A DNA stretch of 64,000 bases, from the NCBI GenBank assembly GCA_040400005.1, contig JBBARC010000007.1, positions 17,744 to 81,743 on the forward strand. The letters run 5' to 3'. The position numbers were made by a program, and so were the translations under genes. Source of the stretch: Acetobacteraceae bacterium. GTDB lineage: Bacteria; Pseudomonadota; Alphaproteobacteria; Acetobacterales; Acetobacteraceae. The notes beneath the pieces were generated by a model, which was not told where the DNA came from, did not search any database, and saw only the letters and a program-made list of their open reading frames with translations. This document shows, in pieces, positions 1 through 64,000 of the stretch (its first letter is position 1; the number at the start of each line of letters is the position of its first letter).

Positions 1-337
1 CGATGGCATTGTGGTATCCAACCATGGTGGCCGGCAATTGGATGGCGTGCTGTCCACCGCCCGTGTGTTGGCTGGGATTGCCGATGCGGTGAGCGATCGG
101 CTGGTGGTGCTGGCCGATAGCGGGGTGCGCTCGGGGTTGGATGTGGTGCGGTTACTGGCGTTGGGGGCGCGCGGGGTTTTGCTCGGGCGGGCCTGGGCGT
201 TTGCGCTGGCCGCCGGCGGGCAAGCGGGGGTTGCCGACATGCTGGCCATACTGCAGGCCGAGATACGCGTGGCCATGGCGCTAACCGGCTGCACATCGAT
301 CGCCGCAATCAACCGGGGGATTTTAGATCGCGTCTAG
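1..337 (+). CDS. lldD: FMN-dependent alpha-hydroxy-acid (L-lactate) dehydrogenase, C-terminal fragment; the 5' end lies outside the window
   Basis: The ORF enters from the window edge. The string [10 protein letters not shown]...[18 protein letters not shown]...GR is typical of the LldD/glycolate-oxidase family C-terminus. Confidence 0.8.
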
Positions 338-364
338 CTGGCGTTTGGGGGGCTATTTTTAGCG

Positions 365-931
365 GTGTCTGTGCGCGAAATCACCCGCCAGGTGGCCAAT
401 GCCGCCGCCACCGCCCGCAAAGCCGATAGCGGCGCCCGCACCATCGGCGATGTGATGCGCACATTACCCGGCGCGGTTGCCCGCATTGGCGACGTGGCCA
501 GCCTGATTGCCGATATCGCCGGGCGTACCAATTTTCTGGCGCTGAATGCAACGATCGAGGCGGCGCGGGCCGGTGATGCCGGGCGCGGCTTTGCGGTGGT
601 TGGCGGCGACGTAAAAACCCTGGCGACCCAAACCGCCACCGCCACCGAACAGATCGCCGCCCAAATCGCCGCCATTTCAGAAAGCTCCGGCGCTATTACC
701 GCCGCCGTGGAAGAACAACAGGCGGCGACGGGCGAAATTGTGCGCGGCGTGCGCGGTGCTGCCGGTGGCGTGGCCGACGTGGCGGCAGGCATTGCGGCGC
801 TCACCGCCATGACACTCGGATCGCGCACGACCGCAGGCGGGCTTGCTGGCGCGGTTGGCCGTTTAGAAACCAGGGCGGTGTCGTTACAAGATACCGTGGG
901 TGGGCTGGTGCGCGATTTGCGGGCGGCATAA
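365..931 (+). CDS. Methyl-accepting chemotaxis protein signalling-domain-only protein (188 aa; no sensor, TM or HAMP region)
   Basis: Contains the MCP hairpin-tip motif [40 protein letters not shown] start 25 bp after the lldD stop. Confidence 0.6.
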
Positions 932-1395
932 TTGTAACGACTAAGTAATATCATGCAAGGTCGCGCCTGGTGCGCCTCCGGCTGCCGACCAGCGCACGTC
1001 TGTACCCGTCGCGGCACTCTCTATGCCACGTCGCTCAGTTCGCCTATCGGCGGGCGCCCGGCATGGCGCCCAGCGTGACGTTGGCATAGTGGCTTGGCTA
1101 TCCTGCCGTGTTGCTGTGAGCCGTATGCGGGCGCGGCGTGGGGCGCCGGGGAGTGCAATAATTCTAGAATGGTGTCGAAAAATGAGAACCAAAATAACAA
1201 ATGCCGAATACTTTTGCATTTGCGACGATTACCCACGTCATCTACATACTTTCGTGCGCCAGACTCACATTATTTTGATGGCATAAGCGTTTTTCAGTTG
1301 GTAGAATCGGCGCAAGGGACTACAACCGGCAATAGTCGCTGCGCCCCTTCGCACCCTGCGTTCGCCGTGTGGCCACCCCTTGAGGTTGTCGTCAA

Positions 1396-1713
1396 ATGCG
1401 GTTCCTGTTCCCCGTCCGTGCCTTTGCGCACATGTTCCGGTTTGTGCGTCGGCAGGTGGCCGATACTGGCCACGCCGAAGCGGTGCGCACAATTCACAAT
1501 TCGCTGTACCAACAGGCCCGCGTGCTTAACGCCGTCACTTGCTATCCGCTGGAAGCGGAAGTGGTCAAAACGGTGGAAGAAAGCGTCATCGCCATGCGCC
1601 ACGCCGCCTACCGGGTGCAAATGCTGGAACGCGAACTCGCTGGCGCCAATGCGTCGCGCCGGCCGCCCCGCTCGCCATCGCCGGCCCAACCCGGGGTTGC
1701 CGCTAGTATTTAA
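1396..1713 (+). CDS. Hypothetical small helical protein (start may be the ATG at 1432)
   Basis: High GC3 in this frame and a non-shadow-like amino-acid composition (E/K/Q-rich helices). No recognisable family. Confidence 0.45.
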   Translation: MRFLFPVRAFAHMFRFVRRQVADTGHAEAVRTIHNSLYQQARVLNAVTCYPLEAEVVKTVEESVIAMRHAAYRVQMLERELAGANASRRPPRSPSPAQPGVAASI

Positions 1714-1982
1714 GCGCGTCGTTACTCAATTACTTAAATTCGTACTGTTGACCCTGTGGTTTGTTCGCTGTTTGCTGGGTCAATCTTGGCTGTAAGGCAC
1801 CACTGGCATTGCTGCCGGTGGGGCAATTTTACCTTGCAGCCGAAACAACCGCCGGCGCGCATTGGGTTCGCGCACTAAAATCTGCCCGATTTGTCCTGCC
1901 GGCCGTACCCCAGCAGGTGCTTTGCGGCCGGCCGTAATATCGCTAAGCCTAGCACAGCGGCGGTTAGGGGCAGGGCAGGCAT

Positions 1983-2963
1983 ATGGCAGGTTGGTTTCGC
2001 AATTTATTTCCCAAAAAACCAGCGACGCCCGCGCCAATCGCGGCCCCGCGGCCCCGGCCCGCGGCGTTCGAATCGCTGTTCGGCGTGGCTTTGGCCGCCC
2101 CCGCAACCGCGCTCGCCACCCCGGCACTGGCGCTTGCGGTGGATGGGATAGCGGCCAAAGAAACCATCATGATCGCCGGCAATTGCTGTGCCGATAGCCT
2201 GGTTCAAATGTTTCAAACCGATGACCGCCTGCGTGCCCAGTACCGTTTCATCCGGCTAGGCAGTGTGGAAGATCGCCGCCTAACCGACGCCCAAAAAGCC
2301 GAAATTTGCGCGGCGCGCCGGATCGTTATTCAAGATGTCGGCTCCATCGAGGCCAAAGCGATCGAAGCCTGCGTGCCAGATCAGTGCGAAATTATCCGCT
2401 TTCCGCAGCTCAATCTGCGCGCCCTATGGCCGTGGAACTGGCGCATGCTGCCGCCGGCACAAGGCGATACGCTCCTGCCACAAGCACGATTTGTATACTG
2501 CGACACGGCTTTGGAAAGCTTGCGCAAAACCATCAGCGATAAAACCGAATTGCTCGCGGCCTACCGCCAGACACAGCCAACCATGATGCAGACATTTCTA
2601 AAATTGCACGCATTCGATCAGCACCAGTTGCTCGAATACGATGAGATTTACGGCATGACGATTGGCGCTAGGATTTTGGCGGCGGTCCCCGAACGGCAAA
2701 TATTTTATAACCCAAGCCACCCGCACATGATTATTTACCAATGGCTGGGGGAGCATATTTGGGCCAAGCTTAACCTGCCTGGCACCTGCCCGGTGTTCGC
2801 CGGCGGCGATACCTGGCGCCAACACAGCCTGCCGGTGCATCCGGCCGTTGCGGCCCATTTTGGCCTAGCTTGGGCCAACGATGCGACTGTTTACACTAAC
2901 AAGGTGGCGGGTGCAGTAACCTGGGAAGACTACACGCGGGCCTACATCGCCGCCATGGACTAG
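1983..2963 (+). CDS. Hypothetical protein, possibly WcbI-like (polysaccharide-biosynthesis-associated); the start is uncertain (alternative ATG at 2169)
   Basis: 326-aa ORF with normal composition. The N-terminal IAGNCC string resembles the GNCQ start of the WcbI family as I remember it, but the assignment is weak. Confidence 0.55.
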   Translation: MAGWFRNLFPKKPATPAPIAAPRPRPAAFESLFGVALAAPATALATPALALAVDGIAAKETIMIAGNCCADSLVQMFQTDDRLRAQYRFIRLGSVEDRRLTDAQKAEICAARRIVIQDVGSIEAKAIEACVPDQCEIIRFPQLNLRALWPWNWRMLPPAQGDTLLPQARFVYCDTALESLRKTISDKTELLAAYRQTQPTMMQTFLKLHAFDQHQLLEYDEIYGMTIGARILAAVPERQIFYNPSHPHMIIYQWLGEHIWAKLNLPGTCPVFAGGDTWRQHSLPVHPAVAAHFGLAWANDATVYTNKVAGAVTWEDYTRAYIAAMD

Positions 2964-3474
2964 CCGATCAGGCGCATGCCGCCATTATGCCAGCGGCAAA
3001 CATCGAGCATAAGCCTGCGGTTTTACCATTTGATCACCCGTAAAATATCTGCCCGCTCATCGGTCCACAGCACCGGGCCAGGGGCCGGCACATCCCAGCC
3101 ATCGGCGGCAACGGCGCGGTCGCCGAAACCGCCAGAAACGGCGGGCCGATGGTTAGCGTCAGCCTGATCAGTAACCACAATGCCGGCGATCCGCTGGTTG
3201 GCGGGGCGGCCGTGCCAATGGCCAGCGGCAACAGCAAAAACAAATCCCAACACGCAGCATTCAGAAAAACTTGCGTGCGCGACCGCAAGCGATGGGCCGG
3301 TTGAATTTGCGCGTGCCCGGCCGCCCGGCCGCTTGGCGCCCAGTACACACCGTGTTTGGTTTTTTGCCGCGATAAGTAGTTTCCGTGGCTTGGGCGGCAT
3401 GCCGAGTATCGTTAGCTTGCCTCACCCCAACGTCGTTTGCCAATCGCTGCGAGGCCGACACAACAAAGACGCGA

Positions 3475-4872
3475 ATGCCCCATGGAGATGCACCTTTGCA
3501 AATAAAGGCTACAACCGCCGGCCTTGCCCCGACCAATGTGGCCCCGATCAGCCTGGCCCTGATCAGCCTGGCCCTGATCAGCCTGGCCCTGATCAGCCTG
3601 GGCGCTTGCGGAGATCAGGCAAAACTTACGCAATCATCGGGCTACGGTGCCGCACCCGAGCTGCCAGCGCCGCCCCCGACCCTAATCCCCACGCTTAACA
3701 TAGCACCGGCGGTGCGCTGGCGCGAAGGTGGCACCCCGACAGTCGCCCAGGTGGCGGCTGGCGATTTGCAGGTAACCCGGTTTGCCGAAAACCTTGATCA
3801 TCCGCGCTGGCTTTACGTGCTGCCTAATGGCGACGTGCTGGTGGCGGAATCTAACGCACCGCCCAAACCCGAAGACAGCAAAGGCATCCGCGGTTGGGTG
3901 CAACACCTGGCCATGCGGGCGGCAGGCGCGGTAACCGAAAGTGCTAACCGCATCACCTTATTACGATCAACCCGCCACAATGGCATCGCGGACCTGCGCA
4001 TGGTGTTTTTAAGCGGCCTGCATTCCCCGATCGGCATGGCGCTGGTTGGGCGCGATTTTTATGTCGCCGATAGTAACGCACTGCTGCGGTTTACCTACGC
4101 CGCCGGCGCCACCGCCATTCGCACGCCAGCGACAAAACTGCTCGATCTGCCGGCAGGCCCGATCAATCACCACTGGACCAAAAACGTCATCGCCAGCGCC
4201 GATGGCAGCCGCCTTTACGTTACCATCGGGTCCAACAGCAATGTTTTGGAAAATGGCGTGGCAGCCGAAGCGGGCCGCGCCGATATCTGGCAGATAAACC
4301 CCGCCGACGGTACCCACCGGGTGTTTGCCGCCGGCTTGCGCAATCCCAACGGCATGGGGTGGTCGTCCACCGGCAAGCTATGGGTGGCGGTGAACGAACG
4401 CGACGAGATCGGCAGCGATCTGGTGCCCGATTACATGACGGCCGTGGTGGATGGCGGTTTTTACGGCTGGCCCTATTCGTATTACGGCCAGCATGTCGAT
4501 GACCGTGCCAAACCGCCGCGGCCGGATCTGGTGGCGGCGGCCATACCGCCGGATTATGCACTGGGCGCACATACTGCCTCACTCGGCCTGGCGTTTCATA
4601 CTGGCCCAGGTCTTACCGCCGCCTTTGCCGAAGGCGCGTTTATTGGTCAGCACGGATCCTGGAACCGTAACCCATTGAGCGGGTACAAGGTTATTTTTGT
4701 GCCGTTCCGAAATGGTGCCCCAAGTGGCGCGCCGGTTGATATCCTTACCGGCTTTCTTGACCCCTACGGCCGCGCCCAAGGCCGCCCGGTAGGCCTTGCG
4801 ATCGATCCGCAAGGCGCTTTGCTGGTGGCCGATGATGTTGGCAACATGGTGTGGCGGGTCAGCGCGCGGTGA
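3475..4872 (+). CDS. PQQ-dependent sugar (sorbosone-type) dehydrogenase, lipoprotein
   Basis: [29 protein letters not shown] and GSWNR strings fit the soluble PQQ sugar dehydrogenase beta-propeller family. Signal peptide ends in the lipobox LGAC. The ATG at 3475 was chosen; an in-frame GTG at 3538 is also possible. Confidence 0.85.
3541..3605 (+). repeat. 15-bp tandem repeat GATCAGCCTGGCCCT, about 4 copies, in frame (ISLAL)n within a signal peptide
   Basis: Direct reading: units at 3546-3560, 3561-3575 and 3576-3590 are identical; 3591-3605 is partial. Confidence 0.95.
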
Positions 4873-6448
4873 TAACCGGCTTAGCTGCATTAAACGCGGT
4901 ATTCGCCATTTGCAGCACAACCTGGGCAGTGGCCTTGCTGGCAAAGCCCAGCACAAAACTATTGATGTTGGATATATCATCGCACCAGCGGCCGGGATTA
5001 TCCACACAGCCGCCATCGCGCCCGGGCACGCGGCCTTCGTAATTGCCGGTAAACCCACCCCATACCCGCACTTCGTTCAAAGATTTACAGCAATCCTGCT
5101 GGGTGAGAATGCCACTATTGGGAATCCCTACCAGGCTGAACGCGTTACTATCGGTGCCATCATTACCAAAACCGGCGATGCGGGCCGCAATACCAGCGGC
5201 CCCCAGAACGGTCGCAAACGCCTGGTTGCCGGGCTGCGATTGGGCCACCACGTTGGGCGGAAATTTGGCAACATTTGATGCATGCCCGGGGTCGGCGATC
5301 AGCACATCGAAATTGGGCGTGGCGGTGACATCCACATCAATATCAAACGCAATCGCCTGGGCCTCGGCCGCGTCCAGATGGCGGGTGTAATAGGCCGATC
5401 CGTGCAGGCCCAATTCCTCGCCGCCAAAAAACACATATCGTAAGGCGTTGCGGGTTGGCGTGTGGGCCAATTTAAGCGCAATTTCTAGGATGGTTGCGCA
5501 GCCGCTGGCATTATCGAGGATGCCGGGGCCAAAAATCGAATCCAAATGGGCATCCACCACAACCACCCGGCTTGCCGTGCCGCCAGTGGTATTAGCTGGT
5601 GGCGCATCGGCGATCAGGTTGATGTCGTGCACAGTGATTTTCTGTGTGGTGATGGCAAGCGTTACCGGCGCGTTCGTGCCCGCAAGGTAGGCTGCGCGCA
5701 AATCCGCCCCCAAGCGGGCACTCACGAAGGCCGCCACCGGTATAGTTGCGTCGCTCGCTAGCCGCGCCGGTGCCGCCGCTTGTGTGCTGGTGATGCTGGC
5801 CGCATCGGCCATTGCGGCCTGATCCCGCCGATAAACAATAACGCCGCGCGCGCCGGCAGCCGTTGCGTTGGCAACTTTGGCGCCAACCGGGCAGCCCCCC
5901 TGCGGCATCAGGGCGATTTTTCCGGTGGTAAACCCTACAAAATCCTGCGCCGCACACCCGCTTGCCTGGGCATCGCGGCCCAACCCTTGCGCCAACGCCT
6001 GCACCGTGCCGGCACCGGTGCCGATCGCCGCAAACCACGATTGGCCTAGCCGCATGGCATGCCCGCCGACACGCAACACTGGCTGTGCTGCCGCGGTCGT
6101 GTAGCTAAATTGGTAGGGTTGGCGGTGCACCGCATACCCTGCGCGGCGCAGAATTTTTTCAACATAGGCGACCGACGCCGCATAACCCGCACTGCCAGCA
6201 TCGCGGTTACCATGGCCAGCCGCATCGGGGTTGGCCGTGGCAATCGCCTGAAATTTCACCAGATGGCGCCGCACCCAGGGTGTTTGCACGCAAGCGGCCA
6301 GCAGATCGGCGGTGGCGTTGGCGCGGCTTTCGCACACCGCAAGGGTGGGCAGCACCACTGTTGCCAGCGCCACTGGGGCAGCAAAGGCAGGTGTGAACAG
6401 TGCGGTCAGCGTGACGCCTGCCAAGGTAAGGGTGCGGGCTTGGGGCAT
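4859..6448 (-). CDS. M28-family aminopeptidase with PA domain, secreted
   Basis: [30 protein letters not shown]...[15 protein letters not shown] matches the M28 zinc-ligand motifs. N-terminal signal peptide. AGGA Shine-Dalgarno sequence 5 nt before the ATG. Confidence 0.85.
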
Positions 6449-7081
6449 GACTATCCTGCGGCTTCAATGGGGGGGGCTGAAGCAGATAATCATCGTTACG
6501 CTAACCACGCAAGCAGGAGCCAGCGTTAAAAGGCTATGGCAGGACGCCTGAACGCGTAACGTGGAGCCGCCGGACTGCATGCAGCAATCGCTGTACGTTC
6601 CAATTTTGCATGAAAGTGTAACGTTTTCGGAGATTTTGCTGGCCGAAGCGCTGTGCTGGCGGATCTTTGGCGAGCCAGAAATAGCAAACCGTAGCAACCA
6701 TTACGATCGTTGCGGTATCGCCGGCATCTCTCCTGCGTCAGCGTGCCGTCGCGCGGCGGCCTTGTGGGTAATCGCCAGCCGGTCAAGATCCATACCAGGG
6801 GGAAGACGGCCCAAGTGTGGCGGAAATTCATCAAAATGGAGAGATGCTGTGTGTTGCAGTCCCCCCTAGAATCAGCGCGATTCGGGCCGACGCAGGCTTA
6901 TTTTAGCGCTTATGGGGCGAAGCCCGCTTAATTTGATCCCCCAAATTCCACCGCGCCAAAAGCCGCAGCCTAAACAGGTTTACCAGTTCGCCCTGATGAT
7001 GACTCTTCCATTATCAAGGCGGGCATCAAGGTGGGCATCAAGGCGGGTTGGTATGCGCGGCCAGGGTTGGCGGGCGGCGGC

Positions 7082-7145
7082 GCGCCAAAAAAAGACTAAT
7101 GCCGACCCGCGTTGGCCCATTCTTCATGGGTCAACACTTAAGCGG
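7082..7145 (+). repeat. Copy A of a roughly 64-bp hairpin-containing repeat (second copy at 53299-53361)
   Basis: GCGCCAAAAAAAGAC...GGCCCAT-TCTTC-ATGGGTC-AACACTTAAGCGG aligns at about 75% identity with the copy at 53.3 kb. Confidence 0.7.
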
Positions 7146-7348
7146 GTTGGTCTTAGAGCCTGATCGCTTGAAGTTGGCGCGGCAGCGATGTGCGTTCAGG
7201 CTCTTGGTGCTCCAGGCCGGGATTAGCAGAACGCCGATAAACGGAATTTGCTGCCGGGGCTGATGCCCTGCCGGCGCCATTGTGCCGGTGCGCCGGCGCG
7301 CAAACCCAGCCCGGCGGCTCGGGCGCAACCGCCCCGGACGTTAAACCG

Positions 7349-7924
7349 TTATTGCGTGCACGGCGCCTGAGCAGGCGCGCAGCTCGCGACAAAGGCGTGG
7401 GTTGCGTAGTCGCTGCTCAGGTAATTGCCGGTAAAACCGGCAGCCACATTGCCGGCAGCCAAGGTTGTTGAATACGCGCCGGGATATTGCAGGCTGTGAT
7501 GGGTGCCGTTGAAGAAAAAGCCATGCGTGATGTTGCCGGCAGCAACCCAGTTGCCCAGCACGTCGCCTTTCGCCAACACGGCGACGACCGATGTGCTGAC
7601 CGCGCCGGGATAGCTGAACGTGGTTGTTTTATTGAGCGTGTGCACAAAGCCGCGCATGACATGGCTGGCGTCCGTGTACCAGCCGCCGATGGTGCCGCCC
7701 GCGGAAATTGTGCTGATATTGGTATAGGTCGATCCTGGCGGGTCGAAGCTGGTGATGACGCCAGCCGTGTAGGTGAAGCCGTGGTTTCTGTTGTCTGCGG
7801 TGGTGTAGGTGCCGGCCACCGTGCCGGCATCATTTATGGCCGCGGGGCTGGTGGAAATTGAGCCCGGCGGATTGAAAAGTGTCACGGTGGTTTTCTTAAT
7901 CACCACGCCCGAATAGCCTGACAC
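7349..7924 (-). CDS. HAF-family extracellular-repeat protein, apparently N-terminally truncated (no signal peptide)
   Basis: About 45-aa repeats ending in HGF/RGF/HAF (NHGFTY, MRGFVH, THGFFF, THAFVA) with INDAG-type starts. The ORF begins only 150 bp from the ilvD start. Confidence 0.5.
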   Translation of the reverse strand: MSGYSGVVIKKTTVTLFNPPGSISTSPAAINDAGTVAGTYTTADNRNHGFTYTAGVITSFDPPGSTYTNISTISAGGTIGGWYTDASHVMRGFVHTLNKTTTFSYPGAVSTSVVAVLAKGDVLGNWVAAGNITHGFFFNGTHHSLQYPGAYSTTLAAGNVAAGFTGNYLSSDYATHAFVASCAPAQAPCTQ

Positions 7925-8074
7925 ACCCGCGGGTGATCGTGTCGGTGAAAATGTGCCCCAACCCGCAAGGCAACCCCAGCCCTGCGCCCCAAAACCTTTT
8001 CCCGCACTCGCCCCTCGGCTAAGCCTTCCGCAAGGAAGCCCCTAAACCCACCACCCGCGGGAGAATTTTTAGCC

Positions 8075-9811
8075 ATGGCCGACACCACCGCCCCAAAGAT
8101 CTGGGACAAATCGCGCATGCCATCGCGCCATGTGACCATCGGCCCGGGCCGTGCGCCGCACCGCAGTTATTATCACGCCATGGGCATCACCGAAGAGGAA
8201 ATTGCCCAGCCGTTTGTGGGCGTCGCCACCTGCTGGAACGAAGCCGCCCCGTGCAATATATCGCTGTCGCGCCAGGCCCAATCGGTTAAGCGCGGGGTGA
8301 TTGAAGGCCACGGCACGCCGCGCGAATTCACCACCATAACGGTGACCGACGGCATCGCCATGGGCCATCAGGGAATGAAATCCAGCTTGGTTTCGCGTGA
8401 TGTTATCGCCGATTCGGTGGAGCTGACCATGCGCGGCCATTGCTATGATGCGCTGGTGGGGGTTGCTGGCTGCGATAAATCGCTGCCCGGCATGATGATG
8501 GCCATGCTGCGGCTGAACGTGCCCAGCGTGTTTATGTATGGCGGATCGATCCTGCCCGGCAAATTCAAAGGCCGTGATGTCACCGTGCTGGATGTGTTCG
8601 AGGCCGTCGGCCAGCATGCGGCTGGTAATATGTCGGATGAGGATTTGCACGAGCTGGAATGTGTTGCTTGCCCTTCGGCCGGTGCTTGCGGCGGACAGTT
8701 TACGGCCAACACCATGGCAACCGTGAGCGAGGCCATGGGTTTGGCGCTGCCGGGATCGGCCGGGGCGCCGGCACCGTATGAGGAGCGCGACCGATGGGCG
8801 GTGGAATCCGGCCGTGCGGTGATGCGGCTGCTGGAGCTGAATATCCGGCCGCGCGATATTGTGACATTAAAAGCGCTGGAAAATGCAGCCGTTGTGGTGG
8901 GCGCTACGGGGGGATCGACCAATGCCGCACTGCATTTGCCGGCGATTGCCCACGAAGCTGGCATTAAATTCACCATGGATGACGTCGCCGCTATTATGCG
9001 GCGCACCCCGTACATCGCCGACCTGAAACCGGGCGGTAAATATGTGGCGTTGGATGTGCACCGTGTGGGTGGTATCCCGGTTATTTTGAAAGCATTGATG
9101 GATGGCGGCCTGCTGCACGGCGATTGCTTGACCGTGACCGGCCGCACCATGGCGGAAAATTTAAAAGACGTGGTTTTTCCAACCGATCAGGACGTGATTT
9201 ACACCGTCGCCAACCCTATCACCACCGCTGGCGGCGTGGTGGGCCTTAAAGGCAGCCTGGCCCCGGATGGCGCCATTGTTAAAATCGCCGGCTTGCACGC
9301 GCTGCGCTTTGAAGGCCCGGCGCTATGCTTTGATTGCGAAGAAGATGCTTTTGCCGCGGTGCAAGCGCGCGCCTACAAAGAAGGCGATGTGATTGTTATT
9401 CGCTATGAGGGGCCCAAAGGCGGCCCCGGCATGCGCGAGATGCTGTCCACCACGGCTGCGATCTACGGCCAGGGCATGGGCGAGAAAGTGGCGCTGATCA
9501 CCGATGGCCGATTTTCGGGCGCCACACGCGGGTTTTGCGTGGGGCATGTTGGGCCGGAGGCCGCCTTGGGTGGCCCGATCGGCCTGCTGCGCAATGGCGA
9601 TAAAATTATATTGGATGCCGCCGCCGGCACCATCGATGTTGATCTTACCGCGGCCGAGCTTGCCGAGCGGCGGGCCGCCTGGACCCCGCGCGAGACAATT
9701 TACCGCAGTGGCGCTATTTGGAAATACGCGCAACTCGTCGGGCCCGCCTATTTAGGCGGTGTCACCCACGGCGGGGCCGCAGTAGAAGGGGAAACCTATG
9801 CCGATGTTTAA
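8075..9811 (+). CDS. ilvD: Dihydroxy-acid dehydratase
   Basis: 578 aa. [29 protein letters not shown] and TDGRFSG motifs. Confidence 0.95.
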
Positions 9812-10235
9812 GGGTTTTTTGAGGGCCACGATGCTCGCCACGCTGATTGCTGGCCTCGTCGTAACGCCGCTAACCGCGCACGCCCAGGCGTTGCTGTACA
9901 CCGGATCGTTAAAATGCGATTCCTTGCCTGGCCAAACCGTAACCCCCGCCCCCAGCGCGGTGTTGCTGCGGGTGCAGGGTTACCGCGCTACCTACCAGTT
10001 GCTGGCGCAAGGCTACGGTACCGTGCCATCTGGCATTAACGATACCGGCCGCGGCACCATCACCGGTATGGATGCCAAACTAACTGGCGGCGGCAACAAA
10101 GCCGGCGTCGATCTTAAAACCACGGTCACTGGCATTCGCCGTGGCCGCGAATACGATCTGGCAGCCGACCAGGTGTTTTCGGGCAAAGGGCTGCTTGTTG
10201 CCATAACCCGCCGCTGTAAGGGCACGGCCCGCTAA
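9798..10235 (+). CDS. Hypothetical secreted protein
   Basis: Signal peptide [20 protein letters not shown]. Overlaps the ilvD stop by 14 nt. Confidence 0.6.
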
Positions 10236-10253
10236 TATCGCGAACCATTTCAG

Positions 10254-10289
10254 CGCGTTGCAGCAATTTCATCATCTTGTTGCAACGCG
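10254..10289 (+). terminator. Terminator-like hairpin (13-bp stem with one G-U pair, 10-nt loop); no clear U tract
   Basis: CGCGTTGCAGCAA-tttcatcatc-TTGTTGCAACGCG, 19 bp after the stop at 10235. Confidence 0.35.
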
Positions 10290-10356
10290 GTGAGTCGCTG
10301 TGCGTTATGCTTGTAGCAACGGTGCCGATTTCCGTCGCCCGCACCGGATAACCACA

Positions 10357-10527
10357 ATGCGCCTGCTTCCCGCCTCTCTGCTGATCCTCACTTTGCTTGG
10401 CCCAGCCATCGCCAGCCAAACCAGCGCCAGCCAAACCAGCGCCAGCCCAGCCAGCGCCCAGCCCATTCCCTATGCGCCGATCCCGAACTGCCAATTGAAC
10501 GTGGCCCGAAGCCGCCGCCACCGCTAG
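10357..10527 (+). CDS. Possible small secreted peptide with an (ASQTS) repeat
   Basis: Signal peptide MRLLPASLLILTLLGPAIA, followed by a region encoded by a 15-bp x3 tandem repeat (10411-10455). Short and unsupported by homology. Confidence 0.3.
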   Translation: MRLLPASLLILTLLGPAIASQTSASQTSASPASAQPIPYAPIPNCQLNVARSRRHR

Positions 10528-10572
10528 GCTATGCGCCCAGCCGCCGGGTGCTTTAATGACCAAAAACACATT

Positions 10573-10600
10573 CGCGGATCAGGATATTTCCTGATCCGCG
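10573..10600 (-). terminator. Intrinsic terminator overlapping the stop codon of the DUF482 gene
   Basis: On the minus strand: CGCGGAUCAGGA-AAUA-UCCUGAUCCGCG (12-bp perfect stem) followed by AAUGUGUUUUUGG. Confidence 0.6.
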
Positions 10601-11754
10601 TTGGTGCCTGCTTCATCCCGCCGATACGGCGAAAGCTGCCGTAAACCTTCAATCTCGGCCGCCACACTGGCACGTTCCTGACCCAGAAAATCGGCTACCG
10701 CCCGACGTAGGCCGTTATGCGCGATCCAATGCGCCGAGTAGGTTGGCTGCGGTAAATAGCCGCGCTGTATTTTATGCTCGCCCTGGGCGCCGGCTTCCAC
10801 CCGCGCCAAACCTTGTATAATGGCAAAATCTAGCGCCCGGTAATAGCACAATTCAAAATGCAAAAACGGGTAATCGCCGGTGCAGCCCCAGTTGCGGCCG
10901 TATAAGGCGTCGGCGCCGACCAGATTAAGCGCACCCGCTACCGGCGTGCCGCGATCATCGGCCAGCATTAAAACCACGGCATCGCCGAGGTAATCGGAAA
11001 GCAGCGGAAAAAACCGATCAGTGAGATAGGCACTGCCCCATTTGCGATCCACCGTGGATTGATAAAACCGGTAAAACGCCACCCAATCGGCAGCGGTAAT
11101 ATCGCCCCCGCGGACATTGCGAAAAGTCAGCCCGCACGATTGCGCATCACGCCGTTCGCGGCGCAAAGTTTTACGTTTGCGCGAGGATAATGCCGCCAAA
11201 AAATCTTCAAAACTGGCATACCCCTGGTTGTGCCAATGGTATTGCACACCCATGCGTTGCAAAAAACCGGCGTCACCCAACGCCGCATACTCATCCTGTT
11301 CGCAAAACGTAATGTGCAGCGAACTTAGCCGCATCTCGCCGGTTGCCTGTACCAAGGCGGCAGCCAACTCCGCACTATCCGGCGCACCGGGCGCGCGCAA
11401 AAACCTGGGCCCCGGCACCGGGCTAAACGGTGAGCACACTTGCAGTTTTGGGTAATAGCGGCCGCCAGCCTGCTCCAACGCGCGGGCCCAGCCGTGATCG
11501 AACACATACTCGCCGTAAGAATGGGTTTTTACGTAGGCCGGCGCACAGGCGACCAATTGGCCTTGCGCATCACGAAACGCCGCGTGCCTTGGTATCCACC
11601 CGGTTTCCGGGCCGGCCGAGCCGCTATCCTCCACTGCCCGCAAAAAACCGTGGCTGACAAACGGGTTTTTGCCGCCGGCACACTGATCCCACTCGGCGGC
11701 GCTTATCTCGGCGATCGCTGCGTGCAGGGTTAGGGAAATAGTTGGTTTTGGCAT
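10579..11754 (-). CDS. FemAB-like/GNAT-fold protein of the DUF482 family
   Basis: WDQCAGGKNPFVSHGFLRAVEDSG...THSYGEYVFDHGWA is characteristic of the family. The start was moved to the ATG at 11754 because the upstream part of the ORF is translated repeat DNA. Confidence 0.8.
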   Translation of the reverse strand: MPKPTISLTLHAAIAEISAAEWDQCAGGKNPFVSHGFLRAVEDSGSAGPETGWIPRHAAFRDAQGQLVACAPAYVKTHSYGEYVFDHGWARALEQAGGRYYPKLQVCSPFSPVPGPRFLRAPGAPDSAELAAALVQATGEMRLSSLHITFCEQDEYAALGDAGFLQRMGVQYHWHNQGYASFEDFLAALSSRKRKTLRRERRDAQSCGLTFRNVRGGDITAADWVAFYRFYQSTVDRKWGSAYLTDRFFPLLSDYLGDAVVLMLADDRGTPVAGALNLVGADALYGRNWGCTGDYPFLHFELCYYRALDFAIIQGLARVEAGAQGEHKIQRGYLPQPTYSAHWIAHNGLRRAVADFLGQERASVAAEIEGLRQLSPYRRDEAGTNADQEIS

Positions 11755-11798
11755 GAAGCGCTTATATCGGCATGCACGGCAAGAAGAAAAGGGCAGGG

Positions 11799-11872
11799 AG
11801 AAGAACCTTCTTTTTCTCGAAGAAAAAGAAGCAAAAAGACTTTTATAAGTTTGGGGCGGATTGTGTTCGGGC
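11799..11872. repeat. AT-rich palindromic repeat family, solo arm plus partial core (copy E1)
   Basis: AGAAGAACCTTCTTTTTCTCGAAGAAAAAGAAGCAAAAAGACTTTTATAAG followed by TTTGGGGCGGATTGTGTTCGGG. Confidence 0.9.
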
Positions 11873-11882
11873 TTATCTGCCC

Positions 11883-12347
11883 TCAATCAATCTCTACTAG
11901 CGCTTCCACTTCGATGGGGGCACCTAGCGGCAACGACGCAACGCCTACCGTCGCCCTTGCATGGCGGCCGGCATCGCCAAACACCGCCATCGCCAAATCG
12001 GATGCGCCATTCATGATCATCGCGTGATTGGTAAAATCCGCCGTTGCCGCAATAAACCCACCCAAACGCACAATGCGCGCCACCCGATCCAGATCACCAT
12101 CTAGGGCGGCCGCCATCTGCGCCATCACATTAATAAAACACTGGCGCGCGGCGGCGCGGGCGTCGTCCTCGCTAATGGTACCGCCAAGCCGGCCCTGCCA
12201 GCCAAGCCGGCCCTCAACCATCGGCAGCTGCCCAGATATGGTCAGCAAATTACCCGAAAGCACATACCCCACATAACTGGCAACCGGCACTGCCGGCACC
12301 GGCAAGGTAATGCCCAACGCTGCCAGCCTATCCCCAATCAGGCTCAT
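11883..12347 (-). CDS. ridA: RidA/YjgF-family reactive-intermediate deaminase
   Basis: 154 aa with the typical YjgF fold string ...ARATVGVASLPLGAPIEVEA. ATGA overlap with the upstream gene. Confidence 0.85.
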   Translation of the reverse strand: MSLIGDRLAALGITLPVPAVPVASYVGYVLSGNLLTISGQLPMVEGRLGWQGRLGGTISEDDARAAARQCFINVMAQMAAALDGDLDRVARIVRLGGFIAATADFTNHAMIMNGASDLAMAVFGDAGRHARATVGVASLPLGAPIEVEALVEID

Positions 12348-13843
12348 GCGACCACCCGAAACGCCCGGCGCCTGGCGGGCGGGCTGCTGTCATCTTTGGG
12401 CAGATCTAACGGCAGCAACGGCGCGCGATCGCCGGGGCTGGCGGCGCTGTCATCCACCACATCCGCCGGCGGCGGTGGCAGGGTTTTGCCCAGATACTGG
12501 GCGGCCAGGCTGCGCATGACGTAATCGACGATCGAGGCGGCGTGGGTGACCCCATCGTCACCCTCTACCCGCCCGGCCGGGCCAAACCTGGTGAGCGCCA
12601 GGGCATCGACAAATTCCGCCACTGGCACACCGTGCTGCAAGCCGGTGGTGATGGCTTGGGCAAAGCTTTCGGCCAAGCCGCGCACCAGCGCGTTTTCGCC
12701 GGGCAAGGTGAGCGAGACTTCGCCCAAGCTGCCATCGGCGTAATCGCCGGCGCGTAAAAACAGCCGGTGGCCGCCGACCGAGACTTTGCGGGTAGTACTG
12801 GCGTGACGCACTGGCAGGGGACCTCGCGCGGCATTGGCGGCGGCAACGGCGGTTGCGGGTGGTGGGGCCGGCAAGGCCACTGGTGGCGCTGGCATGGCGC
12901 TTAAGTATGGGGCCACCGCCGCGTGCATGGCGGCGTGGGCGGCCAGATCGGCAATTTCGACCACCCTATCCCCCAGCAACGCGTGGGCGAATGCTGCTTC
13001 TGCGGTGATGTGGCGGGATGCGAGCCTGGCGCGGGTGGCATCGGTTAGCTGCGGTTTATCGGCACTGCCCGGCAGTACCAGTGCGTAGGCCGGCGCAATG
13101 CCGCCGGTTTCTACGCCCAGCAACGCATCGGCGGCGGTGGGCGCGAAAATGCCCGCACCCAAAGCCGCATCTGGGGCGCGCAACAAGGCTGATCGGGCTG
13201 CACTTGCTGCCTGCGCCAGCCCGCTAATGGCGCAATCACCCGGCGGCCACGGCCAGTTTGCCGCGGCTGCGAGCAGATCTAGCTGATCACCGTCCAGGCC
13301 ACGATCGACGGCGGCACGAAACAAGGCGGCAAGGCAGGCGGCGGTTGCCCGCGCGCAAGGCTGGTCGTAGGCGAGGCCCAGGGACGCCAGCACATCATCC
13401 AGCCCGGAAAAACCGATTTCGCGGTTTTGGCCGGCACCATCCCATTTTTTTGTGGCGTGGGCGGCCACCCGGGCAGCATCGGCAAAGCCGGTGATATCGA
13501 ACCCAGTGTCGGGGCTGAAAAATGCCCGCAGGTTAAGCACGAACCCTGGCACCCCTGGGGCATTTTGCCAGATCACCGGATTGGCGGTGGCCCGCCGGCT
13601 GATCAGTAACTGGTGCAGGGCGGCATCGAGTGCCGCATCGCCCGCCGCGATGGGACCGATCCAGGCTTGCGCTGCCACGGGTAAATTCACCGGGCCATCG
13701 CCCGGCACCAAGGCTGCTATCGCGTTGGCCGCGGTATCATCCCAGCTTGCCGGGAGGGTGACCATTCTCTGCGCGCAATCAGGATCGGCGCTGGCCGCCA
13801 CCTGCCGCATCCGCACACCTTGCCACAGCCTGAGATTTTTCAT
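12344..13843 (-). CDS. Truncated class II ribonucleotide-reductase-like protein (TSCPD-type C-terminal domain)
   Basis: The C-terminal GGHRLFLRAGDYADGSLGEVSL...GLQHGVPVAEFVDALALTRFGPAG...AASIVDY is collinear with the NrdJ C-terminal domain. Residues 95-180 resemble an RNR barrel segment. Only 499 aa. Confidence 0.7.
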   Translation of the reverse strand: MKNLRLWQGVRMRQVAASADPDCAQRMVTLPASWDDTAANAIAALVPGDGPVNLPVAAQAWIGPIAAGDAALDAALHQLLISRRATANPVIWQNAPGVPGFVLNLRAFFSPDTGFDITGFADAARVAAHATKKWDGAGQNREIGFSGLDDVLASLGLAYDQPCARATAACLAALFRAAVDRGLDGDQLDLLAAAANWPWPPGDCAISGLAQAASAARSALLRAPDAALGAGIFAPTAADALLGVETGGIAPAYALVLPGSADKPQLTDATRARLASRHITAEAAFAHALLGDRVVEIADLAAHAAMHAAVAPYLSAMPAPPVALPAPPPATAVAAANAARGPLPVRHASTTRKVSVGGHRLFLRAGDYADGSLGEVSLTLPGENALVRGLAESFAQAITTGLQHGVPVAEFVDALALTRFGPAGRVEGDDGVTHAASIVDYVMRSLAAQYLGKTLPPPPADVVDDSAASPGDRAPLLPLDLPKDDSSPPARRRAFRVVA

Positions 13844-13967
13844 GGGAACCAGTGAAGCACCAAACCCGCGACTCGGAAACAGGTATTTTGCGTGTCAACC
13901 GGGGTTAGCCCACTAAATGTTGTGGATAACCTGCGTGGGGGCGGTGAAAGCGGGTGAATGCAAAAAA

Positions 13968-14112
13968 GTAAGAATTTTCTTTTTTCTGAAGAAAAAAGAA
14001 ACAAAAAAGACTTTATTGATGTTTTGTTCGGAAGACGCGGTTGCAGGGTTGCCCCAGGCCCGGCGTATAAAAGTCTTTTTGCTTCTTTTTCTTCAGAAAA
14101 AAAGTTTCTAAC
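13968..14112. repeat. AT-rich palindromic repeat family, complete copy (E2): arm, GC-rich core, inverted arm
   Basis: GTAAGAATTTTCTTTTTTCTGAAGAAAAAAGAAACAAAAAAGACTTTATT ... core GTTCGGAAGACGCGGTTGCAGGGTTGCCCCAGGCCC ... TATAAAAGTCTTTTTGCTTCTTTTTCTTCAGAAAAAAAGTTTCTAAC. Confidence 0.95.
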
Positions 14113-14197
14113 TTTCAGCCGATTGCCCGGTTAAAAGCGCCGCAGATTGCCCACGCTTCACTGGACCATCGCCCGCGTTCTGCCTATATGCCAAACC

Positions 14198-14566
14198 ATG
14201 AGCATTGGCACCACTTTGCATACCTTCCTGCATGGCAGCCCGGTGGGCCGCGATGCCGCTGGCAACGCCTATTACCAAGCGCGCCGCCTGCCGCCTGCGG
14301 GTGAGCGCCGGCGCCGTTGGGTGATTTATGCGGGCGAGATTGATAGCACCGCGGTGCCGGCCGAATGGCATGCCTGGCTGCATTATACGACCGATGCGCC
14401 GTTGCCCGACACCGGCCGCAAACCCTGGCAGAAAACCCATATCGCCAACCAAACCGGCACGGCGCAGAGTTATCGCCCGCCCGGCCATGATTACGCCGGC
14501 GGCACCCGCGCGGCATCGGGCGGCGATTACGAAGCCTGGACCCCCGACACCCCCGCCCAAGGCTAA
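14198..14566 (+). CDS. NADH:ubiquinone oxidoreductase subunit NDUFA12-family protein
   Basis: G.D..GN.YY......RRWVIY.G..D.S.VP.EWH.WLH pattern. ATG at 14198. Confidence 0.85.
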   Translation: MSIGTTLHTFLHGSPVGRDAAGNAYYQARRLPPAGERRRRWVIYAGEIDSTAVPAEWHAWLHYTTDAPLPDTGRKPWQKTHIANQTGTAQSYRPPGHDYAGGTRAASGGDYEAWTPDTPAQG

Positions 14567-14571
14567 CCCGA

Positions 14572-15090
14572 ATGGCCAAACACAACGCGGTGGAAATTGC
14601 CACCGGCGCCCTGGTGTTGCTGGGGGCGGCATCGTTTCTGGCCTTTGCGCTGGCCAATACCGGCACGCGTATTCGTGGTGGTTATGAACTGACCGCAAGT
14701 TTTGATCATGTTGATGGGTTGGCGAGCGGATCAGAAGTGCGCATCGCTGGGGTTAAAATAGGCAGCGTTGAGGCGATTACGCTGGATCACGATACGTTTC
14801 AGGCGCTGGTGAAGTTTACTGTCGCCGATGGTGTGGCGTTGACCACCGACAGTTCGGCATCGGTTGCCTCCGACGGGTTGCTGGGCGGCAAATATTTGGC
14901 GATCGAAACCGGCGGCGAGGATAAAAACCTTGGGCCAGGCGGACATATCACCATCACCCAGGGGTCGATGAACCTGGAGAGCCTGATTGGTAAATATATT
15001 TTTGGCTCGACCGGTAACGGACTGGGCGATGGTAAGGCGCCGGCGAAACCCGATGCGGCCAAAGATGCCGCGGGGGCTGGGCTGAAATGA
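14572..15090 (+). CDS. mlaD: Outer-membrane lipid asymmetry protein MlaD (MCE domain)
   Basis: N-terminal TM segment followed by the MCE string F..V.GL..GS.VRIAGVKIGSV. Confidence 0.85.
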   Translation: MAKHNAVEIATGALVLLGAASFLAFALANTGTRIRGGYELTASFDHVDGLASGSEVRIAGVKIGSVEAITLDHDTFQALVKFTVADGVALTTDSSASVASDGLLGGKYLAIETGGEDKNLGPGGHITITQGSMNLESLIGKYIFGSTGNGLGDGKAPAKPDAAKDAAGAGLK

Positions 15091-15296
15091 CCCAACCTGA
15101 GGTGATTTGGCGCGCCGCCAACGGTGCCCCTATCGCCTGCCGCGATAGCCTGCGCGTGCTGCACGATAACGCCGATGAACTGCGCGGCGTGATGCAGGAT
15201 ATGTTTGATGATGCGATCCTGATTGGCGTGACGGACGCCGACATGCGCGAGCATTTGCGCGCCATGGTGGCAGATTTGGTTAGCCCGAAACAATGA
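15087..15296 (+). CDS. Hypothetical small protein (69 aa)
   Basis: Overlap-coupled on both sides within the mlaD-DUF2155 operon. No family recognised. Confidence 0.5.
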   Translation: MTQPEVIWRAANGAPIACRDSLRVLHDNADELRGVMQDMFDDAILIGVTDADMREHLRAMVADLVSPKQ

Positions 15297-15682
15297 AGCG
15301 CATTTTTCTGGTGGTTATGCTGGCGGCACTTGCGCCGGCAGCACGAGCCGCAACCCAAATCACGCCGGTGCCGATGTCACCGCCCGATAGCTGGGTCGCG
15401 GTAAAATCGGGCACCGTGCGGGTGCTGAACAAAATCGATGCGCGGGTGACCAAAATCACCCTGGGCTTGGGCGAAACCAAAGTGGTGGAAGGTGCCAGTA
15501 TTACCCTGGTTGCCTGTTTTGTGCGCCCGCCCGACCTGCCGATTGATAGCGCCGCCCATTTGCAGATTAAGGAACAGCGTGCCGATGCCACCCCGTTTGA
15601 GGGCTGGATGCTGCAAAACGAACCATCGATGACCGTTTACGAAGACCCCATTCATGATGTGCACCTGGAGGCCTGCCATTAG
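15293..15682 (+). CDS. DUF2155 domain-containing secreted protein
   Basis: Signal peptide plus VRVLNKIDARVTKITL...ITLVACFVRPPD, typical of DUF2155. Confidence 0.8.
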   Translation: MKRIFLVVMLAALAPAARAATQITPVPMSPPDSWVAVKSGTVRVLNKIDARVTKITLGLGETKVVEGASITLVACFVRPPDLPIDSAAHLQIKEQRADATPFEGWMLQNEPSMTVYEDPIHDVHLEACH

Positions 15683-16178
15683 CGCGGGTGCCCGCAAAAC
15701 AGCGCTGCTGGCACTGGCGCTGTGTGCGTTTCCTCTAAGCTTTGCCTGGGGCATGCAGATTTTTGAGCACCTGATCCCGTGCCCGCTGTGCCTGGTGGAA
15801 CGCTGGCCTTACTATTTTGGCACGGCACTGGCTGCGCTGGCGTTGGCCCTGCCGGGCCGAGCCGCGCGTGCCGTGCTGTGGTTGGTTACCGCTTGTTTGC
15901 TGGTATCGGTGGGGTTGGCGGCTGTTCATGCCGGCGTTGAATTTCACTGGTGGAAAAGCCCGCTGGCGGCGTGCAATGCGCCAAACCTGACTGGCTTGTC
16001 GTTGGCTGAACGCCTGGCCGCCATGCCGGCGGTGCCGCAGCGCCCGTGCGAAGACCCTGATTATCCGTTACCCTTTTTGCCGATCAGCTTTGTGCAGCTC
16101 GGCCTGCTTTACGCAATCTCGGCCGCCACCATGTTGTTATTCGTGCAACTGCGCGATGCGCGACGGAGATTTGAATGA
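15654..16178 (+). CDS. dsbB: Disulfide bond formation protein B family
   Basis: CPLCLVERWPYY motif and four predicted TM segments. Confidence 0.8.
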   Translation: MMCTWRPAISAGARKTALLALALCAFPLSFAWGMQIFEHLIPCPLCLVERWPYYFGTALAALALALPGRAARAVLWLVTACLLVSVGLAAVHAGVEFHWWKSPLAACNAPNLTGLSLAERLAAMPAVPQRPCEDPDYPLPFLPISFVQLGLLYAISAATMLLFVQLRDARRRFE

Positions 16179-16708
16179 CTCTGCCAGGCGATACACTAGA
16201 AACTGACCGCATTGCTGCGATGATCCGGGTTGATCATGCGGGTGAATACGGCGCCAAACGTATTTATCAGGGCCAGCTTGCGGTGCTTGGCCGTGGAGAG
16301 CACGGCGATGTGCTGCGCCATATGCAGGCGCAGGAAGAGGCGCATTTACAAAAATTCACGCATTTGATCGCCGAGCGCCGGGTGCGTCCCACGGCTTTGT
16401 TGCCGTTTTGGCATGTTGCTGGTTTTGCGCTGGGGGCGGCAACGGCGGCAATGGGGCCCAAGGCTGCCATGGCCTGCACCGTTGCGGTGGAAGAGGCGAT
16501 CGACGACCATTACCGCGCCCAGAGTGATAGCTTGGGTGAGCCCGAAGCCGATTTACGCGACACCATCGACGGTTTTCGCGCCGAGGAGCTGGAACATCGC
16601 GAAATCGCGCTGGATCGTGGCGCTGAACAGGCCCCCGCCTACCGCCTGCTGCGCGCCGTGATAAAAGCCGGGTGTCGCACGGCAATCGCCATCAGCGAAC
16701 GCATCTAA
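16175..16708 (+). CDS. coq7: Demethoxyubiquinone hydroxylase (COQ7 family)
   Basis: IRVDHAGEYGAKRIYQGQ and EE.H di-iron motifs. ATGA overlap with dsbB. Confidence 0.9.
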   Translation: MTLPGDTLETDRIAAMIRVDHAGEYGAKRIYQGQLAVLGRGEHGDVLRHMQAQEEAHLQKFTHLIAERRVRPTALLPFWHVAGFALGAATAAMGPKAAMACTVAVEEAIDDHYRAQSDSLGEPEADLRDTIDGFRAEELEHREIALDRGAEQAPAYRLLRAVIKAGCRTAIAISERI

Positions 16709-16724
16709 CCTCGGGTGTGCTGCG

Positions 16725-16752
16725 GGCAGGGGGGCAATCAAGCCCCCCTGCC
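16725..16752. terminator. Bidirectional terminator-like hairpin between convergent coq7 and the TonB receptor gene
   Basis: GGCAGGGGGGC-aatcaa-GCCCCCCTGCC, an 11-bp perfect GC-rich stem. Weak U tracts. Confidence 0.5.
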
Positions 16753-16757
16753 AATCA

Positions 16758-19121
16758 TCAGAAATGATATGCCAGCTCCACGCCATAAAACGCCGGGTTA
16801 TTTTCCGGCCGCACATACGGTGTTTGCAACGTGTCTGCGGTAATGCGGTTAATGCCACTGACATAGCGGTTATCAAACAGATTTTCGACGTATGCGGCAG
16901 CTTCGTAATGGCCAGACGCACTCAGCCAGGTTAGCCGCATATCACTCAGGTTACGTTCGCCTTCGTAGCCTGGCAGTTTGCCTAAATTGACCAGTTGCGC
17001 ATTCAGCACATCCTGCTGGATGCTATTGGTGTTCCGCCGTTGGGCGGTGGTAAAGCTGTGGGTTGCGTGCAACCGCAGCGATCCACGATCAGCCATATCC
17101 CAGCTGTAATCAGCACTGACTGCCAGACGCAACTCTGGCTCGCCCGTGGGTTGGCCAGCTAGGTCGTAGCCGTTGATTAAACGCTTGGTCCAGGTGGTGT
17201 CGATAAAACCTGCCACCATGCCCAGCACAAGATCGGGCACCGGTGTACCGTGCAATTCAAAATCGATACCTTTACCTTCGGAATCACCCACTTGCACGAG
17301 ATATTGCGGCACAAGCGAACCTGGCACTTTCGCCAGGGTTAGGGATTGTTGATTGGCGTAGGTGTAGTAAAAACCAGTAATATTGGCCCGCAGACGATGG
17401 TCGAGCCAATCAGATTTCACGCCAATTTCGTAGCTGTCTACGGTTTCGGGTTGAAACGTGGAATTGGGCTGCACGCTGTTAAAGCCACCGGCAATGTAGC
17501 CGTAGGATGCGGAGGCATAGACCATGGCGTCGCGGGCAAAATGGTAATCGGCTACAAAGCGCGGGCTTGCATTGGTGGACGATAACTGGCGGTTGATTGG
17601 GGTGCCTTGGGGCACCGGGTAGGTGTTAAAAATTGCATTGCCATTATTAACTAAATTCAAAAGATACTGTGCAGTAGTAGAAACAATCGCCGGTGCCCCC
17701 AGCACCACACCGGGTGGTGAATTCCACTGGAAATCTTTGTCGTCGCCGGTGATGCGCAAACCGGTGGTCAGGTTGATTGTGGGTGTTAGCGCATAGGTTG
17801 CGTCGCCAAACACCGACCATGCCTTGTTTTGCCCCAAATTCCGCATCTGTTCCTGGTAGGGCAGGCCGGAGAGATTATACCCGGTCTCGCCGCCCACAAT
17901 TTCAAACAGCGGCGCGCCAAAGGCCACATCGGCGCTGTCGGTCAGGGTTGTTGCAATACTCGCTTGTTTCGCGCGTTCCTGAAAATAGCTCGCCCCCGCT
18001 GTATAAGTCAGATCACGCCACACCCCGTTGGCGCGAAATTCCTGATAATAACTGTGGTTGGTTTCACGGTTTTCGGTATCAAAATACCGGTCCGTTATTA
18101 TTGATCCGGTTTCGCTCTCGCGATTGCTGGTGTGAAACGCTTTGAATGCGCTGAGCGACGTGAGCGAAAACCCATCAAACTGGTGTTTGGCGGTGAGCGT
18201 AAGCCCATCCAACGTGCGCGATTCACGCCCGCCAATTACCCGGCTATACACACCGTTAAACGGATCGCCGCCATTGGGCGTGTATGGCCCGACGCCCAGT
18301 GCGGTGGGGGCTGCCACATTGGTATTATCGTGATCCCAGGACAAAAGAATATCGTTATCGGTGCCTGGCTTCCAGCGTGCCGCAAGCCGGGTCGAATTAT
18401 TATGCTCGTTGTTTAGCGATGCGCCATTGTAATTGGTCAGCCAGCCATTGCGACGGTTGATTACCCCATCCATGCGCACCGAAAAGTTATCGGTGACCGG
18501 CACGTTAAGCACTAACGAGCCTTCCTGCTTATCGTAATTGCCGATTTTGTAATCGATCGTGCCCTCGAATTTGTCGGTCGGTTTTTTGGTGATAATGGCA
18601 ATGGCACCGGCCGCGGTGTTGCGGCCGAACAGCGTGCCCTGTGGGCCTTTCAGCACTTCCACCCGTTCCAGATCGTTGAAAAAGATCAGCGCCTCGCCCG
18701 ACCGGGCCGAGTACACGCCATCGACATACAAGCCAACCGAAGGATCGGTGCCGACGCCAAAATCGCTGGTGGCGACGCCGCGAATATTATAATTCGGCTG
18801 CGTTGTGCTGCTGTGATCAACGCTCAAACCAGGGGTGAATTGCTGCAAATCCGCGACTGTTTGCGCGCCGACCTGGCGGATAAAATCGGCATTGAACGCG
18901 TTAATCGATATCGGCACGCGCTGTAGCTTTTGCGCCCGCGATTGCGCGGTGACCACGATATCTTCAACGCCAGATTTGTGTGTGCGCACGGTGGCGGTAG
19001 TTGTAGTGTCGGCCGCCGGTGGTGCAGCAGGTGATGCAACCGATGGTGTTTGGGCCAAAGCTGGTGCTGCCAGCGCCACCACACTTGCGCACGCCAACAG
19101 GTAAATTCGCCGTTTCGGCAT
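16758..19121 (-). CDS. TonB-dependent outer-membrane receptor
   Basis: Signal peptide, plug string DIVVTAQSR...VPISI, and a C-terminal ...YGVELAYHF terminal-Phe beta-barrel signature. Confidence 0.9.
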   Translation of the reverse strand: MPKRRIYLLACASVVALAAPALAQTPSVASPAAPPAADTTTTATVRTHKSGVEDIVVTAQSRAQKLQRVPISINAFNADFIRQVGAQTVADLQQFTPGLSVDHSSTTQPNYNIRGVATSDFGVGTDPSVGLYVDGVYSARSGEALIFFNDLERVEVLKGPQGTLFGRNTAAGAIAIITKKPTDKFEGTIDYKIGNYDKQEGSLVLNVPVTDNFSVRMDGVINRRNGWLTNYNGASLNNEHNNSTRLAARWKPGTDNDILLSWDHDNTNVAAPTALGVGPYTPNGGDPFNGVYSRVIGGRESRTLDGLTLTAKHQFDGFSLTSLSAFKAFHTSNRESETGSIITDRYFDTENRETNHSYYQEFRANGVWRDLTYTAGASYFQERAKQASIATTLTDSADVAFGAPLFEIVGGETGYNLSGLPYQEQMRNLGQNKAWSVFGDATYALTPTINLTTGLRITGDDKDFQWNSPPGVVLGAPAIVSTTAQYLLNLVNNGNAIFNTYPVPQGTPINRQLSSTNASPRFVADYHFARDAMVYASASYGYIAGGFNSVQPNSTFQPETVDSYEIGVKSDWLDHRLRANITGFYYTYANQQSLTLAKVPGSLVPQYLVQVGDSEGKGIDFELHGTPVPDLVLGMVAGFIDTTWTKRLINGYDLAGQPTGEPELRLAVSADYSWDMADRGSLRLHATHSFTTAQRRNTNSIQQDVLNAQLVNLGKLPGYEGERNLSDMRLTWLSASGHYEAAAYVENLFDNRYVSGINRITADTLQTPYVRPENNPAFYGVELAYHF

Positions 19122-19223
19122 AGTATTTTCTCCCCCATGCACAGGCTATCCCCATAGCGCGTGACTAACATCCCCAAGAACTTATCCCGAACCCCAAATT
19201 GGTGGGGCCAATACAAGGCCGTA

Positions 19224-20387
19224 TTATTCCGCTTGGCAAGCGCCAGGCAAACCGGCAATCCAGGCGCGTATCAGCGCCACCCCTTCTTCATGCACCAAAT
19301 TGCGCCCCAGTTCTGGCATGCGCACGCCTGGCCGCGTTGCCGCCAGGCGGTAGGCCAAAATACTGTCATCAGGCCGGCCCGGAACAATATCGAAATTATG
19401 ATCGCCGGTGCCTGGCCCGGCCGCCACCGGCGGTTTGCAAAAGCCCAGGCGCAACGGCTCGGTGACGTTCGCATCCAGATGCAGCCCGGTGGTGCGCGCA
19501 AGGCCCATCGCCGAATGGCAATGGCTGCAATTGATATCCAAGTAAGCCCGTGCCCGCGCATCAACGCTGGCGGTGGTATCGTAAAATCGTGCATTGCGGG
19601 GTGCTGCATCGGGTGCCGGTGCGCCACGCAGCCAGCCGATACGGGTTAAATACGCCAGCTGGTTTTCGCGGCCGGTGGTGTAGGCAAAATCATGGTTGAG
19701 ATGCCGCGCCTTTGGCCCGATGGGCGACAACGCGCGGCTGGCGTGATTGGGCGTGTGGCAACTGGCGCATTGGTTAGCGTTAGGCACCGCATAGACAAAC
19801 TTGGTCACCCGGCCGTCGTCGCGGGTGAGCTCCAAATCCGCGCGCGCGCCAACGCGGGCGAGGGTTGCCTCGGTTTGATCGGCATTCCACACATAGGGCA
19901 ACGCCACCCAGCCGCTGGCACGCCGCACTAGCACGCGGGTTTCCACCAATCGAATGGTTGAAAGTTCTAGCCCATCGGCACCGCTTTGCAGCAACGCACC
20001 CAGGGCAGGGCGCACGGCGGCCGACCCAGCCGGCTGGCCTGCCACGCGCGGGTAATAAAACGTTTTGCTGATAATGGTGCCAACCGGGAAATCGAAGGTT
20101 TGCGTTGCATCATAGGTTGCACTGGTGCCGGCCGGCAGCCAGATGGTGCGTAGCTTGCCGGCGTAATCGGAAAATAGTGCGGTTGCCAGATCGTAAGGCA
20201 CGACCCCGGCGCCCAGAGCCAAGTGCTGGCCGTGGGCGGCAACTACCCCCCAATCGCTTAAATTGGCCGGGTTGCTATTGGCAAAATAATGCGGTGCCAG
20301 CGGGGCACGGGTAAACGCCCGCGCCCCCAGTACACCTAGTGTACCCAGGCAAATCGCCGCAATCGTTGCGAGCAGCGACCGCCTCAC
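19224..20387 (-). CDS. Diheme c-type-cytochrome-like protein (HNE_0200/SO_2930-like family)
   Basis: Two CxxCH motifs (CASCH and CSHCH) and a signal peptide. Overlaps the stop of the beta-helix gene. Confidence 0.7.
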   Translation of the reverse strand: MRRSLLATIAAICLGTLGVLGARAFTRAPLAPHYFANSNPANLSDWGVVAAHGQHLALGAGVVPYDLATALFSDYAGKLRTIWLPAGTSATYDATQTFDFPVGTIISKTFYYPRVAGQPAGSAAVRPALGALLQSGADGLELSTIRLVETRVLVRRASGWVALPYVWNADQTEATLARVGARADLELTRDDGRVTKFVYAVPNANQCASCHTPNHASRALSPIGPKARHLNHDFAYTTGRENQLAYLTRIGWLRGAPAPDAAPRNARFYDTTASVDARARAYLDINCSHCHSAMGLARTTGLHLDANVTEPLRLGFCKPPVAAGPGTGDHNFDIVPGRPDDSILAYRLAATRPGVRMPELGRNLVHEEGVALIRAWIAGLPGACQAE

Positions 20388-21679
20388 GATTTGGCAGCAC
20401 CGGAGGTTGCCGGTGTGTCGGCCAATGGGCCGGTCAAGGTGATCGGCGCCATTTTTTCCAGATTGCAGGCAAACGCCGCCGTATCCACTTTTGCACCCTT
20501 AAAGTCGTTCGGGCCATCGGCGTTCAACACGTCAGATGGCGCATTATCGACGCAAATGGCGCTATCGGCGGGTAATTTGCCATCCACAAGTTTTTTCGGA
20601 TTGGCAAAACCATCCCAGATCACATCGGGGAAATGCCCGGTCAGGCCAAACAGCGCCAGCTTCGCCGCCTTTAGTTTTAGCGTATCCGGCGCATCGCCAC
20701 CGCCCTTAAAGTGGTTGCCATAGATATAAATGGCTTCCGGGTAAGGATCGTAGGCCTCGGCCACGCCAGTTTTGGTCATGAAACCGGTGGAAAAATACGA
20801 TGCAATGATCACATTGCCGGTGGCGTTATCGGCAATATCGTTATCAAAAATCTCAACCTTTTTATTGGCATTCACAATTACCCCGGTGCCGGCCGGCACC
20901 GAGCTGACTGCGGTGCCCTTGGCGCCAAAATTGGGCGTATTGTTGGCGTACGCGTGGTTGTGAAACACCCGGGTGGAATGGCCCGGCACCGGGAGGTTGG
21001 GCATGTTAAACACCAAAATGCCGCCGGTGTTTTTGGTCGCTTCGTTATCGTAGATATCAGCGAAGCTTGAATTTTCGATCTCGATGCCGGCAACATTTTC
21101 GATCGCATGGTTGCGCCGCACCACAATGTTTTGCGATTGCCCGACGTAAATGCCGGCGTCAGACGCGCCGCGCACATAACAATCTTCTACCAGCAGGTTT
21201 TTGGTTTGCACCGGGTATAACCCATACGCACCGTTGGATGTGGCCGGCCCATTGGTCCATTCCGCGCGCACCCGGCGGATGATAATGTTTTGGCCCTCGT
21301 TTACCTTCAGCGCATCGCCCTTGCTGTTTTGCAGTGCAATATCTTCAATGGTGAAATTGCTGGCGTGCACCGCAAACCCTTCAGACCCGTTGATCTGATT
21401 GGTAAAATCCAGCACGGTTTTATCCATGCCCTCGCCACGTACCGTCACGCCATCAACGTTTAGGCTGATCGAGCTATCTAAATGGTACACCCCGGCCGGG
21501 ATAGTAATCACGTCACCCGGCTTGGCATCCAGCAGCTTTTGCAAAATCACCGTCTGCCCGCTGGTGTCGGCGGGTGCCGCGGCCTGCTGTTTGGGCTTGT
21601 CGCAGCCGGCCAGCATCGCCGCCAAGCTGACACTTGCCAATAATCCCGTGAGACATCCCGTGGTCACGCGCATCACCAT
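20384..21679 (-). CDS. Parallel beta-helix repeat lipoprotein
   Basis: Lipobox LAGC. Repeated G..I..S.N..I..N turns typical of a right-handed beta-helix. Start chosen at the ATG at 21679 after a GGAGG sequence. Confidence 0.8.
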   Translation of the reverse strand: MVMRVTTGCLTGLLASVSLAAMLAGCDKPKQQAAAPADTSGQTVILQKLLDAKPGDVITIPAGVYHLDSSISLNVDGVTVRGEGMDKTVLDFTNQINGSEGFAVHASNFTIEDIALQNSKGDALKVNEGQNIIIRRVRAEWTNGPATSNGAYGLYPVQTKNLLVEDCYVRGASDAGIYVGQSQNIVVRRNHAIENVAGIEIENSSFADIYDNEATKNTGGILVFNMPNLPVPGHSTRVFHNHAYANNTPNFGAKGTAVSSVPAGTGVIVNANKKVEIFDNDIADNATGNVIIASYFSTGFMTKTGVAEAYDPYPEAIYIYGNHFKGGGDAPDTLKLKAAKLALFGLTGHFPDVIWDGFANPKKLVDGKLPADSAICVDNAPSDVLNADGPNDFKGAKVDTAAFACNLEKMAPITLTGPLADTPATSGAAKS

Positions 21680-21807
21680 ACCCCTCCCCTTTTGGCACCA
21701 CGAACGAGCACCTTGCAAAAATGCTAGCTGCTACGGTGCCGGGCTGCAAGTCAGAATGGAATCAGTTTCAGGTTTCGGTTTGGGCTAGCTCCGTCTATGA
21801 TCATGCT

Positions 21808-22527
21808 ATGCTCGACGACCATCCAACACTAACGTACAACGCCCCCGGAAATATGGCTCCCACCCCGACCCCCGCCCCCGCCCCCGCCTCTGGTCCCACC
21901 TTGGGCCACACGCTCGCCAGCCGCGCCATGCCGCGCCAGCGCCGCGCTATCGAACGGCGCCAGGCGATTCTCGATGCCACCCTCGCCATCCTGGCAACCG
22001 ATGGGCTGGCAGCGATCTCAACCTCGGTCATCGCTGCCCGCGCCGGCGTGCCGGTGGCCTCGGTTTATGCCTATTTTCCCAATAAATTCGCCATTGTCGC
22101 CGAACTCGCCCGGCAGACTTTTGCCCAAGGCGACGCAGCGCTGGACCATATTCTCGGCCAGGCCGGCACCGGCGTAAAACTTTCCGCCATTATCGACCAG
22201 GCCATAGCCGCCGTGCTCAACGGCTACCGAGAAGTGCCCGGCCGCCGCCATTTGTTCAGCGCCATCCGCAACAACGAACTGCTCGACGCCGTGCAGGTCG
22301 AATCGGAAACCCGCATGATCGCCGTCACCACCAGCATCATCACCCGCCTGCGCCCCGATGCCCCCGCCCGCCACATCGCCGCCATCGCCGCCACCGCCGT
22401 GCGCGCCTTCACCGTGCTGCAGCACCACGCCGTCAGCTGCGACGACGATGCGCAGTTACCCCTGCTGGTTGCCGAATGGCGCCAACTGCTGCTGGCCTAT
22501 TTGCAGCCCTATTTGCCGGGGCTGTAG
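21808..22527 (+). CDS. TetR-family transcriptional regulator
   Basis: HTH string ILDATLAILATDGLAAISTSVIAARAGVPVASVYAYFPNK. Divergent from the beta-helix operon. Confidence 0.85.
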   Translation: MLDDHPTLTYNAPGNMAPTPTPAPAPASGPTLGHTLASRAMPRQRRAIERRQAILDATLAILATDGLAAISTSVIAARAGVPVASVYAYFPNKFAIVAELARQTFAQGDAALDHILGQAGTGVKLSAIIDQAIAAVLNGYREVPGRRHLFSAIRNNELLDAVQVESETRMIAVTTSIITRLRPDAPARHIAAIAATAVRAFTVLQHHAVSCDDDAQLPLLVAEWRQLLLAYLQPYLPGL

Positions 22528-22542
22528 GGGCCAGGGTAAGGC

Positions 22543-22662
22543 TAAGACTCTTTTTTTTCTGAAGAAAAAGGAGCAAAAAGACTTTTATTACGCTGGGACT
22601 GGGGCTGCGATGCCACCGCGAATCCCGGCCCGACATATAAAAAGTCTTTTGCTTCTTTTCTT
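22543..22662. repeat. AT-rich palindromic repeat family, copy E3 (left arm, core in inverted orientation, proximal part of right arm), interrupted by a MITE
   Basis: TAAGACTCTTTTTTTTCTGAAGAAAAAGGAGCAAAAAGACTTTTATTA ... core ... TATAAAAAGTCTTTTGCTTCTTTTCTT. Confidence 0.9.
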
Positions 22663-22852
22663 GTAACTGCCCAGGTAGGGGTGAGAACGCTAACTGCCTC
22701 AAAAAACTCAACTCTCGGCGCGCAGGCCATTACGTTACCGACGCAAACTGTCCCTTTTTCGGCAGTTTGCGTATCGAAACCAGACCTAAACCCGAAGTCG
22801 CCATAAATGTTTTCAATGGGTTGTGTAGCTTCGACCCTACCTGGGCAGTTAC
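22663..22852. mobile_element. 190-bp MITE with perfect 18-bp terminal inverted repeats and an 8-bp target-site duplication
   Basis: Left end GTAACTGCCCAGGTAGGG (22663-22680). Right end CCCTACCTGGGCAGTTAC (22835-22852). Flanked by CTTTTCTT at 22655-22662 and 22853-22860. Removing the insert plus one TSD restores the intact repeat arm seen at 28351-28387. Confidence 0.85.
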
Positions 22853-22882
22853 CTTTTCTTCAGAAAAGAAGGGTCTTGCCGT
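22853..22882. repeat. Distal remainder of the right arm of repeat copy E3
   Basis: CTTTTCTTCAGAAAAGAAGGGTCTTGCC matches the ends of other arms. Confidence 0.85.
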
Positions 22883-22946
22883 TACCTTGCCTAGCCCGGC
22901 GTTTTGCCCATACCATCACGGTGTTTTCCTGGGAGTAAACACGGCC

Positions 22947-24374
22947 ATGCAGGTTGAGATGCTGATTGGCGATCGTTTCGTCGCGGGTGAGGGGGAGGTT
23001 GAGCGGATTGTCGACCCCCGCACGGGGGCTGCGGTGATTGATTTACCGCAAGCATCGGCGGCGCAGTTGGATCAGGCGGTGGTGGCGGCGCGGGCGGCGT
23101 TTGAAACTTTTGGCCGTGCCCCGCCGGTGGAGCGGGCCGGTTATCTGCTGAAGCTGGCCGATGCGGTGGAGGCAAATGCGGAGAGTTTAGCGGCGCTGGA
23201 GCACGCCAATACGGGTAAGCCACTGCATGCGGTGTTGCGTGATGAAATTCCCGCCATTGCTGATGTGTTCCGCTTTTTTGCCGGTGCTACGCGCACTATG
23301 CCGGGCTTGGCGGCCGGAGAATACATGGCCGGCTACACCAGCATGTTGCGGCGCGACCCGGTGGGAGTAGTGGGATCGATCGCGCCATGGAATTACCCGT
23401 TGATGATGGCGGCGTGGAAGATTGGCCCGGCGTTGGCGGGTGGCAATACGGTGGTGATTAAGCCATCGGAAAATACGCCGCTGAGTTTGCTAGCTTTGGG
23501 GCCATTGCTTGCTGAAATTTTGCCGCCTGGGGTTGTGAACATTGTGCTTGGTCGCGGTGCGGTGGTGGGGCAGGGCATGATTGATCATGCTGGAATAGAT
23601 ATGATATCGCTGACTGGCGATATTGGTACTGGACGAAAAGTGATTGCCGCTGCGGCAAAATCGATTAAGCGCACGCATTTGGAACTGGGTGGCAAGGCGC
23701 CGGTGATTGTGTTTGACGATGCTGATATAGACAGCGTTGTTGAAGGGTTGCGGGCGTTCAGTTTTTATAATGCTGGGCAGGATTGCACGGCGGCTTGCCG
23801 GGTTTATGCTGGCGCCAAGATTTATGACCGGCTGGTGGCTGATCTTGCCGGTGCTGCCAGTTCCATTGTGTTTGACCGCGCGGAAGATAGTGAAAACGAA
23901 ATTCCGCCGTTGATTTCAGCGCGGCAACGCGATCGGGTTAGCGGTTTTGTTGATCGTGCGGCGGCAGAAAAACACATTGAGGTTGTTGCTGGCGGGAAGG
24001 CGGGTGTTGGTGGTGGGTTTTTCTATGAGCCGACTGTGATTGCGGGTGCCCGCCAGGCCGATGAGATTGTGCAGCGGGAAGTGTTTGGCCCGGTTGTATC
24101 GGTTACCCGGTTTGATGATGTCGATCAGGCGATAGGCTGGGCGAACCAATCGGAATATGGGCTTGCATCATCTGTATGGTCGGGCAGTGTTGGGCGCGCG
24201 ATGGAGGCGGCATCGCGTTTGCGTTACGGCTGCACCTGGGTGAACTGCCATTTTATGCTGGTGAGTGAAATGCCGCATGGTGGGCTGAAAAGCTCTGGCT
24301 ACGGTAAGGATCTTTCTATGTTGTCGGTGGAGGATTATACGGTGGCCCGCCACGTTATGGTTAAACTCGGGTGA
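22947..24374 (+). CDS. patD: NAD-dependent aldehyde dehydrogenase, gamma-aminobutyraldehyde dehydrogenase-like
   Basis: About 475 aa from the ATG at 22947. ALDH motifs ELGGKAP and GQDCTAACR. Adjacent to a YdcSTUV-like transporter, as in E. coli ydcSTUV-patD. Confidence 0.8.
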
Positions 24375-25402
24375 GCAAAGCGGCCCAGGATCTGCCGCCA
24401 GCGGTTATTCGGCTTGCTGGCATTCGAAAAACCTATGGCGCGGCGGTGGCGGTGGCATCGCTTGATCTTACCATTGCGCGCGGAACGTTTTTTACCTTGC
24501 TGGGTCCGTCTGGGTCGGGGAAAACCACAACTTTGCGGATGATCGCCGGCTTTGAATATCCTGATACTGGGGTGATTGAACTTAACGGCCAGGATGTATC
24601 CAGCCTGCCGCCCAACGCGCGCAATGTGAACACGGTGTTTCAGGATTACGCGCTGTTTCCGCACATGAGCGTGCTGGATAACGTCGCCTATGGGTTGATT
24701 GCCCGTAAAATTGACAAAGCCAGCGCCCTTAAGCGTGCCCAGGCAACGCTGGATCAGGTGCGTTTGGGCGACTTTGCCGCGCGCAAGCCGGGGCAATTAT
24801 CCGGCGGCCAGCGCCAGCGTGTGGCGTTGGCGCGGGCCATTGTTAATCGGCCGCAAGTGTTGTTGCTTGATGAACCGCTTGGCGCGCTTGATCTAAAGCT
24901 GCGCCACCAGATGCAGATTGAGCTTAAGCAACTGCAAAGCGAGACCGGCATTACTTTTGTGTATGTCACCCACGATCAGGAAGAAGCCCTGACCATGAGT
25001 GACCGTGTGGCGGTGTTCAATGAAGGCCGCATTGTGCAACAGGGATCGCCGGCTGACATTTACGAACGCCCGGCGAACGCGTTTGTTGCGGGCTTTGTTG
25101 GCACGTCCACCTTGTTAGATTGGCACGGCGAAACTTTGATGCTGCGCCCGGAAAAGCTGCGCGTGGCAGGGCCAGGCACAGCCGCCTACCCCGGCGAAGT
25201 GGCGGTGCCGGGTATGGTAAAGACGGCTGCCTATTTTGGTTCGTTTACTCGCCTGACGATATGTTTGGAAAACGGGGCGACACTGATTGCCGCTTGGCCG
25301 CATGGCCACGCGGTGGATGCGGCCAACGCGCCGCAGGTTAATACGCCAGTGACGATCATTTGGCGCGACGATGACGCCTACCGGCTTGCCAAAACGGCAT
25401 GA
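24371..25402 (+). CDS. ABC transporter ATP-binding protein (PotA/YdcT-like)
   Basis: Walker [10 protein letters not shown], signature [14 protein letters not shown], Walker B LLLDEP. Confidence 0.9.
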
Positions 25403-25428
25403 CCGCAATTTTTTGGGGAGAGTGCACA

Positions 25429-26547
25429 ATGCGTGGATTTGCATATATGTTACTGGCTAGCTGCATCGCCGTACCGGCCCTTGCTGGCACCATGAAAACC
25501 ATCGGCAAGGGCGAAGGTGCGGTCAACATCGTCGCCTGGGAAGGCTACGCGCAAGATGACTGGGTAAAACCGTTTGAAGTGCAAACCGGCTGCAAGGTTA
25601 ACCACAAATACGCTGGCAGTTCCGATGAAATGGTAGCCCTGATGCGCCAGGGCGGTGGCAGCCAATACGATCTGGTATCTGCATCGGGTGATGCAACGTT
25701 ACGGCTGATTGCTGGCAAAAATGTGCAAGCGATTAATATGTCGCTTATCCCTGCCTACAAAGATTTTATCCCCCAGCTGCAATCGCCTGATTTTAACACG
25801 GTCAAGGGCGTGCATTATGGCGTTTCCTATGAATGGGGGCCCAATGTGCTGATGTGGAACACCGCCAAACTTAAAACCGCGCCCACCAGCTGGGCGGTGA
25901 TCTACGATAAAGCACATGCCGGCCAGATCACTATCCCGGACAACGCCATTCAAATCGCCGATGCTGCCCTTTACCTATCCAAAAACGAACCTGCTCTGGG
26001 TATTAAAGACCCTTATGAGCTGACCCAGCCGCAAATGGATCGGGTTGAGGCGCTGCTTAAAGACCAAAAATCGCTGCTGAAAAAATACTGGGCACTGGCA
26101 TCTGACGAAATCGATTTGTTTAAAAACGGCGATGCTATGGTGGGTGCCGCTTGGCCCTACATGACCAATTCGCTGAAAGATGCCAAAGTGCCGGTGGCCG
26201 ACACGATTCCCAGCGAAGGTGCCACGGGTTGGGCCGATACCTGGATGGTATCCGCCAAGGCAGCCCACCCCAATTGCGCCTATCAGTGGATAAATTTTGT
26301 CACCACACCAAAAGTGCAAGCCCAGCAGGCGCTGTATTTTGGCGAATCGCCCGCCAACACCAAGGGCTGCGCCGAGATGGATAAGATCACCCCCGGCAGT
26401 TGTGCCAAATACCATGCCGATGCCCCGGCAAGCTATTTCGAACAGATCCATTTCTGGAAAACGCCGATGAAAGCTTGCGGCAACGGCCATAATGATTGTC
26501 TCGATTACAGCGCCTGGCAGCAGGTGTGGCAGCGCGTGAAAGGCTGA
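25429..26547 (+). CDS. ABC transporter periplasmic substrate-binding protein (PotD/PotF/YdcS-like)
   Basis: Signal peptide and a family-1 solute-binding protein of about 370 aa within the pot-like operon. Confidence 0.8.
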   Translation: MRGFAYMLLASCIAVPALAGTMKTIGKGEGAVNIVAWEGYAQDDWVKPFEVQTGCKVNHKYAGSSDEMVALMRQGGGSQYDLVSASGDATLRLIAGKNVQAINMSLIPAYKDFIPQLQSPDFNTVKGVHYGVSYEWGPNVLMWNTAKLKTAPTSWAVIYDKAHAGQITIPDNAIQIADAALYLSKNEPALGIKDPYELTQPQMDRVEALLKDQKSLLKKYWALASDEIDLFKNGDAMVGAAWPYMTNSLKDAKVPVADTIPSEGATGWADTWMVSAKAAHPNCAYQWINFVTTPKVQAQQALYFGESPANTKGCAEMDKITPGSCAKYHADAPASYFEQIHFWKTPMKACGNGHNDCLDYSAWQQVWQRVKG

Positions 26548-26555
26548 TCGCGCAG

Positions 26556-27428
26556 ATGGCATCAGCGGCAGAAAGGGTATTGTGGCGCCGGCCGCGCTTG
26601 GCCATTGCGGCGTTGGCAGCTCTTCCTGCCGCCTGGTTTCTGGGGTTTTATCTGGCGGCCTTGGCGGCACTGTTTGTGTCGTCATTCTGGTCGGTCGATC
26701 AGCTTTCGGGCGAGTTACTGCCCGGCTGGTCGCTGGATAATTTTCGCACGCTGCTCACCGAACCAACCTACCGCATCGTTGCCCAGCGCACCTTGTTTCT
26801 TTCGGCGGCGGTTACCATCACCGATGCGCTGCTCGCTTGGCCTTTTGCCTACTACATGGCACGTGCTGCCAGCCCACGCGGCCGTGCGGCGCTAATGGCG
26901 GCGGTTATGCTGCCATTGTGGTCTAGCTATCTTGCCCGCGTTTACGCCTGGCGCCTGATATTGTCGCATGACGGCGCGCTCAACTGGGCGCTGCATCTGG
27001 TGGGGCTGCCATCACAGAGTTTTGCTTATACTAACTGGGCGATGTGGGTGGTGTTTTCCTATCTGTGGCTGCCCTTTATGATCTTGCCGGTCTATGCGGC
27101 CATGGAACGTATCCCGCAATCTTTGCTGGAAGCATCAGATGACCTCGGCGCCGGCAGCTTTATGACGATACGCCGTATTGTTGTGCCAATGGTGCTGCCC
27201 GGTCTTGTTGCTGGTTCCATCTTCACTTTTTCGCTTACGTTGGGCGATTTCATCACCCCCATGCTGGTGGGCGGCCCTAGCTCAGATTTTATTGGGAACG
27301 TTGTTTATACCAGTGTCGGGGTTGCCAATAACGTGCCGTTTGCTGCCGCCTACGCGGTGTTGCCGCTACTAGTTATGGCGTTCTACTTGATGATCGCACG
27401 CCGCACCGGCGCGTTTGAGGCACTATGA
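26556..27428 (+). CDS. ABC transporter permease (PotB/YdcU-like)
   Basis: Multi-TM protein with the EAA-type loop LLEASDDLGAG...RRIVVPM. Confidence 0.85.
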   Translation: MASAAERVLWRRPRLAIAALAALPAAWFLGFYLAALAALFVSSFWSVDQLSGELLPGWSLDNFRTLLTEPTYRIVAQRTLFLSAAVTITDALLAWPFAYYMARAASPRGRAALMAAVMLPLWSSYLARVYAWRLILSHDGALNWALHLVGLPSQSFAYTNWAMWVVFSYLWLPFMILPVYAAMERIPQSLLEASDDLGAGSFMTIRRIVVPMVLPGLVAGSIFTFSLTLGDFITPMLVGGPSSDFIGNVVYTSVGVANNVPFAAAYAVLPLLVMAFYLMIARRTGAFEAL

Positions 27429-28246
27429 GCCGCGCCATCACAACCGCCCGGCCGGGTAAAGCGATGGCGACCGCTGCCCTTACCATTGCGGCTGGTGCTG
27501 TGTTGCTGTTCCTGGTTATACCCATCGCCATCATCCTGGCGTACGCGTTCTCCGCCTCTCCCGTGCAAAGCTGGCCAATTCCCGCCTTCACGCTGCACTG
27601 GTTCACCGATACTTTCGCCGATGAAGAGATCCGTGCAGCATTCGTTCTATCAGTACAGGTCGCTGCCCTTTCCACTGTGATCTCGCTCGTGCTTGGCACA
27701 CTGGCCGCTTTCGCTGTCAGCCGGATGCAATCCGCCGCCCGTGAGGCGGTTTCCTTCGTGCTTATTCTGCCCATTGCGTTGCCAGGTATCCTCACCGGTA
27801 TGGCGCTAAACGCTTATTTTGTGGCGATCAACATGCCACTAAATTTCACCACAATTGTCATTGGCCACGCCACTTTCTGCATCGTTATTGTTTACAACAA
27901 TGTCCTTGCCCGGTTGCGCCGCCTGCCCCGCAGCCTTGCCGAAGCCTCCGCCGATCTAGGGGCCAGCCCGGCCATGACTTTTCGCCGCGTATTGCTGCCC
28001 ATGCTTGCCAGTGCCATCGGCGCCGGCGGGCTGCTGGCCTTCGCACTCTCGTTTGATGAAGTCATTGTCACCACCTTTACCGCCGGCGTGCAAACCACAC
28101 TACCCCTATGGATCCTCGGCGCCATTCGCCTCGGGCAACGGCTGCCAGAAGTGAATGTGGTGGTTTTCTGCGTTATTGTTATGACGCTTATTCCCGTATT
28201 TCTGGCGCAGCGGCTTATGGGAGATTCGGGGAGTTTGCATAAATAG
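27425..28246 (+). CDS. ABC transporter permease (PotC/YdcV-like)
   Basis: Multi-TM protein with the EAA loop LAEASADLGASPAMTFRRVLLPM. ATGA overlap with the upstream permease. Confidence 0.85.
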   Translation: MSRAITTARPGKAMATAALTIAAGAVLLFLVIPIAIILAYAFSASPVQSWPIPAFTLHWFTDTFADEEIRAAFVLSVQVAALSTVISLVLGTLAAFAVSRMQSAAREAVSFVLILPIALPGILTGMALNAYFVAINMPLNFTTIVIGHATFCIVIVYNNVLARLRRLPRSLAEASADLGASPAMTFRRVLLPMLASAIGAGGLLAFALSFDEVIVTTFTAGVQTTLPLWILGAIRLGQRLPEVNVVVFCVIVMTLIPVFLAQRLMGDSGSLHK

Positions 28247-28250
28247 AAGC

Positions 28251-28387
28251 AGGAACTTTCTTTTTCTGAAGAAAAAGAAACAAAAAAACTTTTACTAATT
28301 GGGTTCGGAATTCGCGGTGGCAGGGAAGCCCCAGGCCCAGCATAATAAAAGTCTTTTGCTTCTTTTCTTCAGAAAAGAAGGTTCTTC
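28251..28387. repeat. AT-rich palindromic repeat family, complete copy (E4)
   Basis: AGGAACTTTCTTTTTCTGAAGAAAAAGAAACAAAAAAACTTTTACTAA ... GGTTCGGAATTCGCGGTGGCAGGGAAGCCCCAGGCCC ... ATAAAAGTCTTTTGCTTCTTTTCTTCAGAAAAGAAGGTTCTTC. Confidence 0.95.
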
Positions 28388-28400
28388 ACCTTACCTTTTT

Positions 28401-29360
28401 CTAAAACTTCAAAGCACTACCAAGCCAAGTGCTGTGGGTGGCAAGCGCCGGGACAACCTGTGTTTGCAGCGCCAGGCGTGCGATAGCGGCAAGCCTATCG
28501 GGTGCGCGGCCGAGTTCTCTGGCGCGAGCGATGAGGGTTAGCGTGCGGGTGAGGGTTGGTGTGGTTAGGCGGTGGATATCCACGGCGGCGAGGGGCACGC
28601 CGGATTCGTATAGGCACAGGGGTGTGGTGATGGCAAAGCCTAAGCCGCGCGCGACAGAGTCTGTCAGGCCCAGCGGTGTTTCGAATTCAAGTGTGCGGGC
28701 GGGTTCTAGGCGCAGGCGGCGCAGGTGGCGTTCTATTTCTATGCCAGTGCGGCTGCGGCTGGCATAGCGCAGCATGGGCAGGCGGGCGGAAATTTCGGCC
28801 AGTGTAACTGGGCCGGTGTGTTTTGGGCAGATGAATACGTAGGGTTCGCGGCAAATCGGCAGGCGCACCACGGCGGCGAGATCGGCTTGTTCATCGGCGC
28901 CTAAAAACACATCTAGGCGGCGGGTGAGCAGGGCGCTGGCATGGTCATCGGTTAGGCCGGCGCGGAAGGTGGCGTGGTCAGCGAGCTGGCCAATTTCGGC
29001 TGCCAGCGCGCCGGTGACCGCGCGCGAGAGGCTATCCACCAGGCCAATGCGCAGGGTTGCCACCCGGCCATCGCGGGTTTGGCGCATGAGTGGTGCGATT
29101 TGGCGGGCATCATCCAGCAGGGCACGGGCGCGTTCGAACAGCACCAGCCCGGCGGCTGTGGGGCCTAGCGGGCGGGTGCGGCGGTCTAGCAGGGTAAGCC
29201 CGCTTTTACTTTCCATATCGGCGATTGTTTGCGAAACAGCAGGCTGGGTAAGGCCCAGGGCGCGGGCGGCGGCCGACATGGTTCCGCTATCGCAGACGGC
29301 CAGAAACACTTCAAGGCCACGCAGATCAAACGGTAAGGGCAGGGGGGTGGGTGTTTCCAT
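28401..29360 (-). CDS. LysR-family transcriptional regulator, divergent from the sox operon
   Basis: N-terminal HTH LEVFLAVCDSGTMSAAARALGLTQPAVSQTIADME. Confidence 0.9.
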   Translation of the reverse strand: METPTPLPLPFDLRGLEVFLAVCDSGTMSAAARALGLTQPAVSQTIADMESKSGLTLLDRRTRPLGPTAAGLVLFERARALLDDARQIAPLMRQTRDGRVATLRIGLVDSLSRAVTGALAAEIGQLADHATFRAGLTDDHASALLTRRLDVFLGADEQADLAAVVRLPICREPYVFICPKHTGPVTLAEISARLPMLRYASRSRTGIEIERHLRRLRLEPARTLEFETPLGLTDSVARGLGFAITTPLCLYESGVPLAAVDIHRLTTPTLTRTLTLIARARELGRAPDRLAAIARLALQTQVVPALATHSTWLGSALKF

Positions 29361-29411
29361 AACAAAATCTTATAGTGCAACTGCCGGTCATAGCGAGCTA
29401 GTAATAGGCTT

Positions 29412-30689
29412 ATGGCGAAATCACCGCAATCTGGCACTGACCGCTATTCCATTTTTACCGTACTGCGCGAAGCTTTGCGCGGCCACACCGGTTGGCGCCC
29501 GGCTTGGCGCGAGGCTACACCCAAGCCGCGTTATGACGTGATCATTGTTGGCGGCGGCGGCCATGGCCTGGCCACCGCCTATTATCTGGCCCGCCGCCAC
29601 GGCATTACCAATGTGGCGGTGGTGGAAAAGGGCTGGCTTGGCTCGGGCAACATCGGCCGCAATACCACCATTATCCGCTCTAACTACATGCTGCCGGGCA
29701 ATGAGCCGTTTTACGAACATAGCATGAAGCTGTGGGAAGGGTTGGAACAGGATATCAATTATAACGCGATGGTGAGCCAGCGTGGCATTATCAATTTGTG
29801 CCATTCTGATGCGCAGCGCGATGCGTACGCGCGCCGCGGTAATGCCATGCGGCTGCATGGGGTAGATTCTGTTTTGCTTGATGCGGCTGGGGTAAAGCTG
29901 CATTTGCCGATGCTGGATTTCACTAACGCGCGGTTTCCTATTGTGGGTGGGCTGATGCAGCCGCGCGCCGGCACGGTGCGCCACGATGCGGTAGCCTGGG
30001 GCTATGCGCGCGCCGCCGACAGGCTAGGCGTGGATATCATTCAAAACTGTGAAGTCACCGGCATTCGCCGTGAAGCCGGCCGTGTTGTGGGTTTGGAAAC
30101 CGCACGCGGGTTTATTGGCGCCAATCGTGTCGGGCTGGCGTGCGCCGGCCATTCATCGCGGGTGGCGGAAATGGCAGATTTGCGGTTGCCAATTGAAAGC
30201 CACGCGCTGCAGGCGTTTGTGACAGAAGGTATTAAACCGTTCATTGATACCGTGGTAACTTTTGGTGCGGGGCATTTTTACATCAGCCAGTCAGACAAAG
30301 GTGGCTTGGTGTTTGGCGGCGATATAGATGGTTATAACTCATACGCGCAGCGGGGTAATTTGCCAACCGTGGAAGACGTTTGTGAAGGCGGCATGGCATT
30401 GATGCCGCAAATCGGCCGCCTGCGTCTGTTGCGCAGTTGGGGTGGCATTATGGATATGTCGATGGATGGAAGCCCGATCATTGATCGCACACCGGTGGAT
30501 GGCTTGTTTCTTAACGCTGGCTGGTGCTACGGCGGGTTTAAGGCAACGCCGGCCTCGGGCGATTGTTTCGCGCACCTCATCGCGACCGGCCAACCGCACA
30601 AAGTCGCCACCGCTTTTCGCCTTGATCGCTTTGCCTCCGGCCGGGTAATCGACGAAAAAGGTATGGGCGCTCAGCCCAACCTGCATTGA
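29412..30689 (+). CDS. soxB: Sarcosine oxidase subunit beta (heterotetrameric type)
   Basis: YDVIIVGGGGHGLATAYYLA...GSGNIGRNTTIIRSNY. Confidence 0.9.
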   Translation: MAKSPQSGTDRYSIFTVLREALRGHTGWRPAWREATPKPRYDVIIVGGGGHGLATAYYLARRHGITNVAVVEKGWLGSGNIGRNTTIIRSNYMLPGNEPFYEHSMKLWEGLEQDINYNAMVSQRGIINLCHSDAQRDAYARRGNAMRLHGVDSVLLDAAGVKLHLPMLDFTNARFPIVGGLMQPRAGTVRHDAVAWGYARAADRLGVDIIQNCEVTGIRREAGRVVGLETARGFIGANRVGLACAGHSSRVAEMADLRLPIESHALQAFVTEGIKPFIDTVVTFGAGHFYISQSDKGGLVFGGDIDGYNSYAQRGNLPTVEDVCEGGMALMPQIGRLRLLRSWGGIMDMSMDGSPIIDRTPVDGLFLNAGWCYGGFKATPASGDCFAHLIATGQPHKVATAFRLDRFASGRVIDEKGMGAQPNLH

Positions 30690-30699
30690 GGGCACCACC

Positions 30700-30981
30700 A
30701 TGCGTATAAACTGCCCCTGTTGCGGCGAACGCAGTTTGGAAGAATTCACCTATCTGGGTGATGCACGGAAAACGCGCCCGGCCGGCGATGCCGCCGCCGA
30801 TGTATGGGTGGATTACGTCTATTTGCGTGAAAACCCCGGTGGCCGTCACAGCGAATTCTGGTATCATGGTAGCGGCTGCCAATCGTGGCTGGTGGTGGAA
30901 CGCGATATGACCACACATGCGATCTTCGGGGTAAAATTTGCCCGCGATGCCGCCATTGCAGCCGTTGTCCACACATCATGA
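30700..30981 (+). CDS. soxD: Sarcosine oxidase subunit delta
   Basis: MRINCPCCGERSLEEFTYLGDA zinc-ribbon start; 93 aa. Confidence 0.9.
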   Translation: MRINCPCCGERSLEEFTYLGDARKTRPAGDAAADVWVDYVYLRENPGGRHSEFWYHGSGCQSWLVVERDMTTHAIFGVKFARDAAIAAVVHTS

Positions 30982-33962
30982 CCCAGCTCTTTCGTGTCCC
31001 CAACGGCGGCCTTATAGACCGCGAAACCGCGGTGCAATTCGCCTTCGATGGTAAATCCTATCAAGGGTACGCCGGCGATACGCTGGCATCGGCCTTGCTC
31101 GCCAACGGTGTACGCCTGGTCGGCCGTTCGTTTAAATATCACCGCCCGCGCGGCATTTTGTCGGCTGGTGCCGAAGAACCCAACGCGTTGTGCGAATTGC
31201 GCGGCGGGGCCCGGCGCGAACCCAACACGCGCATGACCACGGCCGAAATTTTCGATGGCTTATGTGCCAATAGCCAAAATCGCTATCCGTCGCTAAATTT
31301 TGATTTGCTCGCGGTCATTAGCCTGGCGGGCCCAGTGTTTTCCGCTGGCTTCTACTACAAAACCTTCATGTGGCCAGCATCATTTTGGGAAAAACTTTAC
31401 GAGCCGATGATCCGCCGTGCGGCGGGTTTGGGCCGTGCCGCGCCAGCGCCAGATCCTGATACTTACGAAAAAGCAACGGCATTCTGCGATGTGCTTGTGA
31501 TCGGCGCGGGTGCTGCCGGTATTGCCGCTGCCCTTGCCGCGGCGCACACCGGTGCGCGGGTCATTCTGTGCGAAGAAGATTTTGTCGCTGGCGGCCGCCT
31601 GCATGCCGATCGCCGGCAGATCAACGGTTATGCCGCATCGCAATGGGCCGATACCGCGCTTGCAGATTTGTGCGCTTTGCCGAATGTTACTCTGATGGTA
31701 CGAACTGCTGTTGTTGCGGTTTATGATGGTGGCACCTACGCTGCCCTGCAACGCGTTAGCGACCATCTCATTACTCCCTTGCCGCACCAGCCGCGCCAGC
31801 GGCTGTGGCGTATCGTTGCCAAACACACCGTGCTTGCAGCAGGCGCAATTGAACGTCCGCTAGTGTTTGGTGGCAACGATAAGCCGGGTGTTATGCTGGC
31901 GGGCAGCGTGCGCACCTACATCAATCGCTTCGCCGTGCGCCCTGGCACGCGCGCCGTGGTGTTCGCCAATAACGATGATGCGGCGCGAACCGTTGCCGAT
32001 CTTGCTGAAAGTGGCATAACCGTTGTCGCCTTCATCGATCCGCGGCCAGCCGCATCAGAATTTCTGCGGGCATCGCTTGCCACAAGCCGGGTGCCGCTGA
32101 TCACTGGCGTGGTTGATCACGCCAGCGGTTTTTCAAAACTTAGCGCTGTTCATGTGCGCACGGAAAATGGCAAACTCGAGACACTGTCATGCGACCTACT
32201 GGCCATGTCGGGTGGTTTTATGCCCAACATTCACCTTACCACGCATCTTGGCGGCAAGCCGGTGTGGCAGGGCGATGTAGCGGCATTTGTGCCTGGCACG
32301 CTGCCGCCAACCATGCTCGTGGCAGGGGCTGCCACTGGTGAAGGCGGGCTTGCTGCTGGTATCGCCCAAGGTGCCCGCGCCGGGGCTGATGCCGCGCACT
32401 CCGCCGGTTTCGTGCCCGTACAATTTCCCGCCGCCATAACCGTTCTGTGCACTGATGATGATGCGCTGGGCTTTGCGCCACTTTGGCATGTCGATGGCCG
32501 CGGCAAAGCTTTTATTGATTTTCAAAACGATGTCACGGCCACAGATGTGAAACTCGCGGCGGTCGAGGGTTTTCGGTCGGTTGAACATTTAAAACGCTAC
32601 ACAACCTTGGGCATGGCAACAGATCAGGGCAAAACGGCCAACGTCAATGGCCTCGCTCTGATGGCTGAAATTACTGAACGTACCATTGCCCAAACCGGCA
32701 CCACGCGGTTCCGCCCGCCCTACGCACCGGTCGCCATCGGCGCACTCGCTGGGCACCATCGCGGCGCGCATTTTCGCGCAACCCGCCTTACCCCCACTCA
32801 CGCGTGGGCGACAGGGCAGGGGGCCGTATTCACCGATGCCGGGCAATGGAAACGGGCCCAGTATTTCCCCGCTGCCGCTGAAACCGATTGGCTAGATGCC
32901 ACCATCCGCGAAGTGCGCTCAGTGCGCGCAAGCGTTGGTATTTGCGATGTTACCACCTTGGGCAAAATCGATATTCAAGGTGCCGATGCCGCTGAATTTC
33001 TTGAACACGTTTATACCAATTCGTGGAAAAATCTTGCCATTGGCCGCGCCCGCTACGGGCTGATGCTGCGCGAAGATGGGTTTGTGCTTGATGATGGCAC
33101 CACTGCGCGCCTGTCTGATGATCGCTATATCATGACCACCACCACGGCGAATGCAGCACGGGTGTTTCAGCACCTCGAATTCTGCCGTCAGGTGCTGTGG
33201 TCTGGCTACGATGTGCACCTTATTTCGGCAACCGAGGCGTGGGCCCAAATCGCCGTAGCCGGCCCCCGCGCGCGCGAGGTTCTGCGCAAACTGATAGACC
33301 CAGCATACGACATTTCCAACGAGGCGTTCCCCTATATGGCGGCAGGGGAGGTAACTTTGTGTGGCGGCGTGATGGGGCGGCTGTTCCGCCTTTCATTTTC
33401 GGGGGAGCTGGCCTACGAAATCGCCGTGCCCGCCCGCTTTGGCCAAGCCCTGGCGGAGGCCCTCATGGCCGCTGGCGATGAATTTTCCATTACCCCATAC
33501 GGGCTAGAAGCGCTGGCCGTTATGCGCATCGAAAAGGGCCATGCGGCCGGTGCGGAGCTTAACGGCACCACCACCGCGCATGATCTGGGTCTTGCCAAGT
33601 TGCTGTCGCGTAAAAAGGATTTTGTTGGCCGTGTTATGGCAGAGCGGCCCGCCCTAACGGACGCCGCCCGCCCTGGACTGGTCGGGTTTCGCCCGCTCGA
33701 TACAACCGCGCGGGTGCGCGGCGGGGCGCAATTTCTGCCGCCCACGGCCGATGCCACCGCTGCCAATGCGCAGGGCCACGTTACATCGGCGGCATTCTCC
33801 CCGCATCTTGGCCAATGGATCGGCCTCGGCCTGCTCACCAATGGCGCCACCCGCCACGGCGAAGTTTTACGCGCCTACGATCCGGTGCGTGGCAACGATA
33901 CCCAGGTCGAAATTGTGCCGCCCGTGTTCTACGACGTCCAAGGAACCCGCCTGCATGGCTAA
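30978..33962 (+). CDS. soxA: Sarcosine oxidase subunit alpha
   Basis: FAFDGKSYQGYAGDTLASALLANGVRLVGRSFKYHRPRG, plus a C-terminal GcvT-like folate-binding domain. ATGA overlap with soxD. Confidence 0.9.
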   Translation: MTQLFRVPNGGLIDRETAVQFAFDGKSYQGYAGDTLASALLANGVRLVGRSFKYHRPRGILSAGAEEPNALCELRGGARREPNTRMTTAEIFDGLCANSQNRYPSLNFDLLAVISLAGPVFSAGFYYKTFMWPASFWEKLYEPMIRRAAGLGRAAPAPDPDTYEKATAFCDVLVIGAGAAGIAAALAAAHTGARVILCEEDFVAGGRLHADRRQINGYAASQWADTALADLCALPNVTLMVRTAVVAVYDGGTYAALQRVSDHLITPLPHQPRQRLWRIVAKHTVLAAGAIERPLVFGGNDKPGVMLAGSVRTYINRFAVRPGTRAVVFANNDDAARTVADLAESGITVVAFIDPRPAASEFLRASLATSRVPLITGVVDHASGFSKLSAVHVRTENGKLETLSCDLLAMSGGFMPNIHLTTHLGGKPVWQGDVAAFVPGTLPPTMLVAGAATGEGGLAAGIAQGARAGADAAHSAGFVPVQFPAAITVLCTDDDALGFAPLWHVDGRGKAFIDFQNDVTATDVKLAAVEGFRSVEHLKRYTTLGMATDQGKTANVNGLALMAEITERTIAQTGTTRFRPPYAPVAIGALAGHHRGAHFRATRLTPTHAWATGQGAVFTDAGQWKRAQYFPAAAETDWLDATIREVRSVRASVGICDVTTLGKIDIQGADAAEFLEHVYTNSWKNLAIGRARYGLMLREDGFVLDDGTTARLSDDRYIMTTTTANAARVFQHLEFCRQVLWSGYDVHLISATEAWAQIAVAGPRAREVLRKLIDPAYDISNEAFPYMAAGEVTLCGGVMGRLFRLSFSGELAYEIAVPARFGQALAEALMAAGDEFSITPYGLEALAVMRIEKGHAAGAELNGTTTAHDLGLAKLLSRKKDFVGRVMAERPALTDAARPGLVGFRPLDTTARVRGGAQFLPPTADATAANAQGHVTSAAFSPHLGQWIGLGLLTNGATRHGEVLRAYDPVRGNDTQVEIVPPVFYDVQGTRLHG

Positions 33963-34581
33963 CCCGCAATCCGCACCCAGCCTGGCCGCCGTATCCGCCG
34001 TGGCCGCGCTTACGGCACCCGCACCACATGGCAACATCGGCGTCGCTATCAGCGAAATTGTCCCGTCTATCGTAAGCCTCGCCGCCCGTGCGGGCCACCA
34101 GGCAGACCTTGCCGCAGCTATTGCAGCCAGCGCCGGCGCCACCCTGCCGCCGCCTGGCCACATTAGCCACAGTGCTGATCTTAGCTTTTTGGGTGTCGCC
34201 CCTGGCCGCTGGTTTGTGATCGCACCGCCCGCGCCGCCGGCATTGCTGGAATTCACGCTGCGCCAGGCGCTGGGCGCGTACGCCACATTGACCGACCAAA
34301 CCGATGGCCGCGCCGTGCTGCGCATCAATGGCCCTGCCGCCGTGGCAACCCTTGCCAAGCTGGTACCGCTCGATTTGCATCCCAGTGTCTTTGGTGCTGG
34401 CCGGGTTGCTCAAACCATTGCCAGCCACATCAACATCATGATCTGGCGCAACGGCGCCGGGCAAAGTTTCGATATCGCAGTGTTTCGTGGTTTTGCGTTA
34501 AGCTTTGCCGAAAGCCTTATCGCATCTGCAGCCGAATTTGGCGTAAGCTTCACCCCAAATCTTGAAGGACCCGCGCCGTGA
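33955..34581 (+). CDS. soxG: Sarcosine oxidase subunit gamma
   Basis: About 208 aa in the position expected in a soxBDAG operon. Overlaps the soxA stop. Confidence 0.75.
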
Positions 34582-35504
34582 CCGAATCCGCCAAATCGCT
34601 TGCGTCAAAATTCACCGCTGCCACCATTCCCGCCGGCACCGAACAGCCAGCCAAAACCCGGCTGATTCTCACACTATCCTGCCCTAATCGCCCCGGCATT
34701 GTGGCAGCTGTCAGCACCTTGATCAGCGAATTGGGCGGCGATATCCGCGAAGCCCAGCAATTCGACGATCCCGAAACCGGCCGCTTTTTTATGCGCACAG
34801 TGCTCGATATCGCAACCGCCAACGCAGAACGGTTACAGGAAAAATTCGCCACTATCGCTGCCCATTTTACCATGAGTTGGAAAGTGTCCGACCTGGTCAA
34901 ACCCAAACGCGTGCTACTGCTGGTATCCAAATTTGATCATTGCTTGGTTGATCTTCTGTACCGCTGGGGCATTGGCGAATTGCCGATGGTGCCGGTCGGT
35001 ATTGTTTCCAACCACCCACGCGAGGCCTACGGCAACGCAAATTTTTATGGCATTCCGTTCCAGTATTTGCCGGTCGATAAATCCACTAAAATGGAACAAG
35101 AGGCCGCCATCTGGCAGGCTGTTAAAGACAGCAATGCCGATCTTGTAGTGCTGGCGCGCTATATGCAGGTGCTGTCAGATGGTCTCTCCGCCAAGCTCAG
35201 CGGCCGCTGCATTAACATTCACCATAGTTTTTTGCCTGGCTTTAAGGGCGCCAAACCGTATCACCAGGCCCATTCACGCGGGGTTAAGCTCATGGGGGCC
35301 ACCGCCCATTACGTGACATCAGACCTCGATGAAGGCCCGATCATCGAACAAGATGTAGAGCGCATAAGCCATAACGACACCCCCGATGATCTGGTGCGCA
35401 AAGGCCGCGATATCGAACGCCGTGTGCTGGCCCGCGCGGTGCGCTATCATCTCGCCGATCGCGTGTTGATCAACGGCCACAAAACTGTGGTATTCGGTGA
35501 ATAA
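34578..35504 (+). CDS. purU: Formyltetrahydrofolate deformylase
   Basis: N-terminal ACT domain ([16 protein letters not shown]) and formyltransferase motifs INIHHSFLP and [12 protein letters not shown]. Confidence 0.9.
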
Positions 35505-35530
35505 ACGGTGCCGCGTCGCGCCCTGCCGGA

Positions 35531-36454
35531 GTGTTCGCTATGACCCAGATACCAGATCTGCAACCCAAAAGCACCGCAACCATTATCGATGGCAAGGCGG
35601 CGGCGCAAAAATTGGTTGGTAGCATCGCCAGCGCCACCGCTGGCCTTATCGCGAGCACCGGCATCACCCCAGGTTTGGCCGTGGTGCTGGTGGGCGATGA
35701 TCCGGCAAGCCAAGTTTATGTACGCAACAAACATCGCACAACTTTGGCCGCCGGCATGAACTCTTTCGAACATCGCCTGCCGGCAAGCACCGCCCAGCAC
35801 AGTTTGCTCGCCTTAATCGATACTTTAAACGCTGACCCCGCCGTGCACGGAATTTTGGTGCAACTGCCGCTTCCCGCAACCATCAACACCGCCGCAATAG
35901 TGGCAGCAATCAATCCCGATAAAGATGTCGATGGTCTTCACGTGGTCAATGCTGGCCGTCTGGCCTTGGGCCTACCCGGCATGGTGCCCTGCACGCCTCT
36001 GGGCTGCATCATCGTTTTACGCGAAACCCTGGGCACACTCAGCGGCCTTCATGCGGTGGTGATTGGCCGCTCGCATCTGGTTGGCAAACCGGTGGCACAG
36101 TTGCTGCTGGCGCAAGATTGCACCGTGACCATCGCCCATTCACGCAGCCGCGATTTGCCTACGATCTGCCGCAGCGCCGATATTCTGGTTGCGGCTGTCG
36201 GACGGCCGAACATGGTGCAGGGCGATTGGATAAAACCGGGTGCAACGGTCATTGATGTTGGCATCAACCGCGTTGCCATGCCCGATGGTAAATCGCGCTT
36301 GGTGGGGGATGTGAATTATGCCCAGGCGCTAGGCGTTGCCGGCGCCATTACCCCGGTGCCAGGCGGGGTTGGCCCCATGACCATCGCCTGCCTGCTGCGC
36401 AATACGCTCACTGCTGCGCGTTACGCTGCAGGCATTGCGGATAGCCCGCTCTAG
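35531..36454 (+). CDS. folD: Bifunctional methylene-THF dehydrogenase/methenyl-THF cyclohydrolase
   Basis: [28 protein letters not shown] and [11 protein letters not shown] motifs. Confidence 0.9.
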
Positions 36455-36460
36455 CGGCCG

Positions 36461-36802
36461 TTATTTTACCGTAACACTCAGGTTAAAGCCGGCCACCGGT
36501 TCACGCAGATAATCCACCGTTTCGTTGTGGCTGGACCCCAACGCATAGCCATCGGTTTCGGCCAGCCGCTTTTCGTGGAAAAAATGCGGGTCAAGCCGCG
36601 CCGAGCGTTCCCCCGGTATAGGCGCCGCCGGCCCCAGCATATCGGGGTCGGGCACCGGTGCGGGTGCGAAAAGCGGGGCTTGGGATACGATTTGCGCCCC
36701 GGCATGCGGCGCAGCGGACGCCCCATTGCTAGGCCCCGCGGCACAGGCCGGCATCGTTGCCGCCGCCAAAACCGCCGCCAAAGCTAAATATCTAGCAACC
36801 AT
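36461..36802 (-). CDS. Hypothetical secreted protein
   Basis: Signal peptide MVARYLALAAVLAAATMPACAA. No family recognised. Confidence 0.45.
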   Translation of the reverse strand: MVARYLALAAVLAAATMPACAAGPSNGASAAPHAGAQIVSQAPLFAPAPVPDPDMLGPAAPIPGERSARLDPHFFHEKRLAETDGYALGSSHNETVDYLREPVAGFNLSVTVK

Positions 36803-36916
36803 GCCAGCATATTGGGCACTGCCGCCGGGCCGTAGCAAGCCAAATCGGCAAAACGCTGCCCAATTATGCAAAAATGTGTCACCAAATTTAACTGCGCGTC
36901 CTGTGGTGCCCCCCGA

Positions 36917-38134
36917 TTAGCCGGGAAAAATCGTGCCGCTCAGCGCGTCAAGCGCCTGAATCCCCGGCAGCACTTTGCCCTCCAGCCACTCCAAAAACGC
37001 ACCGCCCGCGGTTGAAACGTAACTCATGTCGTCCATCACGCCGGCCGCCTTCAGGGCCGCCACCGTATCGCCGCCACCCGCCACACTGCGCAAATGCCCG
37101 GCCTTTGTCAGCCTGGCCACCGCATGGGCAAGCTGCACGGTCGCTGCATCAAACGGCTTGGTTTCAAACGCCCCCAGCGGTCCGTTCCACACCAGCGTGC
37201 GCAAGCCCGGCAACGCCGCAATCACCGCCGCCACACTGGCCGGCCCAACGTCCAAAATCATTGCGTTATTAGGCACGGCATCAATATCCACCACGTGGGT
37301 TGCCGCATGTTCACGAAACTCAGTGGCGGTTACCGCATCAATCGGCAGCATAATCTGGCAGCCACAGGCTTTGGCGCGCGCCAAAATATCGCGCGCGATA
37401 TCGTGCATGTCGGCTTCTTGTAACGATTTACCAACCGCCACACCCTGGGCCGCCAAAAACGTATTGGCCATCGCACCACCAATCACCAGCACATCCACGC
37501 GGCCGACCAAATTACCCAGCAATTCCAGCTTGGTGGACACTTTCGCACCGCCCACAATGGCGCCCACTGGGCGATCCGGGTTATCCAACGCCGCCGTCAG
37601 GGCCTCCAACTCCGCCTGCATCAACCGCCCCGCCAGCGACGGCAGCAATCGGGCAACCCCTTCGGTGCTGGCATGCGCCCGGTGCGCAGTGGAAAACGCA
37701 TCATTAACATAAATATCAGCAAGCTTGGCCAAGGCCGCTGCCATCTCGGGGTCGTTCGCTTCTTCGCCCTGATGAAACCTGGTGTTTTCCAGCACCAGAA
37801 TTTGGCCCGGCTCTAACGCCGCCACCGCCGCCTCGGCAATGGCACCCACGCAATCATCGGCGAAAAACACGTCGCGCTGCAACACATCGCGCAGCGCCGC
37901 CGAAACCGGGCGCAGCGATAAAGCCGGCACCACCCGGCCACACGGCCGGTCGAAATGGCTTACCACAATCACCCGGGCGCCACGCTCGGCCAATTCCCGA
38001 ATGGTCGGCGATAAGCGCTCCAACCGCGTCACATCGCTAATCGCCCCATCACGCACCGGCACGTTAAGATCTGCGCGCAACAGAACGCGCAAATTTTTAA
38101 CGTCAACATCATCGAGCGTGCGAAAATTGGCCAT
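36917..38134 (-). CDS. pgk: Phosphoglycerate kinase
   Basis: [17 protein letters not shown] and GGGDT motifs; 405 aa. Confidence 0.95.
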
Positions 38135-38226
38135 GGTTAGGCTCCGGGTGGGGTCGGCAAAGGAAGGGAAGAAAAGGCTGGTGGAGCGAGCCGCTCCCCC
38201 AGACCCCCTACGCTATTTAAGAAAGG

Positions 38227-39243
38227 TTACAGGCTGCCGAACAGTGCGGCCGTATCAGACATACGGTTGGAAAAGCCCCATTCATTGTCGTACCAGCCAA
38301 CCACCCGCACCATGGCGCCGCCATCAACGCTGGCAGTTTGGGTGGCGTCAAACGTGCAACTGGCCGGCACGCCGTTAAAATCGCTGCTCACCAGTTTCGC
38401 CGTGTTGTAATCCATAATGCCGGCCAGCGCGCCGGCACTGGCGGCGGCAAATACCGCGTTCACTTCGGCCACACTCGGGTGCTTGGCCAAGTTCACATCC
38501 AGCGACACCACCGATACGTTGGCGGTGGGCACGCGAATGGATGTGCCATCCAGCTTGCCTTTTAGCGTCGGCAACACCAGCCCCACGGCTTTGGCAGCCC
38601 CGGTGCTGGTGGGAATCATGGAAAGGGCAGCGGCGCGCGCGCGGTGCAAATCTTTATGCAGCGTATCCACCGTGCGCTGATCGCCAGTGTAGCTGTGGAT
38701 GGTCACCATATAGCCGCGTTCAATGCCAAACGCATCGTTCAGCACCTGCGCCATGGGGGCTAGGCAGTTGGTGGTGCACGATGCGTTGGAAATGACGGTC
38801 ATATCGGCGGTCAGCACCTGGTGGTTGACGCCATACACGATGGTTGCATCCACCTCATCGGCGGGGGCAGAAATAATCACCCGCTTGGCGCCCGCTTCTA
38901 ACAGGCTAGAGGCGGAGGCTTTGGTGGTGAACAGCCCGGTGCATTCCATCGCCACATCCACCCCGGCCCAGGGCAGTTTTTTGGGGTCGCGCTCGGCGGT
39001 CACTTTTATCGGGCCCCAGCTGCGGTCGCCAATTTTCAGCGTAATGCTGTCGCCATTTACCAGCACCTCGCCGGGGAAGCGGCCGTGCACGCTGTCGTAA
39101 CGTAGCAAATGCGCGTTATCCTCAACGCTGCCCAAATCATTGATCGCCACCGGCACCACGTCGCTACGCCCGCTTTGCACCAGCGCGCGCAGCACCAAAC
39201 GGCCAATGCGGCCAAAACCATTTATAGCGATCGTCACGGCCAT
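38227..39243 (-). CDS. gap: Glyceraldehyde-3-phosphate dehydrogenase
   Basis: INGFGRIGR, SNASCTTNCLAP and WYDNEWGFS motifs. Confidence 0.95.
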   Translation of the reverse strand: MAVTIAINGFGRIGRLVLRALVQSGRSDVVPVAINDLGSVEDNAHLLRYDSVHGRFPGEVLVNGDSITLKIGDRSWGPIKVTAERDPKKLPWAGVDVAMECTGLFTTKASASSLLEAGAKRVIISAPADEVDATIVYGVNHQVLTADMTVISNASCTTNCLAPMAQVLNDAFGIERGYMVTIHSYTGDQRTVDTLHKDLHRARAAALSMIPTSTGAAKAVGLVLPTLKGKLDGTSIRVPTANVSVVSLDVNLAKHPSVAEVNAVFAAASAGALAGIMDYNTAKLVSSDFNGVPASCTFDATQTASVDGGAMVRVVGWYDNEWGFSNRMSDTAALFGSL

Positions 39244-39365
39244 GGGAAAGAAAATCCTCAATACAAGCAGGTCAAACGGCGGGCGCGGAGCCCCAATCGC
39301 GTCTCCCTACTGAAATATTGCCGCACTTGCCAGGGGGCCATGCTTGCGAAAAACCCGGTAACGAG

Positions 39366-41054
39366 TCAGGGCTGGGTTGCCTCGCCATCATCCTTGGGCG
39401 CCAAACCGCGCAAAACCGCCTCGCGCAAGGTTTGCGTATCGGCCAAATTCTGCCCTGCCGGCACCGCCAGAAAATGCCCAGCCGCACCCAGCCACCGCTC
39501 GGCGCCAAAACCGCTGCCGCGTTCAATGGCAAAACGCGGGGCATGGCCCAAAATAGCCGCCTGGGACGCCGCGTCACGCCCGGCAAACAGCTCCCAGCAC
39601 GGCATGGATACCACGCACGTGGGCAAACCCAGCGCATCCAGCTCATCGCCCAAGGCCAGGGCCAGCGCCAATTCGGGGCCGCTGGCAATGAGCGTCAACG
39701 TCCGCTGGTTACCGCCGGCGGCAGGCTCGCGCCTCACGTAGGCCCCGCCGGCGCAGGCGCCGCGCCGGTCCATGGGTGGTAAAATCGCCGCCTCAGCGGA
39801 TAGCAGCAGCACCGACGGCCCGGCCACGTGGCGCAGCGCCAGCGCCAGGCATTCCGCGGTTTCATGCGCATCGGCGGGGCGAAACACGGTTAGCCCCTGC
39901 AAACTGCGCCACGCCGTGCGCTGCCCGCCACTGGGGCAATCCATCCCCGGTTCAATTAATCCCAGCACCATCCGCCAGCCGTTGACCGCGGCCATGCGCA
40001 TGGCCGGGCGCAACGCTTCTGCATCTTCCAGGCTCAGCACGCTTAAGGCCACCACCCCGCCATGCTGGGCCATGCCACCCAACCCCGCCCCCATCGCCTG
40101 AATTTGGCCCTGCCACGGTATCGCCCGGCCCGGGCTTTGCCCCGACATGACCGCTTGGCCCAGCGGTATATCGGCGGTCATGCCGGCAACGTCAGGCAAA
40201 CCTGCTGCCAACGCGGTTAGCTGCAAAACCGCTTCGGTGCTGGGCGCACAGGGGCCAGCCGTGGCCCCGCCGGCCGCCGCCGGCACCGCGTAACGCCCGT
40301 CCATGCTCGCCAAAAACTCCGCCCGCTGCGCATGACGCGCCAGCCGTTTTAGCCACCCGCGCCGCACCGCAGCCCGGCTGCCAGCGCGGCCCCAAGCGGG
40401 CGGCTGATCGCCCAATGGCGCATCGGCCACCGATAAATCTGCGCATAAAATTAAACTCGGCCGCCGCCCGCGCTGGGCGGCCGACACCGCCGATGCCAGC
40501 GCCACCATGCCGGCATCGGGCCGTTTAACCAGCCAGCCGAGGGCTGCGAAAAGGGTCGCTGTTTCCTCGGCGCCGTCCGCTGCCACCAGAACGCACAAGC
40601 GATCCAGTTTTAAACTGCCGGCGAGCGATGCCGCTTCCCGCGCCGTCCCATGGGCAAGGCTTGCAGCATCCCCCACTAGCCAACACGCATGATCCACCAG
40701 CGACCGGCCAAACCGCGCCGCCAGCAGGCGTTCGGCCAAGGCCGCCCCCACGGCAATGCCCAGCATGTGCGCAGGGTTTGCGGTGACCTGTTCGTGCAAG
40801 GGCTGTATGGCGCCGGCCAGGTGCGTAAGCGCGTCGCCCAATGCGGCCGTGCTGCCGGCCAAAAATAACCGGTCGCGGTCGAGCCAGTGCGGGTCGGCGG
40901 GGTCTAGCCGCCATTGCCGTGTAAGCAAATAGGCCAGCGCCGCCGCCGCCGGCCGTAAAATTTTATCGTCAGTGAGGGCTGCCGCCATGGCGGCAATTTC
41001 GTTATCTATCGATGCAGGTGGTGTGCCCAGTGGCGTGACAATGGGCTGGGTCAC
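39366..41054 (-). CDS. Transketolase-like protein with degenerate cofactor and catalytic motifs (putative pseudoenzyme)
   Basis: Collinear with Tkt over its full length and sits in the tkt slot of a tkt-gap-pgk operon. However SNGHG is replaced by AGSTA, GDG by GDA, DDN by AAD and GEDGPTHQ by CPSGGQRT. GTG start overlaps the upstream stop (GTGA). Confidence 0.7.
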   Translation of the reverse strand: MTQPIVTPLGTPPASIDNEIAAMAAALTDDKILRPAAAALAYLLTRQWRLDPADPHWLDRDRLFLAGSTAALGDALTHLAGAIQPLHEQVTANPAHMLGIAVGAALAERLLAARFGRSLVDHACWLVGDAASLAHGTAREAASLAGSLKLDRLCVLVAADGAEETATLFAALGWLVKRPDAGMVALASAVSAAQRGRRPSLILCADLSVADAPLGDQPPAWGRAGSRAAVRRGWLKRLARHAQRAEFLASMDGRYAVPAAAGGATAGPCAPSTEAVLQLTALAAGLPDVAGMTADIPLGQAVMSGQSPGRAIPWQGQIQAMGAGLGGMAQHGGVVALSVLSLEDAEALRPAMRMAAVNGWRMVLGLIEPGMDCPSGGQRTAWRSLQGLTVFRPADAHETAECLALALRHVAGPSVLLLSAEAAILPPMDRRGACAGGAYVRREPAAGGNQRTLTLIASGPELALALALGDELDALGLPTCVVSMPCWELFAGRDAASQAAILGHAPRFAIERGSGFGAERWLGAAGHFLAVPAGQNLADTQTLREAVLRGLAPKDDGEATQP

Positions 41055-41758
41055 GCGATGGTAATGCTTAAGGGTGCATCGCCCAAGCCGATAAACAGCC
41101 GGGGTATGGCATTATCCAAGCCGCTATCATCCAGCGCCCGCGGCAGCACGATATCGGCAATCGGCCCCCCGCCGGCAGCGCGTAGAGCGGCGATAATGCC
41201 GGGGTCGGCTGCCAGCGGTGCCAGCGTCCAGGTGCTGGCCACGGTTAACTGTGTGGCCGCGTCGCGCGCGACAAAACCTGCCTCGCGCGGAAATTGCGCC
41301 GCCAGCCGCGCCAATTCGGTGGCCGATAGGTGATCAAACCATAGGGTGACACTGGCTTCATCAGGAATCGTCCCGGCTTGGGCGGCGCCAAAATTCACCT
41401 CGGAAACGCCGCTCAGGCAACCCACGCCCCGTGCCCGCGCCATACGGTCGGCCGCGTCAATCAGCCGCGCAACCGTTAACACCGGGTCTTGCCGGGCTGC
41501 GTGCGGGGTGGTTGCGTGGGCGGCCGCGCGGCCTTTTACCAGTAGCCGAAATCCCACCCGGCCGGCGGCAATGGGGGCCACCGCAAGCGCGCCTGGCGCC
41601 ACCAGATCAGGCACCACGGCCGCCACAATAACTAACCCAGCCGGCGCCCCCATGGTGTGGTCACCACCCGGCAAATGGGCCGCCATGGCCGCCGCTGCTG
41701 GCCCGGCCAGGTGAATGCGCCCAGGCGGCGGCACAAAGCCGCCCAATATACCCGTCAT
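41051..41758 (-). CDS. Truncated M20-family (carbamoyl-amino-acid/allantoate amidohydrolase-like) protein lacking the N-terminal metal-binding half
   Basis: LLVKGRAAHATTPHAARQDPVLTVARLI...GVSEVNFGAAQAGTIPDEASVTLWFDH is collinear with the dimerisation-domain region of M20 amidohydrolases. Only 235 aa. Confidence 0.5.
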   Translation of the reverse strand: MTGILGGFVPPPGRIHLAGPAAAAMAAHLPGGDHTMGAPAGLVIVAAVVPDLVAPGALAVAPIAAGRVGFRLLVKGRAAAHATTPHAARQDPVLTVARLIDAADRMARARGVGCLSGVSEVNFGAAQAGTIPDEASVTLWFDHLSATELARLAAQFPREAGFVARDAATQLTVASTWTLAPLAADPGIIAALRAAGGGPIADIVLPRALDDSGLDNAIPRLFIGLGDAPLSITIA

Positions 41759-41839
41759 GGTATTCACAAAAACAGGGCAGGGCAGGGTTTCATTCCCCCA
41801 TCTTGCCGCTGAACGCTGGCTCTGCAACCCTGTATCGTA

Positions 41840-42280
41840 ATGCAAACCCATGCCCGCCGTACCGCACGTTTATTAGCCCCAGCCGTTTTGGCGCTGCTGG
41901 CGGTAGTTTTGGGCGCCTGCCATCTGATCGATCAGCGCGATTTCACCCCTGGCGCCGGAAAAAAACCCCAGCCGCCAGCGGCGCCGTTACCGGCCCCGCC
42001 CGCCCCGGCCCTGGTGACTATCCGGTTTGACACGCCCACCCCGGCCTATGGCATCCCGCTGGCCCGCGCGGTGGCCCGTGCCCTGGCGGTGAAACCTAAT
42101 GTCACTTTCTTAATTGAAGCCGCCACCGCCAACGCCGGCCAAACCCCGGCCGCCATCGCCGCCGGGCAGGATGTCGCCCGCGTGGTGCGCGCCAGTGGTG
42201 CGGCGCGCGGCCAAATCGAACAATCCGTGGCGATCGACCCGGCCCTTACCGCAACCGAAGTCCGCGTGCGCCTGCGCTAG
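41840..42280 (+). CDS. Hypothetical lipoprotein
   Basis: Signal peptide with lipobox LGAC, followed by a Pro/Ala-rich linker. Confidence 0.5.
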   Translation: MQTHARRTARLLAPAVLALLAVVLGACHLIDQRDFTPGAGKKPQPPAAPLPAPPAPALVTIRFDTPTPAYGIPLARAVARALAVKPNVTFLIEAATANAGQTPAAIAAGQDVARVVRASGAARGQIEQSVAIDPALTATEVRVRLR

Positions 42281-42444
42281 GCCCCAAGCCCCCCCATTCG
42301 CTCTCACTGATCTGAGTCAACGCCAACCCCACTTAGGTATAGCGTAAAGTAAAATACCGTAGCCTCACGCCGACCCGCACCTTGAGCGGTAAAATCTTCA
42401 CACTACTTGCCTTTAGGGCCACCCGCATGCGATGGCCGAATGTC

Positions 42445-43674
42445 ATGAGGACAGTACCCGTGCATCCTTTCTACGATCACTGCCGCGCAACACTGGCTGA
42501 CATCCACACCCAAGGGCGCTATCGGCGTTTCTCGCCGCTGGCCAAGCAGGCCGGCCGCTACCCGCGCTACCGCATGGACCAGGACGGTCTTTCGCGCGAA
42601 GTGATCGTCTGGTCATCTAACGACTACCTCGGAATGGGCACCGATCCCGTGCTGATTGAAGCAGCCGTAGAAGCCGCGCAAAAATACGGCACCGGCGCCG
42701 GCGGCACCCGCAACATAGCCGGATCATCCCCGCTGCACCGCGCGCTGGAAGCGGAATTGGCCAGCCTGCACGGCAAGGAAGCGGCGCTGTTGTTCGTGTC
42801 CGGCTACGTTTCCAACCAGGCCAGCCTGCAAACCATCCTGCAAAGCTTCCCCAACTGGCAGGTGTTTTCGGATGCCAAAAACCACGCCAGTATGATCGCC
42901 GGCATTAAATCGGCCCGCCACGCCACCTGCCATGTATTCGCCCATAACGACATGGACGATCTGCGCGCGCGCTTGGCCGCCGCCCCCAAAGACGCGCCCA
43001 AAATGATTGCCTTCGAAAGCGTCTATTCGATGGACGCCGATATCGCGCCGATCGAGGAGATTGTGGCACTGGCGGAAGAATTCGGGGCGCTGACCTATTT
43101 GGATGAAGTCCACGCCGTTGGCATGTACGGCCCATCGGGTGCCGGCGTCGCTGAACGCGAAGGCCTGGCCCACCGCATCGACATCATTGAAGGCACGCTG
43201 GCCAAAGCTTTCGGCTGCCTGGGTGGTTACATCACCGGATCGGCCGAGCTGGTTGATTTTGTGCGCTCCACCGCATCAGGCTTTATCTTTACCACATCCT
43301 TGCCGCCAACCGTGGTGGCGCCGGCGCTGGCCAGTGTGCGCCACGTGCGCCGCGACCACACCCGCCGCGCCGCCCTGTTTGCCCGCGCTGAAACCCTAAA
43401 GGCAAAACTCGATCGTGCCGGCCTGCCACGCCTGCCATCGGTTAGCCACATCGTGCCCGTGCACATTGGCGATGCAGCGCTGTGCAGCGATGTCAGCCGC
43501 CGCCTGCTGGACGATTTCGGCCATTACGCAACCCCGATTAATTACCCAACGGTTCCCCGCGGCACCGAACGCCTGCGCCTGACGCCGGGGCCGTTTCATA
43601 CCGATTCCATGATGGATAATTTGGTTGAGAGCCTGACTAAGATTTTGCGGCCAGCTAAGGCTGTGGCGGCTTAA
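42445..43674 (+). CDS. hemA: 5-aminolevulinate synthase
   Basis: GRYRRFSPL...[11 protein letters not shown] and a PLP-enzyme body of about 409 aa from the ATG at 42445. Confidence 0.9.
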
Positions 43675-43678
43675 TAAA

Positions 43679-43797
43679 AGGGTCTTCTTTTCTGAAGAAA
43701 AGAAGCAAAAGACTTTTATCATGTGGGGACGGGGGGACAGCTCGCCGGCGGGTGCTGGGATGCCTGCTTAAGAAAGTCTTTTTGCTTCGTTTTCTCC
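43679..43797. repeat. AT-rich palindromic repeat family, copy E5 (left arm and core; right arm decayed)
   Basis: AGGGTCTTCTTTTCTGAAGAAAAGAAGCAAAAGACTTTTATCA ... core ... TTAAGAAAGTCTTTTTGCTTCGTTTTCTCC. Confidence 0.85.
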
Positions 43798-43869
43798 AGG
43801 ACACGGATGGGCTTGCGGCGTCTCTTCGTTCTCACTTGTGCTGCTATCTATTTCGGTTGGTTTTGTATT

Positions 43870-44778
43870 ATGAAAGCGATTTTTGATACCCGGACCGGTT
43901 CTGGTTATGACGATGACGTGACCCGGCGCTACCATTTTCCCATTCGGTATCTACCTGAGGCGAAACGCGCGTTGGGGGATTGGATTGTGTATCGCGAACC
44001 GCGGCGCGGCGGCGGGCGAGAAGGCTATGTGGCTGTTGCGCGACTGGAAAGTATCATACCTGATCCGTCCGACCCAAAACTCGCTTACGGCATGGTGTCG
44101 GATTATCTCGCTTTTGATTGCGTCGTGCCGTTGCGGCACAGCGAGGGGTTTTCTGAAGATCGACTCGATTTGGTGGCCGACTCCTCACGGTTGGGGGCCG
44201 CTTTACAAGGTAAGTCGATACGGGCGATTTCGGATGTTGAGTTTGGTGCCATTGTGCGCGCTGGCCTAATTCAAACCTTGGCACCGGCGAACGCCATACG
44301 GTTGGGGTTGGACGCGGCTGAAAGCGGCGCGGATATCGGTGGTTTGGCACACGCCCCAATAGAGGATCAGGCGCGGCGTATTGAGGCGATGTTGGTTAAT
44401 CGTAAGATACGGGATGCTGCGTTTCGGCGTGGGGTATTGGATGCATATGATAATCGCTGCGCGGTGACTGGTATTCGAATGGTGAATGGCGGTGGACGGG
44501 CGGAGGCGCAGGCGGCGCATATTTGGCCGGTGTCTGATGGTGGGCCCGATGTGGTGCAGAATGGATTGGCGTTATCTGGCACGATCCATTGGCTGTTTGA
44601 TCGGCACCTTATTTCCTTGACCGATGATTGCGCGCTGCTGGTGGCGCATAACCGCGTGCCAGGTGAGTTGCGTGGATTGTTTGCGCAGCAATTGGATCGG
44701 ATTTTCTTGCCGAAGGATCCAAGCTTTTGGCCGCATCCGGCCTATATCCGCCGGCATAGAGAAGCGTTTGTCGGGTAA
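43870..44778 (+). CDS. HNH endonuclease with an N-terminal non-HNH domain (candidate modification-dependent restriction enzyme)
   Basis: HNH_2-type motif CAVTG...AAHIWP......VQNGLALSGTIHWLFDRHLIS. The N-terminal 130 aa (GSGYDDDVTRRYHFP...WIVYRE) precede it. GC3 is lower than in neighbouring genes. Confidence 0.8.
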   Translation: MKAIFDTRTGSGYDDDVTRRYHFPIRYLPEAKRALGDWIVYREPRRGGGREGYVAVARLESIIPDPSDPKLAYGMVSDYLAFDCVVPLRHSEGFSEDRLDLVADSSRLGAALQGKSIRAISDVEFGAIVRAGLIQTLAPANAIRLGLDAAESGADIGGLAHAPIEDQARRIEAMLVNRKIRDAAFRRGVLDAYDNRCAVTGIRMVNGGGRAEAQAAHIWPVSDGGPDVVQNGLALSGTIHWLFDRHLISLTDDCALLVAHNRVPGELRGLFAQQLDRIFLPKDPSFWPHPAYIRRHREAFVG

Positions 44779-44840
44779 GCGTTGCGACGGGCCTGAGTTG
44801 GCGAGGGCGCCGGCGGTAGCGCATTTGGCCTTACAAAATT

Positions 44841-44860
44841 GTACGTAATCGAGTACGTAA
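44841..44860 (+). promoter_or_regulatory. Putative YefM-YoeB operator: two GTACGTAA boxes (TACGTA palindromes) 12 bp centre-to-centre
   Basis: GTACGTAAtcgaGTACGTAA ends 4 bp before the yefM ATG. The E. coli yefM-yoeB operator has paired TGTACA cores at 12-bp spacing (recalled from the literature). Confidence 0.55.
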
Positions 44861-44864
44861 ACTC

Positions 44865-45137
44865 ATGCGCATAACATCATACAGCGAGCTTCGGCGGCAC
44901 TTGGCGGCGACATTGGATAGTGTGATTAATGATCACGCGCCGGTGGTGATTACGCGTGACCGAGGAAAGCCGGCCGCGGTATTGATATCGCTGGAAGATT
45001 TTGCTTCCTACGAGGAGACCAGGCATTTGCTGCGCAGCCCAAAAAATGCGGCGCGGTTGCTAGAGGCGGTGCGGGCTTTGGATGCGCCGCACGCGATTGA
45101 TGAGCGTGGTGGGAGCGTTCGCGCGTTAGCGGATTGA
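44865..45137 (+). CDS. yefM: Type II antitoxin, YefM/Phd family
   Basis: MRITSYSELRRHLAATLDSVINDHAPVVITRDRGKPAAVLISLEDFASYEET. Confidence 0.9.
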   Translation: MRITSYSELRRHLAATLDSVINDHAPVVITRDRGKPAAVLISLEDFASYEETRHLLRSPKNAARLLEAVRALDAPHAIDERGGSVRALAD

Positions 45138-45388
45138 AACTGGTTTTCCATGCACAGGCCTGGGAGGATTACCTTTACTGGCAAGCGGCTGACCGCAACG
45201 TGCTGCTGCGGATCAATGGGTTGATTAGGGAGGCGTGCCGCACGCCGTTTGCCGGCACAGGCAAGCCTGAGCCGTTGAGGAATGAGCTTTCCGGTTGGTG
45301 GTCACGGCGGATCACGCCGGAGCACCGCTTGGTGTATCGGCCGCAGAATGACAGCCTGTTGATCGCGCAATGCCGCCATCACTATTGA
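45134..45388 (+). CDS. yoeB: Type II toxin, YoeB/Txe family mRNA interferase
   Basis: W.DYLYWQ..D...L.RIN.LI....R.PF.G.GKPEPL...LSGWWSRRI..EHRLVY. TTG start overlaps the yefM stop. Confidence 0.9.
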   Translation: MKLVFHAQAWEDYLYWQAADRNVLLRINGLIREACRTPFAGTGKPEPLRNELSGWWSRRITPEHRLVYRPQNDSLLIAQCRHHY

Positions 45389-45422
45389 CGTTAAAGCAGA
45401 AGTTTTAGAAACGTTCTTTACC

Positions 45423-45476
45423 ATAAAACCAAAAGTTCTTTTGTTTCTTTTTCTTCAGAAATAGAAAATTCTGACC
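45423..45476. repeat. AT-rich palindromic repeat family, solo arm (E6)
   Basis: ATAAAACCAAAAGTTCTTTTGTTTCTTTTTCTTCAGAAATAGAAAATTCTGACC. Confidence 0.85.
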
Positions 45477-45481
45477 TTCCC

Positions 45482-47692
45482 CTACCTGTGCGTCAAAACC
45501 CTGACCAGCTCAGTGGTCGTGCCCAATGTTGTGATTTTCAGCACAGCACTAAGCACAATAGGATAAGTGCCCGTGGCAAGGCTCGCGGGCACCGTCACGC
45601 GCCCGGAAAATTCATTGGTGGCGCGGCGGTAAGTCAGGCATTGCGGGGCGGCGCCACCGATGGTGGCGGTCACCGCGCAGCTGCCCAAGGATCGCGCCAG
45701 GGTTTCGGTGATCGGCGTTGCGCTGGCATCGGCCAGTTGCAGGCTAACCGTCACAGTATTGCCGGCACGCACGGGTTTGGCCGGGGGCGGGGCAAGGTTG
45801 GTCAGCGCCAGGCCGACCACATAAGTCAGGCTGGCGGTGCCGGTGGTGCCAGCGGTGTTGGTGGCGGTACAGATCAAGCTTTTGGCACCTAGCATGGTGG
45901 CATCGGGCGGCGCGCAACTGGCGCTGGCAATGCCGGACAGGCTGGCGGCGGGGTTGGCCGCGGCGGTCACAACTGCGCCGAGCAAGGGTTGGGCCGGGGT
46001 GATGGTTGGGGTGAGCGCTGGTATGGCGCTGTCTATGTTGATGGTGGCGAGGGACGCCGCACTGGTGGCGCCGGCGGCATCGGTTGCTGTGCAAGAAACG
46101 GCGTTGGCCCCGGGGGTGGTAACTAACACGGCGGCGTTGGCCGCTGTGGTGGCGATGCCGGTTGGTGCGGCAAGCGTCGCACCAGTGCATTGCAGGCTCG
46201 CGATGGTGCTGGTGGACGTGCTGGCGGCAAAGCTGCCGGTAACCGGGCTTGCGGCAAACCAGCCACTTGCGGGTGCTGCGGGCAGGCTAAGCGTCGCGGC
46301 AGGCGGCACCGCCGCTGGCAGGTTCACAATGGCGGTAAAAACATCGAAATTGGTGGCGCCGTTGGGGTTGTCGCCGGTGCTGTTGGAATTATCGGCCCAC
46401 GCCGGCACCAGGCGGCCGTTGGCAAAGGCGTTGCCGGTGTAATCACCGTAATCGGCTTTTTTAAACGCGGCGATGCTATTGGCCTGGTTAGACGTGCCAG
46501 CGCTGATCAAAAAATTGGCAGAAAAACTAGCACCACCATCGGTGCTGAAACTGCCGGCGTATTGGGCTGTATTGTTCAGCGGCGCATTGCGTGCATCGTA
46601 CCAGGTAACGGCCACGGCACCGGTGGATTGGTCCAGCGCAATACGCGGCAGAAACTGGCTGTTGGCGGTGGCATCATCGTTCACCCGCACAGGGTTGTGC
46701 CAGGTGACACCAAGATCATCGGATGTGGTGACAAAGATATTGGTATCTGGCCCGCCGGGGGCGGTGGCATCGGTATAAACCAAGTAGACACGGCCGCGGT
46801 GGGGGCCGGTTGTGCGGTCTATCGCCAGGCCTGCTTCGGGGTCGATGCCCCAGTTGGGTTGGGCGGGGATATTAGTGAAGCCGCCCAGGTTGGTGGCGGC
46901 CACTTGCACCGGCGGGTTGAAAGGCGCGGCGCCTAACCCGTCGGGGTCGGTTTGGGTATAAATGGTGCCGCCGCTGCCGCCCGAATTGGGGCCGTAGGTG
47001 ACAATCGCTTCGCCCGCAGGGCCCACTGCGATATCGCCAAAGTTTACCCCCACCGGCTGGCTCGGCAGCAATTGCGAAGTAAACGCACCGACCTTGCCGG
47101 TGCCGGTCACGGCAGCCGAGGACACCGCGATGCCGCCCTGGGTAAAATAGGTCAGCCACACACTACCTGGCGCGCCGTTGCTGCCCGGGCCAACGGCCAC
47201 TGTCGGCTGGTCGCCCGCCAGCGGCAGGTTGGTTGCTGGCAGCAACAACACAGGGGCTGTGCTGACCGGCGATTTGAAATTTTGGCCGCCATCAGTGCTC
47301 AGCGCGAGGCCGACGTAGCTGGCAGAACGGGTGGACCCTTGCACCAAATAGGTGATGAACAAATTGCCAAAACTGTCCCAGGCAAGGCTCACGTTACCAT
47401 AAGCGCGCGGCAGGTCGCCGGCGGCGGGAATAGGCGAAATCGCGATGATTTTGTGTGCCCAACTGATGCCGGCATCTCTGCTGTGGGCGATCGCCAGGCC
47501 GCCGGTTTCGTTGCGGGCGGCAATAAACATTTCTGTGGGGTCGGCAGGGTTTATGGCGACCGCGGGTTCGTATTGGTTACCAGGCGCTTGGGATAGGTTG
47601 ATGTTGGGGCCAACAACGGGCGCAGTTTGGGCGAAGGCGGGGGCGATGGCGGTTATGGCGATGCAGGTGGCCAAAAGGGTTTTTTTAAACAT
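45482..47692 (-). CDS. Secreted BNR/Asp-box repeat (sialidase-fold) protein with Ala/Thr-rich Ig-like C-terminal region
   Basis: Signal peptide. Asp-boxes SRDAGISW, STDGGQNF, SDDLGVTW and STDGGASF. Confidence 0.75.
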   Translation of the reverse strand: MFKKTLLATCIAITAIAPAFAQTAPVVGPNINLSQAPGNQYEPAVAINPADPTEMFIAARNETGGLAIAHSRDAGISWAHKIIAISPIPAAGDLPRAYGNVSLAWDSFGNLFITYLVQGSTRSASYVGLALSTDGGQNFKSPVSTAPVLLLPATNLPLAGDQPTVAVGPGSNGAPGSVWLTYFTQGGIAVSSAAVTGTGKVGAFTSQLLPSQPVGVNFGDIAVGPAGEAIVTYGPNSGGSGGTIYTQTDPDGLGAAPFNPPVQVAATNLGGFTNIPAQPNWGIDPEAGLAIDRTTGPHRGRVYLVYTDATAPGGPDTNIFVTTSDDLGVTWHNPVRVNDDATANSQFLPRIALDQSTGAVAVTWYDARNAPLNNTAQYAGSFSTDGGASFSANFLISAGTSNQANSIAAFKKADYGDYTGNAFANGRLVPAWADNSNSTGDNPNGATNFDVFTAIVNLPAAVPPAATLSLPAAPASGWFAASPVTGSFAASTSTSTIASLQCTGATLAAPTGIATTAANAAVLVTTPGANAVSCTATDAAGATSAASLATINIDSAIPALTPTITPAQPLLGAVVTAAANPAASLSGIASASCAPPDATMLGAKSLICTATNTAGTTGTASLTYVVGLALTNLAPPPAKPVRAGNTVTVSLQLADASATPITETLARSLGSCAVTATIGGAAPQCLTYRRATNEFSGRVTVPASLATGTYPIVLSAVLKITTLGTTTELVRVLTHR

Positions 47693-47870
47693 GGTGAGGT
47701 GGTGCTTTCCCGCGTGTGACGACGACATCCCCGTCGTTATGCGGCGATGCTGACCACAGCCTGACGGGGATAGCGGGATCGCTAAAATGTGAAGTACTCT
47801 TGTGCACGAGCGCTTTTCCCCCGCCCCACCCGGCGCGCTGGCAGACGGTAGTGCCTCTTCGCTGCCATCA

Positions 47871-47920
47871 TATCAGAAGTCTTTTTGTTTCTTTTTCTTC
47901 AGAAAAGAAAATTCTTACTT
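47871..47920. repeat. AT-rich palindromic repeat family, solo arm (E7), same orientation as E6
   Basis: TATCAGAAGTCTTTTTGTTTCTTTTTCTTCAGAAAAGAAAATTCTTACTT; abuts the cca stop codon. Confidence 0.85.
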
Positions 47921-49094
47921 ACCCCGTGCGCTGCAAAATATGAGCCAAATACGCTCGGCAGCCGTGCGCATCGGCGGTACAGCCTGCCGCCAGCCACCAG
48001 GCACGCACTTGCGCCAGTACTGCCCCAATGGCGGGACCAGGCGCGGCGCCAAGGGCGAGGGCATCGCGGCCGGCGAGCGGAAAAATCGGGGTTTTGGTGG
48101 CGGCGATGCGGGTGGCCAGGGCCACGCTTGTGGTAGCATCGGCAGCGGCGAGCCAAGCGCTGCCGATAACGATATCTTTGGTAAAGCCTGCCAGAAGGCG
48201 GCGCAGGTCGGCATCTGACATGCCGGGTGTTGGCGTGGGGGTTGTGCGCAGGGCGTGCAGCCGGTCGGCCTCAGCACGGGAGAATTTTAGGCGTTCGGCA
48301 AGGTTTGTATCGTTGCCGGTAAACAGGGCTGCCAGGCGCAGGATCGGATCAGCCGGGGCGGGTTTGGCGAGCAGATCGGCAAGGGTTTGCCGGCTGTAGG
48401 CTTGCGGCAGCAGGGTATCGAGCACGCCCAGGCGTTGCATCAGCGTGATGGCAGCCAGCGGGGATTGGCTCGCCAGCAGGGCGCGCAGTTCCGACCAGAC
48501 TCGTTCCACCGACAGGGTATTCAGTGTGGCGGCGGCGCTGGTGATGGCGGCTGTTGTGTCGGCGGTGGGCGGCGTTGCGCCAAACCGCGCGTAAAAGCGG
48601 AAAAAACGAAGGATACGCAGAGCATCTTCGGCAATGCGCAAGCTGGGGTCGCCAACAAAACGCAGGATACCGGCCTGCAAATCGGCGATGCCGCCAAAAT
48701 AATCGTGCACGGTGCCGTCCGGCGTTGCCGACATGGCGTTGATGGTGAAATCGCGGCGGGCGGCATCTTCGCGCCAGTCATCTGTCCACGCCACCACGGC
48801 GTGGCGGCCATCGGTCAGGATATCGCGGCGCAGGGTGGTGATTTCAAAACCATGGCCCTGGGCGATGGCGGTGATGGTGCCGTGCGCGAGGCCGGTGGGG
48901 ATGGCGCGCAGGCCGGCGGCCTGCAGGCGGGCGGTGACCGCATCGGGGGGATCGGGGGTGGCGAGGTCGATATCGCCTGGGGCAATACCAGCCAGGCAAT
49001 CGCGCACGGCGCCGCCGACCAGCCGGGCGTTGGGCAGGGCGGCCAGCACATCGGCAAGGCCTGGGGTTTGCGGGATCGTTATACGGGAGGTCAA
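47919..49094 (-). CDS. cca: CCA-adding tRNA nucleotidyltransferase / poly(A) polymerase family
   Basis: LVGGAVRDCLAG...DIDLAT...GLAHGTIT...TTLRRD motifs. Confidence 0.85.
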   Translation of the reverse strand: MTSRITIPQTPGLADVLAALPNARLVGGAVRDCLAGIAPGDIDLATPDPPDAVTARLQAAGLRAIPTGLAHGTITAIAQGHGFEITTLRRDILTDGRHAVVAWTDDWREDAARRDFTINAMSATPDGTVHDYFGGIADLQAGILRFVGDPSLRIAEDALRILRFFRFYARFGATPPTADTTAAITSAAATLNTLSVERVWSELRALLASQSPLAAITLMQRLGVLDTLLPQAYSRQTLADLLAKPAPADPILRLAALFTGNDTNLAERLKFSRAEADRLHALRTTPTPTPGMSDADLRRLLAGFTKDIVIGSAWLAAADATTSVALATRIAATKTPIFPLAGRDALALGAAPGPAIGAVLAQVRAWWLAAGCTADAHGCRAYLAHILQRTG

Positions 49095-49342
49095 TTGGGC
49101 GGGCTTTCGTGCGGCCCCGGCGCTTGAGGTCCGGGGATAATTTGGCCATTTTGCAGGCGGGCGGGCTGGTAGGCGCCGGTAATGGCGCGGCCTTCGGCCA
49201 GGTACAGCAGCAGGGCGGCGTAGGCGGCCAGCGCCACAAAGGCGGCGGCAATCGCGCGGCGGCTAAAATGGCGCGGGCCGAACCACCAGATCGCCAGCAT
49301 CACCGCCGGCACACACAATAAAACAGCTTCGGCCCAGCGCAT
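49091..49342 (-). CDS. Hypothetical small membrane protein
   Basis: Two hydrophobic segments. Overlap-coupled to cca. Confidence 0.45.
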   Translation of the reverse strand: MRWAEAVLLCVPAVMLAIWWFGPRHFSRRAIAAAFVALAAYAALLLYLAEGRAITGAYQPARLQNGQIIPGPQAPGPHESPPN

Positions 49343-49467
49343 CGCGTGGTTGTAGCGCGCGGCGGGGGATGCCGGCAAACCCAGTGGCCGCCAGAGATGC
49401 TGATCGACAGGTTAGGCGGGCTGCGCCTAGGGTGGGGGTAAGCAAAAAGCGGTAAGGGAACAGGGCC

Positions 49468-50733
49468 ATGGATAGCGATATCGGGACGAGTGATACGGGT
49501 CGGATTGAAATCGATGAGACAATATTTAATCCGTATAGTGTCGATTTTGTGCACGACCCCTTCCCAACCTGGCAGCGTTTGAACGAAACCTACCCAGTAT
49601 CGTATCACAAGCTGTTTGGTTTGTGGGTGGTTGCAACGCATGCGTTAAATTTTGAACTGCTCAAAGACCCGCGCCTAACCGCAAGCCCGCGGGCATGGGC
49701 GCTGGCAACCCCCGAAAAAGCCGAGGCCGATAAAAACGCGTTTGATCATATGAACGATCATTTGTTGTTTAACGTGGCGGTGGCCGATCACATACGCCTG
49801 CGCAAGCTAACTTTTCCGGCGTTTGCAAAAACCGTGATGGATCAGATCGAGGCGAAAATTCGCGATGTGATTGTCGGCGTTTTTGATGCGATTGGCGATG
49901 CCGACAGTTTTGATGCGTATGAGGATGTCGCCGCCCAAATTCCTGTGCGCACCATCACTCACATGGTGGGTGTGCCAAAAGATGCGGAGGAATTATTCGA
50001 ACACGGGTTTGTCCATAATCTGGTGCTCATCGGTAACCCGCTCTACCCAATGGATCAGCGCATTGCCGCGATGAACGCAACCATTCCCGGCATCGAGCTG
50101 CTGCGCGGGCTGATCGCCGAGCGGCGCGCACTGGCCGATCCCGGCGATGATTTTTTGGGCACCTTGGTTGGCACGGTGCAGAACGGCGATCGCTTGTCGG
50201 ATATGGAAATTATCGCTCTGGTCGGTGCGGTGATTTCCGCCGGCGCCGATACTGCCACCGATTTGCACACCTTTGCTATTCAGGAGTTGCTGCAAAATCC
50301 TGAACAATGGCAGTTGTTGCAGCGCGAACCAGCACGGATTAACGATGCCATCCACGAAATTTTGCGCTGTTCGTCGGCCGGCAAAATGGGGCTGTACCGG
50401 TTTGCCTTGCAGGATTGTGTGATTGGCGGCCAGCACATCCGCAAGGGTGAGGCCATTATGATGGCGATAACGGCGGCGTGGAACGATCCGGCGCGGTGGC
50501 CCGATCCGCGGCGGTTTGATATTACCCGATCGGCGGAACACGGGCTGGTGTTTGGCGTTGGGCCGCATTTTTGCATTGGCAGTTCATTGGTCAACGTGCA
50601 GGGCAAAGTGATGATCGAGGAGCTTTCGCGGCGGTTTCCTAACGCCACGTTGGCGGGGGATGTTGCTTATGACTACACGCATCATAACGCGCGGCGGATT
50701 GTTAAAATGCGGGTGAATACGAATTTGGCGTAA
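49468..50733 (+). CDS. Cytochrome P450
   Basis: Heme-ligand loop FGVGPHFCIGSSL, the EILR (ExxR) motif and AGADT in the I-helix. Confidence 0.9.
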   Translation: MDSDIGTSDTGRIEIDETIFNPYSVDFVHDPFPTWQRLNETYPVSYHKLFGLWVVATHALNFELLKDPRLTASPRAWALATPEKAEADKNAFDHMNDHLLFNVAVADHIRLRKLTFPAFAKTVMDQIEAKIRDVIVGVFDAIGDADSFDAYEDVAAQIPVRTITHMVGVPKDAEELFEHGFVHNLVLIGNPLYPMDQRIAAMNATIPGIELLRGLIAERRALADPGDDFLGTLVGTVQNGDRLSDMEIIALVGAVISAGADTATDLHTFAIQELLQNPEQWQLLQREPARINDAIHEILRCSSAGKMGLYRFALQDCVIGGQHIRKGEAIMMAITAAWNDPARWPDPRRFDITRSAEHGLVFGVGPHFCIGSSLVNVQGKVMIEELSRRFPNATLAGDVAYDYTHHNARRIVKMRVNTNLA

Positions 50734-50738
50734 GGGCG

Positions 50739-51269
50739 TTACGGCACGTGGGCGGGATCATAGGTCGTCCAGGTGCCATTTTCCAGGTTCTCCCCCGACA
50801 GGGTCAGCAGAAAAGCCCAGTGGCTCACCACCAGCGTGTGGCGCCACAGCTCATCTTGTTGCATGTCGGCACGAAACTGCGCGGCTCGCGCCATGGTGCT
50901 TTCGGTGGTTTCGGTCTCGTTCGGCCACCAGCAATCGTCGATATGGCCAAAATCATGATGCGGCCACGCTTGCGCCAACACGCTAACCGGTGTGCCAATG
51001 TCGCAAGAAAAATGGTAGCGCTCGCGCACCAACGGGGTGATCGACACCGGCAATTTTAGCGCCGCCGCAATCGGTGCCGCGGTTTGCAGGGCCCGGGTGT
51101 AGGGCGATGCAATAATGCGGCGAATGTCCCTACCCGCCAGTGCCGCCGCCGCGGCCTGTGCTTGGGCGGCACCCTCGTCGGTTAAATGCGGGTCGGGGAT
51201 GCCGGGATCGCGCCGGGTTGCGGTGAAATGCAGGTTAAATTGGCTTTGGCCGTGTCGCAGCAAGATCAT
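50739..51269 (-). CDS. Histidine phosphatase (phosphoglycerate-mutase-like) family protein
   Basis: N-terminal LLRHGQS catalytic motif. Confidence 0.85.
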   Translation of the reverse strand: MILLRHGQSQFNLHFTATRRDPGIPDPHLTDEGAAQAQAAAAALAGRDIRRIIASPYTRALQTAAPIAAALKLPVSITPLVRERYHFSCDIGTPVSVLAQAWPHHDFGHIDDCWWPNETETTESTMARAAQFRADMQQDELWRHTLVVSHWAFLLTLSGENLENGTWTTYDPAHVP

Positions 51270-51371
51270 GAGCAGGCAGGTAGCGCGCTATCGGCGCCGG
51301 TGCAATTGCGGTGGCGGCTCGGGCTTTGTAAGGGTAGGATGATCACAGCAGATTGCGGGAGTTTTGTTTGT

Positions 51372-52031
51372 ATGGGCGGCGCTGACGGTATACCGATTAG
51401 CCTGGTGTTGGTCGCGGGGATCGCGGTTTTTCTGGGCCTCCGCCTGCGCAGTATTCTGGGCACGCGGGCAGGGTTTGAAGGCACGCCGCCCAACCCGCCA
51501 GTGATCGGGCGCGCCGCCGGGCCAGTGATCGATGTGGCGCCAGCCCCTGCCGGTGCTGCGCACCCAGCCCCCGATCCGGGCACCCCGGTGGGCCGCACGC
51601 TAACTGCCATGCACGTCATCGATGCGCGGTTTGACGCTGGCCATTTTCTCGCCGGCGCCGAGGCCGCGTTCAAGATGATCGTGGCAGCCTTTACCGCCGG
51701 CGCACGCGATAAATTGCGGCCCTTACTCACCGATGAGACGTTTAGGGCGTTTGATGGCGCCATTGCCGCACGCGAATCCGCCGGTGAAGTGCACCGCACT
51801 GAAATTAAAGAAATGCTGAACATCAAAATCGATGATGCCAAATTGGCCGGCAATTTTGCCAGCATCACCGTGCGCTTTGTCAGCCGCCAGATTAACCTCA
51901 CCGTGGGCGCCGATGGCAACCCGGTGGCGGGCACCGATGCGATGACCGAAATTGTCGATGTCTGGACCTTCACCCGCGATCTCGGGGCTGCGGATCTAGC
52001 CTGGCGGCTGTCAGCGGCGTTGAGCGGTTAA
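51372..52031 (+). CDS. Tim44-like domain protein
   Basis: N-terminal TM segment followed by FLAGAEAAFKMIVAAF..G....LRPLL....F..F, typical of the alphaproteobacterial Tim44 homologue. Confidence 0.8.
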   Translation: MGGADGIPISLVLVAGIAVFLGLRLRSILGTRAGFEGTPPNPPVIGRAAGPVIDVAPAPAGAAHPAPDPGTPVGRTLTAMHVIDARFDAGHFLAGAEAAFKMIVAAFTAGARDKLRPLLTDETFRAFDGAIAARESAGEVHRTEIKEMLNIKIDDAKLAGNFASITVRFVSRQINLTVGADGNPVAGTDAMTEIVDVWTFTRDLGAADLAWRLSAALSG

Positions 52032-52077
52032 GGTTGGAGCGGTTAAGGTTGGGGCGGCTGAGGTGGCGAGCGGCTAA

Positions 52078-53256
52078 ATGGGCGTGACGCGGGCGGCGAC
52101 TCTGGCAGCGTCCCTGGCAGCGTCCCTGGCAGCGACCCTGGCGCTGGCTGGCTGTGTCACCGCCCCCAAACTGCCCGATGGCGCGCTGGTGGCGGTTGAT
52201 TTTCTCGATATGCCGGGCTGGAAAACTGATACCATCGCCGACGGCCTGCAGGCGCTGCGCACCGGCTGCGCCCGGCTAAAAACCCTGCCCGTCGATACAG
52301 CCCTGGGTGGGCTTGGCATTGCCCGCGCCTTGGGCGGCACGGCGGCAAGCTGGGCCAGCCCTTGCAGCGCCGCTGACGTGCTCGCCAGCGCCGATGACCA
52401 GGAAGCGCGGCAGTTTTTTGAAACCTGGTTTACCCCGTACAGGGTGGCAGGGCCGGCGCGCTACACCGGCTATTACGACCCCGAAATTGCCGGCAGTTTG
52501 GTCCGCACCGCCAATTTTACCGTGCCGGTGTATGGCCGGCCGGCCGATTTATTGGTTGGCCAAGCGCCAACCGATAGCACCACCTCGCGCGCCATGGGGC
52601 GGCTTTCGGCGGGGCATTTGGTGCCTTACTGGACGCGCGCCGAGATCGAAGCGGGGGCCATGGGCAGCGCCGCAACCCCGATTGCCTATGTCGCCAGTGC
52701 GGTCGATTTGTTTTTTCTGCAGGTGCAGGGATCGGGGCGCATCCGCTTGCCCCATGGCGGGCTGGTACGGGTAGGTTTTGAGGCCAAAAACGGTCGCCCC
52801 TACACCCCGATCGGCCGGGTGCTGGTGGCCCGCGGGGCAATCACCGCAGACCAGGTGAGCTTGCAAACCTTGCGCGCCTGGCTGCTGGCACACCCGAAAG
52901 AAGCGCCAGCGGTGATGGCGCAAAATCAGTCCTACGTGTTTTTCCGCTTGGTGCCCGATGCCGATCCCGCCCTGGGGCCGCCTGGTGCTCTGGGGGCGGC
53001 GCTCACCCCGCAGCGCTCGGCCGCCGTGGATCGGCGGTTTATGCCGCTGGGGGCGCCACTGTTTGTCGATACGGTGGACCCGTTAACCGGCGATGCCTGG
53101 CGCCATGTGGTGATCGCCCAGGATTTGGGCAGCGATATCAACGGGGCCGCGCGGGTGGATCTGTTTATGGGGGCGGGGGCGCAGGCGGAAGCGCGTGCTG
53201 GGCGCATGCATGGCGGCGGGGCGTTGTTTGTTTTGCTGCCGCGCGGACAGGATTAG
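52078..53256 (+). CDS. mltA: Membrane-bound lytic murein transglycosylase A (lipoprotein)
   Basis: Lipobox LAGC, MltA and 3D domain strings (YFLQVQGSGRI...; DTGSAI-like DLGSDINGAARVDLFMG). Confidence 0.85.
   Translation: MGVTRAATLAASLAASLAATLALAGCVTAPKLPDGALVAVDFLDMPGWKTDTIADGLQALRTGCARLKTLPVDTALGGLGIARALGGTAASWASPCSAADVLASADDQEARQFFETWFTPYRVAGPARYTGYYDPEIAGSLVRTANFTVPVYGRPADLLVGQAPTDSTTSRAMGRLSAGHLVPYWTRAEIEAGAMGSAATPIAYVASAVDLFFLQVQGSGRIRLPHGGLVRVGFEAKNGRPYTPIGRVLVARGAITADQVSLQTLRAWLLAHPKEAPAVMAQNQSYVFFRLVPDADPALGPPGALGAALTPQRSAAVDRRFMPLGAPLFVDTVDPLTGDAWRHVVIAQDLGSDINGAARVDLFMGAGAQAEARAGRMHGGGALFVLLPRGQD
52101..52148 (+). repeat. 12-bp tandem repeat CTGGCAGCGTCC, 3 copies plus one degenerate copy, in frame (LAAS)n within the MltA signal peptide
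   Basis: Direct reading: units at 52101-12, 52113-24 and 52125-36; 52137-48 is degenerate. Confidence 0.9.
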
Positions 53257-53298
53257 GGGACAATGCGTAAAGCGGCGTCCGAGTTGCCCGGCGGCGGT

Positions 53299-53361
53299 GC
53301 GCCCAAAAAGACGCCCCACGGCCCGTATTGGCCCGTTCGTCGCGGGTCAACACTTAAGCGG
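53299..53361 (+). repeat. Copy B of the roughly 64-bp hairpin-containing repeat (see 7082-7145)
   Basis: GCGCCCAAAAAGAC...GGCCCGT-TCGTC-GCGGGTC-AACACTTAAGCGG, between the convergent mltA and speE ends. Confidence 0.7.
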
Positions 53362-53368
53362 ATCAGTA

Positions 53369-54235
53369 TTACGGCAGCAGTTTTGCGATATACGGCGGCA
53401 GATTAAAACTGCCGGCATGGATCTCGGGCGTCCAGTATTGGGTGGTGCCCAAAATGCCCTGGCTTGCCGCGCGTTCGCGAATGGTGGCAACGGTTTCGCC
53501 GCCGATCGGCGCCGCCCCTTTGCCGGCGACGCCCAGGGTCATGTAGCCGCCCACATAGGTCGGCACGGCTAGCACATAGGCAGTAACGCTGGGAAAAAAC
53601 GCCCGGCGCCGCGCACTGGTGTCGCGCAGCTCGACATCCTGCATAAACGGCACGCCGCACTGGTTCACCACCAGGCCGTTGGCGGACAGGATGCGCGCGC
53701 AATTGGCATAAAATTCATCGGTGAACAGCACTTCACCAACCCCAATGGGATCGGTACTATCAACGATAATCACGTCAAAACTTTCGGCCGGCGCCTTTTT
53801 CACATAATCGATGCCGTCGCCAACAATCACATCGGCGCGCGGGTCGGTCCAGGCGCTGCCGCCGATATTGGGCAGGTATTCTTTCGACAGGCGGATCACA
53901 TCGCCATCGATTTCCACCATCACCGCTTTTTCAACGCTGCGATGCTGCAGCACGCGTTTCAGCACGCCGCCATCGCCGGCGCCAATAATCAGCACGTTTT
54001 TGGCCGCCCCATGCGCCAGCAGCGGCACGTGGGCGATCATTTCCTGATAAACGAACTCGTCCCGTTCGGTGATTTGAATGCAGCCATCCAGCACCATCAC
54101 CCGGCCATGCGAGCTGCTCTCAAAAATCACGATATCCTGAAAATGGCTCTGCACGCGGGCCAACTCGCGGGTCACCATAAAACGCTGGCCCCAATCGGGG
54201 TACAAAGTTTCGTTCAGCCAGATATCGGTCGCCAT
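53369..54235 (-). CDS. speE: Spermidine synthase (polyamine aminopropyltransferase)
   Basis: VLDG..Q.TERDEF.YQEM..H.PL and VLIIGAGDGG motifs. Confidence 0.9.
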   Translation of the reverse strand: MATDIWLNETLYPDWGQRFMVTRELARVQSHFQDIVIFESSSHGRVMVLDGCIQITERDEFVYQEMIAHVPLLAHGAAKNVLIIGAGDGGVLKRVLQHRSVEKAVMVEIDGDVIRLSKEYLPNIGGSAWTDPRADVIVGDGIDYVKKAPAESFDVIIVDSTDPIGVGEVLFTDEFYANCARILSANGLVVNQCGVPFMQDVELRDTSARRRAFFPSVTAYVLAVPTYVGGYMTLGVAGKGAAPIGGETVATIRERAASQGILGTTQYWTPEIHAGSFNLPPYIAKLLP

Positions 54236-54360
54236 GACGTGAAAACTCCGCAAGCGCCAGGGTGCGTGCCCGGGCCGCTTGCTTGGATGGTGTATGTAAA
54301 GAGCGCGGGCAGGGCACGGGCGCGCAGATGCGCAACCCGGCCCATTGGCGTTGATGTTAA

Positions 54361-54396
54361 CTAAACAAACCGCCGGCGGCGATTAAGCCGCCGGCA
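54361..54396 (-). terminator. Intrinsic terminator/attenuator between speH and speE
   Basis: On the minus strand: GCCGGCGGC-UUAAUC-GCCGCCGGC followed by GGUUUGUUUAGUU, starting 6 nt after the speH stop. Confidence 0.65.
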
Positions 54397-54401
54397 TTTG
54401 G

Positions 54402-54869
54402 TTAGAACACGCGGCCGCGCCGTTGTTCGTCGAGTTCGATACGATCGGGATGGAACGCCGCTTGCAGCACCGGTATCGCCTTGTGCGGATCGCAATCACC
54501 ACACATGAAAATATCAATCGCCGCAAAATTGCGTTCTGGCCACGTATGGATCGAGATATGGCTTTCCGCCAGCACAACCACGCCCGACACGCCACCATTG
54601 GGGGTGAAGTGATGGAAATGACTGTGCAAGATGGTAGCACCTGCTACCACCGCCCCATGGCGTAACGCCGCATCGATCAGTGCGGGCTGATCCAGATTAC
54701 TGGCGCCCCACAGATCCACGAGCAGATGTGTGCCGGCAAACTTCATGCCGTCACGCTCAACAAAATAATCCGTTCGCTCCTCACCCGAATGCTGCGGGAA
54801 AGAAACGTTGTTGCTCTGGTTCTCGCTCGGGAAATCCGAGACCATCCCCAGTTCAGCAAGTGCGTTCAT
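54402..54869 (-). CDS. speH: S-adenosylmethionine decarboxylase proenzyme (small, pyruvoyl type)
   Basis: GTHLLVDLWG...VVLAESHISIHTWPE...DIFMCG, including the ES self-cleavage site. AGGAG 6 nt before the ATG at 54869. Confidence 0.9.
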   Translation of the reverse strand: MNALAELGMVSDFPSENQSNNVSFPQHSGEERTDYFVERDGMKFAGTHLLVDLWGASNLDQPALIDAALRHGAVVAGATILHSHFHHFTPNGGVSGVVVLAESHISIHTWPERNFAAIDIFMCGDCDPHKAIPVLQAAFHPDRIELDEQRRGRVF

Positions 54870-55031
54870 CACGTACTCCTAATCCAGTAGATGGCCTGTT
54901 GGGCTTTCGCCCCCTTGGGCCAAGGAGGGGGGGCTTAAGGCACCCCCCCCCCTTAGCAAGAGGAATTTTTGCCAATTTGTGTGACAATTTGCCCGGAGCC
55001 TCAAAAATGGCGGGAAAGTGCCGTTTTGCGC

Positions 55032-58000
55032 TTAGTGCGCGCGCACCAGATCTGCACCAAGATTGGCACTGGCAGCGCGCGACGCGGCAAGCTCGGTGGC
55101 GGCGCGGGGCAAATCGGTGGGGGTTGCCACCGTGGTTTCGGTGATCACGGCAAACAGATCGGCGTGCGGCCCGGGCGAGAATCGCCCCGCCCATTCGCGA
55201 TGCAGGGCGGCAAGTGCTGCTTTGTTGCGGCTTTGGGCGGTCGCGGCGGCTAGGCGCAGCACAATATCTTCGGCGGGTTTGGGGATCATGCCCGCGGGTG
55301 GAACGATAGCCGCCAGTAGCTGGGTTAAGCTTTGACGAGCTGCCGCAAAATCCTGCTGATCAGATTCCATCTCGGCGCGCATATCCAAAGCTGCGGTATC
55401 GGTGGTGTTGGCCAACGCCTGACGGGCCGCAGGAAAATCGCCGGTGCTGCTGTTGGCGCGGGCACGGACCAAACTGCGGGCGTTTGCCTGGGGGGTGGAC
55501 ATGCCGGCGGGGTTAGCCGGTTCGGTCGCCGCCAGCATCGCCAGTGCGCCGGGCCCGTTGCTTTGGTCCAGTGCCAGCTGCGCCAGCCGGTTGCCAAGAT
55601 CGGCGCGCACGGCTGGGCCGGTCGCGGCGGCCAGCATACGGGCCATAATCGGGCGCGCGCGCGCGGGCAGATCAAGCGCCATCAGCCGGTCCAACAGCAG
55701 GGGGGCGAGCGCCTGGGCGGTGTCGTCGATCGCCAGCAGGTCGGCGTTATCATCCAGCAGCGCAACCAGGTCGAACGGCGAAATGGTGGCGGCCGTGCCA
55801 GCGGCGGCAAGCTTAACCAGCACATCATGTTCGGCGCGACGCAGCTTTGGTAGCGATTGCGGATACAAAATTTCGGCTTGGCGCAGCGCGGTGAGCGCTT
55901 GGCGCCAGGCACCGTTTTCGGCGGCGAGGCCGGCCAGCGCCAGGCGGGCGGCAAGCTCAGTCTCATCACCGCGCCAGGCGAACAGGGTCGCATCAAGGGC
56001 GGCGGCGGCGGCGGCGGTGTTCAGGCGGCCTTGTGCGTGATCGCGCAGCACTTTGGCCAGGCGGGCGCGCGCCGCATCGCGCCGGTCGGGGCCGTAAATG
56101 GCAGCACCCAGGCGCACGTCGGCGGTGGCGTTGCTTGCTGCGTTATTGGCGGCGTTATTGGCGGCGTTGCCTGGGGCGGGGGCACCGGTGGGCGCGTGAT
56201 CGGCGGCGAGCATCGCCACCCGGGCGCGCGCATAAGCAAGGTTCGACGGTGGCGGCTGGTTGTTTGCGTGCGCGAATTGGTCGGCAGCGGCAACCAGGGC
56301 TGCCAGCGGGCCAGGTGCTAAGCGGTCAACAATGGCGGGCAGTAAGCGGGCGCGCAAAGCCTGCGGGTAGGTCAGCGCCAGCGGCCAAAGCTGCGCCAGC
56401 GTGCCGGTGAGGGCTGCCTGGCTGGCGTGGGTGGCATCAGCGATGGCGGAATCGGCCGCTGTCGTATCGCGATCTGGCGTGGTGATGGCGCGCCAAAAAT
56501 CGATATCGTCGGTGTGGCCTAAGCTTGCGGCGGCAAACGGGGTTGCGGTTTGCGGCCGGCCGGCCAGCCAGGCAGCAATCGCCTGCAGCGCCGGTGTTTG
56601 CGGATCGGCGGCAAGCGTGGGGTCTTCGCTAGTCGCAATATCCAGCACCGCCAACGCATCGTGGCCCAGGCCGAGTGCCAGCAGGCCCAAGGCCTGGCGG
56701 GTGCGGGCGCCGGCGCGCGCCAGGGCGGGGGTGCCGGCCACCTCGGCTAGGGTAATGGCGGCCCGCGCACGCAAGGCCGCCACCGGCAGATCGGGTAGGT
56801 CAAACCTCCGGGTCATCGCGCTGCCAGGCAGCAGTGTGCTGCCGCTATCGCCATCCACCAGTGCCAGGGGGACAGCACCGGTGGACGCGATGGTAAACCC
56901 GCCGCGCCCGGTGGTGAGTGCGACGCGATCAGCAAACGGTTGCACCGCAACCCCAAGGGCTGTGCGCAGCAGGGTGAAGTCGGCCATGTGGCGGGGGGCT
57001 GCGATGTTTTGCGCATCGCCGCGCTGGGTACCGATCAGCAGCTGCGCGCCAGTAAGCCGATCGGGCACCACGACGATGGCGTTAGCATCGGAGGTGAGCA
57101 AATGCATGGCGCCGTCCCGAGTGGTGGCGGTTATCGGTTCGGACAGGCTGGTTTGTTCGCTCAGCACGCAAACCCAGCCGTCGGGCCTGCGCACCAGGCG
57201 CAGCATGTGGCCGGGCGGCACAGGAATGTCGATGAGGGTTGCGCTTCTGAGCGAAATTTTCGTGGCGCTGCCAAAAAACCTATCGTCGCGTAAGGGGGAT
57301 AAATCGATTGGGTCGGGCTGATCGAAAATCAAATAGGCAACGCCGCCGCGCAGATAGGCGGCAGCGCCCACCTCGATGCCGTAAGGCAATAAAAACGCCG
57401 GCCCGCCGAGGGTTGCATCGGCCAAACGCACCGCACCTAGCGCTTGCGGTTGTTGCGGTTGTTGCGGTTGTTGCGGGGATGGCGGTGGCGGTGTGGTATC
57501 GGCACGCGCCGGCTCGGGACGTGAGGGATCTGAACGTGAGGGTTCTGAACCTGATGGTTCTGGGCGCGCGGGCGTTGGCGGCACCATGATAGCCGCAACG
57601 GTTGGCGGCGGTGGCGCTGCCGGTGAAACCTGCGCGGTTAACACCGGCATGGCGGCCGGCGTGGTGATCCGCACGATGATGGTGCGGTTTGTTTGGCTGA
57701 CATCTGCCTGCGCGCCGGGGGCCAGGGTAATGATGGCGCTGCCAATGAAGCTGGTAAGGTTGGTAATACCGCTGGGCAGGGCGGCTTTTAAGCGCCCAAC
57801 CTGGCCTGCCCCGGGCAGGGTTAGGCTCAGGGCATCTCCGTGCCGCGCTGTGGTGAATCCGCCGGAATCGTGTCGCACAAACAGCAATTGTCCAGCACTT
57901 TGGGGGCTTTGCCCATCGCCGCTGGCGGCGGGTGCGCTGACATCGACCGCCGGCCCGGCCACGGCGCCGGCCGGCGCCGCCACAACGGGTGCAGCCGCCA

Positions 58001-58190
58001 ACAAGGCGCAAACGGCGGCAAGCACCGTGCCAATCGGTATGCAAAAAGGGCGTAAGTGGCGCCTCCATACGCAAAAACGGCGCCAGTGGCGTTTCCATTC
58101 GCAAAAACGGCGCCAGTGGCGTTTCCATTCGCAAGAACGGCGCCAGTGGCGTTTCCATTCGCAAGAACGACGCCAGTGGCGCCCGGGCAT
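55032..58190 (-). CDS. Large (1052 aa) exported or membrane-anchored protein of unknown function, coupled to cheZ. It has a basic repeat N-terminus, a TM or signal segment, a Pro/Gln-rich linker, a beta-rich middle and an Ala-rich helical (TPR-like) C-terminus.
   Basis: Longest ORF in the region. Its ATG overlaps the cheZ stop (TAATG). Hydrophobic segment IPIGTVLAAVCALLAAAPVVAAP. No family recognised. Confidence 0.65.
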   Translation of the reverse strand: MPGRHWRRSCEWKRHWRRSCEWKRHWRRFCEWKRHWRRFCVWRRHLRPFCIPIGTVLAAVCALLAAAPVVAAPAGAVAGPAVDVSAPAASGDGQSPQSAGQLLFVRHDSGGFTTARHGDALSLTLPGAGQVGRLKAALPSGITNLTSFIGSAIITLAPGAQADVSQTNRTIIVRITTPAAMPVLTAQVSPAAPPPPTVAAIMVPPTPARPEPSGSEPSRSDPSRPEPARADTTPPPPSPQQPQQPQQPQALGAVRLADATLGGPAFLLPYGIEVGAAAYLRGGVAYLIFDQPDPIDLSPLRDDRFFGSATKISLRSATLIDIPVPPGHMLRLVRRPDGWVCVLSEQTSLSEPITATTRDGAMHLLTSDANAIVVVPDRLTGAQLLIGTQRGDAQNIAAPRHMADFTLLRTALGVAVQPFADRVALTTGRGGFTIASTGAVPLALVDGDSGSTLLPGSAMTRRFDLPDLPVAALRARAAITLAEVAGTPALARAGARTRQALGLLALGLGHDALAVLDIATSEDPTLAADPQTPALQAIAAWLAGRPQTATPFAAASLGHTDDIDFWRAITTPDRDTTAADSAIADATHASQAALTGTLAQLWPLALTYPQALRARLLPAIVDRLAPGPLAALVAAADQFAHANNQPPPSNLAYARARVAMLAADHAPTGAPAPGNAANNAANNAASNATADVRLGAAIYGPDRRDAARARLAKVLRDHAQGRLNTAAAAAALDATLFAWRGDETELAARLALAGLAAENGAWRQALTALRQAEILYPQSLPKLRRAEHDVLVKLAAAGTAATISPFDLVALLDDNADLLAIDDTAQALAPLLLDRLMALDLPARARPIMARMLAAATGPAVRADLGNRLAQLALDQSNGPGALAMLAATEPANPAGMSTPQANARSLVRARANSSTGDFPAARQALANTTDTAALDMRAEMESDQQDFAAARQSLTQLLAAIVPPAGMIPKPAEDIVLRLAAATAQSRNKAALAALHREWAGRFSPGPHADLFAVITETTVATPTDLPRAATELAASRAASANLGADLVRAH
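58041..58190. repeat. 30-bp tandem repeat, 5 copies (3 near-identical, 2 degenerate)
   Basis: GCAAAAACGGCGCCAGTGGCGTTTCCATTC at 58071, 58101 and 58131, with flanking degenerate units at 58041 and 58161. Each unit contains the dyad CGCCA-G-TGGCG. Confidence 0.95.
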
Positions 58191-58843
58191 TAGTCGAAGC
58201 TCGCCAGCAAGGCATCGATGCCGGATTGGTCCATGGCGCTGGTCGGCAGTTGCGGGCCATTGAGCAGGCTGGTCGCATCCTCCGCCGGCCGTGGCGGTGC
58301 GGCGCCCAGATCATCGCGGTGGAAGACGTTGATGATATGATTGACCTTGGTTTCGATCGCTTTGAGGGTTGCCACCACTTTGGTGATACGCTGGCCGGTA
58401 ATATCCTGAAAGCTGCAAGCCTCGTAAATGCGCGTGGTCACATCCTGCAGGGCGCGGCTGGTGGCCTCGTCTAAACTTGGTGCCAGCGCATCGAGGGATT
58501 CGCAGGCTTCCAGGATGGTATCAGTGGCGCACGCGGTGTGGACGACGATGGCATCAAGTTCGTCGGTGGCGGATGGAATGTGGCTGGCGGTGATATCATC
58601 CGCCTGCAACGCCGCGATTTCAGCCCGCGCATTGGCAACTGTTTTCGCAAGATCTTCTACTTCTGCTAGCAGCGCGGTTTCGTTAACCGAGAGATCGCCG
58701 TGCATGGTCAGCAGAATGGCACGCACGATATCGGCTACCATATCGGGCTGCGCGGCGGGGTAGGTGGTGCGCAGATGCGCCAGCCTGCGGGCCAGGATCT
58801 GCGTATCGGGCAAAGCGCTAGGCAGCGGTTTGGGGTTATGCAT
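58190..58843 (-). CDS. cheZ: CheY-P phosphatase CheZ
   Basis: Catalytic-region string FQDITGQRI (FQDLTGQ in E. coli). Start at the ATG at 58843, overlapping the cheY stop. Confidence 0.8.
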   Translation of the reverse strand: MHNPKPLPSALPDTQILARRLAHLRTTYPAAQPDMVADIVRAILLTMHGDLSVNETALLAEVEDLAKTVANARAEIAALQADDITASHIPSATDELDAIVVHTACATDTILEACESLDALAPSLDEATSRALQDVTTRIYEACSFQDITGQRITKVVATLKAIETKVNHIINVFHRDDLGAAPPRPAEDATSLLNGPQLPTSAMDQSGIDALLASFD

Positions 58844-59222
58844 GGCCAAGCACCTTTTCGATTTTTTCGCGCAAGGTTTCGGCGTTAAACGGTTTGACAA
58901 TGTAGTTGGAAACCCCCGCCTGCTTGGCGGCGATAACGTTCTCGGTTTTGCTTTCAGCAGTAATCATAATGAACGGCATGGTTTTTAGCCGGGCATCCTG
59001 GCGTACCTCCTGTAGCAATTCGAGGCCGGTCATCGGCTGCATGTTCCAATCGCTAATCACCAGGCCAAACGGGCTGGCGCGCAGTTTGGCCAGCGCCTCG
59101 GCCCCGTCGCTGGCTTCTTCCACGTTGTTAAAATCGATTTGCTTGAGCAGGTTGCGGATAATGCGCAGCATCGTTTTGTAATCATCGACGATCAGCACAT
59201 TCATCGATTTATCAATGGCCAT
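58836..59222 (-). CDS. cheY: Chemotaxis response regulator CheY
   Basis: VLIVDD...SDWNMQPMTGLELL...ITAE...GVSNYIVKPF. ATG at 59222 preceded by AAGGA. Confidence 0.9.
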   Translation of the reverse strand: MAIDKSMNVLIVDDYKTMLRIIRNLLKQIDFNNVEEASDGAEALAKLRASPFGLVISDWNMQPMTGLELLQEVRQDARLKTMPFIMITAESKTENVIAAKQAGVSNYIVKPFNAETLREKIEKVLGHA

Positions 59223-59252
59223 GGGCAATCCTTGTGTGATGCGGGCGTAAAA

Positions 59253-60011
59253 TTAGGGTTGAGCGGTGAGGTTGGCCGGCGGCGCGGCGGCGGGCGTATC
59301 AGCAAGCGTCACCGCGCGGTTGCGCATCGCCGCTAGGTTTTGGGTCGCAAGGCGGGCACGATCAGGGTTCATCGCGGCCAGCACGCTGGCAATTTTGCGC
59401 GGCTGCATGCGATCCAACACCCCCAGCAGCACCGGCATATCCAGCGCATCGAAAATAACCGCGGCATCGCGCGGTTTCATCTGTTCGTAGATTTTCACCA
59501 GGCCGGCCCAATTTTCCGCATCATGGGCGCGCCGCGCGGTATCAAGGGTTTCCAGCCGGGTTTGCAGGGCGGCGAGATCGTGCACCCGTTCATCGAGTTT
59601 ACTTTGTGCGGCCGCCATGATGGCGGCGCGCGTATCAAGCGCGCGGGCACGGACATCGATCGCGTCGCGCCGCGCGCGCAGGTCTTGCAGTAACTGGCGT
59701 TCGCCAGCGCTTGGGGCGGCGGCATCGGCGCCAGCAGATCCATCGGGCGGCAGCGATGCTGCGGGCAGCACTGGTGGGGGCAGTGCGGGTTGGGAAACCG
59801 TTGATGGCGTTACCTGGTTGGGCGCGAGCAGGCCGGGCGCAGGCAGGCTGGGTGCGGGCAAGCTGGGGGCCGCGATTGGCGCCGGGCTTGCCTCACTGCT
59901 GGCGGCCAATACCAATGTGCTGGATCGCCACACCAGCATAAATCCCATCACCGCCATGGTGACTGGCAACAGGCGCGGACGTTTGAGAAAATCTTGCGCC
60001 AGTTGCGCCAT
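59253..60011 (-). CDS. motE: MotE-family flagellar motility protein
   Basis: C-terminal MgtE-N-like string MKPRDAAVIFDALDMPVLLGVLDRMQPRKIASVLAAMNPDRA, an N-terminal TM segment and a (PSLPA) repeat. Confidence 0.7.
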   Translation of the reverse strand: MAQLAQDFLKRPRLLPVTMAVMGFMLVWRSSTLVLAASSEASPAPIAAPSLPAPSLPAPGLLAPNQVTPSTVSQPALPPPVLPAASLPPDGSAGADAAAPSAGERQLLQDLRARRDAIDVRARALDTRAAIMAAAQSKLDERVHDLAALQTRLETLDTARRAHDAENWAGLVKIYEQMKPRDAAVIFDALDMPVLLGVLDRMQPRKIASVLAAMNPDRARLATQNLAAMRNRAVTLADTPAAAPPANLTAQP

Positions 60012-60012
60012 G

Positions 60013-60684
60013 TTAGCGGCCGCCCCGCAAAACGCGCAGCAAATCGCGTTCGCTTTGGCTTCGCGCGCGCGGTGCCGTTGCTGCTGCTGCTGGCAGCACG
60101 GGCGGTGGTTTGCTGGCGATGATGTGTGGAGGCATCATTGGCGCCGGTGGATAATATACCGGCGCTGGCCCGTAATGGCGCGCGGTGGCGGCCGGGGTGT
60201 CGCGCGGCTGGTCGCGCCAATCGTTTCGCCCCCCGCTATCGTCGCCCAAGCTTACCGGTGGCACAAGTCGTACCCGCGCGGGTTCCGGTGCCGCTTCAGC
60301 GATACCATCCGGCATAAACTCCGGGTAGCGTTGCGGCGCCGCGGGCTGATCAGCCAGCATACGCGCGCCACGCACGGTGCGTTCCAGCCGTTCGGCCAAG
60401 CGATCGCCGCGATCGCTGAGAAAACTCAAATCATCCCGCAGGCGCTGCGCAGTTTCGATCTGCCGCGCAATCTGGCGGCCGGTGCCGTCGGTGGCCGTGT
60501 GCAGCCGTTCGATACCGGCTTCCGCTTGGCGGGTGCTGTCGTTAAATCCTTCGACCAAAGTTTCCAGCACCGCGCGATCGCGTTTGAGCACACCCAATGC
60601 GCGTTCTAGCCGGCGGGCGTGAAACAGCGTGGCGGCGAGCAGCAAAATCAGCACGGCATCGAGGATGGTTGCGAAATTGGGCAT
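60013..60684 (-). CDS. DUF6468-like flagellar-cluster protein
   Basis: N-terminal TM segment, then a coiled-coil LERALGVLKRDRAVLETLVEGFNDSTRQAE. Position between fliM and motE. AGGAG before the ATG at 60684. Confidence 0.6.
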   Translation of the reverse strand: MPNFATILDAVLILLLAATLFHARRLERALGVLKRDRAVLETLVEGFNDSTRQAEAGIERLHTATDGTGRQIARQIETAQRLRDDLSFLSDRGDRLAERLERTVRGARMLADQPAAPQRYPEFMPDGIAEAAPEPARVRLVPPVSLGDDSGGRNDWRDQPRDTPAATARHYGPAPVYYPPAPMMPPHIIASKPPPVLPAAAATAPRARSQSERDLLRVLRGGR

Positions 60685-60771
60685 GGGCGCTCCTGGATCA
60701 GGCATTGTTTTGCGCGCAGCAGGTTAGGAAAAGGTTGAAGGTGGTGCGGGAAAAAGCGTTCGGCCGGGGCG

Positions 60772-61818
60772 TTACCCCGCCTGGGTTCGCGCAATGGGGT
60801 TGCCCAGGCGTAGCGCCACATGATTTTTTCGCCGGCCGATCGCGGCTTCGAATAACCGTACCGGGCCGCAGCGCACCTCTACCGGCGCGCCAAGTGACGT
60901 GTTGAGCACAATGCGATCGCCGATTTTCAGTGCCACCACATCGGATAGCCGCATGGTTTGTTCATCCAGCACCGCATCAAGCGAGATTTCGGTGTTCCAT
61001 AATTCTTCTGCCAGATGGGTTTCCCAGATCGAATCACGGCCGAATTTTTCACCCATAAATTGCTGCAGTAGCAATTCGCGTACTGGTTCCAGTGTTGAGT
61101 ACGGCAGTAAAAGTTCCAGCCGCCCCCCACGATCTTCCATATCAACACGCAAGCGGCCCAGCACAGCGGCATTGGACAGGCGCGAGATCGTGGCAAAGCG
61201 CGGGTTCACCTCCAGACGCTCAAAGCGAAACGTCACCGGGCAAAGCGGGTCGAAGGCGGCCGAAAGATCGGCCAGCACCACGTGGATCAGCCGTTCAACC
61301 AGATTGCGCTCGATCGTGGTATAGGGGCGCCCTTCAATGCGCATGGCCGCCGTGCCACGGCGGCCACCCAGCAGCACATCGACGATGGAATAGATCATGG
61401 CGCTGTCGATCACCATAAGCCCGTAGTTATCCCATTCCTCCGCCTTGAACACCGCCAGCATTGCCGGCAGGGGAATGGAATTAAGGTAATCGCCAAAACG
61501 CAGGCTAAGGATGTTGTCGATCGAGACTTCGACGTTGTCGCTGGTGAAATTGCGCAAGCTGGTCGACATAATGCGCACCAGCCGGTCAAAAACAATTTCC
61601 AGCATCGGCAGGCGTTCGTAAGATACCAGACCAGAGCTTATAATACGCTGAATACCACTGACCGCATCGGCCGATGATGGGTCATCATCAAAACCTAAAA
61701 GACTATCGATTTCGGCCTGGTTCAGCACCCGCGCGGGCTGGCCGCTTGGAGGGGGGCCGCTCGCCGTTTGCGCCACATGTGTTTGCGCGTCATGCGGGCC
61801 GGCGGCGGTTTCATCCAC
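60772..61818 (-). CDS. fliM: Flagellar motor switch protein FliM
   Basis: N-terminal CheY-P binding motif LNQAEIDSLLGF, a FliM middle domain and a C-terminal SpoA-like domain. Confidence 0.9.
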   Translation of the reverse strand: MDETAAGPHDAQTHVAQTASGPPPSGQPARVLNQAEIDSLLGFDDDPSSADAVSGIQRIISSGLVSYERLPMLEIVFDRLVRIMSTSLRNFTSDNVEVSIDNILSLRFGDYLNSIPLPAMLAVFKAEEWDNYGLMVIDSAMIYSIVDVLLGGRRGTAAMRIEGRPYTTIERNLVERLIHVVLADLSAAFDPLCPVTFRFERLEVNPRFATISRLSNAAVLGRLRVDMEDRGGRLELLLPYSTLEPVRELLLQQFMGEKFGRDSIWETHLAEELWNTEISLDAVLDEQTMRLSDVVALKIGDRIVLNTSLGAPVEVRCGPVRLFEAAIGRRKNHVALRLGNPIARTQAG

Positions 61819-61875
61819 CTCAGCGCCCCAGGCCGCCGCAAGATCATCATCTTCATCGGCCGTAGCACAAACCCC

Positions 61876-62442
61876 TTATTCGATAACGAGTTCGATGAAC
61901 AGCACGTCGCGCACTTGGGCCGGAGCAATCGCGACATTGGCGCGATTGATGAGTTCTTCGCGCAGGCGGTAGCTGCCGATGGAGCCTTTCAGTTCGTCGG
62001 GCCGTAAATCGCGCAGATAGGTTTGAAACAGATCCTGAATGCGCGGCATGGCGGCGCTCACCGCATCGGCATCGGTTTTGCCGGGCACTTCGAGTTTGGC
62101 GTGGAGTTTAATGTACACCTGGCGTTTGCCTGGGGCGTTGAGGTTAGTGACCATTTCGGGCAGATCGACAAACACCGGCGCGTGCGGCCCGGTGGCGATC
62201 ACGTCTGGTGGTTTGCCGAAGATCAGGCGCGGCAGGATGCCGCTGAACCACAGCCCCGCACCGATTGCCAGCAGCAACACCGGGGCGGCGATGAGGATAA
62301 TTTTTTTTCGGCTTTGGGCGGCGGGTGGGGCGGCCGCATCGGCACCATCGGCACCATCGGCACCACCGGCATCGCTGCCGGGATCATCAACGGCGGCGGC
62401 TGGGGGGGCGGTTTTGCCTTTTTTGGCAGCGTCTTTGGCCAT
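61876..62442 (-). CDS. fliL: Flagellar basal-body-associated protein FliL
   Basis: Single TM segment followed by FVDLPEMVTNL......YIKL...LEV. Confidence 0.85.
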   Translation of the reverse strand: MAKDAAKKGKTAPPAAAVDDPGSDAGGADGADGADAAAPPAAQSRKKIILIAAPVLLLAIGAGLWFSGILPRLIFGKPPDVIATGPHAPVFVDLPEMVTNLNAPGKRQVYIKLHAKLEVPGKTDADAVSAAMPRIQDLFQTYLRDLRPDELKGSIGSYRLREELINRANVAIAPAQVRDVLFIELVIE

Positions 62443-62486
62443 CGTTTAACGATAGCGCGGTTAAGTTAGTTAGCCGTTAAAATGGG

Positions 62487-63341
62487 CTAAACCGCGCAGC
62501 TCGCCATACGCCAAACCTCCGCCGCGGTTGCGCCCGCTTCCCGCAAAACCGCAACACCTGCGGCACCGTCGCGTTTGGACAGGCGCGCGCCATCCGCCCC
62601 CAGCAGCAGGCGGTGATGGGCGTAATCAGGGGCGACCCAGCCCATTAGCTGTTGCAACAGACGGTGCAAACCGGTTGCCGCCCGCAGATCTTCGCCGCGG
62701 GTCACCAGGGTAATCCCTTGGGCCGCATCATCATGGGTCACGCAAAGATGGTAGCTGCACGGCGCATCGCGGCGCGCAAGCACGACATCACCGAAAGCTG
62801 CCGGGTTGCAGGGGATTTCTAAGGGCCGGTGATCGCGGCCAAGCTCGGTGTAAGTCAGCTTGCCGCCCTCGGCACAGGCGGCTTGCATGTGCAATCGCCA
62901 GGCGTGCGGGGCGCCGGCGGCGATGCGGTCTGCTGCCTGGCTGGGATCGATGCTGCGGCAGGTGCCGGGATAGACTGCGCCACCATCTGGCGCATGCGGG
63001 GCGCCACCGGAGGCGGCAATCTCGCGCATAATATCGGCGCGCGAGCAAAAACACGGGTAAATCAGGCGACGCGCGCGCAAGCCAGCGAGGACGGCGGCAT
63101 AGTCGGGCATATGCGCCGATTGCACCCGCACCGGCTGGTCGCTGGCCAAGCCCACCCAGGCGAGGTCCTGCAGCAGGGCAAGGGCCAAGGGCGCGGTGCA
63201 GCGCGCGCCATCGATATCTTCCAGCCGCACTAGGTAGCGCCCGCCGGCGGTCCCGGCGGCGCGCCAGGCCTGCCAGGCGGCATACACATGCCCCAGGTGC
63301 AGGGCACCGGTGGGGCTGGGTGCAAAGCGGGTGGTGATCAT
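62487..63341 (-). CDS. gluQ: Glutamyl-Q tRNA(Asp) synthetase
   Basis: TRFAPSPTGALHLGH (HIGH motif), RLEDID and LSKRDGA (KMSKS-like). Start set to the ATG at 63341 (284 aa). Confidence 0.85.
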   Translation of the reverse strand: MITTRFAPSPTGALHLGHVYAAWQAWRAAGTAGGRYLVRLEDIDGARCTAPLALALLQDLAWVGLASDQPVRVQSAHMPDYAAVLAGLRARRLIYPCFCSRADIMREIAASGGAPHAPDGGAVYPGTCRSIDPSQAADRIAAGAPHAWRLHMQAACAEGGKLTYTELGRDHRPLEIPCNPAAFGDVVLARRDAPCSYHLCVTHDDAAQGITLVTRGEDLRAATGLHRLLQQLMGWVAPDYAHHRLLLGADGARLSKRDGAAGVAVLREAGATAAEVWRMASCAV

Positions 63342-63551
63342 GCACCACCCATAGCTGCACATGCGCCGATATGACATCCACGTTACATCACCAAAGCGTG
63401 GGCAGGCTTTGGGTTGCGGCGCGGGGATACCTTTGGCATAAGCGGGGCGGTCTTGGCGGCGCTTTAAATCCTGCGATTCGTCTAAATGTCTGATCGCACA
63501 TTCTGCCTGGCAAGCAGTGGTTTTTGGGGCGCGCAAGTTTAGGAGCGCGTT

Positions 63552-64000
63552 TTGCCTGACGGTGGTTTTCACTACCCAGCTCTCGTTTTGAATGCGGATT
63601 TCCGTCCGCTGTCCTATTTTCCGTTATCTGTCTGGTCGTGGCAGGATACCGTGAAAGCGGTGTTCCTTGATCGCGTCTCGGTGCTGTCGGAATACGACGT
63701 GGCGGTGCACAGCCCGAGCCGCGAAATCCGCCTGCCCAGCGTCATTGCGCTAAAAGACTACATCCCCTCGGCCAGAAAGCCGGCCTTTACCCGGTTCAAC
63801 GTGTTTTTGCGCGATGCGTTTTCCTGCCAATATTGTGGCGACCGGTTCCCCACGCACGATTTAACCTTCGATCATGTCATCCCACGCAGCCGCGGCGGCC
63901 GCACCACCTGGGAAAACGTGGTCACCGCCTGCGGCGCATGCAATTTGCGCAAAGCCAACAAGTTGCCGCGCGAATGCCGGATGTTCCCCAGGCTCACGCC
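63552..64000 (+). CDS. Small conserved HNH endonuclease (3' end outside the window)
   Basis: Not in the ORF track because there is no stop in the window. AGGAG, 6 nt, then TTG at 63552. CQYCG....H.LTFDHVIPRSRGG.TTWENVVTAC..CN..K HNH motif. Confidence 0.7.
   Translation, partial: MPDGGFHYPALVLNADFRPLSYFPLSVWSWQDTVKAVFLDRVSVLSEYDVAVHSPSREIRLPSVIALKDYIPSARKPAFTRFNVFLRDAFSCQYCGDRFPTHDLTFDHVIPRSRGGRTTWENVVTACGACNLRKANKLPRECRMFPRLT

Follow-up and report, generated by a model that had tools for sequence, protein, structure and literature searches.

An AT-rich intergenic hairpin repeat of Acetobacteraceae, probably a REP/BIME-like dispersed element, and the genes it appears to bracket

The 64,000-nucleotide stretch of Acetobacteraceae DNA analysed here (the window) carries seven copies, E1-E7, of a repeat that had been proposed to mark the boundaries of gene cassettes. 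Our analysis indicates that E1-E7 probably belong to a REP/BIME-like dispersed intergenic repeat, which has multiplied in the genomes of Acetobacteraceae and is gained and lost at the 3' ends of genes, with the bracketing of genes as a by-product. The repeat is a very abundant, AT-rich hairpin family that is apparently undescribed. At orthologous intergenic sites inside colinear gene blocks some relatives have a copy and others lack one, and the hairpin is structurally constrained.

Seven loci in the window

An arm HMM searched with nhmmer gave 12 arm matches that fall into exactly seven loci, with none elsewhere in the 64 kb (Table 1), confirming the seven copies of the preliminary description. 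The 30-nt arm core alone has six matches in the window at up to three mismatches, where none is expected. Rfam returned no match for the whole window at gathering scores, and for E4, searched by E-value, only sub-threshold chance matches to AU-rich hairpin families.

All seven loci are intergenic in a window with a coding fraction of ~0.91 (P ~4e-8 for seven random points), and in six of the seven a stop codon is overlapped or lies 0-23 nt away. E4 takes up all 154 nt that separate the stop codons of an ABC permease gene (28246) and a LysR gene (28401). The window has 25 intergenic gaps of 60 nt or more, and 7 of them contain a copy, so that neighbouring copies must enclose transcription units; the apparent bracketing arises because the repeat is dense and intergenic, not because it marks cassettes, and taken alone it is uninformative. 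Within the central 36 kb, 7 of 13 such gaps hold a copy as against 0 of 12 in the remainder, a clustering that is only mildly unusual given the post-hoc choice of boundaries.

The right arm of E3, compared with the uninterrupted right arm of E4, is split by a MITE-like insert unrelated to the repeat. Perfect terminal inverted repeats of 18 bp, GTAACTGCCCAGGTAGGG (two matches; 0.03 expected), close the insert at both ends, and an 8-bp target duplication, CTTTTCTT, flanks it at 22655-22662 and 22853-22860.

Table 1. Repeat loci, the insert in E3 and the gene units lying between repeat copies (window coordinates; unit contents from Pfam).
Feature	Position	Strand	Description
E1	11788-11865	+	Solo arm; nhmmer E=8e-17; core hairpin 11807-11831; between ridA stop (11883) and FemAB-like start (~11755)
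E2, first arm	13959-14034	+	Full element; divergent gap between TSCPD gene and NDUFA12
E2, second arm	14047-14123	-	
E3, left arm	22531-22609	+	nhmmer E=2e-19; 4 nt past TetR stop codon
E3, right arm, inner part	22618-22662	-	Interrupted by insertion
MITE-like insert	22663-22852		190 bp; inside E3 right arm
E3, right arm, outer part	22853-22890	-	Upstream of aldehyde dehydrogenase start (22947)
E4, first arm	28243-28316	+	Full element
E4, second arm	28323-28400	-	
E5, first arm	43664-43738	+	Overlaps hemA stop codon (43672-43674)
E5, second arm	43767-43801	-	Truncated
E6	45411-45490	-	Solo arm; convergent gap between yoeB (stop 45388) and BNR gene; overlaps BNR stop (45482-45484)
E7	47854-47932	-	Solo arm; between BNR start (47728) and cca; overlaps last codons and stop codon (47919-47921) of cca
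Unit 1 (E1-E2)	11883-13843	-	RidA/YjgF (11883-12347), TSCPD-domain protein (12344-13843)
Unit 2 (E3-E4)	22947-28246	+	Aldehyde dehydrogenase and ABC importer (ATPase, binding protein, two permeases)
Unit 3 (E5-E6)	43870-45388	+	HNH_2 endonuclease, YefM antitoxin, YoeB toxin
Unit 4 (E6-E7)	45482-47728	-	748-aa BNR/Asp-box protein (weak Pfam match)

Architecture and placement of the family

The arm is ~50 nt long and is built of three small palindromes or A/T tracts in a row: an outer part with two or three short AAG-type motifs (e.g. GGTAAGG..AAGAA), a middle part that is a 10-bp A/T-rich hairpin, CTTCTTTTTC-TGAA-GAAAAAGAAG and variants, and an inner small palindrome, CAAAAAGACTTTT. Some arms stand alone; others are paired head-to-head around a G+C-rich spacer of 42-49 nt (median 46), giving an element of 130-170 bp. 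Among 208 elements there are 104 pairs in the order + then -, only 5 in the order - then +, and 93 solo arms (45%). The two arms of an element are inverted and 76-97% complementary, and in 99 of 131 pairs a GTTC..GAAC arm is combined with a CTTC..GAAG arm. On both strands the full element reads GAAGCAAAAA-GACTTTT-(G+C-rich spacer)-AAAAGTC-TTTTTGCTTC, that is, A-tract, stem, U-tract.

The ten pairs of the stem vary in concert. Watson-Crick pairing is found at the variable pairs in 86-94% of cases across 208 unique arms, compared with 33-53% in column shuffles (maximum 0.62), and two to three pair types occur at these pairs, with the variants side by side within one genome. Pairs were counted in ungapped, centred 32-mers, as a MAFFT alignment shifted the stem halves out of register. 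The numbers of G-U pairs and A-C mismatches on the sense strand do not differ significantly (41 versus 34, P=0.49), and there is thus no sign of an RNA-specific constraint on the hairpin. Spacers are genome-specific, with an identity of 0.67 within and 0.57 between genomes (P=3e-25), while the arm core is conserved family-wide. Within-genome alignments of full copies with their flanks revealed neither sharp ends nor target-site duplications; the ends fade. No fixed GTAG/CGTC tag is found beside the stem, where the outer flank is variable and (G)TAAG/AAGCAAG-like.

Elements lie a median of 9-17 nt from a stop codon (208 elements), and the distance from stop to element is 20 nt or less in 113 of 216 cases. 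Convergent gaps are enriched (31% of copies versus 19% of background gaps) and divergent gaps depleted (14% versus 23%; chi-square P=0.0055 for gap classes), percentages that are approximate because genes in the related loci were called by a crude home-made caller based on codon usage. The punctuation put forward in the preliminary description is thus supported where it describes position: copies lie between transcription units, beside stops and preferentially in convergent gaps.

Whether the copies also function as punctuation is a different matter. Under the strongest alternative to a dispersed repeat, the host would have selected them as bidirectional intrinsic terminators, insulators or mRNA 3'-end stabilisers, and their conservation would reflect function, not mobility. 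The symmetry of the full element on both strands, the placement just described and the near-identity of the core across genera are consistent with this, as is the predicted folding of the whole of E4 into one long hairpin, with energies of -52.3 and -55.5 kcal/mol and z scores of -3.8 and -4.6. However, solo arms, almost half of all elements, show no preferred orientation relative to the upstream gene (20 versus 24), and a sizeable minority of copies, E2 among them, lie in divergent gaps; both observations argue against a simple directional terminator. Many spacers fold no better than expected, the mixing of arm types in pairs weakens the long stem at just those positions that covary, and the missing G-U excess also speaks against selection on a transcript. 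A simple and very noisy terminator scan flagged only the core hairpins of E1 and E5. Furthermore, colinear relatives do without elements at the same sites (see below). We consider host-selected punctuation possible but the less probable explanation.

Distribution and gene order in Acetobacteraceae

The exact 26-nt core pattern occurs in at least 114 stretches of DNA from at least 59 assemblies, nearly all of them Acetobacteraceae; these counts are lower bounds, and the related loci were picked by one core variant. Carriers include Gluconacetobacter, Novacetimonas, Neokomagataea, Asaia, Acidocella, Roseomonas, Rhodovarius and Rhodovastum, and the carrier loci have a median G+C content of 67% although the repeat itself is AT-rich. 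Loci that were not selected for repeats contain between 0 and 19 arms per 21.5 kb, the highest value being that of OZ240673. In one related locus (L119) almost all boundaries between transcription units of ordinary housekeeping genes are occupied by a copy. We found no paper containing the core sequence and nothing specific on REP or MITE sequences in acetic acid bacteria. CGTC REPs are missing in Acetobacteraceae (Di Nocera 2013, PMC3733652), and Lichenicola cladoniae, a member of the family, is described as very rich in extragenic palindromes, with no motif given (RepRanger paper, PMC12306157).

A purely selfish element would rarely keep a 37-nt core near-identical across genera, as this repeat does; the conservation suggests that the host makes use of the element or that a conserved protein recognises it. 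A bolder reading, which we regard as unlikely, would make the repeat a new class of host-maintained genome-structuring element: a heterotypic hairpin or cruciform pair with phased A/T tracts, bound by a putative conserved protein, placed behind stop codons as many as thousands of times in one genome and acting as a topological or transcriptional insulator, independently of RAYT (REP-associated tyrosine transposase) or any known transposase.

In the sampled DNA no recurrent gene family was seen beside or between arms. Nor was a mobilising enzyme found there, which counts against a dispersed repeat.

Mobilisation of E1-E7 by a RAYT, as true REPs or REPINs, appears improbable. The hairpin with its compensatory changes, the occurrence as inverted doublets and singlets, the extragenic position and the long-term conservation would all fit such an origin, but the GTAG or CGTC tag is lacking and the arms are AT-rich, not G+C-rich. 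In 823 kb of repeat-bearing DNA there is a single gene, at 2587-3081 of related locus L019, that we take to encode a RAYT homologue (50% identical to an E. coli RAYT sequence, E=6e-54). Its flanks carry a different REP, G+C-rich and of the classic GTAG type (GTAGGGTGGGGTGC...), and not the AT-rich arms, and a link between this RAYT and the present repeat was therefore rejected.

The order TonB receptor-COQ7-DsbB-DUF2155-MlaD-NDUFA12<>TSCPD-RidA-FemAB of the window is colinear in related loci L117 and L118, and parts of it are also kept in L135-L138, L139, L119 and L120. There are no repeat copies at all in L117/L118, L135-L138 and L139, and none within this block in L120. At the site of E1, the RidA-FemAB gap, the orthologous gaps of L117 and L139 hold no copy; at the site of E2, the NDUFA12<>TSCPD gap, a full element is present in L119 and none in L117, L120 or L135. 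The L119 element is an independent copy. Immediately past hemA, each of three lineages has its own palindromic structure: in the window this is E5, in L116 a GC hairpin and in L121-L125 a palindrome of 270 bp.

The RidA and TSCPD genes of unit 1 have more than 1,000 full-length homologues, and their gene order is kept in four other lineages without the repeat (in L120, without it in this block). They form a conserved core block and no cassette. A conserved context lacking the repeat is what the preliminary description had itself set against its proposal that the copies are recombination or insertion hot spots at which cassettes come and go, and for unit 1 that proposal is already refuted.

For the other units the gene contents given earlier were confirmed by Pfam; the suspected accessory character is supported for one of them. 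The three genes of the HNH-yefM-yoeB unit have the only aberrant codon usage (score 0.016-0.027; mean 0.135). The HNH gene has homologues on 72 plasmids from many taxa, the best (63%) in a Vsr/Dcm/helicase defence island on a Roseomonas plasmid. A lookup of YefM gave a single match, a 4.2-kb metagenome contig identical to the window; the window's hemA product matched no contig. By these sequence signs the unit looks acquired, and it is the only bracketed unit to do so. The aldehyde dehydrogenase and importer genes of unit 2 have a GC3 of 0.58-0.65, inside the range of the neighbouring sox genes; a metagenome scan with the LysR gene beside E4 returned distant paralogues only. The BNR gene of unit 4 has typical codon usage and a GC3 of 0.716. 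E6 and E7 do flank it as solo arms in the same orientation, as first described. The lower GC3 suggested for several bracketed units was not borne out over the bracketed genes together (0.647 versus 0.672 elsewhere, Mann-Whitney P=0.17).

Beyond the foreign look of the HNH unit, an exchange of cassettes at the repeats could draw on the direct repeats E6 and E7 around one gene, on the truncated right arm of E5 beside the HNH unit, and on the DNA downstream of hemA and of cca, which is unlike that of distant relatives (the BNR gene is not beside cca in two of them). The relatives compared at hemA and cca share only 61-82% identity, however; gene order is often broken at this distance in any case, and the contigs of the closest hemA relative (82%) end 90-290 bp past the gene. 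The window is without integrase, transposase or recombinase (Pfam and further searches), and the housekeeping boundaries occupied in L119 likewise speak against cassettes, which we judge very unlikely for the window as a whole.

Relation to known systems

We propose that the element spreads inside genomes as a non-autonomous repeat. Its hairpin, probably as single-stranded or cruciform DNA, would be recognised by some enzyme, and copies would survive where insertion harms least, just past stop codons. The element may double there as a bidirectional terminator or 3'-end stabiliser, since the succession of A-tract, stem and U-tract is read on either strand of a full copy.

A repeat family conserved almost base for base across a bacterial family merits a brief account of its own. 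The repeat will break metagenome assemblies, is a possible typing marker for Acetobacteraceae and a candidate natural terminator or insulator part for industrial acetic acid bacteria. It also carries a caution: a dense intergenic repeat will always seem to bracket gene units.

Integron attC sites and their gene cassettes share with the present case imperfect palindromic sites between units and a toxin-antitoxin pair in one unit. Unlike in integrons, no integrase is encoded in the window, the repeat has no R/L core sites, the units include multi-gene operons and conserved core genes in mixed orientations, and copies are dispersed over whole chromosomes. Bidirectional intrinsic terminators resemble the repeat in the symmetry of A-tract, stem and U-tract, in their position directly after stops and in their use of convergent gaps. 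They are independently evolved hairpins, whereas the present copies form one sequence family, with unoriented solo arms and a sizeable minority in promoter regions.

MITEs with long inverted arms, such as the Correia elements of Neisseria, differ in their sharp termini and target-site duplications, neither of which is detectable here, and no autonomous partner with the same ends was seen in the sampled DNA. In the present family solo arms are nearly as common as pairs, and the conserved part is an internal hairpin, not a terminus. The likenesses are a unit of 130-170 bp with inverted arms and a variable centre, presence or absence at orthologous sites, genome-specific subfamilies and the ability of the entire element to fold into a long hairpin.

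REP/BIME sequences of enterobacteria and REPINs of Pseudomonas are set apart by the AT-richness of the present repeat in genomes of 60-70% G+C, by its lack of a GTAG/CGTC tag, by its longer arm (~50 nt) with three small palindromes or A/T tracts, and by the absence of a RAYT association in the 823 kb. Like them, it has a short hairpin unit kept by compensatory changes, occurs as singlets and as inverted pairs of two unit types (compare BIME Y and Z) with linkers of fixed length, is extragenic, near gene 3' ends and between convergent genes, and combines many copies per genome with conservation above the genus level.

The repeat family in the window and the anatomy of its arm

A repeat search finds one AT-rich arm family at seven sites between 11.8 and 47.9 kb of the window. 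The 30-nt arm core has six matches with at most three mismatches (none expected), and an HMM built from the arms gives 12 arm matches at exactly these seven loci (E1–E7) and nowhere else in the 64 kb. The copies of the preliminary description are thus real, and its gene map agrees with the Pfam matches in the window (Table). All seven loci are intergenic; given a coding fraction of 0.91, random points would be placed in this way with a probability of ∼ 4e-8. A stop codon is overlapped or lies at most 23 nt away at six of the seven, and E4 fills all 154 nt separating two converging stop codons.

Sites of the AT-rich repeat, intervening genes and other features located in the window and in related stretches
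Feature	Sequence	Position	Strand	Description
E1	window		+	solo arm, after the FemAB-like gene; RidA and TSCPD-domain ('RNR-like') protein follow, up to E2
E2	window		+ then -	full element; NDUFA12-MlaD-DUF2155-DsbB-COQ7 operon, TonB receptor, beta-helix protein and TetR follow, up to E3
E3	window		+ then -	full element; aldehyde dehydrogenase and ABC importer follow, up to E4
E4	window		+ then -	full element; LysR, sarcosine oxidase, pgk-gap-tkt and hemA follow, up to E5
E5	window		+ then -	full element; HNH_2, YefM and YoeB follow, up to E6
E6	window		-	solo arm; BNR protein follows, up to E7
E7	window		-	solo arm; cca follows
E3 insert	window	22663-22852		MITE-like, 190 bp
67-nt repeat	window	7089-7155		second intergenic family
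67-nt repeat	window	53305-53371		second intergenic family
15-nt tandem repeats	window	3521-3601		near NHL/GSDH-like ORF start
30-nt tandem repeats	window	58041-58190		start of 1052-aa ORF
1052-aa ORF	window	55032-58190	-
TSCPD upstream region	window	13880-13945	-
TSCPD upstream region	L117	7125-7200
TSCPD upstream region	L135	5310-5380
~15-nt tandem unit	L117	9158-9263		RidA-FemAB gap
Repeat-rich stretch	L119 (OZ240673.1)	1010996-1032480		21.5 kb
HNH homologue	L129 (pOT10-1)	223560-232456		island
RAYT-type gene	L019	2513-3170
Third GTAG-tagged REP	L019	3548-3576

The arm carries short AAG-type motifs in its outer part and a palindrome (CTTCTTTTTC-TGAA-GAAAAAGAAG) in the middle; a second, small palindrome (CAAAAAGACTTTT) is next to the G+C-rich inner part. 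In full elements the arms face each other, and for E4 a long hairpin is predicted (-52 to -55 kcal/mol, z ∼ -4). Across 208 unique arms, the variable pairs of the first palindrome draw on two or three pair types and are Watson-Crick in 86–94% versus 33–53% after column shuffles. The stem stops sharply past ten pairs, and the lengths of the T-run and A-run covary. These data mark the first palindrome as a genuine structural element. Its CTTC..GAAG, GTTC..GAAC, CTGC..GCAG and GTCC..GGAC variants are found together in one genome; 99 of 131 full elements are heterotypic, with GTTC..GAAC in one arm and CTTC..GAAG in the other, and the latter type predominates among solo arms. Spacer identity is 0.67 within a genome versus 0.57 between genomes (P = 3e-25), whereas the ∼ 37-nt arm core is nearly invariant from genus to genus.

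The right arm of E5 has a truncated hairpin, and that of E3 is interrupted by an unrelated 190-bp insert. This MITE-like sequence, present once in the window, has perfect 18-bp terminal inverted repeats (GTAACTGCCCAGGTAGGG) and is flanked by an 8-bp target duplication (CTTTTCTT). The two 67-nt copies of a second family (75% identical; GGCCC...GGGTC hairpin, shared CAACACTTAAGCGG motif) both lie in gene gaps without the AT-rich element. The 15-nt and 30-nt tandem repeats each have about five copies, and the 1052-aa ORF has no Pfam match.

Distribution in the Acetobacteraceae and placement relative to genes

One scan of a species-representative genome collection with a 26-nt core matched at least 114 stretches from at least 59 assemblies. 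Among the matches listed, nearly all labels are Acetobacteraceae or Rhodospirillales, type strains of Gluconacetobacter, Novacetimonas, Neokomagataea, Pseudoroseomonas and Rhodovarius are carriers, and the few differently labelled contigs are G+C-rich and probably mis-binned. An iterated HMM finds ∼ 350 arms in 823 kb of core-matching stretches among these matches; the 208 elements include 104 pairs with the + arm first, 93 solo arms and only five pairs in the reverse order, with core-to-core distances tightly set at 42–49 nt (lesser peaks at about 85 and 105 nt).

Genes in the relatives were called with a crude codon-usage caller of our own. At the loci among the matches listed, elements occupy 99 tandem, 57 convergent and 26 divergent gaps, versus 130, 43 and 52 for other gaps > 80 nt (chi-square P = 0.0055), and only three lie inside genes; the median distance from stop codon to element in the relatives is 9–17 nt. 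L119, retrieved via its TSCPD gene without selection for repeats, holds 19 arms (about 13 loci) that cover roughly 8% of the stretch, with a copy at nearly all transcription-unit boundaries of ordinary housekeeping genes; the remaining unselected loci have 0 or 1 arms. The 'punctuation' proposed earlier is therefore a fair description of where copies lie. A purely RNA-level function is not supported: solo arms in tandem gaps point both ways (20 versus 24), and G-T and A-C mismatches in the stem are equally frequent, also when counted on the sense strand with respect to the gene upstream (41 versus 34), which gives no sign of a constraint on the RNA of one strand.

The bracketed units in relatives

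The preliminary description also read the units between copies as cassettes, a reading that by its own terms would fall if they were conserved in the same context in repeat-free relatives. For the E1-E2 unit, such conservation is what we find. The TSCPD protein has > 1,000 full-length homologues. The closest relative with context, L117/L118 (TSCPD 67%, RidA 69%, FemAB-like 69%, TonB receptor 70%, beta-helix protein 84% identity), is colinear with the window from 20.4 to 10.8 kb, with zero arms in this stretch. The orders COQ7-DsbB-DUF2155-MlaD-NDUFA12<>TSCPD-RidA and TSCPD-RidA-FemAB are kept in two further lineages (L135–L138 and L139), whose blocks also lack arms. L120 also retains the NDUFA12<>TSCPD pair, its gap free of the element, and so does L119, where a full element occupies the gap equivalent to that of E2. 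Since gene order is conserved in arm-free relatives, E1 and E2 are present/absent copies within a conserved core block, and the cassette reading fails where a test is possible.

At the site of E1, repeat-free L117 has three tandem copies of a ∼ 15-nt unit (CTGGAACAGGTTGCA). The region upstream of TSCPD, conserved in four or five lineages, contains a perfect DnaA-box-like GTTATCCACAA and the motif CGCAAAATnnCTGTTTCCGAGTCGC; a role as regulatory site or leader of the TSCPD gene is possible.

The GC3 of bracketed genes, called lower for several units in the preliminary description, is not different from that of other genes (0.647 versus 0.672, P = 0.17). Clearly foreign codon usage is confined to HNH, yefM and yoeB. 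HNH homologues were found on 72 plasmids from many taxa, the best (63%) on Roseomonas sp. OT10 plasmid pOT10-1. The island around it includes a helicase-related gene, a sigma factor, Vsr, a cytosine methyltransferase and an IS5 transposase, company that suggests a restriction or defence role.

The tkt-gap-pgk block upstream of hemA is common to the window and a 78% relative, with different DNA downstream, and in two 61–63% relatives cca is followed at once by an ABC exporter rather than by a BNR gene; at long range, therefore, the interval between hemA and cca is variable. Three lineages have three different palindromic structures after hemA, namely E5, a G+C hairpin (L116) and a 270-bp palindrome (L121–L125), compatible with gene 3' ends as a niche for such elements. 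In the relative closest by hemA (82%), the palindrome of about 270 bp (TTCTAATACCAACTCGCCAAATGACTGACGTACCGGG...) lies 30–290 nt past the gene, and all five metagenome contigs end within or just past it.

Mobilization and comparison with known repeat classes

Pfam finds no recombinase genes in the window, no gene family recurs beside arms in the carrier stretches, and the AT-rich element shows neither sharp ends nor target duplications. The one homologue found by tblastn with an E. coli RAYT sequence in the 823 kb of carrier stretches, an ORF in L019, from an Acetobacteraceae bog MAG, which we take to be a RAYT-type transposase (50% identity, E = 6e-54), has inverted GTAG-tagged G+C-rich REPs (GTAGGGTGGGGTGC...) on its flanks and no AT-rich arms beside it; these REPs are a separate family within Acetobacteraceae.

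We found no description of the AT-rich element in Rfam, on annotated plasmids or in the searchable literature. It resembles long-armed MITEs, but without detectable target duplications. Its A-tract/stem/U-tract symmetry is that of a bidirectional terminator, which makes such a putative role plausible on sequence grounds. In architecture and placement it is like REP/BIME/REPIN sequences: both have a hairpin unit kept by compensatory changes, occur as singlets and as heterotypic inverted pairs with fixed linkers, and lie at 3' ends. It lacks the GTAG/CGTC tag, however, and the single RAYT homologue, with its different REPs, speaks if anything against a RAYT link. The element belongs to the known class of dispersed palindromic repeats of intergenic regions, in which it is a new, Acetobacteraceae-wide member.

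Follow-up and report, generated by a model that had tools for sequence, protein, structure and literature searches.

The window analyzed here, a 64,000-nt stretch of an Acetobacteraceae genome, carries seven AT-rich islands between its genes (Table 1). The earlier note had read these islands as copies of a single element, and indeed we recovered 11 arms of one repeat at seven intergenic loci, where the chance expectation is 0. A 22-mer covering the arm hairpin (three mismatches or fewer) and a gapped 25-29-nt arm pattern each match the window seven times, against 0.00 matches expected from 100 dinucleotide shuffles. A repeat finder recovered the same direct and inverted families, and nine of the window arms were used to build an nhmmer profile, which located the 11 arms at all seven loci. 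Gene calls from a self-trained codon model, which we used for all analyses of placement, put every window copy outside genes, and the lysine- and phenylalanine-rich ORF at 13917-14111 is an artefact of the element, as had been suspected. The base composition given earlier is revised: the window measures 60.5% GC rather than ~64%, with arms at 20-30% GC and whole elements at 36-50% GC. ARAGORN found nothing in the window.

Table 1. Copies of the repeat in the 64,000-nt window, with the element nested in one of them and the neighboring genes.
Feature	Coordinates	Strand	Arms, core and repeats	Position relative to genes
Solo arm with about half a core	11799-11872 (profile match 11801-11849)	+	Outer to inner on the + strand	Flanked by YjgF-like gene stop (11883-12347, -) and FemAB-like gene start (10579-11754, -)
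Arm palindrome of the 11.8-kb solo arm	11807-11831		CTTCTTTTTC-tcgaa-GAAAAAGAAG	
Full element, two A-type arms	13966-14115		Arms 13966-14018 (+) and 14066-14115 (-); core 14018-14065, 65% GC	Between divergent genes: TSCPD protein (12344-13843, -) and NDUFA12-like (14198-14566, +)
Interrupted element: left arm, core and inner right arm	22541-22662		Left arm 22541-22592 (+); core reverse-complemented relative to the 28.3-kb copy	Starts 14 nt past the stop of a TetR-family gene (ends 22527)
Nested, unrelated 190-bp MITE in the right-arm hairpin	22663-22852		Perfect 18-bp TIRs GTAACTGCCCAGGTAGGG; 8-bp TSD CTTTTCTT at 22655-22662 and 22853-22860	
Interrupted element: outer right-arm remainder	22853-22882 (profile match 22851-22879)	-		
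Full element, best preserved	28247-28391		Arms 28247-28297 (+) and 28341-28391 (-)	Fills the convergent gap from ABC permease stop (28244-28246) to LysR-family gene stop (28401-28403)
Full element, decayed right arm and divergent core	43678-43801		Arms 43678-43723 (+) and 43773-43801 (-)	Begins 4 nt past an aminotransferase stop (43674)
Solo arm	45427-45479	-		Outer end 3 nt from the stop of gene 45482-47692 (-)
Solo arm	47870-47921	-		Outer NAAG tract overlaps the TAA stop of a CCA/poly(A) polymerase-family gene (47919-49094, -)

Two irregular copies had been singled out before, and both descriptions stand. The right arm of the 43.7-kb copy is decayed, and the 22.6-kb copy is genuinely interrupted; the interruption is a 190-bp insertion, a separate MITE with its own terminal inverted repeats (TIRs) and target-site duplication (TSD). 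Removing this MITE in silico makes the arm hairpin perfect again, and no second copy of it was found in the window or in the collected loci. The cores were also said to have a polarity separate from that of the arms, which agrees with our comparison. Read in the same orientation, the cores of the 14.0-kb and 28.3-kb copies share 73% identity; that of the 22.6-kb copy matches solely as its reverse complement (71% identity vs 55%), and the 43.7-kb core has no clear relation to the other window cores.

The full element follows a simple plan, with an AT-rich arm of ~50 bp, a GC-rich core (~65% GC in the window, in keeping with the earlier description) and the inverted arm, together about 135-145 bp. 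Inverted symmetry reaches about 11-12 nt past the arm hairpins, and the inverted arms are ~45-50 bp. From its outer to its inner end, an arm consists of two to four NAAG units, 3 nt, a 10-11-bp palindrome and then CAAAAAG(A)CTTTT; A5-6 and T4-6 tracts, read directly in the sequence, recur along it every ~10-11 nt. We distinguish two types: A, which reads CTTCTTTTTC-TGAA-GAAAAAGAAG and then CAAAAAGACTTTT, and B, which reads GTTCTTTTTT-GA-AAAAAAGAAC and then CAAAAAACTTTT. Outside the window, the two arms of one element usually differ in type (A+B in 55 of 102 typed pairs), and A+A pairs were found only in the window. The segment between the two palindromes starts with CAAAAAACTTTT and ends with AAAAGTTTTTTG. 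Because the inverted arms bracket a GC-rich, variable hairpin core, the centre of the element reads as A-tract, hairpin, T-tract in both directions.

The arm palindromes are well kept. A perfect 10/10 palindrome, almost always centred on GA, is present in 259 of 301 arms, and the stem variants CTTC/GAAG, GTTC/GAAC, GTCC/GGAC and CTGC/GCAG are compensated in every case. Among 58 distinct arm 24-mers, 97.6% of cells are paired (67-81% in slid controls), seven of the 10 pairs show changes on both sides, and cells changed on both sides number 92 against 26.5 in shuffles, with none of 500 shuffles reaching the observed count. The earlier note had proposed that the nested palindromes could fold either as one long stem or as several hairpins. 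Pairing is 99% within an arm and 71% for the same segments between arms; thus, it is the local arm palindromes, and not the long stem, that are maintained.

The repeat is widespread beyond the window. The arm pattern occurs at at least 114 loci in species-representative genomes and, among the matches listed, nearly all belong to Acetobacteraceae or to metagenome-assembled genomes (MAGs) labelled "Rhodospirillales". Named carriers include Gluconacetobacter liquefaciens, G. tumulicola, G. aggeris, Neokomagataea thailandica, Endosaccharibacter trunci, Roseomonas sp. GC11, Pseudoroseomonas aestuarii and Rhodovarius crocodyli, along with MAGs labelled Rhodovastum, Acidocella and Asaia. A profile search of 866 kb of the listed loci returned 304 arms. 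Taken as convergent pairs, they make up 103 full elements, whose modal length is 131-145 bp; the other 98 arms are "solo", although many of these still carry adjoining core. Occupancy is patchy among genomes: some have no element, and at the upper end there is about one per 2 kb. A 21.5-kb locus picked on the basis of a protein and not of the repeat (L118) holds about 11 elements, in most gaps of at least 60 nt. In a search of a plasmid collection, we found two weak, unannotated Pseudoroseomonas matches. No close relative of the window organism has been sequenced: proteins identical to its own occur solely on short Logan contigs, which end inside the element, and the nearest non-identical homologue of its 499-aa TSCPD protein shares 66% amino acid identity.

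Of 291 arms, 195 have their outer end directed at a stop codon, with a median of 1 nt separating the stop from profile position 1; start-facing arms lie at broadly spread distances (median 56 nt). For about one third of arms, the outer end looks towards a gene start or non-coding DNA. From the last base of the stop to the hairpin centre there are 18-23 nt, and the stop-to-stem spacing is 8-13 nt. The stop codon itself is usually made of the T that precedes the purine tract plus the first two purines (TAAG, TAGG, TGAAG). Stop usage of genes that read into an arm (TAA 63, TAG 47, TGA 43) differs from that of other genes at the same loci (TAA 108, TAG 139, TGA 375), with TAA and TAG together making up 72% of arm-adjacent stops vs 40% elsewhere (chi-square 58.7, p=1.8e-13). 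Full elements lie in tandem gaps 50 times (498 such gaps available), in convergent gaps 37 times (119 available) and in divergent gaps 6 times (113 available), so convergent gaps are enriched and divergent gaps depleted. Within tandem gaps, the A-B orientation is unbiased with respect to transcription (13 vs 17). Some copies do lie in divergent promoter regions, such as the 14.0-kb copy in the window, and the gap between the NDUFA12 and TSCPD genes holds an element both in the window and in a clade that includes OZ240673.

Such a tight relation to stop codons could be taken to mean that the hairpin, 8-13 nt downstream, meets the terminating ribosome and modulates termination, ribosome rescue or mRNA decay. 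Regulation of this kind was reportedly described by Liang, Rudd and Deutscher in 2015 for E. coli REPs located no more than 15 nt from the stop codon. The sharply peaked distance, the overlap of the stop codon with the NAAG tract and the preference for TAA and TAG are all what this reading predicts. However, the third of arms that face gene starts or non-coding DNA and the copies in divergent gaps do not fit it, and the arm hairpins are weak AU stems, with solo arms folding no better than shuffled sequence. We regard a translation-coupled regulator as very unlikely.

Whole elements are predicted to fold into one long hairpin (-47 to -60 kcal/mol, z -4.4 to -6.7). The segment between the palindromes has a median MFE of -25.8 kcal/mol and a median z of -3.6 (z < -2 in 86%), and the core alone folds weakly (median z -1.4). 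The element resembles bidirectional intrinsic terminators in that its centre reads CAAAAAA-CTTTT...hairpin...AAAAG-TTTTTTG both ways, and in that it sits directly after stop codons and is enriched between convergent genes. It differs from them in that a consensus intrinsic-terminator scan made no calls on the central hairpins or elsewhere within elements, and in the AU-rich base of its stem beside the T-tract (CUUUU/AAAAG), a feature not typical of intrinsic terminators that work efficiently. It also adds two conserved AT palindromes, and its sequence is common to hundreds of loci. Mismatches in the arm stems are equally often T.G (17) and C.A (16), and therefore no transcribed strand is marked as the selected RNA; as a test of the RNA strand, this G.U vs C.A comparison is uninformative.

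Altogether, we favor, with a probability of roughly 0.45, the reading that the element serves as an orientation-independent 3'-end module, either a bidirectional terminator or a protecting hairpin, whose arm palindromes are recognized. The central A6-hairpin-T6 would act as the terminator, or would protect 3' ends, for transcripts arriving from either side. The two arm palindromes would be its sequence-constrained parts, recognized as hairpins or as palindromic duplex. What a terminator model leaves unexplained is why conservation falls on the outer AT palindromes and not on the central hairpin.

The palindromes might instead be read as DNA. In BIME-like fashion, the element could be a protein-binding or topological site, its phased A/T tracts and perfect palindromes giving curved DNA or cruciforms at gene ends that would be bound by a nucleoid protein (IHF, HU or MucR-like), gyrase or another dimeric protein, for instance to absorb supercoils between convergent genes. 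The conserved part is, after all, a perfect 22-24-bp palindrome with an invariant centre and duplex symmetry; pairing is much higher within arms than between them, mismatches show no strand asymmetry, the A5-6/T4-6 tracts are spaced at ~10-11 nt, convergent gaps are enriched, and placement is independent of orientation. Yet the compensated variation in the stem (CTTC, GTTC, GTCC, CTGC) fits structure better than base-specific recognition by a protein, and a DNA site leaves the fixed ~10-nt spacing from stop codons unexplained. We consider this reading unlikely.

The earlier note saw no TSD, and our analysis agrees: around 94 full elements, direct repeats in the flanks stay within the level of shuffled controls at any length. 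The TAAG and TAGG starts of arms suggested a MITE that targets TA (IS630/Tc1-like). TA is found at the boundary in 70% of the flanks that face a stop codon and in 38% of those that do not, against 15% in the background, and its enrichment is mostly due to stop codons. The presence of TA in one flank is uncorrelated with its presence in the other (Fisher p=0.53), which means that the TA is not a duplication, and the TA and TSD tests together rule this candidate out. We found no autonomous partner IS with matching ends in the collected loci; an IS630-family copy in locus L119, considered as a parent, has TIRs unrelated to the arms. The outer arm consensus, (NAAG)2-4 followed by 3 nt, has no column corresponding to a GTAG or CGTC tag. 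A tblastn search for RAYT in 988 kb of loci, with an E. coli YafM sequence serving as a homology probe only, gave one match (L019 2587-3081, E=7e-54). This RAYT is flanked by GC-rich GTAG REPs (GTAGGGTGGGGTGC...) and not by AT-rich arms, and within the 988 kb searched the idea that the element is the REPIN of a RAYT found no support.

Copies within one genome nonetheless bear a sign of copy-and-paste, in that they share core motifs and oddities. The window cores are one example; another is GCTGTCGCGGAC, which recurs beside arm A across loci in OZ240673, and a third is a 14-nt GC insertion in arm B common to two Rhodovastum loci. Core identity within one genome reaches 91% at most, and no identical copies were seen. 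Between genomes, sites differ in occupancy. Both orthologous window sites are empty in L117 (66% amino acid identity) and L119, where the element is almost absent overall; L014 (G. liquefaciens) is empty at a site that is filled in L060; and L006, L079 and L110 each have, downstream of one orthologous 4.5-kb gene, an element whose core differs from the others and is typical of its genome.

Other comparisons show persistence. L028 and L031 (78% nucleotide identity) have a common orthologous copy that fills the whole convergent gap, and in the OZ240673 clade (L118, L120, L121 and L122; 98.5-87.5% identity) elements occur at the same sites. The sole loss in this clade is an imprecise 210-bp deletion between GCTGAT repeats, and no insertion polymorphism was found across its 12% nucleotide divergence. 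Clean pairs of filled and empty sites were found neither in this clade nor for the window, whose relatives are too distant (66% at the amino acid level) for intergenic DNA to be aligned. The element is both mobile and conserved, on different time-scales. Copy-and-paste without target duplication would have dispersed it long ago, and it would now be mostly immobile and fixed beside gene 3' ends.

Orthologous copies also reveal which parts of the element resist change. Between L118 and L122, identity is 87.8% in arms (n=443), 79.5% at third codon positions, 73.7% in other intergenic DNA and 65% in cores, and the excess conservation of arms is significant (Fisher p=1.4e-5). Four further ortholog pairs give 71-88% identity for arms vs 53-63% for third positions. 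Orthologous arms compensate in place (CTTC/GAAG vs CTGC/GCAG; T5/A5 vs T6/A6), including by compensatory single-base insertions. The arms are kept either by selection or by gene conversion among copies, and the core drifts freely while still pairing. Gene conversion among hundreds of copies, rather than selection at the level of the host, could account for the excess. Still, slow evolution of the arms together with compensated palindromes is unlike a neutral remnant, and there is probably a recognizable function or a recognizing protein to be found.

These data also bear on the possibility that the repeat is a purely selfish, non-autonomous element, REPIN-like or a TIR-MITE, with arms kept for a transposase or by gene conversion and with stop codons nearby merely because insertions are tolerated there. 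Its inverted arms around a spacer match the architecture of both REPINs and MITEs, and the genome-specific subfamilies, the differing cores at one orthologous site (L006, L079 and L110), the patchiness among lineages, the unbiased orientation with respect to transcription and the symmetric mismatch types are consistent with selfish spread. Against this, the element has neither a TSD nor a GTAG/CGTC tag, no autonomous parent was seen in the collected loci, and the two candidates there, the RAYT with its different GC-rich REP and the IS630 copy of L119 with its unrelated TIRs, do not match. There are no identical copies and no insertion polymorphisms over 12% divergence, and the single loss is imprecise. 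Finally, the distance to the stop codon is far tighter than mere tolerance predicts. We consider a purely selfish element rather improbable.

The element could not be placed in any named REP, BIME, ERIC or MITE family when it was first noticed, and our tests against REP/REPIN, MITE, Correia and Rfam entries lead to the same result. It resembles REP, BIME and REPIN elements in being a short extragenic palindrome in many copies (22-24-bp arm palindromes here, within the 20-40 bp class) and in forming inverted doublets round a spacer, able to make a larger hairpin. As in those elements, copies cluster at the 3' ends of genes and in convergent gaps without a TSD, and they persist vertically for long periods with a conserved repeat and a variable spacer. 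Unlike REPs, which are GC-rich, imperfectly palindromic and species-specific, it has AT-rich arms (20-30% GC) in a 60% GC genome, its palindromes are perfect, and its arms are near-identical across a family of genera; moreover, it carries no GTAG/CGTC tag, and its two palindromes are normally of different types, A and B. A survey of REPs found those with a CGTC tag to be missing from Acetobacteraceae (PMC3733652), and Group 1 RAYTs are rare in Alphaproteobacteria (PMC5581495).

The Correia elements of Neisseria (CREE/NEMIS) and TIR MITEs are similar in other respects: they too are non-coding, intergenic and ~100-160 bp long with long terminal inverted repeats, are likely co-transcribed with their neighbors, and fold into a long hairpin of the sort that an RNase III-type enzyme would cut. 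In contrast to these, our element has no TA or other TSD and no related IS was found, its arms hold perfect palindromes of their own, and no recent near-identical copies were seen. The Correia element makes a TA duplication and has 26-bp TIRs that begin TATAGTGGATT; the arm sequence is unrelated to this TIR, and the element lacks the TA TSD. Readings as attC sites, DUS/USS or a LexA box were dropped, since they do not fit in motif, in gene context or in both.

Searches by structure and in the literature point the same way. Rfam 15 gives 0 matches in the window at the gathering threshold, and permissive searches with an E-value cut-off return generic AU-rich long hairpins alone, far below threshold. 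Among these, the plastid psbA 3'-UTR stem-loops (RF04343/RF04344) score 23-30 bits against gathering scores of 48-56, which is not homology; the sole likeness is that both are AU-rich inverted repeats of a generic kind lying 3' of coding sequence. A literature search by sequence string and keyword found neither the arm sequence nor any description of such a repeat for Acetobacteraceae. With no tag and no RAYT link seen, and with no TSD and no parent IS found in the collected loci, the element lacks defining features of both REP/REPIN and TIR-MITE. We place it among the bacterial interspersed intergenic palindromic repeats, as a new variant that comes closest to REP/BIME elements in the way it works.

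It is secure that this is a real, ancient, family-wide palindromic repeat with a three-hairpin anatomy, which abuts gene 3' ends and whose arm palindromes are actively maintained. A further step would be that the host maintains it as a gene-end cis-module, in which a dedicated protein reads the two non-identical AT palindromes and sets transcript or topological boundaries family-wide. We think this improbable as things stand; if true, bacteria would have a gene-end signal that is sequence-specific and depends on a protein, one that spread at first by transposition and was later domesticated throughout the genome. More immediately, the repeat family is one that the literature searched does not describe for Acetobacteraceae, a family that includes industrial acetic acid bacteria and many environmental lineages, and in some lineages the element occurs in most sizeable intergenic regions (at least 60 nt in one lineage). 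It breaks short-read assemblies, creates spurious ORFs and shifts apparent stop codons. Cultured carriers exist, among them Gluconacetobacter liquefaciens DSM 5603, Rhodovarius crocodyli CCP-6, Roseomonas sp. GC11 and Endosaccharibacter trunci KSS8, and they offer a tractable route to how dispersed palindromes become gene-end signals.

The interrupted AT-rich element at 22541-22882 of the window carries a separate 190-bp MITE inside its right arm (table below). This MITE is bounded by perfect 18-bp TIRs (GTAACTGCCCAGGTAGGG) and flanked by an 8-bp TSD (CTTTTCTT), and neither the rest of the window nor the 119 fetched loci contain a second copy. The arm hairpin of the AT-rich element may be a preferred target for insertions. 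In a Rhodovastum MAG (L079), two arm-B palindromes at separate loci each carry a GC-rich insert of ~14 nt in the hairpin (e.g., AAAAAAAAGGCGCCGCGCCCGCGGAACC), the mark of a propagated subfamily of the AT-rich element.

Coordinates of repeats, boxes and associated genes in the window and in fetched loci of other genomes
Feature	Location	Details
Separate MITE	window 22663-22852	190 bp; inside right arm of the 22.6-kb copy
Arm-B palindromes with hairpin insertion	L079 2200-2260 and 6835-6900	Rhodovastum MAG, two separate loci
RAYT-family gene and flanking REPs	L019 2560-3180	50% identity to E. coli YafM probe
Additional repeats	L118 14613-14758 and 930-1562	OZ240673 genome
Tandem repeat	window 58041-58190	30-bp unit (GCAAAAACGGCGCCAGTGGCGTTTCCATTC) x5; units 70-100% identical
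Tandem repeat	window 3521-3601	15-bp unit (GCCTGGCCCTGATCA and variants), ~5 copies
Repeat pair	window 7089-7155 and 53305-53371	67 nt, 75% identity; AAAAAGAC...GGCCC.TTC.TC..GGGTCAACACTTAAGCGG
Palindromic boxes	window 13850-13925	TTATCCACAACATTTAGTGG and CGCAAAATACCTGTTTCCGAGTCGC; upstream of TSCPD gene (12344-13843, -)

Classic REP/RAYT systems are present in at least one Acetobacteraceae MAG, as indicated by the L019 RAYT-family gene, which has inverted GC-rich GTAG REPs (GTAGGGTGGGGTGCTCTTCCGCACCCCACCC) on either side. Beside the AT-rich element, the OZ240673 genome (L118) holds additional repeats. One is a long GC-rich palindrome (GGCCAGGGGCTCTGCCCCTGGACCCCGCTGG...), and another consists of inverted blocks rich in CACGAAGG on either side of one AT-rich element. 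The 210-aa ORF annotated across these blocks had no Pfam match and is probably spurious.

If the 15-bp tandem repeat of the window lies in coding sequence, it is probably translated into a peptide repeat. The 67-nt pair, for which Rfam returned no match at the gathering threshold, may represent a structured RNA or a further small repeat. The palindromic boxes upstream of the TSCPD gene are conserved and common to the orthologous promoters of three other genomes (L117, L118 and L119), and may resemble NrdR-type operators.

Two short-read Logan contigs from the window organism (L115 and L116) have ends that fall exactly within the AT-rich element. This repeat fragments short-read assemblies.

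Follow-up and report, generated by a model that had tools for sequence, protein, structure and literature searches.

The question raised by this locus is what the 190-bp segment lying between a tetR gene and a patD-like gene in an Acetobacteraceae contig represents, how it came to be there, and whether its position inside an AT-rich palindromic repeat is a matter of chance. The DNA analyzed, called the window below, is the whole stretch of 64,000 nucleotides (64 kb). An initial annotation made from the sequence had described the segment as a miniature inverted-repeat element (MITE) that had transposed, probably recently, and had suggested a link with the IS66 family. According to the analysis reported here, the segment is very probably a non-autonomous miniature element of the IS66 family with ends of the single-gene (ISBst12-group) type, which was inserted at the center of the loop of an AT-rich arm. 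Taken as an event, it is a real but ordinary insertion between two genes; the most interesting lead, which goes beyond the initial annotation, is a hot spot for such insertions in the loop of an AT-rich palindrome. The coordinates of the features are collected in Table 1.

Table 1. The 190-bp element, its target repeat, and the flanking genes (positions in the window).
Feature	Position	Strand	Evidence
TetR-family regulator gene	21721–22527	+	Pfam TetR_N, TetR_C_15
Host AT-rich double-arm palindromic repeat (left arm, GC-rich spacer, right arm split by the insertion)	22547–22875		alignment to other copies
Left target-site duplication copy, CTTTTCTT	22655–22662		identical to 22853–22860
Left terminal inverted repeat, GTAACTGCCCAGGTAGGG	22663–22680	+	sequence read-out, repeat finder (pair I2)
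Non-coding interior, 154 bp	22681–22834
Internal hairpin, 10-bp stems ACGCAAACTG / CAGTTTGCGT, 12-nt loop	22741–22772		repeat finder (I12)
Right terminal inverted repeat, CCCTACCTGGGCAGTTAC	22835–22852	−	exact reverse complement of the left repeat
Right target-site duplication copy, CTTTTCTT	22853–22860		abuts the right terminal inverted repeat
Aminobutyraldehyde dehydrogenase (PatD-like) gene	22947–24374	+	Aldedh; NCBIfam NF010000, 755 bits vs. cut-off 615
Uninterrupted paralogous copy of the AT-rich repeat (internal empty-site control)	28250–28385		35-nt identity to the rebuilt target

Anatomy of the element and evidence for its insertion

The anatomy can be read directly from the sequence. 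Perfect 18-bp terminal inverted repeats (TIRs) located 154 nt apart define an element of 190 bp, and the read-out and the repeat finder agree with the initial annotation on the TIRs, the 8-bp duplication, the size of the insert, and the internal hairpin with its 10-bp stem arms (22741–22750 and 22763–22772). When up to three mismatches are allowed, the 18-mer is found at just two places in the 64-kb window, which are the two TIRs, against a shuffle expectation of 0.03. By simple arithmetic, a perfect 18-nt inverted pair less than 300 nt apart is expected about 3e-4 times per 64 kb, a figure in which the flanking 8-bp repeat is not yet counted.

The predicted fold-back of the element is strong (z = −5.5), and the stem of the internal hairpin is retained in the centroid fold. 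The hairpin is not followed by a T-run on either strand, and the terminator scan reports no terminator there. Its stems contain AAACTG(T/C)C motifs resembling the core of the TIR. Three extra copies of this core can be noted in the interior, namely CTAACTGCC (22691–22698), CAAACTGTCC (22745–22753), and, in reverse orientation, CAAACTGCCG (22759–22770), with AACTGYC cores at 22693, 22747, and, reversed, 22761; two of the three make up the internal hairpin. Such sub-terminal copies are absent from the full-length relatives and from the other miniature elements described below. They could serve as additional transposase-binding sites or be the remains of an older nested pair of ends.

The element has no evident coding capacity. 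The longest ORF inside it is 41 aa, and the interior holds only short ORFs. Two frames are open through the whole element; both of them were used as protein queries in order to catch spurious gene calls on other copies, and no homologue was found among 5.8 billion predicted proteins. A tblastx search revealed no transposase remnant in the interior, and a tblastn search revealed no IS66-type transposase in the 64-kb window. The description of the insert as a non-autonomous element without an ORF, in a window without a transposase gene, is thus upheld.

If the insert is removed together with one copy of CTTTTCTT, the sequence AAAAGTCTTTTGCTTCTTTTCTTCAGAAAAGAAGG is restored, and 35 nt of it are identical to the uninterrupted arm at 28348–28382, which holds a single CTTTTCTT at 28362–28369. 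An orthologous empty site was also found. For the TetR protein of the window, one relative was found (79% identity), encoded by the metagenome contig L058 (ENA ERZ27280970 k141_314914), in which the gene order is the same as in the window: tetR, the aldehyde dehydrogenase gene, and then ABC transporter genes. At the site in question, the tetR–Aldedh spacer of L058 reads ...GTCTTTTGCTTCTTTTCTTCAGAAAAGAGGGGTCTTGCC...; it contains one CTTTTCTT, lacks the insert, and differs from the window by two mismatches in the 43 nt around the insertion site. Relative to this locus, the window has exactly 190 bp and the 8-bp duplication in excess, which is the signature of DDE-type transposition. The orthologous site is a stronger control than the paralogous arm. 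The earlier claim of true transposition, which had been based on the paralogous arm and had called for an inspection of the same locus in relatives, is borne out by both sites, as the repeat in L058 is uninterrupted and carries a single CTTTTCTT. The perfect ends and the perfect duplication are the sole pointers to a recent insertion; the empty ortholog is distant.

There is one more difference between the two spacers. The left arm of the interrupted repeat, about 63 nt in length (22528–22590, from GGGCCAGGGTAAGG to TTTTATTAC), begins directly after the tetR stop codon and is missing from the orthologous spacer of L058 (compared at 1220–1225), where there are the spacer and the right arm only. 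No duplication is visible at the borders of this left arm.

Both junctions of the locus are independently present in Logan contigs of the run SRR11430617. Three contigs of this run carry proteins of the window (L057, L060, and L065), and the neighboring ABC gene was used to fetch the right-hand one, as no record matches the exact product of the patD-like ORF that starts at 22947. The left contig, L057, ends at window position 22669, and thus includes 24 nt of the flank and 7 nt of the left TIR, while the right contig, L060, starts at window position 22843, so that it includes the last 10 nt of the right TIR. The Logan assembly uses k = 31. At this k, the breaks imply two shared 30-mers, one made up of 23 nt of the arm and 7 nt of the TIR and the other of 10 nt of the TIR and 20 nt of the arm. 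The stretches that the second arm copy in the window (28348–28382) has in common with the interrupted arm are exactly 23 nt on one side and 20 nt on the other. Breaks at both junctions are therefore expected if an insertion with these ends also occupies the same position of another such arm in the sample. This pattern is suggestive of a second occupied arm with the same ends in the sample, and it leaves the interior of that insertion unspecified. The third contig, L065, ends at window position 28363, which implies a further paralog of the arm at 28348–28382, located outside the window and sharing at least 30 nt with it.

The interior is represented by one copy in the window, and a blastn search of 56 TIR-bearing loci found no other. 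No match to the interior was found in plasmids or in phages; a scan with exact 21-mers found none in metagenome contigs or viral contigs, and a TIR-N{140,170}-TIR scan of metagenome contigs gave no further copy of it. Bacterial MITEs are short non-autonomous elements with terminal inverted repeats (PMC3184786). The element of the window is like them in its small size of 190 bp, its perfect 18-bp inverted ends, its target duplication matched by empty sites without the duplication (the ortholog in L058 and the paralog at 28362–28369), the lack of a transposase gene, its zero coding capacity, its intergenic site, and its strong predicted fold-back. The usual description of bacterial MITEs also includes their multi-copy status, whereas the interior studied here is known from one copy in the collections searched.

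Ends of the ISBst12 type in the IS66 family

The exact 18-mer was searched for in one scan of representative genomes, which gave 56 loci. Clusters of loci were found in Bryobacterales, an Acetobacteraceae MAG, a Rhodospirillales MAG, Nitrosovibrio, Rhodopila, the cyanobacterium Fischerella, and a gammaproteobacterium. Many of the loci are 80–200 bp from contig ends, as expected of the ends of insertion sequences. About 17 matches are expected by chance in 596 Gb on two strands (arithmetic), and approximately eight lone matches (in Gordonia, Robiginitalea, Sulfolobaceae, Treponema, and others) were rejected as chance ones, IS66 coding sequence being absent nearby according to tblastn. A single exact match was also observed in a predicted viral contig (L064, 754–771; IMGVR_UViG_3300029383_000005).

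In long-read assemblies of Bryobacterales, the 18-mer and its slightly diverged inverted copy bound elements of 2025–2034 bp. Each of them contains one ORF of 499 aa with the Pfam domains DDE_Tnp_IS66 (PF03050, E 6.6e-39), zf-IS66, and DUF6444; the match of this ORF to the NCBIfam model transpos_IS66 (NF033517) reaches 280 bits at a cut-off of 180. Five of the copies have perfect 8-bp duplications: CCCCACCA, CTCCGCTC, CCGAAGAG, CTCGCTCT, and CGCTTGGG. The TIR of the window element is identical (18/18) to at least one end of these elements. IS66-type coding sequence adjoins the 18-mer in six lineages, as determined by tblastn, including Rhodopila, Acetobacteraceae, Nitrosovibrio, Fischerella, and a gammaproteobacterium.

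A cultured example was reached by protein search. The plasmid p192_1 of Bradyrhizobium sp. 192 (NZ_CP064691.1) carries an element of 1547 bp, which is annotated as encoding an "IS66 family transposase" (WP_247772623.1), has GTAACTGCCCAGGT at both ends, and is flanked by the duplication CCGAACCG. The first 14 nt of the window TIR are identical (14/14) to both of its ends. The DNA of the Acetobacteraceae left end gave no match in plasmids. In relatives from Octadecabacter and Geobacillus, the ends start with GTAACTCCCAAG and GTAACTATTCAG, respectively. The ends of the window element are thus those of elements encoding DDE_Tnp_IS66, and the IS66 link, which had been proposed from the initial GTAA of the ends and the 8-bp duplication, is substantiated: the 18-mer terminates IS66-family elements with 8-bp duplications.

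The placement within the family can be refined. Within the IS66 family, ISDge4 of Deinococcus geothermalis is a member of the ISBst12 group, with one transposase, a repeat of 8 bp, and the ends GTAACTGCTCAGCA and GTGACTACTCAGCA (PMC12898284). The end of the window element is identical to one ISDge4 end at 11 of 14 positions. The ends of the members of the ISBst12 group and of the Bradyrhizobium element start with GTAACTGC.CAG, as in the window element. An 8-bp duplication is shared by the window element, the five Bryobacterales copies, the Bradyrhizobium copy, and ISDge4. The relatives of 1547 bp and 2034 bp contain one long IS66-type ORF each and have no room for more genes, which corresponds to the definition of the group by a single transposase and the absence of the accessory tnpA/tnpB genes (PMC12898284). 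These comparisons narrow the family link down to the IS66 branch with a single gene, the ends being of the ISBst12 type.

The full-length relatives of the ISBst12 type are 1.5–2.0 kb in length and carry a transposase gene, whereas the window element is 190 bp in length and lacks one, and its interior is unrelated to their sub-terminal regions. No derivation of the interior from these regions was detected using blastn and tblastx: the similarity past the 18-mer does not exceed approximately 3 nt, with the exception of one 31-nt match of 90% identity in the locus L033. This weakens the reading of the element as a deletion derivative of a known relative; it does not weaken its mobilization by a transposase of that type.

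Two features of the full-length elements can be noted in passing. In the Bryobacterales element type of L007, an ORF of 465 aa without a Pfam match (2810–4207) lies between an end and the IS66-type transposase gene (950–2533); possible identities are a passenger gene and a second, unrecognized transposase. In the alphaproteobacterial full-length elements, a palindrome TTGACT(G/C)A...TGAGTCAAG is located just within the left end (L062, about 676–706; also L012, L014, and L001), directly upstream of the transposase start or overlapping it, and it may regulate the expression of the transposase.

Other miniature elements with the same ends were found as well. Those of Nitrosovibrio are 109 and 141 bp in length, and the 141-bp one is flanked by the 8-bp duplication GATATAAC. 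Those of the Acetobacteraceae MAG SMAG_U14882 are 199–218 bp in length (L036, 848–1046; L035, 3817–4030; L005, 175–392; L037, 476–685). The latter have the same 18-bp end, an 8-bp duplication, and the same AT-rich arm as a target in common with the window element. They differ from it in the interior, which is unrelated to that of the window element and consists of a complete AT-rich double-arm repeat, with an exact 28-mer that also occurs in two of the window's arms. Arm matches in the SMAG_U14882 loci fall about half inside such elements and half outside them. Since these miniatures themselves sit in arms of other such repeats, each of them carries its own preferred target. One more miniature (L026, 189–466) has 30-nt flanks that are perfect reverse complements of each other and not a direct duplication; this symmetry is probably a hairpin artifact near the end of a short-read contig.

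The AT-rich palindromic repeat as a target

The repeat that harbors the insertion is present in the window in several copies. Double-arm copies are located at 13953–14118, 22547–22875 (the interrupted one), and about 28239–28390, and single arms are located at 11787–11853, 43671–43735, 45398–45479, and 47865–47924. All copies are intergenic, and most of them lie just past stop codons. Each arm is about 40 nt in length and contains the palindrome CTTCTTTT(C/T)T..A(G/A)AAAAGAAG, with an AAAAG(A)CTTTT box after it. Double-arm copies fold into hairpins of about 130 nt with the GC-rich spacer between the arms (z from −4 to −9), and each uninterrupted arm also forms a small hairpin with the stem CTTCTTTTC/GAAAAGAAG and the loop TTCA. 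In the right arm, the element entered between the two bases at the center of the loop, and the duplication therefore comprises the last seven stem bases and one loop base. Similar repeats occur on plasmids of Pseudoroseomonas cervicalis between convergent genes (L059, 1498–1625), and together with the relatives of the TetR protein they place the window near Acetobacteraceae/Rhodospirillales.

The same position in the palindrome has been hit repeatedly, as is observed directly at the window locus, at L035 and L036, and in flanks known from one side. In L035 from the Acetobacteraceae MAG, a different miniature element with the same ends is inserted in the same arm sequence in mirror image, with the duplication CAGAAAAG, and the insertion in L036 is analogous. 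One-sided flanks from the Acetobacteraceae and Rhodospirillales MAGs end in ...TTCTTTTTTG or ...TTCTTTTTTGAAAAAAG, which are the two sides of the loop-center geometry, and the flanks in this geometry include those of full-length elements. The motif CTTTTYTB is found next to the end in 15 of the 27 alphaproteobacterial flanks and at 0.08% of background positions, a crude count for a motif that was defined post hoc and for copies that are not fully independent within one genome. At least six A+T among eight positions are found in 19 of the same 27 flanks, compared with 4% of the background. The Bryobacterales copies have GC-rich, unrelated duplications, and the target bias is absent from them, so the bias is specific either to a lineage or to a genome.

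Repeated palindromes are known targets of the IS3, IS110, IS4, IS256, and IS5 families, and the elements that target REP or BIME sequences are IS1397 and ISKpn1 (IS3), IS621, ISPpu9, ISPpu10, and ISPa11 (IS110), and ISRm22 (IS4) (PMC1525189). Like them, the elements with the ends described here enter a repeated extragenic palindrome at a constant position, as seen in Acetobacteraceae and Rhodospirillales. The target differs, however, from a classical REP, which is a GC-rich palindrome of 20–40 bp often associated with a RAYT: here, it is an AT-rich arm of about 22 bp in a palindrome of about 130 bp. In addition, the bias has the character of a hot spot and is not absolute, being absent from the Bryobacterales copies. 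IS66 is outside the five families listed in PMC1525189, and our search of the literature found no report of palindrome targeting by the IS66 family.

We tentatively propose that the single-gene IS66 elements of Acetobacteraceae and Rhodospirillales with GTAACTGCCCAGGTAGGG and their miniatures use the loop of the AT-rich repeat hairpin as a hot spot, and that in at least one genome a miniature has captured a complete repeat, so that each of its insertions plants two new target arms. This proposal is quite possible, and we rate it slightly below an even chance. We infer that the bias is caused by the transposase rather than by selection.

Origin of the element and its significance

If the segment is a miniature IS66-family element, its origin can be outlined as follows. 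A DDE transposase of the ISBst12-type group, encoded elsewhere in the genome, would have bound both of the identical 18-bp ends, cut the target DNA with a stagger of 8 bp, and joined the ends to it; repair of the stagger would have produced the duplication of CTTTTCTT. The target would have been the loop center of one hairpin arm in the AT-rich intergenic repeat between tetR and the patD-like gene. Mobilization in trans in this particular genome is thus presumed.

The main rival explanation is decay in place: a full-length IS66-family element would have been inserted at this site and then lost its interior, and the 190-bp form would never have moved as a miniature. Such a course of events agrees with the interior being known from one copy, and the non-coding regions of the relatives, approximately 66–450 nt on the left and 26–84 nt on the right, could, when joined by a single deletion, give about 154 nt. 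It is nevertheless unlikely. The interior resembles neither the sub-terminal regions nor the transposase of any relative; the breaks in the Logan contigs suggest more than one insertion with these ends, not necessarily with the same interior; and decay would have had little time, as the ends and the duplication are perfect.

Considerably less probable still is an assembly artifact, in which the TIR-bounded element is real and its 154-bp interior is derived from another copy or from a longer element that was collapsed. The breaks of the k = 31 Logan assembly at 7 nt and 10 nt into the ends confirm the junctions only, but the deposited contig (81,984 bp) runs through the element, single reads or read pairs could span its short interior, and miniatures of 109–218 bp with these ends exist in other genomes. 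The palindrome-rich nature of the surrounding DNA might also bring to mind a non-mobile palindrome that arose locally by chance or for structural reasons. This reading is effectively refuted by the IS66 ends and duplications shared with other elements and by the alignment with the ortholog: IS66-family elements of several phyla end in the identical 18-mer, exactly 190 bp and one CTTTTCTT are missing from the orthologous site, and the chance expectation is negligible. The preferred reading remains that of a miniature element of the IS66 family.

As regards the locus, the Pfam and NF010000 matches support the assignment of the flanking genes, and hence the earlier placement of the insert between the tetR stop codon and the patD start. 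The PatD-like gene is followed by ABC_tran, SBP, and two permease genes. Between the end of the element and the ATG of the PatD-like gene there are 94 bp, which are conserved with the ortholog in L058 and were left intact by the insertion. Consensus scans found no promoter-like or terminator-like site in the element. An RNA gene or a riboswitch was also considered and rejected: the Rfam search at gathering thresholds is empty across the window, and at E ≤ 1 it gives only chance-level hairpin matches, which fall on the neighboring AT-rich repeat and not on the element. The effect of the insertion on patD is presumably neutral or mild because the conserved 94 bp upstream are intact. A TTG-initiated ORF (22767–24374) starts within the element and continues in frame into the patD-like gene; the stretch from the element to the ATG at 22947 is free of stop codons, so that the gene may be over-extended by gene callers.

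The locus itself is of little importance, being an insertion in a spacer that did not touch the 94 conserved bp ahead of the patD-like gene. Its value lies in the very widely conserved 18-bp end sequence, which is tied here to a poorly studied single-gene branch of the IS66 family, in the miniature derivatives added to this branch, and in the testable indication that an AT-rich hairpin repeat is a preferred target. A preference of this kind would help to explain the nested insertions in spacer repeats and the breaks of short-read assemblies in Acetobacteraceae genomes. If the proposal is true, the hot spot would be the first reported case of REP-like targeting by IS66-family elements, and the two new target arms planted with each insertion could drive a self-nesting expansion of both repeats.

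Follow-up and report, generated by a model that had tools for sequence, protein, structure and literature searches.

The window analyzed here, a 64,000-nucleotide stretch of Acetobacteraceae DNA, carries a transketolase paralogue that has been stripped of its active-site residues and is held under purifying selection. The gene is a 562-codon open frame at 39366..41054 on the minus strand (read 41054..39366), characterized through Pfam, TIGR00232, dN/dS, and its predicted fold. We consider it highly probable that the product is a transketolase-derived pseudoenzyme, kept by selection in a non-catalytic role. It combines homology to an enzyme family and its fold, the absence of catalytic residues, and purifying selection on an intact frame, which are attributes of a pseudoenzyme. 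A first-pass annotation of the window, which did not record the strand, had favored a maintained pseudoenzyme over a dead gene; this reading now draws support from a dN/dS of 0.10, open orthologues in relatives, and a canonical tkt elsewhere in the genome. Proteins of this kind are referred to below as dead transketolases.

Pfam assigns Transketolase_N (62 bits), Transket_pyr (27 bits), and Transketolase_C_1 (59 bits) to the 562-aa product in that order, and phmmer aligns three collinear stretches with solved transketolases (E = 5e-38), in keeping with the collinearity claimed earlier. The PP domain (ThDP diphosphate-binding) survives as a remnant (residues ~36–250; 40305..40949, minus strand) without GHPG, the SNGHG histidine, the GHPE loop, GDG...N, and His261, and the Transketolase_N match is limited to profile positions 119–243 of 334. 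The Pyr domain (pyrimidine-binding) is likewise a remnant (residues ~270–425; 39780..40247, minus strand) that scores just at the Transket_pyr cut-off (27.4 bits). Its THDS...GEDGPTHQ loop is shortened, and the family motif EPxxxCPxxGxR stands in its place in dead forms. The C-terminal domain (residues ~437–531; 39462..39746, minus strand; PF22613, 59.5 bits) was modeled with pLDDT 94–96 and keeps the conserved blocks VVSxPCWxLFA and APRxxxExGSGFGxERWLG. The AF2 model of the whole protein (pLDDT 85.4, pTM 0.89) shows the PP/Pyr/C-terminal arrangement, and among the top 50 Foldseek matches listed from the PDB, all are transketolases (TMq 0.72–0.83). The three-domain transketolase fold is thus confidently predicted to be retained.

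The active site tells a different story. We scored 19 cofactor, catalytic, and substrate positions, numbered on what we take to be the E. coli TktA sequence; the genome's own canonical Tkt, used as a cross-check, keeps 19/19. MAFFT and HMMER alignments find 0/19 in the dead protein, which is ~100 aa shorter than canonical copies, the missing part being active-site loops. The first-pass annotation had described this shortening and a series of motif losses, all of which reappear in the alignments. GHPG is absent along with its His, SNGHG reads AGSTA, and a deletion of ~25 aa takes out the GHPE histidine. GDG is lost, with the reported "GDA" lying one residue off the canonical motif and Asp155 aligning with Ala; the DDN/ISIDG segment, from which DDN had been noted as missing, is deleted or replaced. 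Across GDG-X(about 26)-N, D155, G156, D183, N185, and I187 correspond to A, A, A, D, and a gap, positions that are unconserved across the dead family as well. Glu411 of VREFGM is Ile (GQIQAM), and the aromatic pyrimidine pocket is gone (F437 to Asp, Y440 to Ala). DSHGAPLG is degraded, His261 is lost, and GEDGPTHQ is replaced, with a 7-aa deletion and EPGMDCPSGG at this site. None of H26, H66, H100, H261, R358, S385, H461, D469, H473, and R520 is kept: H26, H100, H261, D469, and H473 fall within deletions, and H461 is Glu. That the catalytic residues had merely been misaligned in the first-pass comparison was rejected, since HMMER, MAFFT pairwise-style, and 140-sequence alignments concur on their loss. 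Against TIGR00232, the dead protein scores 143.2 bits (curated cut-off, 682.25). Given this score, the 0/19 residues, and the deleted loops, it does not belong among the equivalog's functional enzymes, and its residues suggest that it would lack ThDP-enzyme activity.

The frame is open and full length, and it sits directly upstream of gap-pgk, both as originally described. The next gene downstream is gap (glyceraldehyde-3-phosphate dehydrogenase; 38227..39261, minus strand; Gp_dh_N/C, E = 1e-31 and 1e-61), which likely starts at the ATG at 39243; pgk (phosphoglycerate kinase; 36917..38134, minus strand; PGK, E = 5e-145) is the third gene of this conserved cluster. No sigma-70-like promoter was found between the dead transketolase and gap, and we infer that the gene is co-transcribed with gap-pgk. 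The upstream neighbor is a half-length M20 amidohydrolase-like gene (41051..41851, minus strand), whose NCBIfam matches span only positions ~205–350 of 400–430 and whose dN/dS against its orthologue on L028, a relative's contig, is 0.21. Its stop overlaps the GTG at 41054 that opens the 562-aa frame. This overlap had been noted before, and the GTGA is indeed present and kept in the closest relative, but GTG is unproven as the true start. The other option is the ATG at 40988 (codon 23), and on L028 the gene caller chose the ATG matching this codon. The GTG start, and hence the implied translational coupling with the upstream gene, is uncertain. The half-M20 gene was rejected as a general conserved partner of the dead transketolase, as an M20-like match lies upstream of only one dead-copy group (L012/L120) and upstream of canonical copies too.

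Within this genus, dN/dS was obtained from one pair, the window and an 88%-identical metagenomic orthologue (contig L028), which gave dN 0.037, dS 0.36, and dN/dS 0.10. The comparison comprises 125 synonymous versus 44 non-synonymous changes (Fisher p = 2e-42 against neutrality), and the sole indel is 12 nt long and in frame, with no stop or frameshift. Catalytically intact copies at the same locus show dN/dS of 0.06–0.21 at dS 0.14–0.45; purifying selection on the dead transketolase is as strong as on the active enzymes. In other dead lineages, dN/dS is 0.13–0.28 for closer pairs and 0.3–0.45 for more distant pairs, the latter with dS near saturation. Orthologues in relatives are constrained across this range (0.13–0.45), and their frames are open and none is broken. 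The gene does have elevated GC1 (0.73), GC2 (0.57), and Ala content (21%), which suggests long-term relaxed constraint relative to gap and pgk.

Dead transketolases are widespread in the family. The databases contain roughly 100 such proteins and loci (480–600 aa, 0–2/19 positions) from Acetobacteraceae, and these forms make up ~75 of the 120 best-matching clusters. Every dead and intermediate locus examined has an open frame. The order tkt(-like)-gap-pgk is kept in ~100 Acetobacteraceae loci and is the same for dead and canonical forms, with nearly all dead copies still followed by gap-pgk. Of the alignment columns that canonical copies at the locus conserve, dead forms have lost conservation at 135 and kept it at 105; they have gained only 7 conserved columns of their own, which argues against a new active site. 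The 105 ancestral columns are at least 85% conserved in ~96 dead sequences that are only ~40% identical overall. A gene of the tkt-gap-pgk lineage is absent from 20 of the 151 sampled family genomes, so its role is dispensable in some lineages. Profile A1, used across these 151 genomes, does not discriminate dead from canonical copies, because canonical copies at the same locus score 530–580 bits; 20 suspect loci were subsequently scored by motif instead. Sources that name dead-family proteins call them "transketolase", and our literature search turned up no description of dead bacterial transketolases from Acetobacteraceae.

The genome's canonical tkt, which a genome-wide search located at G000:C11:45892-47850, scores 901.8 bits against TIGR00232, and a further tkt that clears the cut-off is encoded in 23 of the 24 genomes that carry a degenerate copy. 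In a gap+pgk tree, the window's clade comprises 22 rows, and dead copies are found in 21 of them; the tree left out the ORF picks L108, L117, and L128 and the fragments L017 and L021, which were unreliable. Acidisoma and Endosaccharibacter strains are examples of cultured members of the dead-copy clade. The protein tree is comb-like, grading from intermediate (10–13/19) into fully dead forms as deletions accumulate. Some intermediates, such as the copy in G094, retain GDG...N and Glu411 while the histidines are missing. It suggested a single origin of all degenerate forms, which the gap+pgk AU test rejected (p = 0.001). Long-branch attraction may account for the grouping seen in the protein tree, and the dead family apparently arose more than once.

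We propose that the ancestor was the canonical transketolase heading the conserved tkt-gap-pgk cluster of Acetobacteraceae. With a second canonical tkt present, the copy at this locus would have lost ThDP binding and the cofactor-activating Glu, along with all of the substrate-binding His, Asp, and Arg residues, and ~100 active-site loop residues would have been trimmed. The three-domain core and the 105 ancestral positions would have been kept under purifying selection. If ThDP catalysis is indeed gone, the dead transketolase would have to function by virtue of its fold. Binding, scaffolding, or regulation without catalysis, by a protein made alongside GAPDH and PGK, is the most likely role. 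Such a role would continue a non-catalytic function already held by the ancestral enzyme; to call it a scaffold or regulator is a guess. A broader idea, which we regard as possible rather than likely, is that the transketolase heading tkt-gap-pgk has a second, undescribed non-catalytic function. It would come to light wherever a further tkt has taken over catalysis, since separate lineages then lose the entire active site time and again while the protein body stays as constrained as an enzyme. The protein might, for instance, serve GAPDH/PGK, or the junction between the pentose-phosphate pathway and glycolysis, as a structural or regulatory partner. If this is true, the dead forms would provide a natural separation-of-function series in which to study transketolase moonlighting.

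Alternatively, the protein could be expressed without a function of its own, being hard to remove from the head of a gap-pgk operon and selected only against misfolding or harm. The conserved position upstream of the essential gap-pgk pair would fit, as would the failure to find a promoter before gap and the scarcity of newly conserved positions, the ancestral fold core being what stays. We nonetheless think this improbable, as a dN/dS as low as that of active enzymes reflects stronger selection than avoidance of misfolding alone would give. The in-frame removal of ~100 residues and the lineages without the gene also indicate that deletion is possible, and blocks such as RRxWLKRLxRH are invariant, their surface exposure being an assumption.

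A redundant gene in slow decay, useless after the second tkt arrived and open only through high G+C and short time, is very unlikely. The canonical tkt elsewhere, the comb of intermediate to dead forms with progressive deletions, the elevated GC1, GC2, and Ala content, and the 20 genomes without the gene are all compatible with decay. The dN/dS largely refutes it, with an excess of synonymous changes (p ~1e-42) and no frameshift. Moreover, a deep gap+pgk clade shares the dead state in 21 of its 22 rows, all frames being open, and the 105 ancestral columns persist at the conservation given above. A 562-codon open frame would also arise by chance with a probability of only ~5e-6 at the window's G+C, as estimated from base composition.

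We give just as little credence to a protein that is still an enzyme, whether through a new ThDP-independent activity or by binding ThDP non-canonically. Strong purifying selection could be read this way, as could the family-specific EPxxPCPxxGxR loop in place of THDS...GEDGPTHQ and the replacement of His461 by Glu in >85% of dead forms. The 7 newly conserved columns speak against it: five of the six for which the change was listed are conservative substitutions (K-to-R in three, T-to-S in one, A-to-G in one), and no cluster of new polar residues is present. Nothing is left, or conserved within the family, of the metal/diphosphate motif GDG...N, of Glu411, or of the aromatic pyrimidine pocket, and a human TKT engineered to lack 38 residues of its active site shows neither ThDP binding nor activity (PMC3485151). 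A chance ORF or plain pseudogene is ruled out by the homology, the dN/dS of 0.10, and the open orthologues. A selected, non-catalytic descendant of transketolase is the reading that we retain.

Pseudoenzymes are well documented in eukaryotic signaling. To our knowledge, those of bacterial central metabolism are poorly charted. The dead transketolases form a large and old pseudoenzyme family that appears unreported; it descends from a textbook ThDP enzyme and is located in a glycolytic gene cluster that ranks among the most conserved. They offer a clean genetic handle on non-catalytic transketolase roles, a question that human TKTL1 also poses. Because these proteins are named "transketolase", automated metabolic reconstructions of Acetobacteraceae and of metagenome bins would count a pentose-phosphate enzyme that is absent. 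Such misannotation does no harm in genomes with a second tkt, but it misleads as to copy number, in pathway inference, and in incomplete bins.

Among known systems, the closest is the canonical TktA-type transketolase (TIGR00232; EC 2.2.1.1) that heads tkt-gap-pgk, with which the dead form shares its ancestry, genomic position, and three-domain fold. The shared columns include DAADPxWPDRDR, AERxLAARFGxSLVDHRxW, RRxWLKRLxxH, VFRPADxxE, and VVSLPCWxLFA; unlike the canonical enzyme, the dead form has no ThDP, metal, or substrate ligand and has the loop residues deleted. Prozymes (e.g., the Trypanosoma AdoMetDC prozyme) and other pseudoenzymes similarly present an enzyme fold without catalytic residues, selected beside an active paralogue (PMC5106787, PMC5201418). 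Unlike in prozymes, pairing of the dead form as a heterodimer with the genome's active Tkt is less likely, because the latter comes from another transketolase lineage and shares only 28% identity with the dead protein. Human TKTL1 is also a transketolase paralogue beside an active TKT, with a PP-domain deletion that removes active-site residues. The engineered TKT-delta38, a model of TKTL1, is folded, binds no ThDP, and is inactive (PMC3485151), although the inactivity of TKTL1 is still disputed (PMC6334435). Unlike TKTL1, the dead form is bacterial and arose independently, within Acetobacteraceae, and its degeneration goes further, with every PP and Pyr motif lost as compared with a single 38-aa deletion.

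The best-supported reading of the transketolase homologue that heads gap-pgk in the window, hereafter the dead transketolase, is a transketolase-derived pseudoenzyme. Its 562-codon open frame runs on the minus strand from a GTG at 41054 to 39366, with gap (39261..38227, minus) directly downstream and pgk (38134..36917) following on the same strand, both strong Pfam matches. The closest database protein, 93% identical, lies on a 4-kb ENA metagenome contig (L028) whose alignment with the window extends over 4 kb (88% identity at the DNA level). Upstream, a half-length M20 amidohydrolase-like gene (41051-41851, minus; 266-codon frame) resembles M20 allantoate/carbamoyl-amino-acid amidohydrolases over their C-terminal half only, and its stop overlaps the candidate GTG start of the dead transketolase in a GTGA that is kept in L028. 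Both the open frame upstream of gap-pgk and this overlap had been described in the first-pass annotation and stand, with the minus strand now added. An ATG at codon 23, the start picked by the gene caller on L028, is the second candidate start.

The half-M20 gene is itself kept in L028 (85% amino acid identity, dN/dS 0.21) and likewise has the look of a truncated enzyme homologue that is being maintained. The ancestral gene at this position may have been a full-length M20, because M20-like matches occur upstream of the tkt slot in several relatives (L012, L020, L027, L042, L052, L059, L082, L091, and L120). A divergent 146-aa ORF (41840-42280, plus), which has no Pfam match, is likewise conserved upstream of the tkt slot in at least 14 Acetobacteraceae loci (31-48% identity).

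Pfam and phmmer identify the 562-aa product as a collinear transketolase homologue. Transketolase_N scores 62 bits, covering only profile positions 119-243 of 334, Transket_pyr 27 bits, and Transketolase_C_1 59 bits; phmmer against solved transketolases aligns three ordered stretches (best E 5e-38). With the TIGR00232 equivalog model it scores 143 bits, below that model's cut-off of 682. For the motifs, we aligned the product with E. coli TktA, the genome's own canonical transketolase, and same-locus copies from 17 other genera, and then in a larger set of ~140 sequences; E. coli TktA served for numbering only. None of 19 cofactor, catalytic, and substrate positions (H26, H66, H100, D155, G156, E160, D183, N185, I187, H261, R358, S385, E411, F437, Y440, H461, D469, H473, and R520) is kept, compared with 17-19 in canonical copies. 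Deletions around H26, H100, H261, and D469/H473 explain the ~100 residues that the first-pass annotation had reported missing. The motif substitutions it had listed all hold in the alignments, with the refinement that its "GDA" sits one residue off the canonical GDG. At the level of sequence, the protein is catalytically disabled.

The body of the enzyme is nevertheless predicted to be intact, even as the catalytic machinery is not. An AlphaFold2 model built from a 43-sequence family alignment is confident (mean pLDDT 85.4, pTM 0.89), with low confidence confined to the termini and to stretches around residues 205-225, 250-270, and 290-310, which cover the trimmed regions and the PP/Pyr remnant linker. 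The top 50 Foldseek matches listed from the PDB are all transketolases, at query-normalised TM-scores of 0.72-0.83.

A search of the genome (3.27 Mb in 85 contigs, 95% complete) located a canonical tkt at C11:45892-47850 (902 bits, TIGR00232; also given as C11:45871-47892). It is a stand-alone gene adjoining typA/bipA, outside any pentose-phosphate operon, and belongs to a different transketolase lineage, 28% identical to the dead transketolase. The latter is positionally orthologous to an active enzyme, and its own genome carries this separate canonical tkt. Beyond it, the assembly has a split transketolase-like N/C pair plus a DXS-like gene (C54:17876-19089 and C6:8177-8740).

Selection on the dead copy was measured within the genus from one pair, the window and L028. 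Over 540 aligned codons, dN is 0.037 and dS 0.36 (dN/dS 0.10), from 125.5 synonymous changes over 437 sites against 43.5 non-synonymous ones over 1183 (Fisher p=2e-42); the sole indel, 12 nt near the C-terminus, is in frame. In the same comparison, the upstream class I/II aminotransferase gives 0.04-0.05 and the 146-aa gene 0.22-0.24. Catalytically intact same-locus copies in other genera range from 0.06 to 0.21 at dS 0.14-0.45, and gap from 0.04 to 0.25. Since its value falls within the range of its intact counterparts, the dead copy is constrained as strongly as active enzymes. This excludes a plain pseudogene, as well as selection for an open frame alone (e.g., against polarity on gap-pgk), which would give dN/dS near 1. 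That the protein is an unavoidable passenger, merely kept soluble, we consider improbable, and slow decay of a redundant gene, which such constraint contradicts, more improbable still. GC1 and GC2 (0.73 and 0.57, compared with 0.59 and 0.47 in gap) and alanine content (21% of residues) are raised relative to neighbouring housekeeping genes, consistent with a past spell of relaxed constraint in a GC-rich genome.

Proteins of this kind form a family in the Acetobacteraceae. About 75 of the best 120 database clusters are 480-600-aa proteins keeping 0-2 of the 19 positions, and further clusters are intermediates keeping 3-16. In a scan of species-representative genomes, the hosts were Acetobacteraceae, mostly metagenome-assembled; among named hosts, dead copies occur in Endosaccharibacter trunci and an Acidisoma sp. 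Across ~100 loci, canonical, intermediate, and dead first genes alike are followed by gap and then pgk, and the frame is uninterrupted at every dead or intermediate locus examined. Closer dead pairs likewise show constraint (dN/dS 0.13-0.15 in the Acidisoma group, 0.28 in another pair), with values climbing to 0.3-0.45 where dS approaches saturation.

An even sample of the family (151 genomes, 118 genera) contains 148 genomes with a canonical tkt that passes the cut-off. The tkt-gap-pgk locus is headed by a degenerate copy in at least 24 of the 151, and 20 have no gene of this lineage. A separate canonical tkt (>780 bits) lies elsewhere in 23 of those 24, and the remaining genome, 92% complete, has an intermediate form at the locus. 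In G094 (92% complete), no transketolase above the TIGR00232 cut-off was found, and the copy at C2:895024-896727 (L112; 8/19) keeps GDG...N and Glu411 without any of the catalytic histidines, R358, S385, or R520; either tkt is missing from the assembly or this stripped form may still work. Intermediates at 10-13/19 (proteins P0118, P0053, P0056, P0093, P0105, and P0108; loci L032, L083, L097, and L121) retain the ThDP-binding motif and Glu411 with several substrate-binding residues gone; they may be ThDP enzymes of altered specificity or copies in an early phase of decay.

A FastTree protein tree places all degenerate forms in one comb-like group within the same-locus canonical lineage, a grouping to which long-branch attraction may contribute. 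In a gap+pgk tree, a short and rough stand-in for the host tree, the window falls inside a 22-row clade (SH-aLRT 94) and the remaining dead and intermediate copies are scattered among hosts of canonical copies. Because 21 of the 22 rows are dead (the other is intermediate), the window's dead copy is as old as the ancestor of this sizeable clade and was kept as the clade diversified. At least nine changes are needed, two forced by well-supported branches, and a single clade of all 43 degenerate-copy hosts is rejected (AU test, p=0.001). Within the family, degeneration seems to have had more than one origin; the number of events is uncertain on this only partly resolved tree.

What persists was compared column by column between 87 canonical same-locus copies and 96 dead sequences. 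Of the columns conserved in canonical copies, 135, all 19 scored positions among them, have lost their conservation or been deleted in the dead sequences, while 105 are conserved in both. Conservation restricted to the dead set occurs in only seven columns. Six of these were listed individually: five conservative changes (three K-to-R, one T-to-S, one A-to-G) and a replacement of His461 with Glu inside a shortened EPxxPCPxxGxR loop. As this comparison gives no hint of a new active site, a new ThDP-independent activity is very unlikely. Selection instead retains a subset of ancestral non-catalytic features across all three domains.

Strong purifying selection has maintained the dead transketolase over long times, and it is most likely a maintained non-catalytic protein. 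The HMM alignment with its motif losses, the canonical tkt elsewhere in the genome, purifying selection, and the open frames of orthologues together bear out the first-pass view of a maintained pseudoenzyme rather than a dead gene. Because constraint falls on ancestral positions and loss with retention recurs, we favour a non-catalytic role probably carried on from the ancestral enzyme, in which a folded transketolase body, probably produced together with GAPDH and PGK, would act in binding, scaffolding, or regulation. Any specific moonlighting function or partner is a tentative suggestion.

The dead copies are best read as a bacterial transketolase pseudoenzyme family. Full-text literature searches turned up no account of dead transketolases from bacteria, Acetobacteraceae included, and sources that name these proteins use "transketolase". 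Compared with a functional transketolase, the dead transketolase lacks every defining feature at the sequence level and shares only the predicted fold; it should therefore not carry the number EC 2.2.1.1. Its closest parallel is human TKTL1: a TKT engineered to have the 38-residue active-site deletion characteristic of TKTL1 is folded but inactive and does not bind ThDP (PMC3485151). The TKTL1 case is still debated (PMC6334435). TKTL1 differs in its independent origin and is far less degenerate. Conceptually, the dead transketolase is kin to the trypanosome AdoMetDC prozyme, also a dead paralogue (PMC5201418), and belongs with pseudoenzymes as a class (PMC5106787).
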